A stretch of 63,970 bases of DNA, counting the filler, from Reclinomonas americana ATCC 50394 (Eukaryota), in NCBI GenBank assembly GCA_048213135.1. It is 15 parts of 15 records of this genome, joined end to end, with 100 filler letters (N's around TTAATTAATTAA, not from the genome) between each part and the next. Parts side by side here need not be neighbours in the genome. Positions count along the whole stretch, not along the records: positions 1 to 8,839 come from AFZH01023397.1; positions 8,940 to 25,164 come from AFZH01023399.1; positions 25,265 to 27,635 come from AFZH01023402.1; positions 27,736 to 32,058 come from AFZH01023403.1; positions 32,159 to 36,324 come from AFZH01023404.1; positions 36,425 to 39,578 come from AFZH01023405.1; positions 39,679 to 41,817 come from AFZH01023406.1; positions 41,918 to 47,876 come from AFZH01023408.1; 7 more parts are not named here. One strand, given 5' to 3'. Numbering within the stretch: position 1 is the stretch's first letter; every line of letters begins with the position of its first letter. A program made the translations under genes and the position numbers. Shown piece by piece: positions 1-63,970 of this stretch. Below the pieces are notes generated by a model that searched no databases, had not been told where the DNA came from, and saw only the letters and a program-made list of their open reading frames with translations.

Positions 1-1668
1 TGCAGCTTTGCGATTGCCGAGGACCTGTCGCTTGCGCAGCTGGCGGAGCGTCTGAGCCACTTTTTCAACGACCTGCCGCCGCGCTACTGCCTGCGCTATG
101 TGGACGACACGGGCGATGTGATCTCGATGGACACGGAGGAGGAGTGGCGCGAGGCGCAGCGCGTGCTCACGGGCCAGTCGATTCGCCTCTTTGTGGTCGA
201 CAAGGCGGCCGAGTCGCCGCTGCCGCCGCCACCGCCGCCACCACCTGCTCACCCGCACCCGCACCCGCACCCGCATGGCCACGGCCACCCGCATGAGTGG
301 CCGCCGATGCATGGTCCGTGCGGCTGGATGGGCCGCCGCGGAGCGTGGCGCCGCTGCCACGGTGGTGCTGGTGGTGAGTCGGCCGACACTGCTGCTGGAG
401 AGGAGGAGCATCACGGCCATCGCCACGGTCACGGCCATGGTCACCGCCACGGACACGGACACGGCCACGGTCGCTGGGGCCACGGCCGCATCGGCCACTT
501 CCTGCGCAACCTCGTCGACCAGCTGGGCTTTGACGGTGGCGACTCGTCGTCTGCGTCGGATGAGGAGAAGAAGCACACGGCGGCGGCTGGTGAGGCGCAC
601 GCCGCACCGGCACCGGCCAACCCCGCCGAGTACGTCAACAAGCTGTTTGAGTCGCTGCAGCCGGTGATTGAGCAGGTGGCGACGTCGGTGCGCGAGGCCA
701 CGTCGGAGCCGCCGACTGCGGGCGAGACGTCGACTCCGCGCCCGCATCCGTTTGTGGGCGCCTTCCGCGGCGTCAAGTCGCAGCTGTCGTCGCTGCTGGA
801 GCGCCTGGCTGGCACGGCGGTGCAGCACGGCCAGGGTGCGGAGGTGAATGTGTCGCTGACGCCGGACGGCCGTCTGGTGGACGCTTCGGCGGCCTCGGCC
901 GAGGAGGCGCACGCCCGTGGCGACGTGACGATTGAGGCGGAGGTGAACCCGGACGGCAGCATTGCCGCCACTCACTCGTACGCTGGCCTGCCGCGCGCTC
1001 GTGAGGAGGGCATGCCGAAGACGTGCTCCTTCCTGGAGTCGGGCTTTGACAACATGCGCCAGCCGTTCTGGAACTGCGCCTCGTGCGGTCTGACGGGAAC
1101 GGCGGTGGCGTGTGGCGCGTGCGCGCGCAAGTGCCACGCTGGCCATGCTGGCCTCACGTTCCGCGGCTACGGATGTGGTTTCTGCGACTGCGGCGCTGGC
1201 GAGACGGATCAGCCGTGCCAGTGCCTCCCGGAGCCAGTGCACGCTACTGCCGCCGCGCCCCCGGCCGCCCCTCTCCGCGTCGACCCGATTGACGAGGAGG
1301 AGGAGGTGCCGGTGATTGTCGAGGCCCCTGCACCGGTGGAGGTCCCCGCACCTGCGCCAGTGGTGGTGGAGGCTCCGGCCCCTGAGCCAGAGCCAGTGCC
1401 AGTGCCAGCGCCGGCTGTGGTCGAGTCCTCGTCTGCTGCTGCTGCTGCTGCTGCCGGGCCGTCGGTGCCGGCGCCGCCGAGCGAGGCCGTGTCGGATGAC
1501 GCTCTCAACTTCCTGGTCGACATGGGCTTCCCGCCGGTTCTCTCGCGCTACTGCCTGGTGCAGTCCAAGGGCGACGTGGAGCAGGCTCTGGAGCGCCTCA
1601 TCAGCCTCTCGGGCACCATCAAGAAGGTGCAGCAGGCGCAGGGTCTGGCCAGCTCGTCTGAGCTGTAA
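1..1668 (+). CDS. PB1 - His-rich - UBR-box zinc finger - UBA protein (p62/NBR1-like architecture), 5' partial
   Basis: Frame is open from base 1. Contains LRYVDDTGDVISMDTEEEW (PB1 acidic OPCA motif), CSF..FWNCASC..ACGACARKCHAGH..GFCDCG (zf-UBR pattern) and C-terminal LVDMGF..GDVEQALERL (UBA). Confidence 0.85.
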   Translation, partial: CSFAIAEDLSLAQLAERLSHFFNDLPPRYCLRYVDDTGDVISMDTEEEWREAQRVLTGQSIRLFVVDKAAESPLPPPPPPPPAHPHPHPHPHGHGHPHEWPPMHGPCGWMGRRGAWRRCHGGAGGESADTAAGEEEHHGHRHGHGHGHRHGHGHGHGRWGHGRIGHFLRNLVDQLGFDGGDSSSASDEEKKHTAAAGEAHAAPAPANPAEYVNKLFESLQPVIEQVATSVREATSEPPTAGETSTPRPHPFVGAFRGVKSQLSSLLERLAGTAVQHGQGAEVNVSLTPDGRLVDASAASAEEAHARGDVTIEAEVNPDGSIAATHSYAGLPRAREEGMPKTCSFLESGFDNMRQPFWNCASCGLTGTAVACGACARKCHAGHAGLTFRGYGCGFCDCGAGETDQPCQCLPEPVHATAAAPPAAPLRVDPIDEEEEVPVIVEAPAPVEVPAPAPVVVEAPAPEPEPVPVPAPAVVESSSAAAAAAAGPSVPAPPSEAVSDDALNFLVDMGFPPVLSRYCLVQSKGDVEQALERLISLSGTIKKVQQAQGLASSSEL

Positions 1669-2349
1669 GCAGCCCCTCTGTGCTTCCGCGCACCACCAGC
1701 AACCAATTGACATCTGCACTTTCCCGCACTGAGACCGCGAAGACGAAACCACAACAACAACGACAACATGACGATGGTGGTGGCAACAGCGGCGACAGGG
1801 GTGGGGTGGTGTGGTGGTGTTGAGTGGTTGATTGGAAGGTGTTTTGCTTCTTCCGACTGCCCCCCACCGAGCGCCTCCCCTTCTCCAACCATTGCTGCCT
1901 TTGTTTGTCCATCATGCCCCCGCCCTGTGTGGCGTCGTTCCAGTCATACATGCTTCTTTGACACAGTGTGTTGTGTTTTTCATTGTACGTAGTGTTGTTT
2001 TTTTCCACCCCTTTCTTTGCATGGTCGCTGAGCGATGAAAAGTGTCTTTCTCTCCTGTTTTTCAGTACAACAATGGTTGATGGTGGCGCAATCTGCAATG
2101 TCAATGTCCTTTGGAATCCAAAGTAGTTTTCAGTCCGAACAAATCCATGCATGAAATGTGTCGTGCCACCTCCCACCCACACACAACCTCGCATTCTGCC
2201 ACCCTCCAATGTGAGCTTGGCATGCAGCACACTCATCCTATCACCGACGTGTGCAGCGCGCAAAACGACACGGCTCACATCACCTCCACGAGTTCATCTG
2301 ACCGCACCATGCCTCACATCAAAAATCCAAAAAGAATGGGTGAATTTCA

Positions 2350-2421
2350 AGGCATCGCCATGTATCGATCATGGTGCCTGTGGGTTATGAGCCCACCGCT
2401 CTACCTTTGAGCTACGATGCC
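2350..2421 (-). tRNA. tRNA-Met(CAT), initiator-like variant, copy 1
   Basis: Cloverleaf: GGCATCG/CGATGCC acceptor, GTGGG-CTCATAA-CCCAC anticodon arm, T-loop ATCGATA; T5 run downstream. Confidence 0.75.
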
Positions 2422-2886
2422 TTGTGTTGTAGAAGCAGTGTGCATTGCGCCATGGCATGGTTGAGTGATCACATTGCATTCGAGTCGCGCTGCGGTGTGG
2501 CAATGCGACAGCAGTCGCGATTTTGAATCGAATGCCAGCCCAGTCTCCGGCTCAGCGCTCCTCGGCATGCACACGCTCTGGAAGCGCGTCACCGCAGCAG
2601 AACTGCTGCCATGCAAAAAAGGCATGCACCAGTTCCGGGACCAATTCCAGATCGGGCTCCGGATCCGGACCTACAGCTGCAAAAAATGTGTCACGCACCC
2701 CGAATCCCTGTCCACACAACCTCGCATTCCGGCAACCTCGTCAGTGAACATGTCATGCAGTAGCCCATCATCTCGTGCTGCACCAGTACAGCATACAAAA
2801 AGAGGCTCGTCGGATACCGGGTCGACAAGTTCGTCTGCACGCACCGTGCCTCGCATCAAAAATCCAAAAAGAATGGGTGAATTTCA

Positions 2887-2958
2887 AGGCATCGCCATGT
2901 ATCGATCATGGTGCCTGTGGGTTATGAGCCCACCGCTCTACCTTTGAGCTACGATGCC
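2887..2958 (-). tRNA. tRNA-Met(CAT), initiator-like variant, copy 2
   Basis: Same sequence as copy 1, 537 bp away. Confidence 0.75.
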
Positions 2959-3201
2959 TTGTGTTGCAGAAGCAGTGTGCATTGCGCCATGGCATGGTTG
3001 AGTGATCACATCGCATTAGAGTCGCGGTGTGGCAATGCGACAGCAGTCGCAATTTTGAATCGAATGCCAGCCCAGTCTCCGGCTCAGCGCCCCTCGGCAT
3101 GCATACGCTCTGGAGGCACGGCACGAGAAAAGGAAGGAGGTGACTGTACGAGGAAACTGGTGGCAAGATCACCAACACCACCGGGAGTGAGGGAGAGGAA
3201 G

Positions 3202-3247
3202 CAACAACAACAACAACAACAGCAACAACAACAACAACAACAACAGC
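3202..3247. repeat. (CAA)n microsatellite
   Basis: Direct reading. Confidence 0.95.
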
Positions 3248-4390
3248 TTTAAAGACTGAAACAGGTAAGGAAGATCACCAATGACCAACAGAACGTAAGA
3301 CACCGCACGACAATCGCACTCGTGCTGGTGACAATCACGCGGCTGCCTTAGAGTTGAAGCAAGGCCCATCAGAATGAGTACAAGTTCATCGCCGACCGGC
3401 TTACAATGCATCCGCCACGAAGCCCGCACCCTGCAGTGAGAGGAACGCGTTAATGAGTGTTTGGCGAGCATCTCCTGTGGTCAGTATACGCCATGGCGAA
3501 CCATTTGCACTGCCGACGAATCACACAGGCACAGAGAGAGAGAGAGAGAGAGAGTCAGAGACGTGTTGGAACTATGCAAAACGACGAGGCTGACACGTAC
3601 GAGCTCCACTGTAGTCGCCGTTCTCGTACTACGCAATGCAGACACCATCAGAGATGCATTCTTCACAGTGCCTGCGTGCAGTGCAATCCACACACGCAAC
3701 ATCGCCAATCGCATCGGCTCCTTCCACCTGCGTGGTGTAGCTGGGCACGGCCTCATTGAAATCCTGCGCCATGTTACCACTGCACAAGAGTGACACGATC
3801 TAGAATGAGTGAGTGCGGGACTTCTCGCACCCCAAGCAGCGCAAACGCAACAGACTCCAGCCTGCTTAAGCACACACACGCACACATACACACACTCAGC
3901 AACTAAACACACAAGACGAATGTGGGTTGCAGATCTAGAGTCGTGTGCTCACCCGACATGATCGAAACTGGGCCAAACTGTGACGCAGCCGATGAAACGG
4001 ATGCGGTAATCGACTTCGCGTCGAAGTCTTGCACCGGCCCTGTACTCCAGCTTGCGACTATACAACCTCAGCATATCGAAACAAGTGGCTACATGCATCA
4101 CCAGTACTTCGAACGAACTGCGCGTGGACGATCGCACGCCGCAATCGCCCATTCCCGAATCGATATCGGGCTCCGCAAAAAATGTGTCACGCACCCCAAA
4201 CTCCTGTCCACGCAACCTCGCATTCCGGCAACCTCGTCAGTGAGCATGTCATGCGGTAGCCCACAAACACGTGCTGAACCAGAAACAGCATGCAAAAAAG
4301 AGGCTCGCCGGATACCGGGTCGACAAGTTCGGCTCGCTCGCTGTTCCTCTCCATCGTAGATCTCATCAAAAAAGAAGGACTGGATATCAA

Positions 4391-4461
4391 ATGCATCGCC
4401 ACGATTCGAACGTGGACCTGAGGGTTATGAGCCCACTACTCTACCGTTGAGCTACGATGCT
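4391..4461 (-). tRNA. tRNA-Met(CAT)-like, second variant (possibly degenerate), copy 3
   Basis: Cloverleaf with CTCATAA loop and TTCGAAT T-loop; A1:A72 mismatch and a T:T mismatch in the anticodon stem. Confidence 0.6.
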
Positions 4462-4922
4462 TTCTGATGCGGAGACAGTGAGTGCGGCAACACAGCAAGA
4501 CTGCGCTGCGAGTTCTGAGCAAAACTTAAATTCCTCGACAACAGTGTACCGCAGTGTGGCCAGTCTCCGAGTTCATGCACTCGTCCTGCCTCCTAGGCAC
4601 ACGCACGCCCTCTGGAGAAACATCGCTACCAGCGGAGCTGTTGGCGTGTAGAGAATACATGCACCAGTTCCGGCACCAATTCCAGATTGGGCTCCGGACG
4701 ACTGCTGCAAAAAAATGTGTCACGCACCCCGAACTCCTGTCCACGCAACCTCGCATTCCGGCAACCTCGTCAGTGAGCATGTCATGCGGTAGCCCACAAA
4801 CACGTGTTGCACCAGAAACAGCATGCAAAAAAGAGGCTCGCTGGATACCGGGTCGACAAGTTCGGCTCGCTCGCTGTTCCTCTCCATCGTAGATCTCATC
4901 AAAAAGAAGGGTTGGATATCAA

Positions 4923-4993
4923 ATGCATCGCCACGATTCGAACGTGGACCTGAGGGTTATGAGCCCACTACTCTACCGTTGAGCTACGATGCT
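4923..4993 (-). tRNA. tRNA-Met(CAT)-like, second variant, copy 4
   Basis: Same sequence as copy 3, 532 bp away. Confidence 0.6.
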
Positions 4994-5043
4994 TTCTGAT
5001 GCGGAGACAGTGAGTGCGGCAGCACAACGCGACTGCATTTCAC

Positions 5044-7906
5044 TCACGACTCGTCGGCAGGTGGTGGCTTCTTCACAGCAGCCTCCTCGGCTTGCTTCTT
5101 CAACATGGGATGCAGGAACCACAATGGTGCTGGAGGCTTCGACTTGCCGCGCAAAAAGCTGGGCACGGGTTCGGAGGGGCCTATGATGATGCGACAGAGA
5201 GTGACGAACAGAAAGACGCCACTAAAGTCGTCGCTCGGCACGCACCGATCGTTTTGCTGGGCGGATTTCGCACACTGGCTCCGCGCGATCGGCGGCGTCG
5301 CATGTTCGCCGTCTGATCACCTTCCAGCTCGTCTTCACACAACTCGTAGAGCACTTCACGCACGAATTCCCGCATCTGCGCTGCATATTGATGCACTTTG
5401 TGCGTCGGAGGATTGTAGACTTGCGCGTTATTCAGCATGAGCAGCAGCGAGTGCGCCAGCTGTAGCGTTGTGTGAATCTCCTGCGTGCGGAGCTGTGAGT
5501 CATAATCGCCGTGCGTTGCGCGGACGCGAAGCACGGCACGCAACTCCCGACTCCACACGCTCCGCTATTGTCGGCAAGTCGAGCGGACACAAAACAACGT
5601 CCGAGTAGTCCGATGGCATGTCACGCGGAGCACGCGTCTCGAACAGGTCAGCCATCTGGAAGTCGCGAATTCTGCGCAGCGCACACATCAGCAAGCTCTT
5701 GTCGGTTTGCCGATCGGCACTGCGAGCCAGGTAGTCCAACAGCTGCAGTGGCGGCGGCATGGTAGAAGTGTCTACACTTGCCGCGGTGGCGGCCGGTGGC
5801 GGTGGTGGTGGTGGTAGTGGAGGCGCAGCGACGGTTGCTGGTGATGGCTGTGCGGTGGAGCGATATCGTGATGTGAGTTATCAGCGCACAACAGTAGGAT
5901 GTGCGAGCGTAAGTGGACAGAGAACCGGTGATGGGTTGCGCGATGAGCCTCGTGACCGGCTGTTGCTAGGTGCCGGAGCAGGAGCCGGTGGCGCAGCAGC
6001 AGTCTCCATGAGGTGGATCGTTGGTGACGGAGTCGCCGCGCGTGATGAAGAGCGGCGAGAGGAACGACGCTGTGTGCGCAGCTGATGATGTTAAATGATG
6101 CTTCTTTTGCAGCACACACAGATAAGGAGGAGAAACACACACTCGGCGCACCTCTGGCCGCGCAGTCTTGCCCTGCTGCAACAGAAACGATGAGCATTCC
6201 ACACAACAGCAAATTACTAACAGCAGCAGCAGCAGCAGCGCCTACCTTGCCTGCCGCCGCCGACGATGCCTCTCTACGCGCACAACAACAAAAAATCAGC
6301 AAGAATAGTGAGGACGACAACTCCACATTATCGTCGACGACTGCAAGTGCATGTGTCACGCAACTCGACAGTCGGCGTGCATGGTCGCGACTCGGTGCGC
6401 CGAGTCTTGAGCGGAGGCGGTGCCACAATGTCGGCGCTCCGAGTCTCCACTCCCCCGCTCTGATCCGTCTCCATGGGTGCTGGTGTCGGTGTGTCGGTGC
6501 CGCTCGCCATCGAAGACGAATCGTCGGCCGGACGCTTCCGCGAGGCTCCCACCAGAAGCTCTGGTGTCGGCAACCCATTTCCTTCCTCCTCCTCCTCCTC
6601 CTCCTTCACGCACTCGACAATCGGCAAGGACAGCACTGGCGCGGGTGGTGGTGGCGGCGGTGGCGGTGGCGGTGGTGGTGGTGGCGACGAGGAAAGTACG
6701 GGGGCGGGCGACGGAGCACCAACATCGGCGGCACCAGCAGCAGGCAACGGCGACGGTTCCTGCAGTGTGAAGGCAGCGGGCGTGGCAGGTCGCGGGGCGG
6801 ATACGGCCACCTGCACTGCCGTCGGCGGACTCGGTTCAATCTCCGCCGCTCCCGTCTCTTCCGTCTCCATTGCCACCACGCTGGCCGCTTCCGCATGCAG
6901 CTCCTCCGGCGCCGCCACGACCTTGACAGCAGCTTGCTCGCTGGCCTCCTCGTCTTTCATCTGCACTTCCGGCGCTCCGTCCTGTGCCGCCGCCTCCTCC
7001 ACCACACTCACCACCTGCTGCTCTTCACCTCCTTCGACTTCCTCCTCGCCCTCGCCCTCCTCCTCCTCTGCCTCCTCGTCATCCTCCTCCTCCTCGTCCT
7101 CTTCTTCTTCTTCTTCTTCTTCCTCACCCATATCACCCGCGCCACCACCAAACGCCGAGAACGACGGCAACGCAATGCCGTGCTCCTCGGCCAACTTGCG
7201 CACAATCGGCGCTGCACTCGGGTATTCGGTGATCGACAGGCGCTTCACCAGGCCCTCAATCTGCCGCATGCACGCCACAACACCAGGCGTCATCTCCTCC
7301 GCAGTCTTTTGCACCTCCAGAAACCTGCGCCGACTTGAGAGAGCGGGCACGTATACAAACAAAGGCAAGACACGCACCGTTCCAACACTCGCACGCCATC
7401 CATCAGCTCCTTCAGATACAACATGCACTCCATGCGCACTCGCTCGCGGAACTCACCAGCTGCCAACACGCCACCCTTCAGCTCAGTCACCACACAGTGC
7501 CATGCAGCAACTCATCTTAACATCACCTTGCGACAAGTGCAGCGCAGGCATCGGAATCCGCAACCCGTGCTTCTCCGCATACATGATCTCGCATGCCTTT
7601 TTTTGTTGCAATGCACGCGCATTCAGCATGCATGCATGCGCGTGTGCGTCGCGCCTCTCTCTCTTTGACACACACCTTTGCATTTGGCGCCACATCGCCT
7701 GACTCTGGTGGAGGCACGCCTGTTGGCGGATACAAGCGCTCGGCCAGGCCCACCGACACTGCCTCCCAGTCGACTTGTCCCTCTGCATCCTCGCCCTCCT
7801 CCTCTTGCGCAGCCACAGCCACACGCAGATGCAGCTCGGCCAGCTCGGCCAGAAACAAGTGCTGCAGACTGTGGCTGACGTGCGTGTGCGGAAGCACGTC
7901 GCTCAT
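5044..7906 (-). CDS. Bromodomain protein, BRD8-like (N-terminal SANT-like region, acidic/Pro linker, C-terminal bromodomain), multi-exon
   Basis: ADLFETRAPRDMPSDYSDVVLCPLDLPTIAERVESG spliced to EIHTTLQLAHSLLLMLNNAQVYNPP gives the bromodomain ZA loop and conserved Asn; N-terminal DWEAVS motif. Confidence 0.7.
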
Positions 7907-7963
7907 TGTTGCGCGCGTGGACGTGTGATTGGAACCGCAGGACACGCTCTTCCTTCGGTGACC

Positions 7964-8839
7964 ATGCGCGACGGGTGCAGCTTTGCCGCGTTTGCCATTG
8001 TGCTGGCCGTGCTCGTGTTCATCGGCTACCGCATGCTCTCATCGCCGGCGTCACCGGCCGCTATCAAAGTACCTCCACCTTCGGCGGGAAAGAAGCCTGT
8101 GGCCTCGTCCATGGCCAGCTCGCGCAAGTCGACTGCGTTGCGTGCGGTGCGTGTGCGGCACCCGGAGGCGCCACGTGGCGGATTCGCGTTTGAGGGCACG
8201 GTGACTGACGTGGCCGATGGCGACACGGTGACGGTGATGGTGGATGCGCTGACGTTGCCGGAGCACCTGCTGCGTGCGGCGCAGCGGATTGTGCTCAACG
8301 CTGGCGACGCCGATGGGTACTTGCTGAAGCTGGCGGCGGAGGAGCTGGAGCAGAATGGGTTCAAGACGAGTGGGCGCCTGGCCAAGCCGCTGCCGCTGCA
8401 GGGGCGTGCGAGTGAGGACGATGATGGAACACCGTCGTGGTCGCAGTTTGTAAAGATCACCGCGCGGATTCGCTTCAAGGGCGTCGATGCACCCGAGGCG
8501 AAGCAGGCGGCGGGCGCGCAGAGCACGGCGGCGCTGCGGTCGCTGTTGCCGGTCGGTCGGCGTGTGGCGGTGGTGGTGTACTCGCGGGATCAGTATGGGC
8601 GGCAGGTCGGCGACGTGTACGTGTCGGTCGGCAACGACGACAGTGGCGACTCGGCGTGCGTGCAGTCGCTGATGCTGCGCGATGGGTGGGTGTGGCACTA
8701 CACGCAGTACGACAGTCGGGCCGAGTTCGCCAAGTTGCAGGAGGAGGCGCGGCAGGCGAAGCGTGGCTTGTGGGGCGCCGACAGCCATCCCACTCCCCCG
8801 TGGCAGTGGCGCAAGGAGAATGGCGTCGGCGGTGGTGCC
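7964..8839 (+). CDS. Staphylococcal nuclease (TNase)-like protein with N-terminal membrane anchor (Lcl3-like); stop lost in gap
   Basis: DGDT, RIRFKGVDAPE, DQYGR, ARQAKRGLW and PPWQWRK motifs; hydrophobic FAAFAIVLAVLVFIG. Confidence 0.9.
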
Positions 8840-8939
8840 NNNNNNNNNNNNNNNNNNNNNNNNNNNNNNNNNNNNNNNNNNNNTTAATTAATTAANNNNN
8901 NNNNNNNNNNNNNNNNNNNNNNNNNNNNNNNNNNNNNNN

Positions 8940-10439
8940 TCGAGGCAGTACTTGGAGAATGCAGAGGCGAAGCGCCAGCAGGCGGCACTTGCGCGTCAGC
9001 GGAGCGAAGAGGAAATGTGTACCTTCTCTCCTGCGGTCACCGCCAAGGCCAAGGGCGTGGCTCCTCGATACCTGTTGAATTCGAGTGGCAAGAAGGTACA
9101 ATAACAACGCAGTCTGGGCGATTTGGTGTCGGATGCTCACACTATTGTTTCAGCAGTTGCGCGAGGACATGCCGGTGTTTGGATTTGTGCCGGGTGCAGT
9201 GCCTCCGCCGCAGCCTCCGGCTTCCAACAATGTCGCCCGCTCCGCACCCACCACACCCACTGTGACACCAAAGCGCATGGTCTGTAGGAGTCGTTCGCGT
9301 GGGAATTCTTGCTGCACATGCTCATCGGTGTGGATTTGCACGCGCACAGCGCCGCGGCTCCAGTGGCAAATCGAGAACGCGTACATCTCTTTCCTCCGTT
9401 CACACTGGCGATCCGCTGCTGCTTCTCACCGCCAGCAAGAGCATGTGTTGCGTCAATGTGCCGTCCTTTCTTCGCCGTTCTCACTGACTCACTATTGTCG
9501 TGAGACAGTCTCGGTCAAGGAGTGTGCGCACTGGTTCAACGAGTGGAAGGTGCTGACAAACGCAAGCGACGAGGCTGGACCGCACACTGTGCGCGCCATT
9601 GACCACGCCGAGGTGCGTTTTCGATAGTGCGGGGTTCAACCAGCGTGGCAGTGCGCTCGGACTTACAAATGTCTGTTCGCAGTTTGCCATCCTCATGCAG
9701 CGCTCGTTCCGTGTGCGCAACGACAAGGTGCTGGTATCGCTATTCCACGCCTTCCCACTGACCGAGGATGGCACACTGGAATTTGTCGACTTTATCATTG
9801 TGTTGTCGTGGCTCGTCAAGGGCAGCGACGTGCAGCGCTCTCAGAGTTGCGACCTTTGCTGCTGCTCGGTCGCCATCTTCATGGTCACTCACGTTGACAC
9901 CACTTCACCCCATGCGCAGCCGTGTTCGACGCCCTCTCCAACCGCAAGAACTCGTTCAGTCGCAACGATGCCTTCTTTACGCTGTGCGAACTGATTGAGG
10001 ACTACCGCCCAGGTTGGGAAGCTGTGACTCTGCTTGCGAGGTCCGCGCAGTGCGATTGACGCTTGCTTGTGTGCAGAGGAACTTCTCTTTAGCGTGCGTC
10101 GCACATTCCACTTTTTCAAGTGCGCGACGGCCAACGTGATCACGTGGGATGAATTCGTGGCCAGCTATCGTGCCGAGCCGGTGCTGATTCGCCTGTTTTG
10201 TCATCCGGTGCGTGTTTTTCCTCTTCTTCTGCCAACAGTAATCGCTTGCGGTGTGGCTCACATGGGCGGCGCAGTTCTCCGAGGTGGATGTCATCCCCAG
10301 TGAGAAGGAGCGCATCTTCAAGGCAGTGCTGGAGGAGCGCGATCTGCGGCGCACCATTGATGATCTGTCGGACGAGGTGCGCGCAGAACTCGGCCTTGGA
10401 CCGGTGGTGCAGGCCACAACTGAACTGGAGTCCGTGTAA
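8940..10439 (+). CDS. Multi-exon protein with neuronal-calcium-sensor-like degenerate EF hands, 5' partial
   Basis: SLFHAFPLTEDGTLEFVDFIIVLSWLVKGS and NVITWDEFV resemble recoverin/NCS EF-hand pairs. Confidence 0.6.
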
Positions 10440-10747
10440 AACAAGAGAAAAACCCCTCAAAGTGAAGAAGTATAAGCTGCTGTTGTTGTTGTTGTTCTTG
10501 TCGTACAGCCAAGATGGCTCGAGGGCTTCATTTTTCCAGCAAATAACAAACAAACTCGAGTATATGATGACAAAGAAGGACACGGAACGCACAGACACCG
10601 TTCATCCCACAAGCAGAATCAAAATAGAGTCCGGCTGCTTGCAGAGAGAAGCGGGCGCATTCACGTGCGACGAATAAACAGGATGCAAAACAAAAAAACA
10701 CACACACACACAACAACAACAACACAGATACACATTGCATACAGGAA

Positions 10748-12428
10748 TTACGCATCCACCGGCAGGCCAAGACGCTTGCGGATCCACGAGCATTGCTCAC
10801 GGAGCGCACTCTCGGCCTCCGGGAACTTGCCGACCCACATGTGGAAGCAGTGGAACAAGCCGCCGTACACCTTCAGCGTCGAGTCAATGCCCGTCTCCAG
10901 CGCCTTGCGGTGCAGCAGCGTGGAGTCGTCCAGCAGGATTTCGTGATCGCCGGCGTGGATCAGCATGGCAGGGAAGTGCTCGATTGAGCCATACAGCGGC
11001 GAGTAACGCGGGTTCTTGATATCGGGGTCACCGCCGGTCCAGTCGCTCCAGTCCATCTCGATATCTTCGGGGAAAATCGGGTCGATGCCGTAGCGCGAGG
11101 TGCGGCTTTCGAGATCACGCGAAAAGTCCATCCACGGCGACATGAGAGCCAGCCCGTTCGGCATCAGCATCGAAGGCTCCGCACCGCGACGCAGGCAGTC
11201 GTCGCGCAATGCTGCACACAAGTGCAGTGACAACTGCGCACCAGCCGAGTCACCTGCGAGGTGCAACAAAGGGTGAGGGCCATGACGAGACGACGAGTCC
11301 ATTCAATGAAGGACGACTCACCAGCATACACCAAATTGGATGGCGAGAAGCCAAAGTGTTGCACCAGGTACTTGTGCACGTGCAGGATGTAACTGGCAAT
11401 CTCCGGCAGCGTGTGCTCCGGCACCAACGGGTACTCGACCGAGAACACTCTGAGGCGACTGAGAATAGCCAGGCTGGTGGACAGGTGGCGGTAAATGTCG
11501 GTGTGGCCTGTGCGTGAGGGAGAGCAAAGGTGAGACGAACAAGGCGCAGCGACAAGAAGTGACCACGATCCTCCTCTCACACTAACCGACAGTGTAGGCA
11601 CCACCATGGCAAAACACAATAATCTTGTCGGGATCGTCGACAACATCGGGCGTCACAAACTCGCCAATCGGCGTCGCCGGGAAGTCGGCCTCGTCGTCCT
11701 CATTAAACTCGAGCACGCGAGCCGGGCGCACTGGCGGCGGTGGACCCTCGTGCGGCGGCAGCGGCAAGAAGCGCCACTTGACCGAAACCTTTTCAAAAGC
11801 GCACGGTCCCAGAGGAGTGGTGCCGAAGAATCCAGTGGCGCGATCAAAGCGATGCCGACGAGCCAAGTGATCGTTCGGATGCTCCGGATCTGCAACGAGC
11901 TCAAAATATAAGCCACCAAACAACGGTGAGAGTACGTGGCGACCGGCAGGCGCAACTGGAGCCGAATCTCCTCAGCATGCGCACAGCGGCACGTGCATCC
12001 CGCGACAGCGGCGTCAACACCATGGTGGAGTGCGGCCCATACAGACCTTCCACCTCTGCAACACAAAAAGAGGGGCAATATGAGAGAATGCTCATGCCAC
12101 CGCCACCACGACAGCACCCAGCACGCCTCTCACCGTGCACCGGCACCGGCTTTTCCTGCTGGTGCAACGCACGCTCATGCGGGTGGTGGTGCTCAAAAAG
12201 AAGCTGCTGCTGCCGCTGCTGTTGTTGTTGTTGCTGCTGCTGTTGCTGCTGCTGCTGTTGCTGTCGCCGCTGATGCTCCAAGATCAGATCGCGCAAGTGC
12301 TTGTGCGTCGGGTGCTCCACCACCTGCTCCAACGAGGCCTCCATGACACTGCTCGCAGGCTCCTCCGCCTCCGCCTCCGCCGGAGCAGCCGCCGCCGCCA
12401 CACCCTCCCCATGATGCTCATCCTCCAT
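10748..12428 (-). CDS. Alpha/beta hydrolase, hormone-sensitive-lipase family, N-terminal polyQ, multi-exon
   Basis: FCHGGAY, VEYPLVPEH, GDSAG, SPWMD, EILLDDS and FHCF motifs. Confidence 0.9.
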
Positions 12429-12853
12429 CCACACATGCACCTGGAACACGGCACGCGCACCAAGTCCCCACAGCTTGCGCTTGATCAGTCGCCACCTACG
12501 ATCGACATTGCGAGAGAGAGAGAGTCAGTAATTCCGCAACGTGCGAGTCAGTGCGCGAACGATTTGCACGATTGCTGACGTCGTCGCCGACTCACAAAAA
12601 ACAACACACAAAGCATGCACGCATGGAAAAGAGTAGCAGAGAAACAGAGAGAAGGGAGAGCCAAAGAGCGTGTGTGCGCACACGTTTCGAACACAATCAA
12701 AGATGCAGAGATGCACGTCGACACCCAAGTGACCCACACCTGTCGCGCTCTCACAAACGCACTCACTTGCTCACGTACACGCAACACACTATATATCACT
12801 CCTATCTCTCCCTGTGCGTGTCTCTGTCTGCCTCACTGCAGTCAATCCACCAC

Positions 12854-13207
12854 TACTTGGTGACTGATGCAGCTGCTCGTTCACGCACACAACAACACTC
12901 ACCCATCATCTGTGACAGCGTAGGCGGTTGCCGCGGCCGCGCCAACCGCCATGGCGCCCACTCCAATCCACTTGAGCACCGAGGTCACTGATGATGAAGA
13001 GGCCGCTGAGGAGCCCGAGGATGCAGACGACGACGAGGGCGACTCGGCATCAGAGGCGTAGCGCAGATCATCGTCGTCATCAGAGTCGGCGCTGACTGCC
13101 ATCATGCGCGAGTCACCGTCGCTGTCGTCGTGCAGTTGAGAGGCGGAGTCAAGGTCGTCGTCGAGGTCGGAGCTGCTGTGCTCGTGCGCCATGAGCACGT
13201 CAGTCAT
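12854..13207 (-). CDS. Small acidic Ser/Asp-rich protein with C-terminal hydrophobic segment (hypothetical)
   Basis: ORF MTDVLM...KWIGVGAMAVGAAAATAYAV followed by a GTGAGT donor and a probable short last exon. Confidence 0.4.
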
Positions 13208-13826
13208 CTCGTCGTGCGCAGGGGGGATGTGTGGGAGTGAGTGTGTGTTTGTGTGCGAGAGCGAGGGTGCGTGTGAGGTCTGCGTTTGTGTTGTCGAAGA
13301 GAGTGAGAGCCGCCGCCAGATTTAGCTGACAATTTTCGACAGGAGTCTTGTTGTCCAACTTTGTGGCTGCTGCTTTGGGAGCTCTCATGGCCGGGGGTGC
13401 GCGGCGCTGCAGTACATGTGGTGCTGATGCTGTTTGTTGTCGTGGCGTGGTGCATGGCGATCAGTTGCAATTGCACAATCCGTTGCAAGTGTCGACGTTC
13501 GTGGCGCGTGCGTGCGTGCAGCTTGGCAACTGACGCGTGGGACCAGTGCACAAGCTGGCCTTATGCGTGAGAGACTTCAGCAGCATGTAGCGAGATCAGC
13601 AGGTCTGGGGGAACGCTGCAAGTGAGTCGACGTCGCAGTGAGTTTGCAATTGCAGGAAGCGTGCTCGGCGTGCCTGAGAGGGTGCAGCTGCATAATGTCG
13701 CGCACGTGTCTGCCAACAAAGACGCCTTGCGCAACAAGAAACAGAAACGTTCATCATCATCCGTGTCCTGCGACGTGATCACTCACTGTTTCCGCGATCG
13801 TTTCCGCTTTGCAACGAGCTCCCGCA

Positions 13827-14663
13827 ATGGCACGACGCATTCGAGTAGGCGAGGAGAACCTCATCGGCATCATCGGCGACGAGGTGAGAGACAGCGATTT
13901 CCTTGAGTGCGACAGTCGAACATTGCCACTTTTGCACACTCACTCACTCTGTGCTTCGCACGAAAGGACACGTGCACGGGCTTCCTGCTGGCGGGTGCGG
14001 GCAACGTCGACGCGCGTCGGAAGCGCAACTTCTTTGTGGTAGAACGCGGTGAGTGTGTGAGGAAAGAGAGAGAGTGTGTGTGTGAGGAACGATGACTGAT
14101 GCTCGTGTGTGTGTGAATAGATACGCCTGTGGGCGACATTGAGGAGGCATTCAAGGTGTGCACTTGAGAGAGAGAGGGGGGGGGCTGTGGTGATGGTTGA
14201 TCCTCATTGTGTGTGTGTGTGTGTGTGTGTGTTGCACACAGGATCTGACCACACGGCCCGACATTGCAGTCGTCGTCGTCAGTCAGCATGTTGCGTGTGT
14301 GTGGGTGGTGGACGAGTGAGAAGAGTCATTACACTCGCGTTCTCTGCGCGTGCTCACTCAGTTGTTGCGTTGTAGGTCGCTGAGACCATTCGCTACCTGA
14401 TCACCGAGTACGAGTTGCGTTGCTTTTTCAACACTCCTCCTCCTGCCTTCATCACCATCGCTGACTTCCTCTCTTCGTCACAGTGCACTGAGTGCGTTTT
14501 TTTCACGAAGTCGCGCTTTGCCTGCATCCCACTGCTATTCTCACTCGCCTCCCCCCGCACAGTTCCCACGGTGCTGGAGATCCCCAGCAAGGAGGCACCG
14601 TACGATCCCAACAAGGACAGCATCATGAAGCGTGTGCAGGTGCTGCTCGGCTTCAGCCAGTAA
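13827..14663 (+). CDS. ATP6V1F: V-type H+-ATPase subunit F, 7 exons including an 8-nt micro-exon
   Basis: LIGIIGDE|DTCTGFLLAGAG...NFFVV...PTVLEIPSKEAPYDPNKDSI. Confidence 0.95.
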
Positions 14664-14847
14664 GCACTGAGACAGAAGACGCCGCAGCTTTTTATACAAC
14701 TCAATGTACTCCGTCGCGAGGTTGCGCACATAAGAATAGAAACTTCACTGATCCATACACAACATGAGCAACCAGTGATCGCCAACACGTCTCGACTGTC
14801 TGTGAAGGCGGTCCTGCTTGCGGGTTCGGTTTCATTTGCATTATTAC

Positions 14848-15812
14848 ATGAGCACAGTGCGGATTGTGGAGGTGGTGGACGAGCGCCCAGAGGATCTGGC
14901 CAAGGCGGTGGCCTTGTTCAAGGCAAGCCTCTGCCTGTCTTCACATACACAGTATCAATGCAGAGCTCACACGGGATGCGCAGGAGTTCCTCGACACACT
15001 CAACTTCTCCGTCGACTTTCAGCACCCCGACGAGGAGCTCACCAACCCACCAGGTGAGGTGTACACACAGCATGCGCGTACAGGAGCCGCATCGCATGAT
15101 CACTCACATGCGCATCATCCATCATCATCATGCTCAGCTTGTTACGCGCAACCTCGAGGCGGCATTTGGCTCGCCTACTTGTCGGAGGAAGGCGACGAGG
15201 CGGCTGAGCCCGTGGGCGTGGTCGCACTCAAGCCCATCTGCGATGTGCCATACGTGCCCGGCGAATCGAGACCAGAATTGTTGCGCGAACGCTTGAGCGA
15301 GAGTCCACTGCAGTGTGAGCTGACTCTGTGCGTGCCCGGGCAGCACGTTGGCCGATCGCCAGACAACAACCATGTGCGAGGTGAAGCGGCTGTACACGTC
15401 GCCGAGGGCGCGTGGCCGCGGCGCCGGCAAGTTGCTGACCAAGGCGGTTCGGAGCTGTCTCCGCGCGTGACTGCTCACTCGCTGCTGCGCGTTTTAACAT
15501 GTGGCATGCGCAGGCGGTGGACGGCGCACGTGCACGAGGCTTCAAGACCGTCGTTGCGTTGTACTCCGCGCGCGTGATCGTGGAGCCACCTGCGAAGCTC
15601 ACAACACGCTATTGCAAGCGCAGGTGCTCGACACGTGCGATTACTTCCTCCCGGCCATCGCTATTTACGAGCAACTCGGGTTCAAGCAGTGTGCACCGTT
15701 GCGTGTCGTCCTCGCCAGTGGAGCGACGCACCTCGGAGACTCATCGCTGTGCAGGTACTACGAGAACCCGCTGTCGGGAGTCTTGTACTACTCACTGCCG
15801 CTGGACGAGTGA
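14848..15812 (+). CDS. GNAT family N-acetyltransferase, multi-exon
   Basis: Spliced product ALFK|EFLDTLNFSVDFQHPDEEL...CEVKRLYTSPRARGRGAGKLL...VLDT..AIAIYEQLGF...YYENP. Confidence 0.85.
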
Positions 15813-15958
15813 AGGCGGGTTGAATAGATCTAGAATAGAATGAAGCAATGCCATGTACTACGCAAGGCAAGCATGCTGTGCACAGCGCTCTAAACCGCTT
15901 CCGACGAAGCATTGCGTCACGGTCCTGCAATTCTCATTCGTTTTCTTCCTTCCGCACA

Positions 15959-17194
15959 ATGAGCTCTCGTGATCGCACACTCGTCCTCTTCGACGTCGAC
16001 GGCACACTGACTCGCCCTCGTCTGGTTCGCTCCCTGCGCTCTTCTGTCAGTGTGTGTGTGTGAGCAGGCACACCATGTCTCACATCGTCTCCTTCTCCCT
16101 ACTCCCTCCTTCTCTCTCTCTTTCTCCCACGCAGCGAGTGGAGAGCAACATGTTGGAGACACTGGCCAAACTGCGCGAGGTGGCCACCATTGCCATTGTC
16201 GGTGGCTCCGACTTTGTCAAGCAGGTCGAGCAACTCGGCGACGACTGTTGCGCTCTCTCACTCTCCTCTTGTCTGTGTGTGATCGCTCTCTGTGACTGCC
16301 GGTCGCGCAGTGCTCGAGCGCTTCGACTTTGTCTTCTCAGAGAATGGACTGGTGGCGTACGAGAGCGGTCGTCTGCTGGCCAAGGAGGTGTGCGCGAGGA
16401 GGCAGCAGATATCGACAGCGCGCGCGATGAGTGAGTGACACGTGTTGGCGCAGAGCCTCAAGAGCTTCCTGGGCGAGGAGAAGATCAAGGAGTTTGTCAA
16501 CTTTTGCTTGCACTACATTGCCGATCTCGACATTCCCGTCAAGCGGTGGGTGCATCGCAGCCGACGACATACCCTCCATACACTCTCTCTCACTCTCCTC
16601 GTTCAGTGGCACCTTTGTGGAGTTCCGCAACGGCATGATCAACGTGTCGCCGATTGGTCGCAACTGCGACCAGGCGGAGCGTGAGGCGTTCAACGCCTAC
16701 GATGATGTTTCGTGCTGCTGCTGCTGCTTGTCGACGGCGTCGTGCGCATGCTGATGTTGGAGCGCAGGAGCACAAGATCCGCGAGTCGTTTGTCAAGGCG
16801 CTGCAGGAGCGCTTCCGTGAGTACAATCTGCGCTTCTCCATCGGTGGCCAGATCAGGTTAGAAAGGACTGGGTGCGACCCAATTGATCGTGTTGTCGCTC
16901 TCCCCTTACACCTCCCTCTCAGTTTCGATGTGTTCCCGGAGGGCTGGGATAAGACCTACTGCCTGCGACATGTGGCAGGTCGTGGGTTCGAGCACATTCA
17001 CTTTTTCGGCGACAAGACATCGCCGGTGCGTTGGGTGTGTGCGAAGGATGAGGTTCCACTTGTCTCTCACGTGTCTGCAGGGCGGCAACGACTACGAGAT
17101 CTACGAGGATTCGCGAACGATCGGGCACTCTGTGGCGAGTCCCGACGACACCATTCGCATTTTGAACGAGCTGTTTCTGCGCGGTAGCGAGTGA
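15959..17194 (+). CDS. PMM: Eukaryotic phosphomannomutase (HAD), 8 exons
   Basis: [55 protein letters not shown] and FFGDKT.GGND motifs. Confidence 0.97.
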
Positions 17195-17819
17195 GCCGAG
17201 GCGAGAACGAGTAGAAAATGTTGTGAGTGGTGCACCGACAAGTACACACCATCCGTGGCATGCAGAGACGGGGAGGTGGAGTGGGCGGAAACAGAGCGGA
17301 ACACATGATTCGCAACGAGGGCACGAGAAGTGCTTGACTCGCAGCCATCGCACCTCCATTATCGTTGTTCCATCATTGACCACAGCATGCTCAATGTTCC
17401 ATCGGCCAGCGCCCACAACCCCAACAGTCGCAACAGGCGTCGCAGGTAGAATCGCCAGTGTTCGATCTGTGTGAGAAGGAGAGTGAGCGACGACAAGAAA
17501 TCACCTCTCGCTGCATTCCCACAGCAAACCAGAGCCGGCGGTCTCAATAGCACTCGCGCCTCCATCACAAACACCGCAGCACACGCCGCCCGCACCACAC
17601 TTCTCACCAAGGCGATCGCGTCGCTGTGCATGCAACGAACTGTGAGACTTGCACACAGACTCAGCAGAGAACAACAAGCACACCGTCGCGTCATGTGTTT
17701 CTTCTCTGCGGGGGCAGGTGGAGCAGGTGGCGAGGAGACATCACGCAGGATGCTGTCAACGAGCAGCTCTTGCTCACTGGCACTCATACAGCAACCGGAC
17801 GGACAGGAGGCGACGACGT

Positions 17820-18938
17820 TCATTTCCTGGCTCGCGCAGCTGGTCTTCCACCAAACGTGCGGGTGGCGGCCTCCGTCTTTTGCGATCCAGAGGGCACTGC
17901 CGACTTGTTCTCCTTCTCAACTTGTCCGTCACTCTCTTCTTCTTCGTCTTCTTCTTCTGCCAGCGATCGACGGTCTTTGAATTCTTCCTCGGTTGCGCCG
18001 AGTCGAATGTCGGCCTCGATGAGCTTCAATGCAAGCTCCTCAGAGGAGAGGACGTCGGCGGTACCGGTCTGATTGGTGGCACCGGCCGTCGTGGTCTTCA
18101 GCACGCCTGCGACGACTGGGTGAGTGGCAAGTGCGAAAAAAAACGCACAGGGTGGGCGTACCGAGATTCTGCTGCATGGCGGCTGCGTACACGCGGTCCA
18201 GCATGGTAACGTCTTCGATTGCTCGTTTGGCGTTGGATTCGGGCTGAATCCCTGGAATGAGAGGGCAAGGGAGAGTCCATGAGTTGAAGAAAGGAGATGC
18301 AGAGGGAACAGGAAAAGGAGGAAGAAGAGGGGGAGATGGAGGAAGAGGAGGCGGCGAGAAGAAGAGAGAGAGACAGAGAGATGGCTACAAGGTCAGAGGA
18401 GGGGTGAGTGGGAGAAGACAGACAACGAGTTGCTTTGAGGAGAAAACTGAGCACTTCCATTGCAATGCAGCTTCCCGTAACAAGAGAAGGAAGATGATCC
18501 AGCGCCTTCTCTCTCTTTCTCTTTCGGCGAGACTCACCCCACTGTCCCATATCGGCATCGGTGGGCAGACCCGCACGTTCCAACAGCCACTGCAGGCGGC
18601 GATACGAGTCGCTGAAGGCCCGACCGCAGCCCTCCAGCTGTGCTCGCTTGCGAGTGGCGATGCGCTCGCACGTCTCCTGCACCGTGGGGAGGGTTTCCTG
18701 CAGGCGGCGCACGCGTGACAGCAACTGGATCGGGTCGACCTGAGAGAGTCAAAGGAGCAGCGTGCGCATGGGTGAGAGAGAGAGAGCGACGGGCGAGACA
18801 AGTGGAAGACTCAACTGAGGCAGAATACTTGCGTGCGAACTCTGCCTCGAGTGCGTGCTGCACTGCGTCGAGATCACTCTTGGCCTTTTGCAAATGGATC
18901 TCCACGGCGCGCACCGCAGCGTCCAGTGAAGTCGCCAT
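17820..18938 (-). CDS. SKA2: Spindle and kinetochore-associated protein 2-like (3' end uncertain)
   Basis: AVEIHLQKAKSDLDAVQHALEAEF...VDPIQLLSRVRRLQ matches the Ska2 N-terminal pattern (KA.SDL..VQ..LE.EF...NP..LL.R). Confidence 0.65.
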
Positions 18939-19060
18939 TTCTCTCTTCTCTTCAATGAAGAAAGTAACGGTCAGTCCGGAAATTGACAAAGTGCGAGAGA
19001 ATTCGAAGACAACGGAGAAAGAGAGTAACGCGGTGCATGTAGCACTGACTGCCACCTTCT

Positions 19061-19095
<35 letters not shown>

Positions 19096-19147
19096 CGCTC
19101 GCTCCTCTTTCTCCGTTCTCTCTCTCACATTCTGCGATGCGCGCAAC

Positions 19148-19275
19148 TCGTCATTGATGAGATGGGTGACTGCCGCTCCATACGTGATGACATGCACCTC
19201 GGCGGAGCCGGCACTGTTGCGCAGAACGAGCTTCTCGGCGCCTTGCGACCCGAATGCCTCGCGCGTCACACTCAT
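19148..19275 (-). pseudogene. Duplicated exon 1 of aldose 1-epimerase
   Basis: MSVTREAFGSQGAEKLVLRNSAGSAEVHVITYGAAVTHLIND, then the GTTGCG donor; no further GALM exons follow. Confidence 0.8.
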
Positions 19276-19573
19276 CGCAAGAGATCGAGAGAGAGAGAGA
19301 TCGACCGCGGCAGATATCGAGTGGGGACAGTCGGATGGTCCTGCTGTTGCTGACTCCCGGCGAGTGGCTGCTTGCAGAGCACACACAGTGATTCTGCAAG
19401 TTTGCTTGCTGATTGATGTGTTCGGATTTCTCTCAGTCGACGGAACACCCACGAAGCGCACAGCACACACGCAACAAGCGAACAAAGCTCCGTGGTGGTG
19501 GGTGGAGGAGCGGTGGGTGCTATACTCACTCAATCACATTGTACAAAAAAAGGGAAGAAAAGAAAAAAGAAAG

Positions 19574-19646
19574 CGGTACCGCCTGGGATCGAACCAGGGA
19601 CCTTGCGGTTAACAGCCGCACGCTCTACCGACTGAGCCACGGAACC
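19574..19646 (-). tRNA. tRNA-Asn(GTT)
   Basis: Full cloverleaf; T-rich terminator. Confidence 0.95.
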
Positions 19647-19878
19647 AGCACATCTACGGAGAGGACCCAAATGGCCGCTGCTATTACCCTGCTGGAAAGA
19701 GGCTTTGTTGGATTGGATATCGACAATTGCAAATGAGGTTTAACTTTTCGTGCACCAGCCACCACATGAAGCCACAGCACTCGCAATCGCATGCAGTGCA
19801 GACGCCGACGGAGAGAACAAAGCCTCTTTCCAGCAGGGTCACAGCAGCGGCCATTTGGGTCCACTTCGTACATGTGCT

Positions 19879-19951
19879 GGTTCCGTGGCTCAGTCGGTAG
19901 AGCGTGCGGCTGTTAACCGCAAGGTCCCTGGTTCGATCCCAGGCGGTACCG
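19879..19951 (+). tRNA. tRNA-Asn(GTT)
   Basis: GGTTCCG..TGCGG-CTGTTAA-CCGCA..TTCGATC..CGGTACC, followed by T-runs. Confidence 0.95.
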
Positions 19952-20227
19952 CTTTCTTTTTTCTTTTTTACCTTTTTTTGTACAGTATGTGATAGGGTGA
20001 GTATGTAGCACCCACCGCTCCTCCACCCTCGCTTGTTGCGTGAGTGCTTTGTTGTTGTTGTTGTTGTTCAGTCGATTGAGAGAAATCCGACAACCAGCAA
20101 GCAAACTTGCAGAATCACTGTGTGCTCTGCAGGCAGCCACTCACCGGGAGTCAGCACTGCCCCACTTGATATCTGCCGTGGTCGATCTCTCTCTCTCTCT
20201 CCCCTCTCTCTCTCTCTTTCTCTTGCG

Positions 20228-21884
20228 ATGAGTGTGACGCGTGAGGCATTCGGGTCGCAAGGCGCCGAGAAGCTCGTTCTGCGCAACAGTGCTGGCTCCG
20301 CCGAGGTGCATGTCATCACGTATGGAGCGACAGTCACCCATCTCATCGTCAATGACGAGTTGCGCGCATCGCAGAATGCGAGAGAGGGGCGAAGCGAGAG
20401 AGACAGAAGCAGGGGAAAAGAGGAGCGAGGCACTTAGAGAAGGGAAGGTGGCAGTCAGTGCTGCATGCACACGCACTCTCTCTCACACATGTTCATCTCT
20501 TGCTCCCAGTGAGGGCGAGAAGCGCGCGGATGTTGTACTTGGTTTCGACGACTTTGAAGGCGTCACCAGCGGTGAGAACCGGTACTTTGGAGTGACGTGC
20601 GGTCGATGTGCCAACCGCATTGCGCGTGCACGTTTTGCTCTCGATGGCGTCGAATATCAGCTGGCAGCAAACTTGGCCGGCAATGCTCTGCACGGCGGTG
20701 TCGAGGGCTTTGATAAGAAGCTGTGGTCGGTGGTGGATGTTGCGCAGGGCGACGAGCCCAGCGTCACTCTTGAGTATGTGTCTCCGGACGGCGAGGAGGG
20801 CTATCCGGTGAGTGGAGGGCGACAGCTTTTTCCTTACTCCTCCTCCTCCTCCTTCTCTCTTCTTGGTTTCCTCGGACTGCGTTCTTTGGGTGTTCTCACA
20901 CTCGCACAGGGCGATCTGCAAACGCGCGTTACGTACACGCTGACGAACGAGCGGGCATTGCGTATCGATATGGAGGCGGTGACGAGTCGAGCCACGGTTG
21001 TCAACCTCACCAACCACTCGTATTTCAACTTGTCGGGCCTGGAGGACGCCACAGTGCATCAGCATGTGGTCAGCATCAACGCCGACGCCTTTGTGCAGGT
21101 GGACGAGAATTTGATTCCCACTGGCGAGTTGGCGTCGGTGGAGATGTTCCCGGCCATGGATTTCCGTCGACCAAAGAAGATTGGGCAGGTTTGGCGGCGC
21201 TGAAAGAGAGAGTGTATGTGAGAGAGAGAGGGGCAGTGGGAGGCTGCAGCTCACTGTGTGTGGCCATACAGGATCTCGACTCGGTTCCACCTCGCGGGTA
21301 CGACCACTGCTACGCGCTCGATGCTCACGAGTTGGACGACGCTGTCGTGCAAGTGACGCACCCTGTCACGGGCATCGTCATGCGGATGTACACCAATCAG
21401 CCAGGCGTGCAGTTTTACACCGGCAATTTTCTAGGTGGTGGTGCACCGGCGAAGAGCACGCAGGCGGAGGGTGCCACGTATGGAGTTTCGTGTTTGACGT
21501 GCTTCGTCTTGTGTGTTCTTCTTTGTGATTCTGTTGTTGCCCAATAAGTGTCAGCTCTCCTGCTTCCGTGTTTCTGGGTTTCGTCTCTCTCTCTCTCTCT
21601 CTCTCTTTGCTGTTGTCCACGGTTCGTGGAGCGTCTTCATCCACGCCCCCTTCTTGTCTCTGCCGTTGATCTTCTCAAATCCGTCCTATCCACTTCCTTC
21701 ACCTTGCCAACCCGCCCTGCTTTGCATTCTCATTTCTCCTGTCGTGCAGCCACACAGCGGATTCTGCCTCGAAGCTCAAATGTTCCCCGACGCCATCAAC
21801 CAACCAAATTTTGCGTCGCCCGTGTTGCGACCGGGCGAGACGTACCGGCACACAACCATCTACGCGTTCGACCTGATCGACTGA
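20228..21884 (+). CDS. GALM: Aldose 1-epimerase (galactose mutarotase), 5 exons
   Basis: DVVLGFD, GRCANRI, LHGG, EEGYPG, NLTNHSYFNL, GYDHCY, QPGVQFYTGN and FCLEAQ.FPDAINQP motifs. Confidence 0.97.
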
Positions 21885-21998
21885 AGCAGCGTGTGCAGTC
21901 TGTGAAATTCTTTTTGCGTGCACAGTCGACGGTGTACACTCTTCTTGTTGTCATTGATGCTCGTCGATGGATGATGAATCACATACACGTGCCGCGTC

Positions 21999-23075
21999 TC
22001 ACTTGCCGCCCGACAGCTTGGCGTACAGGTGTGGCACATAGTCGTCCCACTCGGCCTGGAAGAAGTTGATGCCGACCGGCTTGAGGTTGTAGGTGCTCAT
22101 GATCTCGCGTGTTGACTGCTTGCCGCGACCCTCGCCCGTCAGCGGCAGCCGCTCACGGCCGTCGAACTCATCGTAGCCGTTGAGTTGCTCGAACACAATG
22201 ACCACGTAGCGATGCAGACCTGGAGGTGGCGGTGTGTAGTAGTTGGAGGCAAGAAAGCAGGCGCAGATTCGGAATGGAGAGGAGAGAAACAGCACCTGTG
22301 CCCTTGGGCGGACCGGAGCCCACATATTCGCTGATCACCTCGCCATCCTGTGCTGACTGCAGTGAGCCGGGGCGCGCACTCATCCCGAGTTTCAAAGCAC
22401 AGAGATGCAACTTCGACAGAGTGGCCCTCTCGCACGTTACCGACCCACCTGCAGATGCACACAACTCAGCGAATTGTCACGACAACTGCATGCATCCTCC
22501 TCTCTCACCAGTGATGCCACTCGCGGAACTGCATTCACATAGCGCAGAGAGTTAGCTATCAACCAGAAGAGACTCTCATGCACACACAAGCAGCGCAAGG
22601 CGACCTTGGGATCGCGGCGAGAAGGTGCGTCAGGATCCGTCATGTAGACACTGAGGAATCTCGGGTACCATGAGTGACCAGCCACACACGTACACGCACA
22701 CACAAGCTACACGTAGAGCACGTGCCTGTAGACCTTGCCATGCTCACCAGCAAAGGTGACCTGCGGAAGAGTGATCATTTGACGTCAGCGAGCGTGCAGA
22801 CAACACACACTGTGATCATGAGAGGGAATCGAAGCGACGCAACATGCGGAACGTGCTGCACTTGCGTCGGAGTCAGTGTGTTGCCGAGGTGCGCACTCAC
22901 ACCGTGGCCCCAAGACACCTACACCGGCACTGAGCGATCGCAGCTCACCGTGGTCTTCTCCACTCTCACGCTCACTCACGTTGACACCTGTGGTGGGCTC
23001 GAACGGATCAAGCACATCGATCAGCTCGTGCTCGTCGAAAGCACGCTGCACAACGTCGGCGTGGAACGATGACAT
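21999..23075 (-). CDS. Phosphatidylethanolamine-binding protein (PEBP/RKIP family), 8 exons
   Basis: GNTLTPTQV, MTDPDAPS, FREWHHW, YVGSGPPKGTGLHRYV and NFFQAEWDDYV motifs. Confidence 0.95.
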
Positions 23076-23155
23076 TCGTTGCGATCCACTTGGAAATTTT
23101 GTTGCAATCTCCGGTTTTTTCAAGCCCCCCCGTGCACTCTTTCCCTTAAGTAGTC

Positions 23156-23275
23156 GCATACGGCCACATGACGCGGAAAACACCACATCCCGTCCGATCT
23201 GTGAAGTTAAGCCGCGTTCAGCTGGGTCAGTACTAGGGTGGGGGACCACTTGGGAAGCCCCAGTGCTTGTATGCT
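23156..23275 (+). rRNA. 5S rRNA, single dispersed copy
   Basis: GCATAC...GTATGC terminal stem; CCCGTCCGATCT..GAAGTTAAG and AGTACTAGGGTGGGGGACCACTTGGGAA conserved blocks; T-runs after. Confidence 0.95.
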
Positions 23276-23689
23276 TTTGCCACTTTTTTTCCCAATTTTT
23301 TCCTGCAGTGACAACAAGCACACACCTTGTTATTACTCGTTCCCCACCACAGGAGGCATCGCAGAGACTCGAGAGCGCGTGTTATCTGCTGTACTGTATG
23401 TGTGTCCTCTGAAGTTGCATTTTCCCGACGAAACCCACGCCAATCAGCACGCGGACGCCACTTGCGATCGTGCACGCACAGGCCCCTCTTTTGCTGCGGT
23501 TTTCCTGACTCATACACAGCCCACGTGAAGTGTTGCGTTGTTCATTGTGTGCGGTACATCGCGCCAAGCAACATGGCCACTCTCCCACTCACCGCCTCCT
23601 GTGTGTGTGCGTGTCTTTCACTCTCCGCTGCGATGAACAGACTTGCGTGAGTGACAAGGTGAGAGAAGAAGGCAAACACAAGAAGAAGA

Positions 23690-24819
23690 ATGTCGCACTC
23701 TCTGGCGGAAAAGTTCCATGTGCTCGGCAACTGGGGCACTCAGCTGCTCTATCGCCTGCACTTGGCCAACTCGGCATTGTCGGCGCCCGAGTCGCAACCA
23801 ACGGTGCGTATATATATATATGTGTGTGTGCAGTTGAAGTTGCGGCGATGGATGGTGGTCTGACGGAAGAAAGCGCGACACAGGTGATGCGAGAGTATCG
23901 GGATGTGACGCGCGCTGTGAGCCGCAAGTTCCCCAATATGCCGGAGCGAGAGACACTGGAGAAGGTCTGTGTGTGTATGTGTGTTTGTGTGTTTGTGTCT
24001 GTCTGTGTGTTGGTTATTGTCTTGTCTGCCTTGTCCGCGTCTTGGCAGATGGGCGCACAGTTGCACGCACACACACACACACACGCACACACCATGGGAG
24101 AGCGACAGTGCCTGCAAGGCAGTCTCTTCGGAGATTGTGCATGCTGGTCTCTTTCTCTTTCTCTCTCTCTCTCACACACACACACAGGCGCACTCGCACA
24201 CCGTAAGCGGGTTCCTGTAAGACAAACGCTGATTCAGGGATTGAGCAAGCCGCTCTCTCTTCTGTCTCTCTCTCTCTCTCATTTTCTCTCTCTTTCTTTC
24301 TCTCTCTCATGTTCTGTCTGCAGACGACTGGGTATTTGGAGCTGGAGGCGCGACAGCGGAGTGAGGATCTGCGCAAGGAACTGGAGTCGTACTATGCGTT
24401 GTTGACCGACGCGCTGGACTGGAGTTTGGCGGTGGAGGCGGTGGTGCTGGAGACGGCATCCAAGGGCGTCGACATGAATGTTGCGTTTCATGTGTGTTTC
24501 GTCTGGCTCCCCGTAGTTCATGCGCTCACATACTATTGCAGTTCGAGAACAACACGCTGTTTGTGGAGCAGTTCTTTGATCTGTTCTGCCAGCTGGCGCG
24601 CATCTTCTGCATGATCAGCATGCAGCGCAACGAGTATGTCAGCGTCGTCATGCTGTACAAGGTGCTCAATTTGACCGGTGAGCCGGAGACGGCGTTCCCA
24701 CGTCTGGCCAAGTTCCTCGAGGATTTCGAGCAGCCCCTCCTGAAGCTTCGCGCGTCGCTGGACCCCAGTATCCGACAGCTCATGAGGTACGCGATCTCTC
24801 TCTCTCTCTCTCACACACA

Positions 24820-24855
<36 letters not shown>

Positions 24856-25164
24856 CGTGCCATTTTGTCATTTTCACACTCACTTCTTGCAAGTCCCTCC
24901 CCCCCCCCCTCCCCTCCTCTCCCTTCTCTCTCTCCCCTTCCCTTCTTCGCACTCTTCTCTCATTGTACTCACCGTCTTCCCCCTCTCTCCAGCCGCTGTG
25001 TGGTCATGATGTTGCCGGTGGTCGAGGCGCTGAACATGAGCAGTCTCATCCGCAATCGCCACATGGAGTTCCTCTCGGCACCCGACACCTCCTTCACCTT
25101 CCCGACGGACGACGAAACCAACTTGTTGCTGGCACGCAATGCGAAAGTTGTCGACTGGATCTAC
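23690..25164 (+). CDS. NCKAP1: Nck-associated protein 1 (NAP1, WAVE/SCAR complex), 3' partial
   Basis: LAEKFHVLGNWGTQLLYRL, VSRKFP, LESYY and FPRLAKFLEDFEQPL match the NAP1 N-terminus as recalled. Confidence 0.75.
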
Positions 25165-25282
25165 NNNNNNNNNNNNNNNNNNNNNNNNNNNNNNNNNNNN
25201 NNNNNNNNTTAATTAATTAANNNNNNNNNNNNNNNNNNNNNNNNNNNNNNNNNNNNNNNNNNNNACACCTTTGTTGTCATTC

Positions 25283-25339
<57 letters not shown>

Positions 25340-26142
25340 GTGTGTGTGTGTGTGTGTGAAGCACTCAGATTCATCCGACGGAACATCAACATCCTCTTTC
25401 TCTCTCTCGCGCGTGTGTGTGCGGCTCGCTGTGCTGTCTGTGTCTCATTGCCTCCTTTCTCTCCGCGTCCTCGTTGTGGTGCTCCATTCTCAACCAGCGA
25501 TGTGAGCGAGATGTTGCGGCATTGAGTGTCTGCATGCATGCCGCGCCTGTTCAACGCGACGCCATGGACATCAACTCCCCCGAGCCATGCACGTGAGTCG
25601 GGTGGAGAGGCAACAGCACCCGAGTGACGAAGAGACACGATTCAATGCAACTCGTGAATGTCTCACAGCTGTCCAGGGCACATACGCACGTGGAGGAAAC
25701 GAGTGTGCACTCCCCTCCCTGTGACGTGTGTGGCGAGAAGGGTGGCCATCTGAATCGATGCTTGATGCGCTCTCCATGGTCACACGGTACCAATGTGAGA
25801 AGGGGAGCTCGATCGCTAGGCCGGTGGCCGCTGCTTCAAACAGCGACAGGCTGGCATTCCCGCCGCAGGGCGACATGAAGGCACAGGCACAAGGCGTGTT
25901 TGTGGGTGGGAGAGCGAGGACTCACTCATTGCCGAGCAGCACGTGTCTGCCCATTCCAAGGCCTTATCTCAACCACCCACCCACCCACACACTCTTCGTT
26001 CTCGGAATACTCTTGTTGCAATCCCTCTCTGTCTGCTTTCCAGCTGCCTCCACTTGGTAAGTGCGCGTGTAAAGCGGTGTGGCGGCCAACAGGACAGAGT
26101 TGCACACAGTAACAGCCATCAGTCTTCGTACATTCATTGAGC

Positions 26143-27193
26143 TCACTCCGTCCAGCACCATCCAGGCGCACGGCGTTCAATCACCTCTGCATCCTCCAGC
26201 ACAAAACAACGCAGCACGACATCGACGAGGATCCAGTCGCAGTCATCTTCTTCGGCAAGCAGCTCATTGACAGCCAGCACGGCTGATCGTGCGGACGCAA
26301 CCTCGTGCCGCGCCAGCCCGCACGGCGTGGACCACACTCGGATGGTGGTATCGTTACTCCCACTCACGATATGCTGGCCGTCGGGGGTGACGGCAACAGA
26401 GAGTACCAAGCCAGTGTGCCCATCAAACCGTCGCACCTGCTGTCCACTTGCCAGCGACCACACACGAACTGTACTGTCCACTCCACCACTCAAAATGTGC
26501 TGACCATCGGGGGAAATGGCGATGGAGTACACAGAATCAGTGTGCCCCTCAAACCGCCGCAATTCTTCGCCACTCGCGAGAGACCACACACGCACAGTCT
26601 TGTCGAGACCCCCACTCACGATGTGGTGTCCATCGCGAGAGACGGCGACAGACCACACTCTCTCAGAGTGTCCATCCAGTCGTCGCACTTCCTCCCCGCT
26701 CGCGACAGACCACACGCGAATTGTGCTGTCCCAGCTCACATTGATAATGTGCTGACCATCCGGCGTGATGGCGACAGAGAATACCGCGCTATCTAACCCC
26801 TCCAACCGTCGCACTTCTTCTCCACTCGCGAGGGACCACAGGCGAATGGTATTGTCCAAGCTGCCACTCACAACTTGCAGACCATCGGGAGTGACGGCGA
26901 CAGACGTTACCGTACTGGCGTGTCCCTCCAATCGTCGCACTTGCTCTCCACTCGCCAGTGACCACACTTGCACTGTGCTGTCTGCACTGCCACTCACGAT
27001 GAACTCACCGTCGGGGGTGACAGCGACGGAGGTCACCCACGCAGTGTGTCCCTCCAGTCGTCGCACTTCTTCGCCACTAATTAGTGACCACATTATCACC
27101 GATCCGTCAGAGCCGCCGCTCACGACAAACAGATCATCGGCGGTGGTATGCGTAGTTACACATCGCACCGCCTGTGCGTGACCCAGTAAGACC
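26143..27193 (-). CDS. WD40 protein type A1 (7 repeats + conserved tail ending RRAPGWCWTE); main exon
   Basis: 42-aa repeats GH..V.SVAVTPDG..IVSGS.D.TVRVWSLASG. Confidence 0.9.
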
Positions 27194-28812
27194 TGTGTCG
27201 CCAGGTCACAGTGAGACACACAAAGAGAGAGAGAGAAGGAGCAACAGCCAAACACACGAGTCCCTCACACACGCGTGTGTGTGAGCGAACCTTGGTTGTC
27301 ATTGGAAAATGCGGAGGGATAACTCTCTTGATGCGTTCGCTTATGTTGACTTTCTCTCTTCGAAGAGCAAGCCACCTAGTCGGTACTTTCCTGTGGCGAC
27401 CACGGAGAGCCTGTTCGTGTTTGCGTGTGTGCTTTGTGTGTGTATTGCTCGCTCCCGATTGTCACCGTTTCCCGCCTTTCTCATGCCGCCTTGCTCCGAG
27501 ACGTCGTCCATCCCTCGCCAGGCTGCAACCAGCATCCCACATAGCATGCGGTAGTGTGAGCGACGTGGCTTCGATGGCGCGTGTGGGCTTTTGAAAACCG
27601 AAAAGGGACTCGTCTATGCGAAGTCGACAATTCAANNNNNNNNNNNNNNNNNNNNNNNNNNNNNNNNNNNNNNNNNNNNTTAATTAATTAANNNNNNNNN
27701 NNNNNNNNNNNNNNNNNNNNNNNNNNNNNNNNNNNGCTTAAGGATTGCGCTCCACTGCGTCGTGCATGCCCAGCGACACTCCCTTTCGACTGGCCTGCAT
27801 TCTTTGCCAACGAGGACTGGAATGTCGGGCAGCATGGATACGCAGCTATGGCCCTATTGTGCTGATGCCACCGCAGAGCACATCAGAGAATCCAATGAGC
27901 ACCGAGTCACCTCCTTGGATCGACCCACAGCAAGGTTGATGATGGTACGACGAAGAAAGAGAGCCACGAGAGACAGGAGAGAAGCGACCAGCACAACAGC
28001 ACAGCGGCGAGAGAGGCAGCTGCGTCGCGAGGCTCGCCTCCTCTTACCCAACTCACAATCAATGCCTCGCGCCTTCAATCACACTCACATTCGGTCGGTG
28101 TATCGTCTCATGCATGCACTATGAAGCACGGAACCACGTGCCATCGACGTCATGCCAGTGGCCAACCACTTGCCAGCACGACTGCGTTCAGATAACACAC
28201 ATAACTGAGTCAGTCAATCTCCAAGTCTCACCAACTTGTTCCTCAATACAGACACAGAACACGCACGCACCATGTGTTGCTGGCCCAGCACGAGGCTGCA
28301 GTCTCCCATGGCCACCACCAGCGTCACTCGGTAGTGACAGCAGCAACCAAGAAGCGCACACCATCAATCCGCTCCGACTTGCCGGCCGGGTGTCAAAAAC
28401 GATCCACCGACCAGGCCACCATGTCGCACATCACGGCATGCATATGCAAAAGAACACCCACCCAGCCACGCACCTCATGGCGTGCACGGCCTGCATGAAT
28501 GAGGTGAGTGAGAGGGAAGGAGGAAAGAGAGATCACGCCGAACAAGTCCACACACCTGCTGAGTGTACGGAGGAATGCGGGAGGTGAGCCGGCAATGCGC
28601 GATGCACAGCGGCAGCCGTTCATCGTCACGAAACAACGACGAAGAACACGTGCTTCCAAGGTGTCTGCATGTCGGTGCGCAGTGAGCAAAGGAATGGAGG
28701 TTGGAGAGAGACATGTGCTCTGTCTCACTGACAAACACACCGATCAGCAACTGATACCAACACACGGTTGGTCAAGAGGCAAGCGAGGAACGTTTCTGCA
28801 TCCAGACGTCCA

Positions 28813-28844
<32 letters not shown>

Positions 28845-29508
28845 CAGAGTCAGGATGCAGGCACGCCACCTCACACACTTCGGTGTCGGGATGCTCACCA
28901 TGATGGACTGGCAGGATGGAAATCGGAACACGGTGAGCGGACCAGCATGCTCAGTCTCGAGCTTGTGCGGGAAGGAGAGGTAGATGACAGGAGAAGCAGA
29001 TGAGCGCACAAAGGAGGGAGACGGTGGAGAAAGAGAGAGAGAGAGACTCTACAAGGGACAGGCATCCTGCAGAGCCGGAAAGAGAATGTCCGCGGCACAC
29101 AGGCACAATGGGAAGCAGGGCGGTGCGACAAGGATACGTATACGTGAAGCAATAAGCGAGGAAACAATCATCGTAACTCGCTCAACGGCGACGAAAGACG
29201 CACGCACAAAAGACATCACAAAGAGACGAAAAAGACACAACAGACTAACGAGTTATTCATCGCGCTGGCACACACAAACGGAGGTGAGAAGGAAACAAGC
29301 ACACACACAGAGAGACATGCTTCACGACCTCTCACTCACATTCACGTGACAGGAAAAACCGACGGGGGAGCTCCTCGTAATAAACAATCTCTGCCTTCCT
29401 CTGTCATCCTCTCTTCCCCCACCTGCATCCCTCATGATCACCCACTCTCCCTCGCAAGACACGGAAAACAACTCACAATCACCAGCAGCAACCTTCTCTC
29501 CCTCCGAC

Positions 29509-30548
29509 TCAGCACCGGAAAAGGACGACCTCGGCATCCTCGACGATAAAGCATCGCAGAACCAGCTCGGGAAGACACCGCGAATCTTCTTCCTCCTGCA
29601 TATCCTGCACGGCCTGCATCTCCTGCACGGCCTGCATGGCCGACCGCGCAGCGTCGAGTTCAAGGCGAGCAAGGCCACGCGGCGTGGACCACACTCGCAC
29701 GGTCTTGTCCTTGCCACCCGCACTCACAATGTGCTGACCATCGGGAGAGACGGCCACGGACGAAACCCATCCGTCATGTCCCTCCAACCGTCGCACTTCC
29801 TCTCCACTTGCCAGAGACCACACCCAAATTGTGCAGTCCCCACTCCGACTCACAATATGCTGACCGTCGGGAGAGACGGCGATCGATTGTACAAATGCAG
29901 TGTGTCCCTCCAACCGTCTCACCTCCTCCCCGCTCGTAACTGACCACACTCGCACGGTGCAGTCCCCGCTCCCACTCACGATGCGCTGTCCATCAGCGGT
30001 GACGGCAACAGCGTATACCCATCCAGCGTGTCCCGCCAACCGTCGCACCTCCTCGCCGCTCGCCAGTGACCACAACCGCACTATGTTGTCTCCACCGCCA
30101 CTGACAATGTGTTGACCATCGGGGGTGACGGCGACTGACCACACCATGTCGGTGTGTCCCTCCAGCCGTCGCATCTCCTCACCACTCTCCAGTGACCACA
30201 CCCGTACAGTCTTGTCGAAGCCGCCGCTGACGACGCGCTGTCCATCGGGAGTGAATGCGACCGAAAGCACCGCATTGGTGTGGCCCTCCAGCGGTCGCTC
30301 TTCGTCACCACTTGTCAGAGACCACACACGCACGGTGTTCTCTCCATCCCCACTCACAACGTGCTGACCATCTGGAGTGACGGCGACGCAGAACACCATG
30401 TAAGTGTATGCCTCCAGTTGTCGCACCTCCTTGCCACTCGCCAGAGACCACACTCGAATGGTCTTGTCCGTACACCCACCGACAATGCGCTTGCCATCGG
30501 GAGTGATGGTGACGGACCGCGCCACAGAAGCGAGACTCTGAATGATCT
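29509..30548 (-). CDS. WD40 protein type B1 (7 repeats + tail ending EDAEVVLFRC); main exon
   Basis: Same repeat consensus; tail TPRGLARLELDAAR...LPELVLRCF. Confidence 0.9.
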
Positions 30549-31557
30549 GTGCCGACCACCCGCGATGAGGCGCACAAGCACACAAACAACAACCGCACAT
30601 GCACGAGCACAAGCACACGCTGCGAATGCATGCACAGAAGCCAACCACGCAAAGTGCGCACACATCCACACCTTTGTTGTCATTCCCCGTGTGTATGTGT
30701 GTGAGAGAGAAAGAGGGTGTGTGTGTGTGCGTGCTTGCGTGTGTGTGTAGTGTGTGTGGTGTGTGTGAAGCACTCTGATTCATCCGACGGAACATCAACA
30801 TCCTCTTTCTCTCGCGCGCGCGTGCGTGCGCCTCGTGGTGATGTCTGTGTCTCAGTGCCTCCTCTCTCTCCGCGTCCTCGGTGTGGTGCTCCATTCTCAA
30901 CCTGCAATGTGAGTGAGATGTTGCGGCGTTGAATGTGCATGCATGCATGCCGCAGCGAGCCTGTTCAACTCGACACGCCATGAGCATCAACTCGCTCCGA
31001 CACGCATGTGAGTCGGGTGGAGAGGCAACAGCACACGATTCTGAAAGAGAGCCACGAGGCAATGCAATTCGTAAGTGGGGTGCGTCACACCGGATACACA
31101 TGGCAGGAAACGAGTGTGCAGGGCAAGTGCACTCCTCCCGATGGCGGGCGCGGCGAGAAGGATGGCCATCTGAATCTATTCTTGGTGAGCTCTCCATGTT
31201 CATGCGGTGCCAGTGTGCGATGGGGAGACGCGTCAGTGATCTGGCCGCTGCTTCGATAGGCGACAGGCTGGCATCCGCTCCATTATACTGACAGGGACGA
31301 GCAAACACATGTCGTGGTGGGTTGGTGAGGGAGGACTCACTCAATGCCGAGTAGCGCGTGTTAGTTCACATCTCAACCACCCACTCACACCTCGTTCTCG
31401 GAATACTCTTGTTGCAATCCCACGGCACAGAGCTGTGTCTGCTTTCCGGCACCCTGCACTTGGGAGGGCAACAAGGAAGCACCTTGGCCCGTATGACGAA
31501 GTGCGGCAGTCAACAAGACAGAGTAACGCGCAGTGACAGCAATCGGTCTTCGAATCT

Positions 31558-32058
31558 TCATTGAGCGCACTCCGTCCAGCACCATCCAGGCGCACGATGC
31601 TCAGTCACCTGTGCATCCTCCAGCACAAAGCACCGCAGCTCAACAACGACCAGGATCCAATCGCGATCATCATCTTCGACAAGCTGCTCGTTGACAGCCA
31701 GCACGGCCAGTCGTGCGTCGGCAAGCTCTTGCCGCGCCAGCCCGCGCGGCGTGGACCACACTCGGATCGTCTCGTCTCCGCACCCGCATACAATGTGCTG
31801 GCCATCGGGATACACGGCCACAGACGACACAAACCCAGTGTGTCCCTCGAAGCGTCTGACTTCTTGTCCACTTGCCAGCGACCACACACGGATCGTCCTG
31901 TCGTCACTCCCGCTCACAACGTGTTGACCATCGGGAGTGACGGCGAGAGACCACACCGTGTCAGTGTGCCCCTGCAACTGCCGCAATTCTTCTCCACTTG
32001 CCAGCGACCACATTCGTACCGTATGGTCATCGCCCCCGCTCATAATGTACTGACCGTC
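31558..32058 (-). CDS. WD40 protein type A2, interrupted by gap
   Basis: WD repeats plus tail TPRGLARQELADAR...RAPGWCWTE. Confidence 0.85.
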   Translation of the reverse strand, partial: DGQYIMSGGDDHTVRMWSLASGEELRQLQGHTDTVWSLAVTPDGQHVVSGSDDRTIRVWSLASGQEVRRFEGHTGFVSSVAVYPDGQHIVCGCGDETIRVWSTPRGLARQELADARLAVLAVNEQLVEDDDRDWILVVVELRCFVLEDAQVTEHRAPGWCWTECAQ

Positions 32059-34418
32059 NNNNNNNNNNNNNNNNNNNNNNNNNNNNNNNNNNNNNNNNNN
32101 NNTTAATTAATTAANNNNNNNNNNNNNNNNNNNNNNNNNNNNNNNNNNNNNNNNNNNNTATGTGACCTCGCAAGACCTGAGTTGACCAGTCATGGTGAGG
32201 TGAACACAAAGAGAGAGCAGCAGCCAAACACACGAATCCCTCACGCATGTGTGTGTACACCTTGGTTGCCATTGGAAAAGAGGAAGGATAAATGTTACTT
32301 GTGCACGTGCCCACTCTTGATAGGTTCGCTTCTGTTGGCTTGCGCTCTTCGGAGAACCAGCCACCTGGTCGGTACTATACTGCGGTGGTGGTCACGAAGA
32401 GCCTGCTCTCACGTGGGTGCGCGTGTGCGTGTGTGTGTGATTTGCTCGCTCGGGATTGTAACTGTTTCCCGCCTTCCTTCTCCCGCCTTGCTCTGAGGCG
32501 TCTTACATCCCTCGCCAGGCTGTAGCCAGCACCCCACATAGCATGCGGTAGTGTGTGAGCAATGCGGCTCCGATGATGCGTGTGGGCTTTCGAAGACCGA
32601 CATGAGACTCGTCGATGCGAAGGCGGCAGAATGGACATGCAGGCGGTGGTGACACCAGGTCGCGCTCCACTGCATCGCGCTGCTGTTCAACGACACTCTC
32701 TTTTGACGGACCTGCATTCTCTGCCAACGAGGACTGGATTGTCGGGCTGCTTGGATGTGCAGCTGTGGCCCTGTTGTTCATGTTGTCACAAGAATCCAAT
32801 GAGAACCGAGTCATCGAAACCGCACACCTCATTGGATCGACCCACAGCGAGGTTGATGAGGGCACGATGATGGCACAAGGAACAGGAGAGGAGAGACCAG
32901 CACAGCAGCACAAACGATGGAACAGGCAGCCGTGTCGTGAGACTCGTCTCTCTTCACCCAAATCACAATCAATGCCTCGTGACTTCAATCACACTCACAT
33001 TCGGTCGGTGAATCGTCTCACGCATGCACTGTGAAGCACGGAACCACGTGTCTTCGCATGCCAGTGACGAGTCACTTGCCAGCACGCCTGTCACACAGAA
33101 TGGAGTTAGTCAATCTCCAAGTCTCACCAACTTACTCCTCAACGCAGATACAGAACACGTACGCATCAAGCCACGCGCGCGTCTGCAGTCTCCAATGGCC
33201 ATCACCATCATTACTTGGCGTGGAACAGCAGCAACCAAGAAGCGCACATCATCGATCCGCTCCGACTTGCCAGCCGGGATTGAAAACGATCCACCGACCA
33301 GGCCACCAAGTCGCACATCACGACGCACATGTGTACATCCCCCCACCACGCACTCCTTGACGAGCACGGCCTGCACGAATGAGGTGAGTGGGAGGGAAGG
33401 AAAAGAGAGATCAAGACGAACAAGGCCACACACCTGCTTCGTGAACGGGTGCGGAGCCGACTGAGTGAGGTGACGGTCGACAACGGGCAATGCACATCAC
33501 GCCTATCATCGCCACGACATGCTTTCCATGGTCTCTGCATGTCGGTGCGCAGTGAGAAAAAGGAATGTAGGAAGGAGAGAGATATCTGCTCTGTCTCACT
33601 GACAAACGTTAACACACCGAATCAGCATCTGATACCAACACGCGTTTGGGCAAGCGGCAAGCCACGGGAAGCTTCTGCACACACAACCATCCTTCAATAG
33701 GAGGAGAGCGGAGTTAGTCTGCAGTCATGTCACCTCACACACTTCGGTGTCGGGATGCTCACCATGATAGACTGACCAACTCGACGGCAGAATGGCAGTC
33801 GGAAAACGGTGAGCGGACCAGCATGCTCGGCCTTGAGCGTGTGCGGCAAGGAGGGGTGGATTACTGGGGAAGCAGATAAGCGCACAAAGGAGGGAGACGG
33901 TGGAGAAAGAGTGAGACTCTGCAAGGGAGAAAAAGGGGGAGAGCGGAATGACAGGCACTTTCAGAACCGGAAAGAGAATGTCCGCGGCGCACATGCAAAC
34001 ACTGAGACTGAGAGTAGTGGCGCCAAGGAGGCATGCGCAAAACAAGACGCGAGGGAATAATCATCGGCGACTCGCCCTCCTGAGGCACATACACGAATGA
34101 CGGAAGATGCACGCACAACAGACATCACAAAGAGACAAATTGACACACCAGACTACCAAGTGATTCATCGCGCTCGCACACACAAACTGAGGTGAGAAAG
34201 AGACATGCCAACAGAGGGGGACATGTTCCACGCCCACCCACTCTCATTCACATGACAGGACAACAAGCACACGAGAACAATTCATCACCATCAACAACGA
34301 CCTCTCTCTCTTCCTCTGTCGTCCTCTCTTCCCCCACCCACTCTAGATCTCCCTCGCAAGTCACGAATAACAACTCACGATCACCAGTAGCCACCTTCCC
34401 TTCCTCCGACTCACCTTC

Positions 34419-35400
34419 TCAGCACCGGAAAAGGACGACCTCGGCATCCTCGACGATGAAACAGCGCAGAACCAGCTCGGGAAGGCATCGTGAATCTTCT
34501 TCTTCCTCCAGCATGTCCTGCACAGCCCGCATGGCCAAGCGCGCGGCGTCGAGCTCGACGCGAGCAAGGCCGCGCGGTGTGGACCACACTCGCACCGTCT
34601 TGTCTTGGCCATCCGCACTCACAATGTGCTGCCCATCGGGAGAGACGGCCACAGACAACACCCATCCAGTGTGACCATCCAACCGTCGCACTTCCTCGCC
34701 ACTTGCCAGAGACCATACCCGCAAGGTGCTGTCTCCACTCCCACTCACGATGTGCTGACCATCCGGAGTGACGGTGACACAATACACCCATGAAGTGTGT
34801 CCCTCGAAACGTCGCATTTCCTCCCCACTTGGCAGAGACAATATTCGCACGGTGTTGTCCCCACCGCCACTCACAATGTGTCGACCATCGGGAGTGACAG
34901 CGACAGAGAGCACCAAGCCAGTGTGCCCCTCCAACCGCAGCACCTCCTTCTCACTCGCCAGCAACCATACCCGCATTGTGTTGTCTCCACCGCCGCTGAC
35001 AATGTAGTTACCATCGGGGGTGACTGCCACAGACATCACCCTTGCAGTGTGTCTGTCCAGTCGTCGCACCTCCTCCCCACTCGCCAGCGACCACAGCCTT
35101 ATTGTCCTGTCGCAGCTGCCGCTCACGATATGATGACCATCAGGGGTAACGACGACAGACATCACCGTGCTGGTGTGTCCCTCCAGCCGTCGCACCTCCA
35201 TCCCACTCTCCAGCAACCACACACGTATGGTGTTGTCTCCACCTCCACTCACAATGTGCATGCCATCAGGGGTGACGGCGACACAAAGCACCCATCCAGT
35301 GTGTCCCACCAGCCGTCGCACTTCTTCTCCACTTGCCAAAGACCACACACGAACGGTACTGTCCATACACCCACCGACAATGTGCTCGCCGTCGGGAGCC
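34419..35400 (-). CDS. WD40 protein type B2; first repeat and acceptor region deleted relative to B1
   Basis: Six full repeats plus a partial one; tail nearly identical to B1. Confidence 0.8.
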
Positions 35401-35519
35401 ACGCAAAGTGCGCACATTCTCACCTTTGTTGCCATTCTCCGTGTGGTGTGTGTGTGAGAGAGAGGGAGAGCGAGAGAGAGAGAGAGTGCGTGTGTGCGTG
35501 TGTGCGTGTGTGTGTGCGC

Positions 35520-35552
<33 letters not shown>

Positions 35553-36475
35553 GTAAAGCACCAACTCTGATTCATCCGACGGAACATCAACATCAATACA
35601 ACTCTCTCTCGCGCGTGTGTGCGTGCGCCTCGCGGTGTTGTCTGTGTCTCAGTGCCCCCTGTCTCTCTGCGTCCCCGTCGTGGTGCTCCATTCTCAACCA
35701 GCAATGTGAGCGAGATGTTGCGGCATTGAATGTGCATGCATGCAGGCCAGTTCTAACTCGACACGCAATGAGCGTCAACTCACTCCGAGTCACGCATGTG
35801 AGTCGGGTGGAGAGGCAACAACACACGATTCAGAAAGAGAGCAACGAGGCAGCGCAGATCGTGAGTGGGTGCGACAAACCAGCTGTCAGGGCACACACGC
35901 ACGCGCGGGAAACGAGTGCGAAGGGCAAGTGCACTCCCTCTCCCCATGGCGTGTGTAACGAGATGGGTGGCCCTCTGAATCGATGCTTAATGCGCTCTCC
36001 ATGTTCACGCGGTGCCGGCGCCAGTGTGAGAAGGGGAGCTCGAGGCGGGCAATGATTGCCACTTGCCGCTGCTTCATGACAAGGCGACATGAAGGCACAA
36101 GCACAAGGCGGGTGGGTGGGTGGGAAAGCGAGGACTCGCTCAACGCCGAGTAGCACGCGTGTCTGTTCATTCCATGGCCTCATCTCAACCACCCACACGC
36201 ACACCTCGCACTCGGCATGCTCTTCTTGCAATCCCACTGCACTGTGCTGTGCTGTATCTGCTTTCCGGCTGCCTGCACGTGGCAAGGCAGTGGAGAAGCA
36301 CGTGTGAGGCGATGTGACAGTCAANNNNNNNNNNNNNNNNNNNNNNNNNNNNNNNNNNNNNNNNNNNNTTAATTAATTAANNNNNNNNNNNNNNNNNNNN
36401 NNNNNNNNNNNNNNNNNNNNNNNNCATAGCAGAGTTGCGCAATGACAACAATCGGTCTTCGTACATTCATTGAGC

Positions 36476-36745
36476 TCACTCCGTCCAGCACCATCCCGGC
36501 GCACGGCGTTGAATCACCTCTGCATCCTTCGACACAAAGCATCGCAGCATGACGTCGACCAGGATCCAGTCACAGTCACCGTCTTCTTCGGCAAGCAGCT
36601 CATTGACGGCCAGCACGGCTGATCGTGCGGCCGCAACCTCTTGCCACGCCAGGCCACGCGGCGTGGACCACACACGGATCGTTTTATCCGCACTCCACGA
36701 TGTGCTGGCCATCGGGGAAGACGGCGACAGAGTATACCCATCCAG
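36476..36745 (-). pseudogene. WD40 type A3 remnant (tail plus frameshifted last repeat)
   Basis: Tail intact; the upstream repeat is broken and abuts low-complexity DNA. Confidence 0.7.
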
Positions 36746-37159
36746 TGTGTTCCCCCCAACCGTCCAACGCTGCGCAACAGGAACAAAGGAAAGAAAGAAG
36801 AAACAATCAGATGAGAGAGTGGGTTGTGAAGCAAGAGGACAGACATCGGCGAACGGGATGGAATGAGGAGAATGAGAGAGGAGTAGCTTGCTGCAATTAC
36901 GTGAGTGCAAAAAGAAGGGAAGAGAGTAAGCACAAATCGGAATGGGGAGGAAGAGGATAGCAAGCGAGGAACGCGGCACAGTGACGAGCAAGCATCCCTC
37001 AATCGACACGAAGCAGAACAATGCGAGACGAGAAGAAAGAGAGAGTGGGCGCACGGAGGCATGAACAATGCAAGTGCATGACATGAAGGAAGGAGAAAAA
37101 GGGCGGATCTTGAGAAGCAGACGATGGAGAGGAGGGAGGCATTGAAAGGGAGGCCACTG

Positions 37160-37880
37160 AAGAGCGCTCAGCTGACACAGAAGAGAACGAAACGAGGTGA
37201 AGAAGAAAGAGAGTGGAGGAGGCGTGAAGGATGCAAGTGAAAAGAGATCAGGAAAGAGAAAGGGACCGAAAAAAGGGAAGTCCTTGAAGCACAGAGAGGT
37301 GAGGAGAAGGAGAGTGAGAGAGGATGGAGGCGTGAAGGATGCAAGTGAATAGAGATCACGAAAGGAGAAAGGGACCGAAAAGGGAAGTCCTTGAAGCACA
37401 TAGAGGTGAAGGAGAAGCAGAGTGACAAGAGACGTGAAGGATGCAAGTGAAAAGAGATCAGGAAAAGCAACAAGGGCGGCTCACGGGAAGGGGACAATGG
37501 AGAGGAGAGAGGCCAAAAAAGGAAGGCAATAGAAGACACAAGAAAGAGCGAAACGAGACGAGACGAGGTGAAGGAGAAAGAGAGTGGATGAGGCGTGAAG
37601 AATGCAAGTGAACAGAGACCAAGGAAGGAGAAAGGGACCGAAAAAAGGGAAGTCCTTGAAGCACAGAGAGGTGAGGAGAAGGAGAGTGGACAGAGTCGTG
37701 AAGGATGCAAGTGAAAAGAGATCAACGAAAAGCAACAAGGGCGGCTCACGGGAAGTGGAAAATGGAGAGGAGAGAGGCCAAGAAAGGAAGGCAATAGAAG
37801 ACACAAGGAAGAGCGAAACGAGACGAGACGAGGTGAGGAAAAGGAGAGTGGGAGGAGTCGTGAAGGGCGCAAGTAAATGT
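37160..37880. repeat. Degenerate purine-rich tandem repeat
   Basis: Recurrent cgtgaaggatgcaagtgaa and gggaagtccttgaagcac. Confidence 0.8.
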
Positions 37881-39480
37881 GACAAACGCGAGTGGATGAT
37901 GGAGGTGAGGAAGAACGAGAGACAAAAGAAACGTGAATCGCTCACCTGCTCAGTATGCGAGACACAAGAACACAGTCGGCGTAGCGTGTAGTCGCTCCGC
38001 GTCATGGGTGCCGCACAAGGCGGGCAAGGAGAGATCTGAATGCGATGCTGGAGCGCGCCATTGCGAGGCACATGCACACATCTCGTCGCCACGGCGCTCC
38101 GTCTCGCACAACACAACTGACAGATGGTGCATGGCTGGCCTCACTCCCCTGCGACATGTGAGCGCATGTGTGAGCAAAGAAAAAAGCAGAGCAGCCGGCA
38201 CTCGTGTTGCACCACCACAAGCACACACCGATCGACAGAAAATGTGTGAGGGCATTGGAGCAGTCAAGGAACACATCGGCAAGTGACGGGATGCCGCCCA
38301 GCCGCACCTGCTGCAGTAGAGCATGTGGACCAGGCGAGTCGAAATGCGTCCCACATCTGTCGCAGAAGTGGCATCATGCGTGTCAGTGCATGACCATGCT
38401 GGTCGCTCCACCCAACATCAAATCGCACACAATCCTCCTCTCTCTCTCCACTCCTCTCACCGCTCCCGTCAACTCACCCCGCACGTGCGTATCGTCGCGA
38501 GCCACCAGCATCACCAGTTGCTGTGGAGGAGTGCGTGACGGTCGATCAACGCAGAGCCACCAACAGGAAGAACAAGATGCGCCACATTGCGAATCCGGCG
38601 GTGGCCGACGACTGGCTCACACGAGCTCCCATCGATATCACGCCGGCTGACAAGGGACGGTCGAATGGCACCGCTCGCACACAGAATCATCGCCTGCAGG
38701 CGGAGAGCGCGATAAAGTGAGTGTGGGCGCAGAATTGGGCGAAGAAGGAGGGCGTAGAGAGTGAATTGGTGAATCTGAAGCGAGAGGGAGAGGTGGGTGG
38801 AGGAGACAGAAGAAGGCAACGGTGGCATGGCGGACACGGGGGAGAGGGGGGAGAGGGGTGCAGAGACAGGCAGAGTACAGGCAAGAGGAGGATGAAGACG
38901 GAAGGGGAGAGGGAAGACGCGAAGGAAGAGAAAGCAGGAAGTAGAAGAGAAGGGAGAGGCGTGAAAAGGAAGGAAAGGGAAGATGCGAAGGAAGAGAAGA
39001 AAGCAGAAGGGGAAAAGAGGCAGAGACAACAACAGTGCAATGATTCAACGAGGGTAAAGACAGAAGAGAAAGAGAAGACGCGAAGGAAAAGAAAGCAGGA
39101 AGAGAAGGAAGAGGCAGAGACAACAACAGAGCGATGATTCAACGAGGGTGAAGACGGAAGGGAAAGGGAAGACGCGAAGGAAGAGAAGAAAGCAGAAAGG
39201 GGCGGAGGAGAAAGAGAGAATGAGGAGGAAGAGATAACAGTGCAATGATTCAACGAGGGTGGAGAGGAGAGAGAGAGGCGATTGCATGAACGCACAAATG
39301 CACGTCCATCTGTCACTCTGACCAGAGCCAAGGATGAGAAGGGGATTCGAAGGGCAGAAAGAGAGAGAGAGAGGCGGAAGAAGAGAACGCAGGAGGAGAA
39401 CGAGTGTGTGGGGATTTGATCAACAGACGCAAAGAGACTCATCCACGACGCATACACACGCGCACGGAGCGCGCGCGGGC

Positions 39481-39567
<87 letters not shown>

Positions 39568-39678
39568 GACGTACGGTANNNNNNNNNNNNNNNNNNNNNN
39601 NNNNNNNNNNNNNNNNNNNNNNTTAATTAATTAANNNNNNNNNNNNNNNNNNNNNNNNNNNNNNNNNNNNNNNNNNNN

Positions 39679-40185
39679 GAAGAAGGAACGATGCAACAGG
39701 GACAACTCACAGAGACGTCCGAGCCTTGCGATGCATGCACCGGCGATGGTGGAGACAGGGAGAGAGACAGCTCTCCATTTGAGCGGGATCACGGATCGTG
39801 CTGCTGAACAGACACAATGAATGAACGGGTGAGAAGCGGAGAGCGAGGGAGAGGGAGAAGGAACAATGCAACAGGGACAACTCACAGAGACGTCCGAACC
39901 TTGCGACGCATGCATCGGCGATGGTGGAGACAGGGAGAGAGAAAACTCTCCATTTGAGCAGGATCACGGATCGAGCTGCTGAACAGACACAATGAATGAA
40001 TGAGCTCGAGTGAGGAGAGCGAGGGAGGGGGAGAAAGAACAATGCAACAGGGACAACTCACAGAGACGTCCGAACCTTGCGATGCATGCATCGGCGATGG
40101 TGGAGACAGGAAGAGAGAGACAGCTCTCCATTTGAGCGGGATCACGGATCGAGCTGCTGAACAGACACAATGAATGAATGAGTGA
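39679..40185. repeat. ~175 bp tandem repeat x3
   Basis: atgcaacagggacaactcacagagacgtccga recurs at ~39691, ~39866 and ~40042. Confidence 0.9.
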
Positions 40186-42319
40186 GCGAGGCAGACGCGG
40201 TTGATTTCCCATCCACACCCCAAGGCCAAGGCGCTCATACGCACGTACCTCCAAAAGATGCCCATGTCGCCACATCCAGCAGGTCATCTTCTTTTCTCCT
40301 TCTCCTCCTCCTCCTCCTCAAGGAGAAGATAAAACGGCACAACAGCAATGACTGAGGGCCGCGCGCTAACGAAATTCGGTGGAGGCGAATTGGGATCAAT
40401 AATCGTCCAGCAGATGGAGGTGGAGGTGCGAGTCGCGCTCCATGAGTGTCTCTTGCATCATCAACGAGAGCGTCTGTGCGAGCAGGAAACCATGCTGATG
40501 AGTGAGAGCACGCAGCGTGAGAAGAGAGAGAAAAAAGAGAGAAACAGGACGATGGGCTGCTGCGGTGTGGAAGTTTCTCTTTTCTTCATCTCATCAACGG
40601 CCAGTCTTTCTCTCTCTCCCCACACCGACACCGCTTCTTGCGCCAAGTACACGAGGATTGATCTTCCTTCTGTGCTCTGCAAGCCAACGGCTCTAAATGG
40701 CAGCAACAGAAACCACACACACACACACGAAGACATTCACTCATTGCGCATCGGAAGAAAAGAAAACGGGACAAGCGGCGGACAGCACGGCCGTGAGAAC
40801 GAAGTGGGTGGAGAGAGAGAAGAGAGAAGAGAAAGAGAGTAGGGATGACGAATGAGGGAAGGAAGAGTGAATAAAGAAAGGATGGAGAGGAAGGGATGAA
40901 GAAGGAAAGGAGCTCAAGCGGGAAAGAGGCGAAGAAGGAAAGGATGCGTAATGGGGAGAGAAATGAGGGAGGGATGAAGAAGGACGGGAGTGGGAAGAAG
41001 AAGAGAGAGTGTGTGGGAGGAGAAGAACGAGAGAAAAAGGAAGGGATGCAGAAAGAAAGGAGCAGGGAAGAAAAAAGGAAAGGGGGTGGGAAGAGGAAGA
41101 AAAAGAGAAAGAGGCGAAGAAGGAAAGGATAAAGAGGGAAAGGAGCGCGCGAGGAAGAGGAAGAAAGCCGAAACGATAGACAGTGAAAGAAGGCAGGAAT
41201 ATGAATGGCGGTGATGTGCAACGATGGAGGAAAGGAGAGAGGCGCGCGGTAGGAGAGCAAGGGAGACAGATAGAAGAGAGAGAGAAAAAAGGAGGCGTGA
41301 GAGGGATGAAGTCGAGAAAGGAAAGGAAGGAGCGTGATCAGCAAACGGCCGATAATCACCGCCACACACGCACACATACGGTGAAGAGGTACATGGAGAA
41401 GGAATAGAGGGAGAGAAAGGAAGGCAGCGCGGGAGAAGAGACGCAAAGAGAGAGAGCGAGAGAGTGTGCAATGCAGACGGGGCGGCGGAATAACTGCATG
41501 AACACGCGGTGCACTGGCGAATCCATGCACGAAGACATTCAACAGATAAAGGGAAGGGAGGAGAAGAGGGCGAAGAGAGAGGAAGGGAGGAAGGGAGGGG
41601 AAGGGAGCGTGATTCGTGGCGGAAGAATTGTGCAATCACGCGGAGCACTGGCGAATACGTGCACACAGACACACAGCCGTGCTCTCACCAAGAGAGGATC
41701 CGGAGGAGGAGAAGAGGGAGAAGAGAGTCGAGAGAGAGGAAGGGAGGTGAATAGGGGGAGAGCGGGAGGAAGAACTGTGCCATCATGCGGAGCAATGGCG
41801 ACTCAATGCACGTTCAGNNNNNNNNNNNNNNNNNNNNNNNNNNNNNNNNNNNNNNNNNNNNTTAATTAATTAANNNNNNNNNNNNNNNNNNNNNNNNNNN
41901 NNNNNNNNNNNNNNNNNTCTCAGTCTCACTTCCTCGCGCGCACACACACACACACACACACACAACTCACACACTGCACTCACTCACACACTCACACACA
42001 TTACACAATTTCCTTCTCTTTCCAATCTCTTGTCTCTCCATCACACACTTGTCTTCTCCCTTACCCTGCACTGCACTCTCCCTGCACTCACTCATACTCT
42101 CTTTAACTCTCCACCTTGTGTAAACACGCATCTTGACCTCCTTTCCTTTTCCTCACTCTCTCTCTCTCTGTGTCACACACTCAACTCTCCACCACATCAT
42201 GCGCGGCATACTCTCGCACACACGCTGCCTCGTCGCCCATCGCGCTCTCTCTCACACAAAACGAAGTGTCGTCGATTTTGACAGGTTTTGGCGGGTTTTC
42301 TTGTTTACATAAGGCGTTA

Positions 42320-45300
42320 TCATTCTTCGTCAATCATGACTGTGTAGGAGACGGGAGCGGCGGCGGGTGCGGATAGCGCGGAGGTGCTGGTGGCTCCGCT
42401 GGGTGGTGAGGTGGTGGTGGTGACGGAGGAGGCGGAGATTGCGCGGTCGCGGAGGTATCTCCTGTAAATGTAAGGAAGAACATGGGTGTGAGTTACATTA
42501 TCGTGAGGGTTTCTCTCCTCTCCCTCGTCATCCCCAAAGAGAGAAGGAAAGCAGAGGACAGAGGAAGGAGAAGAGAAGCGAAGTGAAGGAAGTCAAGCAA
42601 GCTGACTCGAAGACAAGGAAGCGAAGGGAAGCGAAGTGAAGCGAAGTGAAGCGAAGCAAAGACACGCAAAGAGAAGCAGAGAGAAGCAAAGAGAAGCGAA
42701 GAGCAGAGATGAGAGAGATGAGAACAGAACACAACGAGCTCCCATCGATCCTTTGCACACGGAACTCTTACCCCTCGCCTATTTCATTTTTCCCTCTCCA
42801 TTGTTCTCCTACATCTTGATCTCCTAAATCTTGCCTTCTTCAGCCTTTAGAGAAGAGAAGGGAAAAGAAAATAAGAGGAAAAGAGATGAATATCAGGGAT
42901 GACAAGTAAAGAGAAGACGAGAGGAGTGCTTCCATGCCCACTTCGGGCAGAGGAGAGAAGAGAATAGAAAAAAGACGAGAGTATCCCTTGCCCTTTTCTC
43001 TTGCCAACCACTGCCTTGTCATCCCTTCCCTTAAGAGAGAAGAGAAATGGAGATGAGAAGAGAACGAAAGACGAGAGTCTCCCTTTTCCTTTTTCCCTTG
43101 CCATCAACTTCACTTGCCCTCCTCTCCATCAGCAAACGAGAAGGGAAGAGGAGAGAAGACAAGAGAACAGAAGACGAGAATATCCCTTGTCCCTTTTCCC
43201 TTGCCATCCTCTGCCTTGTCATCCCCTCCCTGAAGAGAGAAAAGAAGTGGAGAGAGATGACGAGAATATCCCTTGCCCAATTCCGTTGTCCTCTTCTTCA
43301 TTAACAAAGAAAGAGAAAAGGAGAGAAGAGGAGAGAAGAGAAGGGGTGCAAAGAGACGAACAATGATGAACAGAGAAGAACAGAGAAGAAGAGAAGCATG
43401 AAACGAGGTGAGAGTGAGAAGAGAGGAGAAGTAAAGAGAAGAGATGAGGAGAACAGCGCATCCGCCCCCTCCCCTCTCACAAGGCGTTCTGTCATGCAAT
43501 CCCTTCCCCCTTTTCCCCTCCCCCCTTCCCCTTTTCCCCCTTCCCCCTTCCCCCTTTGCCCACTCACCTCCTCAGCACCACCACCACCGCAATAATCACA
43601 AACAACGCGGCAGCCAGACCCGTCCCAATCACCAAAATCATGCTCAACGACAAGTGCCGCGCCTCGGGGAAACCTGCCACCCACCACACACACACATAAG
43701 AAAATCCTCCCCATTTTTCTCCCGCCACCCTTTCCCCTTTCAACAAACCTCCTCCCGTAATCACACGCCGATTCTCACTGGGAATGCCAATCCCGAATCC
43801 GTTCTCGGCGCGCACATTGACAATGTACGACGTGCCGGGTTTGAGGCCAGCCACTTGATTGGAGAGCGACGACACGCGAACCGTCTTTGGCTCCGCGCCG
43901 CCCAGCTCCGGCATGTAGGTCACCCAGTAGGCGGTGATTTGCGAAAGCCCAATGTACGACGGCGGCGCCCAGGACACCGCAAAGGACTCGTCGCTGGTCT
44001 CCACCTCGTGCAACTGCATCGGTGCGGCGGGCTCGGCGGCTGTAATCAGGAAAGGGGTGAGAAAGGCGCATGCATAAATACGAGTGTGCGAATCCACGCA
44101 ACTCATGGTCCGCTGCAACGCCATGCGCTCACTGACGGGGCCGAGGCGACCGAGTGCATCACGCGGAATGACGCGCACCTCGTAGAACGTCTGCGGTCGC
44201 AAAAAGGCGAGCATTGTGCACGCGCACCCGGCGACCACCTTGACGTGCAGCTCACTGCCCTCCTCAAACGACTCCAGGCCAATCATGCGCTCCAACAGCG
44301 GGAAGTACACCACCTGCACGGAGAGTGAGGAATGGGAGAATGGGGGAAGAATAAGTGGTGTATGAACCAAGTAATCTGCGGCACCCGGCACAGGCTGCCA
44401 TTGGATCTCGAAAAAGTCACCTTGTGCGTGAGTGAGGACGAGGTCTTGTGGCTGCAACAATGCTGCAGAACAATTGAAAATGTGAGTGCCAGCGATGGGC
44501 AAGGGGAAGGCAAAACGCTCAACTCGAATCGGCCACCGGCGGGAACTGCACAAAGAGGAACTTGGACGGAATGCTCTCGCCCACCTCGGTGCGCCCCACA
44601 ACCCACAGGCGCGCAAAGCTGCCCGGAACCATGCGCTCTGCGTGAAAGAGAGAGTGAGGACGAACAACCACAAAAACCCCACCTTCCCTCAATCACAGTA
44701 CCGAGAGAGACCACTCGATCCGCCGCCGGCGTGACGCGCTCCTGAATCGGCATCATCATCGTGCCAGACACCACCTGGCCGCGCACCACAAAGTCCTTGA
44801 GCGGCGGCATGGCTGTCACTGCCGCGGCCGCCCACGTGAGCGTGGCGCCTTCGGAGTGCAAATCGCGCAGCGCGAGTTCCTCGGGCGGGCCGGGGAGCTG
44901 ACCGGTGCGCACAAGATTGTTGGCGCCATTGTCGACGGCTGCGTCATTGACAAATGTGGCGGCGCGGGTGGCCGTGCCCACGGTATTGATGGCGCGGACC
45001 TGCGGGGAGGGGGGAAGAGGGGAAGGGAGATGAGCAAGGAGAAGGAACGCAGTGACGTGCGGGGAGCAAAAGGAAACGCAGTGACGTGCGGGGAGCAAAA
45101 GGAAACGCAGTGACGTGCGGGGAGCAAAAGGAAACGCAGTGACGTGCGGCAAGCAGAGGGAACGTAGTGATGTGCGACAAGCAGAGGGAACGTAGTGACG
45201 TGCGACAAGCAGAGGGAACGTAGTGACGTGCGCGGAGTAGAAAGGAACGCAGTGACGTGCGACAAGCAGAAGGAACGCAGTGACGTGCGACAAGCAGAAG

Positions 45301-48001
45301 GAACGCAGTGACGTGCGACAAGCAGAACGAACGCAGTGACGTGCGACAAGCAGAAGGAACGCAGTGACGTGCGACAAGCAGAAGGAACCCAGTGACGTGC
45401 GCGGATCAGAAGGAAACGCAGTGACGTGCGACAAGCACAAGGAACGCAGTGACGTGCGGGGAGCAAAAGGAAACGCAGTGACGTGCGGGGAGCAGAAGGA
45501 AACGCAGTGACGTGCGGGGAGCAGAAGGAATCGCAGTGACGTGCGGGGAGCAGAAGGAATCGCAGTGACGTGCGGGGAGCAGAAGGAAACGCAGTGACGT
45601 GCGCGGAGCAGAAACGCAGTGACGTGCGCGGAGCAGAAACGCAGTGACGTGCGCGGAGCAGAAACGCAGTGACGTGCGCGGAGCAGAAACGCAGTGACGT
45701 GCGCGGAGCACAAGGAAACGCAGTGACGTGCGCGGAGCAAAAGGAACGCAGTGACGTGCGACAAGCAGAAGGAAACGCATGACGTGCGGAGCACAAGGAA
45801 ACGCAGTGACGTGCGCGGAGCAAAAGGAAACGCAGTGACGTGCGCGGAGCAAAAGGAAACGCAGTGACGTGCGGGGAACAGAAGGAAACGCAGTGACGTG
45901 CGGGGAGCAGGAAGGAACGCAGTGACGTGCGGGGAGCAGGAAGGAACGCAGTGACGTGCGGGGAGCAGGAAGGAACGCAGTGACGTGCGGGGAGCACAAG
46001 GAACGCAGTGACGTGCGGGGAGCACAAGGAACGCAGTGACGTGCGGGGAGCACAAGGAACGCAGTGACGTGCGGGGAGCAAAAGGAACGCAGTGACGTGC
46101 GGGGAGCAAAAGGAACGCAGTGACGTGCGGGGAGCAAAAGGAACTCACTTCCTCTCCACTCTTCCTTCCAATGCTTCCTCTCCACTCTCCAATCCAACCA
46201 TCCTCTCCATTTCTCTCCCTCGTTCTCCCACTTCGCGTTCCCCATCCTCTCCTTCCCCAATTCTCCCTTTCCCCACTTACATCCACATGATACAACACCC
46301 CCGGCGTGAGGTCTTCGATGGTCGCCGACAACGTGGACACCCGAGTCGACGCAATGTGCGTCGGTCGCGGATCCTCCGATGCCAGCCACCAGCGCACTTC
46401 GTACGAAGTCGGCAGACCAAATCCGCCAGTCTCTTGCGGAGGTTTCCATCTGGTGACGCTCATCCTGTCAGCACAATGGCAAACAACTGGAGAATAAAGG
46501 AAGAGCGCACCGCAGTGTGATGGACGTCGGCGTCTTGGCAAACTCGTCCGACACGAGCCAGTCGATGAAACCGGGAACTGGAAAGGAGAACACGTCGATG
46601 AGCATCAAAACTGAATCAGCTCACGCAGCATCTCAATCAAAATTGGCGACCAAGCTCATTCTCTCGCTGAGCCTGTCTTGCGAAGCACATCGACATGGAC
46701 AAACCACCAACGATATCGTCTACGCTCATTCTCTCACTGATCCTTTCTTGCGAAGCACATCAACACGCTCAAACCCCCTCAGGTAGCTCTCTGACTGATT
46801 CTTCTTGCAACCCACATACACACGCACAAACTCTCTGAGATAGCTCTCTCAGAGATACTCTCTTGCGAAACATATTCACACACACGAACCCCAAGACGGC
46901 GGCCAAGCTCACTCCCTCCCTTGCAAACCACATATACACGGAGAAAGAAATCACCTTCACCAATATAGATCATCTTTCCCCATCTCTCGTACTCTTTCCC
47001 AGCGACGAAGGCTGACACAAACCCCCTCTCTTTCTCACTGTTTTGATGTCCATCGTATCCCCCTTTGCCTCGCCCTCCCACATATCCAAATCGTCGTCTT
47101 TCGCCTTCCTCCTTCTCGATTCTCACCCAGTATGTCTGCCTTTCCTCTCTCACTTTCTCTCTCTTTCTCTCTTTCTCTCTCTCCCTGTCTTCTTGTGTGT
47201 GGGTGCCTCTCAGCTTCTCTGTTATCTCAATCAGACAGGAGTCGAGCTTCTTAATTCTCCCCTCTCCCACTTCTATTGATTTAACTCTCCCATTCTATTT
47301 CTCTCAAGCTGTGCCCCATACAAACTTACAGTGATAACACTCCACCTCGTTCCACACCGTCTCAGTTGATCACCCCTTTCTCCCTGCTCCACCCTTCTGC
47401 TCCAACTCCGCCCTTCCCCCTTCTCACTTTCCTTTTCCTACCAGCAGCTCCTTCTCTCTCCCGTCCTTGTCCTCCATCCTCTCCCCCGTTGCCCCCTCCC
47501 TAATCCACCCTTCTAAACACTCTCCCGCTCCCACTTGGCCCTTTCCCTTCCCCTTCCCCTTCCCCCTCTCCCCCTTCCCCTTTACCCCCTTTCCCTCCCA
47601 TCCCTTTCCCTTTCCCCCCTTTCCCTTCTCCCCCCCTTTTTCTCACCTGTTGGGGTGGACGCCGTGTGGGTCAAAATTAGCGCACTGGCCGCCGTCCGCC
47701 CATACCCATTGGAGAACTCCAACAGAAAGCTGTACTCGGTGTCCGCCTGCAACCCGTTCACATTAATGGCCGAGGCGTAGGGCACCTGCGACCCGCGAAT
47801 CTCCGCCAGCGGCACCGTCGACAGCGGCACAATGGTCGGCGGTGTGGTGGTGCGATCCAGCACACCGTGACTCACGNNNNNNNNNNNNNNNNNNNNNNNN
47901 NNNNNNNNNNNNNNNNNNNNTTAATTAATTAANNNNNNNNNNNNNNNNNNNNNNNNNNNNNNNNNNNNNNNNNNNNCTCTCTCTCTCTCTCTACACACAC
48001 A

Positions 48002-48053
<52 letters not shown>

Positions 48054-48529
48054 CTTCTCCTTCTCTCCCCCTTGCATTCTCTTTCTCTCTCTCTCTTCCT
48101 CCCTCCCTCAACTCTCTCAAATCTCTCTCTCTCTCACTTTCCTCACCCCACACCCTTCCCCTTTTATCCCCCTAGACTCACCTCCTCCACCACTCCATCC
48201 CTCACCGGCCAGCTCAACTGCGCCACCTCAGTGCCCACCGAAAACCTCACCTCCACCCTCACACCCCCATCACCGTCACACCATCCCGCGCGCACCACAT
48301 ACACCAACGCATCCGCCCTCCGATGCTCCACATTCCCACGAAACACCGGCAACGCCGCCTCCCACGCAACCTGCGCATGCACAGAGCCGCGCGACTGCCA
48401 CACATTGCGCAAACGCACACGCGGAGGCGCAGACGGAGTCCCATTCACAGTCGACTCCAGAAGCACACAAGAGCCGCATAATGATAATGATAACAAGAGG
48501 ATGGCGATGAGCAGCGCAAAACGCCGCAT
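42320..48529 (-). CDS. Multi-FN3 single-pass membrane protein (signal peptide, FN3 repeats, TM, short tail); crosses one gap
   Basis: MRRFALLIAILLLSL signal; FN3 motifs (VSWAPPS...GLKPGTSYIVNVRAENGFG; LTPGVLYHV; LQADTEYSF); TM ILVIGTGLAAALFVIIAVVVVLRR; last exon ...SYTVMIDEE*. Confidence 0.75.
45040..46143. repeat. Intronic minisatellite, ~22-26 bp unit (GGAACGCAGTGACGTGCGGGGAGCA), ~45 copies
   Basis: Direct reading; lies between FN3 exons. Confidence 0.95.
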
Positions 48530-48773
48530 TTGTGATGATTGTAGGTGTCGACTAAGTCGCGGTTTAGGCGACGACTTAGGCGCAGGAAAGTGAATGTGTG
48601 AGAGAGTGTGTGTGTCAAAGTGTGTGAAAGTGTGTGTAAGTGTGTGTGTTTGTGTGAGAGAGTGTGTGTGTGTGCGTTGTTGTGCTTGTGAAGGTGACTT
48701 TGACCAATGTGATTGTGAAATTTCATTTGTGTTTGTGTTTTTTTTTGTGTTTGGCTGAGTGAGCGCGGGCGAG

Positions 48774-50913
48774 ATGAAGAAGAAGGTTTGTTTGTTGTGG
48801 AGGTTGTTTGTGTGTGTGTGTTTTGTTTGTGTGTAAGAGTGTGTGTGCGTGAGATGGCATGTCTGTGTGCGCTTTGTCGGAGCATTTGTTGTGTGTGTTC
48901 TTGTGTGCGTTGTGTGTGTGCGTCTCTCTCGCTCTCTCTTCGCGTGCGAGTATGTGTTTCCTCCTCGTGTTTGTGTGCGTGATTTTGTGTGGCAATGTCG
49001 GTGACATGTTTTTCTCTTCGTGTTTTTCTAGGTTTTGTTGATGGGGCGGTCTGGGTCGGGCAAGACGTCGATGCGGTCGATTGTGTTTGCGAACTATGTG
49101 GGTGAGTGGGAGGAGAGAGAGTGTGTGTGTGAGTGTGTGCGGTGATTGATTGATATTTGTGATTCGGGCAGCGCGTGACACGATGCGTTTGGGAGCTACC
49201 AGTTGCGTATATTTCGTGGATGACAGGGAAAGGGAGAGTGAGAGGAGAGGGCGAGGGACGGGGGAGTGAGGGAGTGATTGTTAAGTTGAGAGAATGAGTT
49301 CCGATGCTCCGAGCGTGGCGGAATCGAGCGCAGCGAGTGGNNNNNNNNNNNNNNNNNNNNNNNNNNNNNNNNNNNNNNNNNNNNTTAATTAATTAANNNN
49401 NNNNNNNNNNNNNNNNNNNNNNNNNNNNNNNNNNNNNNNNGTGGAACAGCGAGCGACACAGCGAGTGGAACAGCGAGTGGAACAGCGAGCGACACAGCGA
49501 GTGGAACAGCGAGCGACACAGCGAGTGGAACAGCGAGCGACACAGCGAGTGGAACAGCGAGCGACACAGCAAGTGGCAGAGCGGGCACATTGCGAGTGGA
49601 GGAGAGCGAGCGCACTGCAAGTGGAGCAAGCGAGATCACAGCGAGTCGAGCAGAGCAGAGCGAGAGCAGTGAGGGGGGCTGTCAATCAATGCCATGTTGC
49701 ACTCTCGTCTCTCTTTTCTCACTTTTCCTCGCGTGCAGTCGACGTGGAGCACTCCAGCGTGCGCTTCCTCGGCAACCTCGTGTTGAATCTGTGGGATTGC
49801 GGCGGGTGCGTTAAAACCTCCTCTTCAATTTCTCCGTCATAGCCTCACGCTGCGACGACGCCACAGCCAAGACGCCTTCATGGAGAACTACCTGGAGAGC
49901 CAGCGCGACCACATCTTCAAGAACGTGGAGGTGCTGATCTACGTCTTTGACGTGGACACGAAGGAGGCTGCGGTGTGTTTGATGACGAGGAGAGAGTGGA
50001 ATGGACGTTTCACGTGTGTTCATTCTCTCTTTCTCTTCGTAGAGCGACATCCACTACTACCAGTCGTGCCTGGCCGCCATCATGCAGTACTCGCGCAACG
50101 CGCACGTCTTCTGCCTCATCCACAAGATGGATTTGGTGCCAGAGGATCGCCGTGATATCGTTGCGTGATTTTGGGCAAGCGAGCTTTCTTTCCGCGTCTA
50201 TGTAGGGCCGAATCGTATTTGCAGCACGATTGCAACATGCCACTGTCTCTTTGTGGTGTTATGCTTGACAGCGTATCCTTCCCTCGTCTATGTTGGGCCG
50301 AATCTTCTCTGTTTCTCTTTTTGGTATGCGTTGTGGCGAGCCCGTGTTGGCAGCACGATTGCACACTGTCTCTCCGCGATTTCATCCTTGACAGCGCTTT
50401 CTGCATGGCATTCTGTCTGCAACTTCAATCTATCTGCCTTTCCATGCTGGCCGTTTTGTGTCTTGTGTTCTCTCAGCAACGCATCGCTCTCATGTCGTGA
50501 GCCTATGTTAGTTAATTCACCTCAAGGCTCTCTTCTACCGTTTCGCCAAGTATTCTCATTCTTATTCTTGGCATCTACTCGTCCTCGTCCACAGCTCTTG
50601 TCTTCTGTCGCCTCCCGCTGCTTTCTCTTTCCTCTCGACCCTCGTCTCTCCCCCTCTCTCCTCTCACTGCCGTCTTCTCTACCTCTGTCTCCGCTTGTCA
50701 AACTTCTCATCTCATGCCTCTGTCACTCTCTCCGTGTGCCTTTTTCTCCATCTTTTCTCTCCCCCTATATCCCTTGCCTGTCCTCTCGTCCCTTGCTCTC
50801 TCTCTCTCTCTCTNNNNNNNNNNNNNNNNNNNNNNNNNNNNNNNNNNNNNNNNNNNNTTAATTAATTAANNNNNNNNNNNNNNNNNNNNNNNNNNNNNNN
50901 NNNNNNNNNNNNN

Positions 50914-50969
<56 letters not shown>

Positions 50970-51842
50970 CTCCTCTCTCCTCCTCTCTCTCTCCTCCTCT
51001 CTCTCTCTCTCTCTTCCCTTGCCTTCTATCCTCTCCCCTTTTTCTCCCTCTCTCTCGCCACTTCCCTCACCACTTCCCTTGTTATCCCACAGACCTTTGC
51101 GGAGAAGGAGGCCGAGCTCAAGAAGATGTCGTACCCGCTCAACATCAAGTGCTTCTCGACCAGCATTTGGGACGAGACGCTGTACAAGGCATGTTTCCCT
51201 GCTCCTTTCCATTGAGCCTCCTTCCCCCACGTGCTCACTCCTTTCCGATTGCAGGCGTGGAGCTCGATTGTGTACTCGCTCATCCCCAATGTCGACATGC
51301 TGCAGCAGCACCTGGAGCGCTTTGCGGAGGTGTGCGAGGCCGACGAGGTGGTTTTGTTTGAGAAGGCGACGTTTTTGGAGATTTCGCAATCGGTGCGGAA
51401 ACCGCACACGGATGTGCATCGATTCGAGAAGATCTCCAACATTGTCAAGCAGTTCAAGCTGAGCTGCAGGTATGGGCGGGAAAAGGAGGAGGAGGAGGAT
51501 TGAGTGTGTGTGCTGATTCCATTGGTGGGCGGCAGCAAACTGCAAGGACAGTTCCAGTCGATCGAGGTGCGCAACTCGAGGTTTGCGGCCTACATTGAGC
51601 TGTTCACCAGCAACACGTACATCATGGTCATCATGTCGGATCCCACCATTCGTTGCGTGGACTTGTTGATGGCGACTGTGTGGAGATGGTGGCGGACGTT
51701 CCTCACTCTCTTCCCCCTTTCCTTGCCCTCTCCCTTTCCCTCTGAAGAATCGGCCACCACCCACCTCAACATCCAACTGGCCCGCGTGCACTTTGAGCGC
51801 TTCATCTCAAGTACGGAGGGCCTCGGCACCGTACTCAAATAA
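48774..51842 (+). CDS. RRAGA: Rag GTPase RagA/B (Gtr1), multi-exon across two gaps
   Basis: [52 protein letters not shown] and [16 protein letters not shown]. Confidence 0.97.
49441..49572. repeat. 24-bp intronic tandem repeat (GTGGAACAGCGAGCGACACAGCGA)
   Basis: Direct reading. Confidence 0.9.
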
Positions 51843-52035
51843 GCTTCTCTCTGTGTCGTGCGCGTGTGCAGCCGTGACCTGCGCTGGCATCTCTCTCACA
51901 TTGCTGCCGCTGCTGGTCTCTCTATTCCATTGTTCTGTCTATCGAGTTTGTTGTTACGTTTGTTGAGTGAAAAGAATGAGATTTTTTAAAGCCAACAAGA
52001 ACAACAAGGACAGAGGTGGTGATGATACAGCGGTT

Positions 52036-53806
52036 CTAAAGAACCGAGCAGCCGCTTCGCAGCGCAGCAGAGTATGGACCCTGCTCTGGCCTTGTGGAGA
52101 GCGAAGGTGGTGAGGAGGCGGAAGTTGAAGTGGATGACTTGGTGGCGACGGAAGTGGGGTCGAACTTCTCGCCGGGGTGGTAGAGCCAGTGCAGGAATGC
52201 CTGCGGGGGATGATGAATGAGCAATCATAATCGACGAGGGATAAGAACGGCAGACGTGCCTGCACGTGGAGCTCGGAAGGCTGCTTGTCCACCGATATTA
52301 CGAGACTCTGGCGGCCGTCAATCTGCTCGGGGGTGAGACTGCCGGCGAGCTTGTCCCGTGTCTCCTGCGAGAGTACGGCGTCTTTCGGTAACCGCTTGGA
52401 TGCCACGTCGTCGGTCACGAAGAAGAGCAGGGGCTCTGGGGATGGGGAAGTGAGAAGTGAGGGAGATGAGGGGAGGCGAACGTGGAGTGAGAAGGGCGCA
52501 CCGGTGGTTGAAGAGGTGAGGTGCTCCAGCAGGCCGCGGAGACCGAGCACGTCGCGGATGAGCCAGCGGGCCACGCATCCGTTCAGGAGCATGACTGTGA
52601 TGCGAGGTGGTGAGAGGAGGGCACAAACATGAAAGGAGACTGTGTGAACGGAAGAAAAGAGCGAAGGCTGACAAGAGTGGTGAATGAGAGGACATGCGTG
52701 AGGGAAGAGTGGCTGTGGAATGGAGGCCCCAAGGAATCGGAGAAGAACGGGCGCGCTCAGGAGACAGTGGAGAGAATGCTTCAGGCCGAGGAATTCAGGA
52801 AGTCAGGAATGCTGATGCACCGATACGATACAGAGCGAGAGAGAGAGAGAGAGAGAGAGACAGCGATCATGATGGAGGAGAACTGGAGTAAACAACGCAA
52901 CAAGGACAGAAAAGAAGACACAGAAAAGACGTAAATAGGGTGAAAATGAGAGAGAGAGAGACACACAGAGAGAGAGAGAGAGATAATGACAGGAAGAAAG
53001 AGAGAGAGAGAGATAATGACAGGAAGAAAGAGAGAGCGAGAGAGAGAGCAGAGAGAATGAGACAGAAAGAGAGAATGAGACAAACAGAGAGCATGAGACA
53101 GAAAGAGACTGAGAAAAGAAGGAGAGCTGGAGGAACGAAGATACGGAAAAGGGTTAAAAGAGAAGGAGAGAGGGAGAGCAGGAGAGGAGAATAAGAGCAA
53201 TAGATGCAACAGGGGCAGCAATAGAGACACAGCAAGGCGCACGAAGGGAATCACACAAAGGGTGTAAGAAGGAAGGAAAGACGGAGAGCGGGGCAGAGAA
53301 ACACAGACAGAGATCGATCAGGACGTGCCCAGCAATCCGTAAATGTCATAAGCAACCAGTTTAAGTTCTGCAACTCTTCTCATGTGTTCTCTCAAGTGTT
53401 CCAGATGTTGCTCTTCACTCCACCCTCTCACCTTCTCGCCCTCTCGCCCTCTCACCTTCTCACCTTCTCGCCCTCCCACCCTCAACCCTCGATCCTCAAC
53501 CCTCCACCCTCCACCCTCCACCCTCCACCCTCCACCCTCCACCCTCCANNNNNNNNNNNNNNNNNNNNNNNNNNNNNNNNNNNNNNNNNNNNTTAATTAA
53601 TTAANNNNNNNNNNNNNNNNNNNNNNNNNNNNNNNNNNNNNNNNNNNNTAAACCCTCAACCCTCCACCCTCTACCCTCTACCCTCAACCCTCCACCCTCC
53701 ACCCTCTACCCTCAACCCTCAACCCCCCACCCTCCACCCTCAACCCTCCACCCTAAACCCTCCACCCTCAGCCCTCAACCCTCAACCCCCACCTCAATCC
53801 TCCACC

Positions 53807-53845
<39 letters not shown>

Positions 53846-54821
53846 ACCCTTTTCCGTCTCCCGTCCACTCACCAACTCGCTGATGATCAATGACGGGAAA
53901 TGTGCTGGGATCCTGCGAGCGCACCAAATGAAACTGCGGATACACCGTGGCGCGCCCGTTCAGGTGCACTTGCAGGGCCTCCACCATGGCCGCAGGAGCC
54001 GCCGACGTGCGCGAATCGATCGAGTTGTCGTGAACGAAGAGGATTGAAAACTGGCGATTGACGAGTGAGTGGCAGGAGGACGATTCATCTCTTCCTTCGA
54101 AACGCACCCTCTGTTGCACGGGAAGTGGCATGAATTCCCTGCTGCGCATGGTGCGTGGTGACACGGGTGGTGATCCACGGGGAGTGGTGAGAGATTCCGT
54201 TCGACGGCGAGTCGCAGCAGTAAAACTGAAGACGGCTGCACGAAGGAACAGGTTAAGCGAATGGAGGATGCCGAGTTCCCTCGTGCGTTGCCGCACCTTC
54301 CTCCAAAAACTTGCACAGACGAGTGCGATGCTCGTCGAGATCGCCGGCGTGCTTTGAAGACAACCGAAGCGGGAAGGACAGTAGCAGACCACGTTGGCCA
54401 TTCATGTCGGCGTGTCGCAAGCCTGACAACGCCAGAAATGAGCAGCCCGATAACAATTGGAGAGAAGGGCAGAGAAGCGAGAGAGAGAGAGAGAAGGGCA
54501 GAGAAGCGAGAGAGAGAGAGAGAGAAGGGCAGAGAAGCGAGAGAGAGAGAGAGAGAGCGATGAGAGAGCGACGAAGCAAAGTAAAGCGACGAGAAAAAAG
54601 TAAAGCGACGAGCGACAGGAAAGCGAAGAGCGACGGGAGAGCGAAGAGCGACGGGAGAGCAAAGAGCGACGGTAGAGCAAAGAGCGACGGGAGAGCAAAG
54701 AGCGACGGGAGAGCGAAAGAGCGACGGGAGAGCGAAAGAGCGACGGGAGAGCGAAAGAGCGACGGGAGAGCGAAGGGGCGACGGGAGAGCGAAGGGGCGA
54801 CGACAGAGCGACAAAGGGAGA

Positions 54822-54881
<60 letters not shown>

Positions 54882-55700
54882 GACGTACGTACGTTACCTT
54901 AACCTAAACTACCTACGTTCGTCGTCCGTCCGTACCGTACCGTACCGTACCGTACCGTCGGTAACCGTACGGCGAGAGAGAGNNNNNNNNNNNNNNNNNN
55001 NNNNNNNNNNNNNNNNNNNNNNNNNNTTAATTAATTAANNNNNNNNNNNNNNNNNNNNNNNNNNNNNNNNNNNNNNNNNNNNTGAGAGACAGCGAGAGGG
55101 CGAGAGACAGCGAGAGGGCGAGAGACAGCGAGGCGAGAGACAACGAGAGGGCAAGTGACAACGAGAGGGCGAGTGACAGCGAGAGGGCGAGTGACAGCGA
55201 GAGGGCGAGAGACAACGAGAAAGCAACAGACAAGTCAAAATCGCGCTGCCCTTGCCTGCCAAACGCACCCTTCTCGCCGCCCGTCCATCGGCCTTGAGCA
55301 ACGGCATCTCCACGACGACCTTCTCCACCTGCACATACACGCCCTTGCGCAACATGGCCGATCGCACCGTGCCGAGAAACTCTTCCACCAGCAGCGGAAA
55401 CGGGTTCCGTTTCGACGAAGATGAGGAGGAGGAAGACTCACCCGCGGCTGCTGTTGAAGACGACGAGGAAGAGGGAGAGGAGGGAGAGGCGGCTGCTGTT
55501 GCGGACCGGGGGGAAGAGGAGGCAAAGGCGGCGGCGGAGAGCGAGGTTGGTGGCGGGGAAAGGCGGCCTGAGACGGGGCCGCGTGGGGAGGAGGGCGAGG
55601 AGAAGACTTGGGAGGCGGGTGGGGAGGATGGGTTGGTGGTGGTGGTGGTGGAGGTGGAGGAGGAGCGGGAGAGCTTGATCATTTCTTGAGGGACGAGGAT
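52036..55700 (-). CDS. Hypothetical multi-exon gene(s), exon fragments only
   Basis: Coding-like GC-rich blocks at ~52036-52590, ~53880-54030 and ~55240-55700 between low-complexity introns; no family recognised. Confidence 0.35.
53420..53850. repeat. Degenerate telomere-like heptamer array (CCCTCAA/CCCTCCA/CCCTCTA/CCCTAAA)
   Basis: Direct reading on both sides of a gap. Confidence 0.85.
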
Positions 55701-56394
55701 GATGAGGGAGACGGTTGGGGTGGAGGACGGGGAGGAGGCGGAGTTGAGGGAGGTGGCGCGGCGGGGGGACTGTGAGGGAGGGGGAGGAGGGAAGTGAGGG
55801 ACAGTGAGAGAGGGAGGGAGGGGGGAGGGAGAGAGAGAGAGAGAGGTGCGAGTGCGCGGGATCAAAACTCACAATCTCTGTTCTCTCTCTGTTCTCTCTC
55901 TCTCTTCACTCTGTCTAACACATGCAAGCACGCACAGACAGGGAACAAAGGCGACATGCGATGTGTGTGCGAGAGAGAGGGAGAGTGTGTGGGAGAGATC
56001 GGAACTGCATACAATACGTGAGCGCGCGCATTCTCACTCTCACTGCTCTCTCCCCCTCTCTCACACACACATTCTCACGCTCACACTCACACACAAACAG
56101 AGGAGAGAGACAAAGAATGCATCTTGCTGAGCGGAGCTGTGTGTGTGTNNNNNNNNNNNNNNNNNNNNNNNNNNNNNNNNNNNNNNNNNNNNTTAATTAA
56201 TTAANNNNNNNNNNNNNNNNNNNNNNNNNNNNNNNNNNNNNNNNNNNNGCTCAGCCAGTCTCCACCATGGTTGGTCGCATTGCTGCACTCTCACAAACAC
56301 ACGCGTACACTCGTTGTCCCTCCATCCACATCAACACACGTGTGCATTGCAGAGTGCAGTGCGATGCCAGCTGCTTCCTCTTCATTTCTGATCT

Positions 56395-57335
56395 GTGGAC
56401 GAGTCCCGGTGCAACCAGAGCACCGCGTTCCAGACCTCGCATCGCACGTGGTTCACCTTTGGAGTGGCTGGCGTTCCAGAGGGCGGTACGCTCTCCTTTC
56501 GACTCATGAATCTCAACAATCAGAGCAAGATGTACTCGAACGGTATGCCGCACCATGGTGGCTGGCGTCGTGTGCCTGGCCGCGTGTATAGCGACTTTGA
56601 CAAGCCCACTAATCAGTTATCCATGTGCTTTCTTTGAGCACACAATCATTGGAAGCGTTTGCCGATGTCGAATGCCGAGTGCGTGGACCTCCAGAGTTGC
56701 GCTTGCCACGAGCTCGAGGAGAAGGCTTTTCTCTCTCTGAGATTGCTCATTGGTGGTTCGCTGTATACCAGCACGTGGGATCGCAAGACGCTGAGACGGC
56801 AGGCATGGAACAATGTGGCCGAGGGCGGAGGCGTGTATTCACCACAGACAGCTACGAGCGCGGGCCAGCTGGTGGCGAAGATGTGCCGATGGTAAGCGAG
56901 GGCGGTTGCCTTACCGTCACCTACGTTGCCTTCTCCGTGCCGTACTCGTACGAGGAGACGAAACATAAGCTGTTGGCCTTTCATATCATGTTGTGGTATG
57001 TGTTGTGTGTTTCTTCTTCTCCAGGCGTCACCGCAAGACTCACTCCCTCACTGCCTCACTCTTGAAGTGAGTACTCGGACATTTACTACCACCGTGAGTC
57101 GCTGACGCGGAGTCTGGATGGTCGGCGTGTGGATCTTGTGACCATCTCGTCGCACGAGGAATCGTGAAGTTGGTGAGCTGTTTCTTTTCAGTTGTGTGCA
57201 AGTTAGTGTGGCTGACTGACCACAGCGATGTGCAGCGGGCATTGGTGGCTCGGATAATCCCGTTCGAGGGGAGCGAGCATGTGGTCTCCTTGAGTGCCCG
57301 CATGCACGTTGGAGCATCGTGCTCAATGAGGGTGA
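56395..57335 (+). pseudogene. Degenerate/truncated cytosolic carboxypeptidase (AGBL5/CCP5-like)
   Basis: RTWFTFGV..MNLNNQSKMYSNGM, YVAFSVPYSY and IYYHRESLTRSLDGRRVDLVTIS present; the SARVHPGE motif reads SARMHVGA; no rest of the M14 domain seen. Confidence 0.65.
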
Positions 57336-57394
57336 GTTTATTTGCGCACTGATATGGTTGCAGTTATTTCGATTTACATGCTGAATGTCGAAGG

Positions 57395-57476
57395 TCCGAA
57401 GGGAGGGAATTGAACCCTCGACCCTGGGATATCAGAACACTTACAGTCCCATGCTCTTCAGCTGAGCTACCTTCGG
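57395..57476 (-). tRNA. tRNA-Tyr(GTA) with 10-nt intron (57431-57440), possibly pseudo
   Basis: CCGAAGG/CCTTCGG acceptor; TGGGA-CTGTAA[GTGTTCTGAT]A-TCCCA; D-loop lacks GG; no T-run downstream. Confidence 0.8.
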
Positions 57477-57612
57477 CTGATATTATTTCGGCGCGCCCCT
57501 CGTGACCGCCCCCCTGGCCCACCCCTCTTTGGCGCATGATTGACCAACAACTGATCAGAAATTCCATCATCTATCCGTGATCATCACCACCACCACCACC
57601 ACGACGCCAGCC

Positions 57613-58040
57613 ATGAGCGACGCACGCCGCCCATTGCGCGTGCGCACGCTTGGTCGCTTCCACACGGGACGACGACGAGGAGGAGGAGGAGGAGGTGGCG
57701 ACGGCGACGGCGACAGGAAGGAAGAGGAAGAGGACGAGGACGAGAGCATCACCGATGATCGCGTGCTCAGTGTGGCTCTGGCGCACCATCGCTCGCATAC
57801 CGGCGTGTCTCCACACCCTCGCATATTCGTCGGCACCATGGAGGGTACCGTGCAGGTCTTCGACAAGGACGTGCGCAGCCGCACAGGCCGCGATGCACCC
57901 GCACGGCGCCTCACCTACGATGCATCGATCGCCGCCGTGGAGGCCGTGGTTGACACTCACGGCAGCGCCACTCTGCTGGCGGTCGGTGCAACATCGCCTG
58001 CCGTCACCGTGTGGGCGTGTGCCGTCCTCAATCCTTCAAG
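57613..58040 (+). CDS. Possible WD40-like N-terminal fragment (hypothetical)
   Basis: RVLSVAL...RIFVGTMEGTVQVFD...LLAVGATSPAVTVW. Confidence 0.35.
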
Positions 58041-58723
58041 TGAGTTGGTAAGCATGTATAAAAGCCAGCCTGTTGACAAATGGACGAAGAAGAAGCCACT
58101 GACTTGACGTTTACAACGAGGCTCGTTCTGAGTCGTGCGGATCTTTAGTGCGGGGCTTCGCTCACTGTTTCGTATGGAACTCTATCATCGCGATATCACC
58201 GACCGCACCACTCATGATCAGCTGCAGTTTTGTCGCTGCATTTCTTCGGATTGACCTCAACAGCGTTGTGTCGACGCTGGCGTGCTTTTCGAGATTGTTT
58301 TACTATGTGCTTCCCTGTGCTAGTCGTGGCTACAGCACCTGCCTGGCAAACTGCCGCTGCATGAGGTTTGCCTTCATCGCGGCAAGGGAGATTGGTTGTC
58401 GTACGCGTACTTGATGTCCGGATTCGATATTCAAGAACTTAGAATTCACTTCGTCTCGCGACAGCTGATGGTCACCATTTCCCCATTCACACCTCCATCA
58501 CCATGCCTCGCTTTTCTTCCATCCAAGACCCTGCAAGCCGGCGCCCGGAAGCCGCCCACATGAGACGCGCGCAATTTGGAGTGCAATTTGCAGTCCACCT
58601 CCGCGACTTCCTCTGGCCACCCGACTCGCACGCACCATAAAGCCGCTACGATGGCCCCCTTTGCAACCAACCACACCCCACATCACACCTCACTTGTGAG
58701 AGCTGACAACCTCCTCCTTCCAC

Positions 58724-58795
<72 letters not shown>
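58724..58795. repeat. (AAC)n microsatellite just upstream of the peroxidase start
   Basis: Direct reading. Confidence 0.95.
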
Positions 58796-58796
<1 letters not shown>

Positions 58797-58807
58797 GAAT
58801 AATCATC

Positions 58808-60560
58808 ATGATGTTCTCTCCTCGTGTGCTTGCCATGCTGGCACTCTTGGTCATTGTGGCCGTCTTGTGAGTCTTTTCCTCCCTCTCTCTCCCTACCACA
58901 GTCCCACTCACCTCTGTTGTTGCACAGCGCACAAGCCGCCTCTCCCCCACCGCCACCTCCTCCACAGCCACCGGCGCAACCCGAGTGGCGCTCGATTGAC
59001 GGCGCCAACAACAACCTGCAGCAGCGATGCGTTCCGGATGCGTCGGCACCCAACAAAAAGAAGTGCCCGCTTGGCTCGGCCGGCCAGACGTACATTCGCT
59101 ACGCCAACCTCGCCAACTACGGCGCCGACGACAGCCTGCGCGCGGGACCCAATGCCCGCGACATCTCCAACCTGGTGCTGCAGCAGGGCGTCGACGCCAA
59201 TGGCGAGCCGAATGAGTTCGAGGCCGCCAACAACGTGTCGGGCATGGTGTGGCAGTGGGGGCAGTTCCTGGATCACGACATTACGCAGACGGCCAGCGCC
59301 AGTCCCGCGCAGGACTCGTCGATTGCCGTGCTGGATCCGGCGGATCCGCTGTTTGGCGGCGCCATTCCGCAGTCGCGCGACGACTACCAGTCGATCAACG
59401 GTCGCCGTGAGCAGATCAACCACATCACTGCGTGGATCGACGCCTCGCAAGTGTACGGCTCCGACGCGACCACGGCCAAGTCGTTGCGCACCCTCTCCAA
59501 CGGCAAGATGAAGACCTCGGGTCCGGACGGCAACCTGCTGCCGACGAATGGCGCCTCGCCGGCGATCTCGTCGTACTTTGTGGCGGGCGATGTGCGTGTC
59601 AACGAGCAGTCCGGCCTCACCGCCATGCACACGGTGTTTGTACGCGAGCACAACCAGCTGTGCGACATTATCTTGCGCAACGACGCGCAGCTGGCGGCCA
59701 TGACGGACGCGGTGGCAAAGGACGAGATTGTGTACCAGCGCGCTCGTCGCATTGTGGGTGCCGAGATGCAACGCATCACCTACAAGGAGTTCCTGCCGGT
59801 GCTGCTTGGCGACTGCACGCCGTTCGACAGGATCAAGGCGTACAACTCCAACGCCGACGCCACCATCAGCAACGAGTTTGCGGCTGCGGCGTACCGCGTC
59901 GGCCACACGATGCTGAGCGATGCGCTGCCGCTGATGGACGAGGCGGACCCGGAGCCGCGTGAGCCGTCGCTTGCCGACTTCTTCTTCGATGCCACCGAGA
60001 TCCTGACGCACGGCGTGGATCCGGTGCTGCGCGGCCTGGCCAATTACCCGAGCGAGGAGGTCGACATTCACATTGCCGACAGCGTGCGCAACATGCTGTT
60101 TGAGCACGTGCCGGGCATGGCACGTGGCCTCGACCTCGCCGCCCTCAACATTCAGCGCGGCCGCGACCACGGTCTCACCACCTACAACCAGACTCGTCGT
60201 CGCCTCGGCCTGCCTGCGCGCGCACTCTTCACCGACATTACGGGCGGCGATGTGGTGGTGGCGGCGCAGCTGGCGGCGGCCTACAATGGCGACATTGAGA
60301 TGGTGGATCTGTGGGTGGGCGGGCTGGCGGAGCCGCATGTGGCCGGTGGCATGGTCGGCGAGACGTTCCGGGCGATTCTCGTGCAGCAGTTTGCAATGCT
60401 GAAGGCCGGCGATCGCTTCTTCTACGAGTGGCCGGGATCGCTGACGCAGTTTGAGCGCGACCTGGCATCGCGCCCTCTGGGCCGCATCATCGAGGACAAC
60501 ACTGGTGTGCGGTTCACGACGCACCAGGGCACCAGCATCATGTACCGCCCTCCGCAGTGA
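58808..60560 (+). CDS. Secreted heme peroxidase (peroxidase-cyclooxygenase superfamily), 2 exons
   Basis: Signal-peptide exon MMFSPRVLAMLALLVIVAV; RSIDGANNN, WGQFLDHD, AGDVRVNE, YRVGHTM and DLAALNIQRGRDHG motifs. Confidence 0.95.
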
Positions 60561-60781
60561 GCATCAACAACCAATCGGAATCCGCTTGTACATAGTCACC
60601 TAATGAAGTTGTACATAACACCTAATGTGAAGACGCCATCGTACACACCCACCGCCACATGTTCATTCGGCATGCTCGTCAACGACGAGAATGGAAAAAG
60701 ACAATGAATGACAAGAGGGGAGGAAAAACCGTCCAGCAAAACAACACACACAACACACCAACAAAAACACACACAAGCACA

Positions 60782-62300
60782 TCACTTCTTGCCAGCCAAC
60801 TCCTGCGTCTTGATGTAGTTGTGGATGCGGGCGCGGTTTCCTTGCTGGATGCACTGTGTGTGTGGATGGAAAAATCCGATGGTGAGAGAGCGAATATCAG
60901 AGGAAGGGATACCTGAGTGAGCCACAAACCTCGCAAATGAGGGTGATGTTGCGAATCTCCTGCTCCTTCAGGCGGAAGTAGCTGTAGAAGACTCCGTAGT
61001 GGAACTGTTGGTCGAATGCCTCCTGCAGCAGCTGGATTTCGTAGCGAGTGAACGCATCCTCGATTGCGCCCTCCACGCCATGTGTGCTGGCCAGCACGTG
61101 CTGGTAGTCCTTCTGCGCGGGTCGAAGAGAGAAACAGAGCACAGGTATCAGTAACCACGTGGGCGCTTATTGGACTATTCTCTCGACCTTCTGCGACCAC
61201 TCCCCAGTCATACACACACTCTTTTGGCTCTCTCTCGCCCAGTATCACCCTGCTCTGCTTGGCTCCTCTCTTCCCCACCCACACTCACCAGCGTCGTGTC
61301 CAGCGCAATCATCAAGCTGCCCTCGTCACGCACATCGTCCAACAGCGTCTGGTGGCCGAACGGGTACAGCAGACCAATGGTGGGGTACAGCTCTTGCCTG
61401 CGCACACACGCAAACACACACATGGAGCACGGTATGATCAGCTCATGATCTCGCACAACGGCACATTTCGAGCGACACCCACCGATCGTCCTTTTGCAGC
61501 TCCGTCTGGGAGGCATTCAACTGTTCACCGATGTGTGAGTCTTTCTTTTTCAGGTCGCAAGCAGCAATGACGTGTCCCCTTCTCCCTTTCCCCCCTCTCT
61601 CGCTCACCGTAATGTTGATGGATCGTCGGTCGGCCTCGAACTCGAGAATCTTGCGCATCACCTCGGCAGTGGTGCCGCCAATGTCCATGCAGAAATCGAA
61701 GAAGTCCTCGAGGTAGTGCTTGTACAGCTGCTGGCGAATGACCTGCCAAACACACGCACCAAAAAAACTGTCACCACAACACGTCCCGCCCTCTCATCGC
61801 GGGGAGCAGTGGCAGTGTGCGCAACTTCCAGATTGCTCTCGGCCAAGCTGGCAAACTCAAAGCACTTCTTGGAGAAGTACTTGCCGACAGGAGTGTCGAT
61901 GAGCACAGTGTGATACAGCTCCTCTGGTGACTGCGCCAGCGAGGCAGCGCCAAGCGACTCGAACAGACCGAGCGGGTGGCACTTGGTCAGCAACTCCTCC
62001 AGTCGCCGATCGTGAATGGTGCCGGTGAGGATCAAGATCACATTGTCAATCATGTAGCCGTGCTGGATATAGTCAAGGAACGCATCCAGTGTCTGCCCCG
62101 CATTGCCGCGCAGGTAGTTGAACTCCTTGACCTGAGCACCGCCGAGTGAGCGACACTCTCCAGGGAGGAGACAACAGCAATCAGAGAATGACACAAGACC
62201 ATTGTGTCAATGGCGCGATCGCGGATAATGGACGGCGCCAGCATGCCTTCCGCTTGCAAGAATGTGCCATAGTCGGTGCCAGACAAGTGAATGCGCACGT
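60782..62300 (-). CDS. ATP6V0D: V-type H+-ATPase V0 subunit d, 5' partial, multi-exon
   Basis: HLSGTDYG, YMIDNVILILTGT, KCHPLG, LYKHYLEDF, FEADRRSINIT and QFHYGVFYSYFRLKEQEIRNI. Confidence 0.97.
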
Positions 62301-62522
62301 CTGCGTGCGTGCGAGTGTGTGAGTGACATGGCCATGCCCATGCCCAAGCCTCTCTTGCTCTCTTGCCATACACCGCACTGGCCTTGCACAAGCACGGCAC
62401 TCAGCGCGCGCGACACACACACATAGAGACACGAGGCGCGCGAGAGAGCGCAGAGGAGATGATCAAACATGCCAGTGCAACACGGATCCAACTGCAACAC
62501 AGCACGCGAGAGAGAGAGAGAG

Positions 62523-62557
<35 letters not shown>

Positions 62558-62667
62558 GGAGGGAGGANNNNNNNNNNNNNNNNNNNNNNNNNNNNNNNNN
62601 NNNNNNNNNNNTTAATTAATTAANNNNNNNNNNNNNNNNNNNNNNNNNNNNNNNNNNNNNNNNNNNN

Positions 62668-62739
62668 GGCCGCGCCTTGCAGCAGGGCCCAGCCCCAGCC
62701 ACCGGGGCCGAAGCCGAGCAGAGCGAATTTGTCGAACAT
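62668..62739 (-). CDS. Bacterial amino-acid ABC permease N-terminus (HisQ-like), partial
   Basis: MFDKFALLGFGPGGWGWALLQGA, directly downstream of the binding-protein gene. Confidence 0.65.
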
Positions 62740-62769
62740 GGGAGGGCCGGCGCGCGAGGAGATGAGGCC

Positions 62770-62792
62770 CGCCGGCCTTCGAATGGCCGGCG
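62770..62792 (-). terminator. GC-rich intercistronic hairpin
   Basis: cgccggcc-ttcgaat-ggccggcg inverted repeat after the binding-protein gene; no U-tract, so it may be a stabiliser rather than a terminator. Confidence 0.45.
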
Positions 62793-62814
62793 GGCAGGCG
62801 TCAGCGGATCTGGC

Positions 62815-63588
62815 TCACTCGTACTTGAACCACTTGGCCTCGAGCTTCTTCAGCGAGCCGTCGGCGACGGTCTCGGCGATCGCCTTGTTGACCAGTTCCT
62901 TCAGCGCAGTGTCGGACTTGCGCACCGCGCCGGCGACGCCCGCGCCATGGATCGCATCGTCGCGGGTCACTTCGGCGATCTTCTTGCAGCAATCCTTGCC
63001 CTGGCCTTTCAGGAAGTCGGCGAGGGCGAGCGCGTCGGCGACGATGTAGTCGAGGCGGCCGTTGAGCAGGTCGAGATTGGCCTCTTCCTGGGTCGGATAG
63101 AGGCGCGCGGTCGAGTCCTTGTAGAATTTCTCGACATAGTTGGCATGGATGGTCGAGCCCTGCGCGCCGATCGACTTGCCCTTCAGGGTGGCGGGCGAGA
63201 TGTCGCTGGAGGCGGTGCTCTTGGGGCCGATCATCCAGATCGGCGTCTTGCTATAGGGCGTAGTGAAGTCGACCTGCTTCTTGCGCTCCTCGGTGGCGTT
63301 CATGCCGGCGAGGATGATGTCGTATTTGTTCGCCTGCAGCGCCGGGATGATGCCGTCCCAGTCCTGCACCACCCAGCTGCACTTCACCTTCATCTTCTCG
63401 CAGAGAAGGTTGCCGTAATCGATTTCGAAGCCTTCGAGCTCCTTCTTGGCGTTGAGGTTGTTGTAGGGCGGGTAGGCGCCCTCCGTGCCGATTCGGATCT
63501 CTTTCCATTCCTTCGCCTGGGCGAGCGCGCCCGTAGCGCCGGCGACGGTGAGCGCCGCGGCTGCGACGAATTTCGCGAAACCTTTCAT
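62815..63588 (-). CDS. Bacterial periplasmic basic amino-acid ABC substrate-binding protein (HisJ/ArgT family)
   Basis: Signal peptide; IGTEGAYPPYN, QDWDGIIPAL and GAQGSTIH motifs; Shine-Dalgarno GGAGG upstream; no introns. Confidence 0.95.
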   Translation of the reverse strand: MKGFAKFVAAAALTVAGATGALAQAKEWKEIRIGTEGAYPPYNNLNAKKELEGFEIDYGNLLCEKMKVKCSWVVQDWDGIIPALQANKYDIILAGMNATEERKKQVDFTTPYSKTPIWMIGPKSTASSDISPATLKGKSIGAQGSTIHANYVEKFYKDSTARLYPTQEEANLDLLNGRLDYIVADALALADFLKGQGKDCCKKIAEVTRDDAIHGAGVAGAVRKSDTALKELVNKAIAETVADGSLKKLEAKWFKYE

Positions 63589-63970
63589 GGGACCTCCCCT
63601 TAGGATCTGGCCGACCGGGCGTTTCGAGTTCCCGCATCGGCTTGTGCGCGACAGCTTGTGCGATCAGCGGGCGGGCCGCAAGTGGGCTCTTGCAGCTTTT
63701 CCGAGCTTGCCCGCACAAGGATCGTGCAAGGCAAGGCGCTGTTCTTGTTGCTGAAATCGGATCGTAGTGACGGTTTTACCGCATGCCGGCCCGGACAGCC
63801 GCACACGGATTTTGTTGCGTCTCTCAGCGGGCGCGCTCGGCGAAGACGCTTTCGCAGCGTTCCAGCCCCCAATCGAGCTCGTCGCGGCCGATCGTCAGAG
63901 GCGGCGCGAAGCGGATGGTACGCTCATGCGTCTCCTTGGTGAGCACGCCGGCAGCGGCGAGACGCGCGAC

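Follow-up and report, generated by a model that had tools for sequence, protein, structure and literature searches.

The window, i.e. the whole 63,970-nt stretch (filler included) of Reclinomonas americana ATCC 50394 DNA analysed here, comes from an intron-dense protist, and the introns of its protein-coding genes appear to be of the ordinary U2 type (GT-AG) and are short, with a median length of 75.5 nt. Splice sites were inferred from the sequence under the GT/GC-AG rule, and minus-strand coordinates refer to the highest base of the motif. For the statistics we curated 46 donors in nine genes, and each of the nine spliced models has an open reading frame and abundant family features. This is a small sample, and an initial sequence-only reading had already flagged seven of the genes for the donor GTTGCG, which is why they were chosen. 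The other two genes supplied four introns, none with GTTGCG, plus one GTTGAG. Sixteen donors, defined as GTT donors with a base other than G at +5, constitute class 2, and the remaining 30 class 1. The introns at 5544 (minus), 9846 and 24480 lie outside the 46-donor statistics.

The PMM gene (plus strand) carries a 64-nt class 2 intron with GTTGCG at 16247..16310, which is the best GT-AG solution against 12 PMM homologues, has the same length as the unconstrained best and leaves the spliced ORF open. A 61-nt GTTTCG intron at 16707..16767 was placed by the homologue-scored solver, for which boundaries sliding over identical bases are indistinguishable. The aldose 1-epimerase gene (plus) has a 151-nt GTTGCG intron at 20359..20509, the best GT-AG pair with a CAG acceptor, and a 265-nt GTTTCG intron at 21485..21749 (solver); the former is weaker, since the unconstrained optimum is 154 nt (3 nt longer) and a competing GC-AG solution has a slightly better score. 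On the minus strand, the PEBP gene, which we take to show the features of its family, contains GTTGCG (22761..22843, 83 nt; frame and open spliced ORF) and GTTGCA (22357..22411, 55 nt) introns. V-ATPase subunit F (plus) combines an 86-nt GTTGCG intron at 14290..14375, placed by frame with an open spliced ORF, with an in-frame 144-nt GTTGCT intron at 14419..14562; a GC donor at 14422 is a possible alternative to the latter donor. Three GTTGCG introns interrupt the GNAT acetyltransferase gene (plus) at 15280..15343 (64 nt), where the downstream exon matches GNAT profiles, 15553..15623 (71 nt) and 15698..15754 (57 nt). Two GTTGCG introns in RagA (plus) leave their contigs: 49202..49340, whose acceptor lies in the following piece at 49738, and 50160..50813, whose acceptor lies in the following contig at 51092 and whose exons meet between positions 131 and 132 of the Gtr1_RagA profile. 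The third, at 51652..51747 (96 nt, AAG acceptor), falls between residues 101 and 102 of a solved RagA chain; in its read-through translation, chain residues 63-101 and 102-119 are aligned and 32 intron-encoded residues are skipped. In V-ATPase V0 subunit d (minus), the 83-nt GTTGCG intron at 61743..61825 ties for the top score against 12 homologues, and no other solution in the tie is a GT-AG pair. The SKA2 gene (minus) has a class 2-like 76-nt intron with GTTGAG, the only donor with A at +5, at 18740..18815, its exons matching the SKA2 profile up to about position 36 and again from about 38. Beyond the statistical set, GTTGCG opens a 64-nt intron in a bromodomain gene (5481..5544, minus; the only intron curated there, with exons matching profile positions 12-49 and from 50), a 74-nt intron in an EF-hand-like gene (9846..9919, plus; frame and ORF only) and a 62-nt intron in Nckap1 (24480..24541, plus; profile to 114 and from 115).

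Class 1 introns are found in the same genes and are given here with the last three exon bases before the slash. In PMM, the homologue-scored solver placed ctg/GTTCGC (16025..16134), gag/GTGTGC (16388..16453), gcg/GTGGGT (16546..16606), cag/GTTAGA (16857..16922) and ccg/GTGCGT (17026..17080); in the epimerase, the solver gave ccg/GTGAGT (20808..20909) and cag/GTTTGG (21189..21271). PEBP contains aac/GTGAGT (22919..22979), the only class 1 donor without G at -1, the GC-AG intron cag/GCACGT (22651..22725), aag/GTCGCC (22529..22604), ctg/GTGAGA (22449..22508) and cag/GTGCTG (22220..22295). V-ATPase F has gag/GTGAGA (13884..13966), gcg/GTGAGT (14049..14120) and aag/GTGTGC (14156..14241), and GNAT has cag/GTGAGG (15054..15137) and gcg/GTTCGG (15447..15513). 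In RagA we find tgg/GTGAGT (49102..49171), cgg/GTGCGT (49806..49866; profile position 56, a split codon, then 58), gcg/GTGTGT (49973..50042, TAG acceptor), the GC-AG intron aag/GCATGT (51189..51254, between profile positions 167 and 168) and cag/GTATGG (51470..51535). Homologue-scored enumeration in V0 d yielded atg/GTCTTG (62132..62199), acg/GTGAGC (61521..61607), tcg/GTGGGT (61398..61482), ctg/GTGAGT (61113..61288, acceptor at 61113 or 61110) and gag/GTTTGT (60854..60929). An alpha/beta hydrolase gene on the minus strand, which had not been flagged for GTTGCG, has tcg/GTTAGT (11508..11586) and ctg/GTGAGT (11254..11321), and SKA2 adds ggg/GTGAGT (18385..18537), whose acceptor is less certain.

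GTTGCG is a specific donor signal. The sequence-only reading had listed 15 GTTGCG donors together with the related GTTTCG (16707, 21485) and GTTGCA (22411, minus); every motif is present where it was listed (15/15 for GTTGCG), and 14 of the 15 are frame-consistent and yield recognisable proteins when spliced. The one that fails, 14414, does not keep the frame with 14562, the sole acceptor that keeps the conserved C-terminus of V-ATPase F, and the in-frame donor overlapping it is the GTTGCT at 14419. Seven junctions (16247, 20359, 61825, 51652, 5544, 24480 and 50160) are fixed by independent alignments, and homologue-scored enumeration of all intron boundaries backs 16247, 61825 and, more weakly, 20359. 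The donors at 9846, 14290, 15280, 15553, 15698, 22843 and 49202 are backed by reading frame, an open spliced ORF and the features of their families. Within the curated set GTTGCG is the commonest donor hexamer, at 11 of 46 against 1.23 expected if positions +3 to +6 were independent; a permutation test on the first 42 donors reached the observed count in 0 of 20,000 trials. The window holds 76 copies of the motif, compared with 50.0 ± 6.6 in 100 dinucleotide shuffles, none of which reached 76. Of the sense-strand copies of GTTGCG in seven curated genes, 11 of 15 serve as donors; GTGAG does so in 9 of 28 copies and GTGCG in 2 of 27. Literature searches did not find a GTTGCG donor motif.

Two donor classes exist and exclude each other. 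Class 1, about two thirds of the set, has the consensus G/GT(G/T)NG(T) and needs both the exonic G at -1 (29/30) and the intronic G at +5 (27/30); it accepts any base at +4 (A13, T8, C6, G3) and has T at +6 in 16 of 30. Class 2, about one third and mostly GTTGCGT, has the consensus H/GTT(G/T)CG(T/C), with G14 and T2 at +4, C15 and A1 at +5, G at +6 in 14 of 16, T12 and C4 at +7, and G at -1 in none of the 16 (Fisher p = 1.7e-11 against class 1). The division is preserved when only the 22 GTT donors are compared: all six with G at +5 have G at -1, and all 16 without it lack G at -1, the same pattern being seen in the first 42 donors. The second donor class proposed from the sequence is borne out: the set is sharply bimodal, G at -1 and G at +5 are linked, and no donor combining +5 C with +6 G carries G at -1. 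The two classes alternate inside single genes and share CTSAY branch-like motifs and YAG acceptors. A at +3 is rare over the whole set (3/46). That the two signals exclude each other suggests a second mode by which intron starts are recognised.

To evaluate pairing with U1, duplexes were folded with any shift or bulge permitted, using unmodified RNA parameters on very short helices, and compared with 684 decoy GT sites. Class 1 fits the canonical U1 5' end AUACUUACCUG (the letters as printed in PMC4856993), with a mean of -7.42 kcal/mol and an AUC of 0.90. Class 2 does not: its mean of -1.34 kcal/mol (AUC 0.32) is worse than that of the decoys (-2.76 kcal/mol), and it has no useful complementarity in any register. 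A hypothetical guide with ACGCAAC gives a mean of -10.05 kcal/mol and an AUC of 0.95 for class 2, an AUC of 0.55 for class 1 and a decoy mean of -4.71 kcal/mol. When guide positions 4-7 were varied, none of the 256 single guides was good for both classes, the best AUC pair being 0.82/0.82, and the canonical guide reached 0.89 for class 1 and 0.27 for class 2.

These data bear on whether a single canonical U1 could serve class 2 through a shifted or bulged register, like rare human GUU-type sites, an explanation that we consider rather unlikely. The +1 G would replace the -1 G, or the +3 U would bulge, either change letting +6 G and +7 U pair as +5 G and +6 U do, and U6 and U5 would fix cleavage at GU. 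GTTGCGT (+1 to +7) is indeed one base apart from class 1 GGTGCGT (-1 to +6), the G at +6 (14/16) and T at +7 (12/16) mirror the class 1 G at +5 (27/30) and T at +6 (16/30), and the GTTGAG at 18815 is a shifted twin of GTGAGT; shifted and single-bulge registers have been proven experimentally in human cells (PMC4856993). The formal description of a G moved from +5 to +6 is likewise correct, but base preference and duplex folding argue against the proposal that GTTGCGT is simply GTGCGT with an extra U, which an ordinary U1 would read in a bulged register. C occupies 15 of 16 class 2 donors at +5 and only 6 of 30 class 1 donors at the equivalent +4 (p = 1.4e-6); class 2, selecting C at a place where class 1 is indifferent, is no U-inserted version of class 1, and canonical U1 would prefer A at that shifted position. 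Class 2 pairs with canonical U1 below random GT sites in any register (-1.34 versus -2.76, AUC 0.32), and GTTGAG, with 52 copies in the window, is used once in 46 donors. Such registers account for about 1.5% of human sites, compared with 16/46 here, and the human +2/+3 bulge for 54-68 of 201,541 sites, by the figures in PMC4856993. A single non-canonical U1, e.g. one with GCAAC then CCUG, which would pair with the intron side of class 2 donors and mainly with the exon side (AG/GU) of class 1 donors, seems improbable. The scarcity of A at +3 (3/46) is odd for canonical U1, single co-evolved U1s are reported for Archamoebae (bioRxiv 10.1101/2022.06.08.495308), and the guides AUAGCAACCUG and AUAGUAACCUG from the 256-guide scan serve both classes moderately (AUC 0.79/0.86 and 0.82/0.82). 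However, no tested guide matches dedicated guides for both classes, the canonical guide gives the best account of class 1 (AUC 0.89-0.90), whose G at +5 (27/30) the non-canonical one would leave unpaired; moreover, a guide retaining C opposite -1 should favour G at -1 in class 2, where it is seen in 0 of 16.

Recognition of class 2 without U1 pairing, by a U1C/LUC7-type factor, another sequence-specific RNA-binding protein or the tri-snRNP directly, is in our estimation a quite improbable reading. It would suit a rigid 7-nt motif lacking exon consensus and a donor set in which exon-side information trades off strongly against intron-side information. This trade-off recalls the left- and right-handed classes of 5' splice site that LUC7 proteins set in animals and plants (bioRxiv 10.1101/2022.12.07.519539). 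Nevertheless, contiguous specificity over 6-7 G/C-rich nucleotides is typical of nucleic-acid pairing, and the window content bears nothing on such a protein. We know of no protein code of this kind, which also counts against it. Introner families are known in several protists, and the recurrence of identical 6-7 nt at many intron starts would fit a mobile introner-like element supplying its own 5' end. The donor is the sole part in common, however: class 2 interiors resemble one another (longest common substring of mean 6.4 and maximum 9) no more than they resemble class 1 introns (mean 6.6 and maximum 13), and their lengths range from 55 to 265 nt, which makes this origin very improbable. 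That errors of hand-splicing produced the pattern is equally hard to credit. Among the 15 donors listed, 14414 is wrong by 5 nt and seven are supported by frame and family features only, but seven GTTGCG junctions are pinned by independent alignments, every one of the nine spliced models is open with family features throughout, and the motif is in excess over the window.

We tentatively favor the possibility that class 2 is read by a second, hypothetical U1-like snRNA or a U1 gene variant carrying ACGCAAC. The single-stranded 5' end of such an RNA, ACGCAAC, would form Watson-Crick pairs with positions +1 to +7. Since branch-like motifs and acceptors are shared and the classes alternate in genes, only the first step of 5'-end recognition should differ, after which the normal U2/U5/U6 machinery would take over. 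A perfect 7-bp match to ACGCAAC is found in only 7 of 16 class 2 donors; the use of GTTTCG, GTTGCA, GTTGCT and GTTGAG implies that class 2 recognition tolerates mismatches, like any U1. No snRNA gene of any kind was found in the 64-kb window. The avoidance of G at -1 in class 2 (0/16) goes beyond an absence of preference, and a dedicated U1 alone does not explain it. There is precedent for U1 being altered together with an odd donor: bioRxiv 10.1101/2022.06.08.495308 pairs the donor GUUUGUU with a U1 bearing AACAAAC in Entamoeba and the donor GUGCGC with ACGUAC in Mastigamoeba, and Physarum is said there to have both a standard and a modified U1.

The 46 curated donors separate almost completely into two groups, in line with the bimodality (+5 G versus +5 C with +6 G) that the sequence-only reading had suspected. 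With the last exon base numbered -1 and the intron counted from +1, the 30 class 1 donors read G|GT(G/T)NG(T), and the 16 class 2 donors read H|GTT(G/T)CG(T/C), mostly GTTGCGT, where H is any base but G. Class 1 carries G at -1 in 29/30 donors, G19, T6, A3 and C2 at +3, A13, T8, C6 and G3 at +4, G at +5 in 27/30 and T at +6 in 16/30. Class 2 has T at +3 by definition, G14 and T2 at +4, C15 and A1 at +5, G at +6 in 14/16, and T12 and C4 at +7; G is absent at -1 (0/16, versus about one third expected from exon composition), with A, C and T about equal there. The association of -1 G with class is strong (Fisher p = 1.7e-11, 46 donors), and it is not circular because the split holds within the 22 donors that begin with GTT: all six with +5 G also have -1 G, and all 16 that lack +5 G lack -1 G as well. 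We regard the second donor class as real.

The counted set comprises every placeable intron in nine genes, with junctions inferred from sequence: phosphomannomutase (PMM, 7), aldose 1-epimerase (4), PEBP (7), V-ATPase subunit F (5), GNAT (5), RagA (8), V-ATPase V0 subunit d (V0 d, 6), hydrolase (2) and SKA2 (2). Three further genes (bromodomain, EF-hand and Nckap1) had just their flagged intron curated, and these three introns were kept out of the counts for that reason; the remaining introns of these genes and the region 11700-13500 were left uncurated because their junctions are uncertain. Also outside the counts are the donor cag|GTTGGG at 10013, probably of class 1, and the first GNAT intron (14917-14962, +), which may be either a 37-nt GT-AG form (GTTCAA) or a 43-nt GC-AG form (GCAAGC). 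Under either option it is shorter than every other intron (minimum 55 nt). The choice of genes is biased, since seven of the nine are those flagged by the sequence-only reading, and the genome-wide share of GTTGCG may therefore be below 24%; the two genes not flagged use GTTGCG in 0/4 introns, one of the four donors being GTTGAG.

Within this sample GTTGCG is the most frequent donor hexamer (11/46), followed by GTGAGT (7/46). The frequencies at +3 to +6, taken as independent, predict only 1.23 such donors, and permuting the columns 20,000 times (first 42 donors) never gave as many as observed, so that the motif does exceed independent-position expectation. Counting both strands, GTTGCG occurs 76 times in the window, compared with 50.0 +/- 6.6 in 100 dinucleotide-preserving shuffles, of which none reached 76. 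Of the sense-strand copies in seven genes, the share used as donors is 11/15 for GTTGCG, 9/28 for GTGAG and 2/27 for GTGCG.

Gene models were rebuilt independently of the earlier reading, which had cited 15 GTTGCG donors in 10 genes. The hexamer is present at every one of these positions; 14 of the 15 donors are confirmed and the ten genes stand, and only the donor at 14414 in V-ATPase subunit F is lost, since its frame does not agree with that of the acceptor at 14562. This acceptor preserves the conserved C-terminus of subunit F, which aligns to solved chains. The GTTGCT at 14419, which overlaps the cited site, keeps the frame, and a GC donor at 14422 in its place is possible. The related donors GTTTCG (16707, 21485) and GTTGCA (22411, minus strand) reappeared in our gene models, and the two donor classes occur together in eight of the nine counted genes. 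All spliced models of the nine counted genes are open.

For PMM, epimerase and V0 d, all boundary pairs near each junction were enumerated, both under the GT/GC-AG rule and free of it, and ranked by the score of the spliced peptide against 12 homologues. In 15 of 17 introns the top GT/GC-AG pair equals the top unconstrained solution in intron length, and its score is the same as the unconstrained optimum or at most 4 points off. The two exceptions, epimerase intron 1 (151 nt as GT-AG versus 154 nt without constraint; a GC-AG alternative has a slightly better score) and intron 3 (83 nt versus 68 or 74 nt unconstrained), touch the length and not the donor. V0 d intron 5 has two possible acceptors, 61113 and 61110, and is otherwise settled. 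Homologue scoring fixes the donors at 16247 and 61825, and that at 20359 less firmly. Translating straight through the RagA intron that starts at 51652 gives a peptide that aligns to residues 63-101 and 102-119 of a solved RagA chain, and the 32 residues encoded by the intron fall out between them. The exons flanking 5544 adjoin at positions 49|50 of the bromodomain profile, and those flanking 24480 at 114|115 of the Nckap1 profile. The RagA donor at 50160 joins at 131|132 of the Gtr1_RagA profile, its acceptor (51092) lying in the next contig after a pyrimidine tract. The donors at 9846, 14290, 15280, 15553, 15698, 22843 and 49202 are based on reading frame, open spliced ORFs and the general features of the families. 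That class 2 as a whole arose from annotation error seems to us highly improbable. A self-trained gene finder run without a donor matrix found no more than 7 of 11 known introns and then turned to the wrong strand (0/11); none of its introns was counted.

Apart from the donor, the two classes look alike. Intron lengths (55-265 nt, median 75.5) and phases are similar between them. The donors comprise 44 GT and 2 GC, fitting U2-type GT-AG introns; both GC-AG introns, at 22651-22725 (-) and 51189-51254 (+), start with G|GCAYGT, and the latter, in RagA, is fixed by profile contiguity at 167|168. In the 44 introns whose acceptor lies on the same contig as the donor, acceptors are CAG in 37, TAG in 5 and AAG in 2. 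By eye, a YTNAY-like branch site and a pyrimidine-rich stretch precede the acceptor, and CTCAC, CTGAC or CTCAT branch-site-like motifs lie near the 3' ends in both classes. Class-specific pairing of the intron ends (UUGCG with CGCAG) was considered and dropped, CGCAG acceptors appearing by eye in 4/16 class 2 and 6/30 class 1 introns. We also considered whether class 2 introns are introners, i.e. copies of a mobile element. Such elements need sequence common along their length, but class 2 interiors are no closer to one another (longest common substring, mean 6.4, maximum 9) than to class 1 interiors (mean 6.6, maximum 13). With nothing but the donor in common, class 2 introns are not copies of a mobile intron, and an introner origin is accordingly very hard to credit.

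The sequence-only reading had taken GTTGCGT as GTGCGT with one inserted U, recognised in a bulged register or by a variant U1 or U6 snRNA. The formal point is borne out: GTTGCGT equals GGTGCGT displaced by one base, with the G now at +6. Simple reading by ordinary U1 in a shifted or bulged register is opposed by the fixed C of class 2 and by its poor fit to U1. C occupies +5 in 15/16 class 2 donors, whereas the corresponding +4 of class 1 is unselective (p = 1.4e-6). Canonical U1 would favour A at the displaced place, and GTTGAG, with 52 copies in the window, serves as donor in 1/46. We folded the donors against the canonical U1 5' end (AUACUUACCUG, as given in PMC4856993), permitting any register, loop or bulge, and used 684 unused GT sites from the same genes as decoys. 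Class 1 pairs well (-7.4 kcal/mol, AUC 0.90) and is thus complementary to canonical U1. Class 2 is not, with a mean of -1.34 kcal/mol and an AUC of 0.32, below the decoys at -2.76 kcal/mol. Reading of class 2 by canonical U1 in a non-canonical register, which the one-base displacement would formally allow, is therefore unlikely. A single odd U1 serving both classes appears more unlikely still: it predicts a preference for -1 G in class 2, which is absent, and in a scan of 256 single guides that differed at positions 4-7 none matched, on both classes, the performance of the canonical guide on class 1. A hypothetical ACGCAAC guide separated class 2 with an AUC of 0.95 and class 1 with 0.55. Recognition of class 2 with no U1 pairing at all strikes us as improbable.

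Because of the fixed C of class 2, the duplex folding and the guide scan, we favour a putative second U1-like RNA, its 5' end carrying ACGCAAC, as the reader of class 2, a proposal to which we give somewhat less than an even chance. Such an RNA would mark class 2 sites and then hand over to the common U2/U5/U6 machinery. The fuller picture, which we put forward more tentatively, is that of two codes served by one major spliceosome, in which canonical U1 would read G|GUNNGU, a putative ACGCAAC U1-like snRNA would read H|GUUGCGU at about one third of introns, and avoidance of -1 G would prevent competition between the two. The avoidance may keep canonical U1 off class 2 sites; its completeness, however, is accounted for neither by the second U1-like RNA nor by any of the alternatives.

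Roca and Krainer, in 2009, reportedly described human 5' splice sites of atypical sequence at which U1 pairs in shifted and bulged registers. According to Tan et al. 2016 (PMC4856993), validated non-canonical registers account for about 1.5% of human 5' splice sites and use canonical U1, with the +2/+3 bulge at 54-68 of 201,541 sites. Class 2 resembles these human sites in the GUU start, the missing +5 G, a G/U one place deeper and a consensus displaced by one base. It differs from these rare exceptions in its frequency (16/46), and also in fitting U1 worse than decoys, in its strict +5 C and in shunning -1 G.

The classical second donor code is that of U12-type introns, with the donor /RTATCCTT, the branch site TCCTTRAY 10-26 nt from the acceptor and a frequency below 1%. 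Class 2 is similar in being a second, more rigid donor code with no exon consensus, mixed among the ordinary introns of the same genes. Unlike U12-type introns, it has the CTSAY branch-like motif of class 1, a YAG acceptor and a frequency of about one third, and neither /RTATCCTT nor TCCTTRAY was seen by eye in class 2 introns, so that a U12-type identity was rejected.

Lineage-specific 5' splice-site codes are a known kind, and the present case is a variant within it. One preprint (bioRxiv 10.1101/2022.06.08.495308) gives GUUUGU(U) donors with U1 AACAAAC in Entamoeba, where 88-90% of donors are GUUUGU, and GUGCGC donors with U1 ACGUAC in Mastigamoeba; Physarum is said there to have standard and modified U1 together. 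The GUGCGC reported for M. balamuthi, considered as a possible source, does not match the donors found here. Class 2 shares with these, on that description, the +3 U, information extending to +7 and a lineage donor that canonical U1 cannot pair. However, those genomes have a single near-universal consensus, whereas here two codes occur in the same genes, with a GCG core; one atypical consensus for nearly all introns is not what we found, the classes dividing 30 and 16 of 46. The strict GTGCG(T/C) donor of Mamiellales such as Ostreococcus, mentioned in the same preprint, is likewise a GC-rich lineage donor with +4 C, beside a canonical U1, but it forms one class only and keeps both the canonical register and the +5 G. 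LUC7 proteins are reported to govern left- and right-handed 5' splice-site classes in animals and plants (bioRxiv 10.1101/2022.12.07.519539). The anticorrelation of exon-side (-1 G) and intron-side information is common to those classes and ours; the LUC7 classes described there form a continuum in one register with +5 G kept, whereas the division here is all-or-none with a one-base displacement. Among the papers listed by literature searches for GTTGCG or GUUGCG as a donor motif, the matches were primers, human variants, miRNAs and the like; the genome paper or its supplements may still describe it.

Few features of intron recognition are as conserved as the +5 G and its pairing with U1 and U6. 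About one third of the donors here abandon +5 G for a rigid GUUGCGU and shun the exon G, beside ordinary donors in the same genes. If this extends genome-wide, the organism would be a natural system for one spliceosome carrying two donor codes, bearing on U1 duplication and specialisation and on the separation of cleavage-site choice from first recognition. If the second U1 is true, it would be a functional split of U1, with a logic like that of U1 versus U11 but newly evolved and of high frequency, and finding it would be of high interest. Gene finders with a single donor matrix will mis-annotate about one third of this organism's introns.

The 15 small contigs of the window (1.1-16 kb) do not form one locus, being joined by N44-TTAATTAATTAA-N44 spacers (8840-8939, 25165-25264, 27636-27735 and 11 more), and many have runs of (CT)n, (GA)n or (GT)n at their ends. 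The DNA, with a G+C of about 56-57%, is nuclear and comes from a eukaryote dense in introns. Recognised genes encode a PB1/UBR/UBA protein, a bromodomain protein, an alpha/beta hydrolase, V-ATPase subunit F, PMM, SKA2, aldose 1-epimerase, Nckap1, fn3 proteins, RagA and several intron-free WD40 proteins. PEBP was assigned by inspection, as was the GNAT acetyltransferase, which GNAT profiles match, and V0 d, later confirmed as vATP-synt_AC39. The libraries searched contain no close relative of the organism. The best protein identity is at most 57% for PMM and 58-61% for a V0 d exon among 1.84 billion representatives, and a protein search with an Nckap1 exon gave no match; metagenome loci reach at most 59% identity and are bacterial in appearance. 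An Rfam search of the window found one 5S rRNA and seven tRNA genes, and no spliceosomal RNA by gathering score or at E <= 5. The lone 5S rRNA gene (23156-23275, +) lies between the PEBP and Nckap1 genes, and identically scoring tRNA genes stand in tandem pairs about 535 nt apart (2350-2421 / 2887-2958 and 4391-4461 / 4923-4993, -).

RagA spans three consecutive pieces (47977-49340, 49441-50813 and 50914-53548) with order and orientation kept. The intron from its donor at 50160 (50160-50813, +) exceeds 650 nt and has apparent internal repeats, similar translated stretches recurring. Three long WD40-repeat ORFs (26146-27264, 29512-31365 and 34422-35648, -) lack introns, unlike the small housekeeping genes of this genome, which have one intron per 70-110 coding bases. 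Degenerate heptamer arrays (CCCTCAA / CCCTCCA / CCCTAAA) at two contig ends, 53420-53548 and 53649-53850, look telomere-like or subtelomeric. The epimerase (20228-21881, +) has nearest relatives of bacterial type at 48% identity (Terriglobia, Acidobacteriota and Chloroflexota are named) and nevertheless contains four spliceosomal introns, of which two belong to class 2; it may be an old gene transfer that gained introns afterwards. A large inverted duplication (19033-19709 / 19816-20470), its arms 79-97% complementary with one tRNA gene each, carries a second epimerase exon 1 on the minus strand, with a GTTGCG donor at 19142-19147, just upstream of SKA2.
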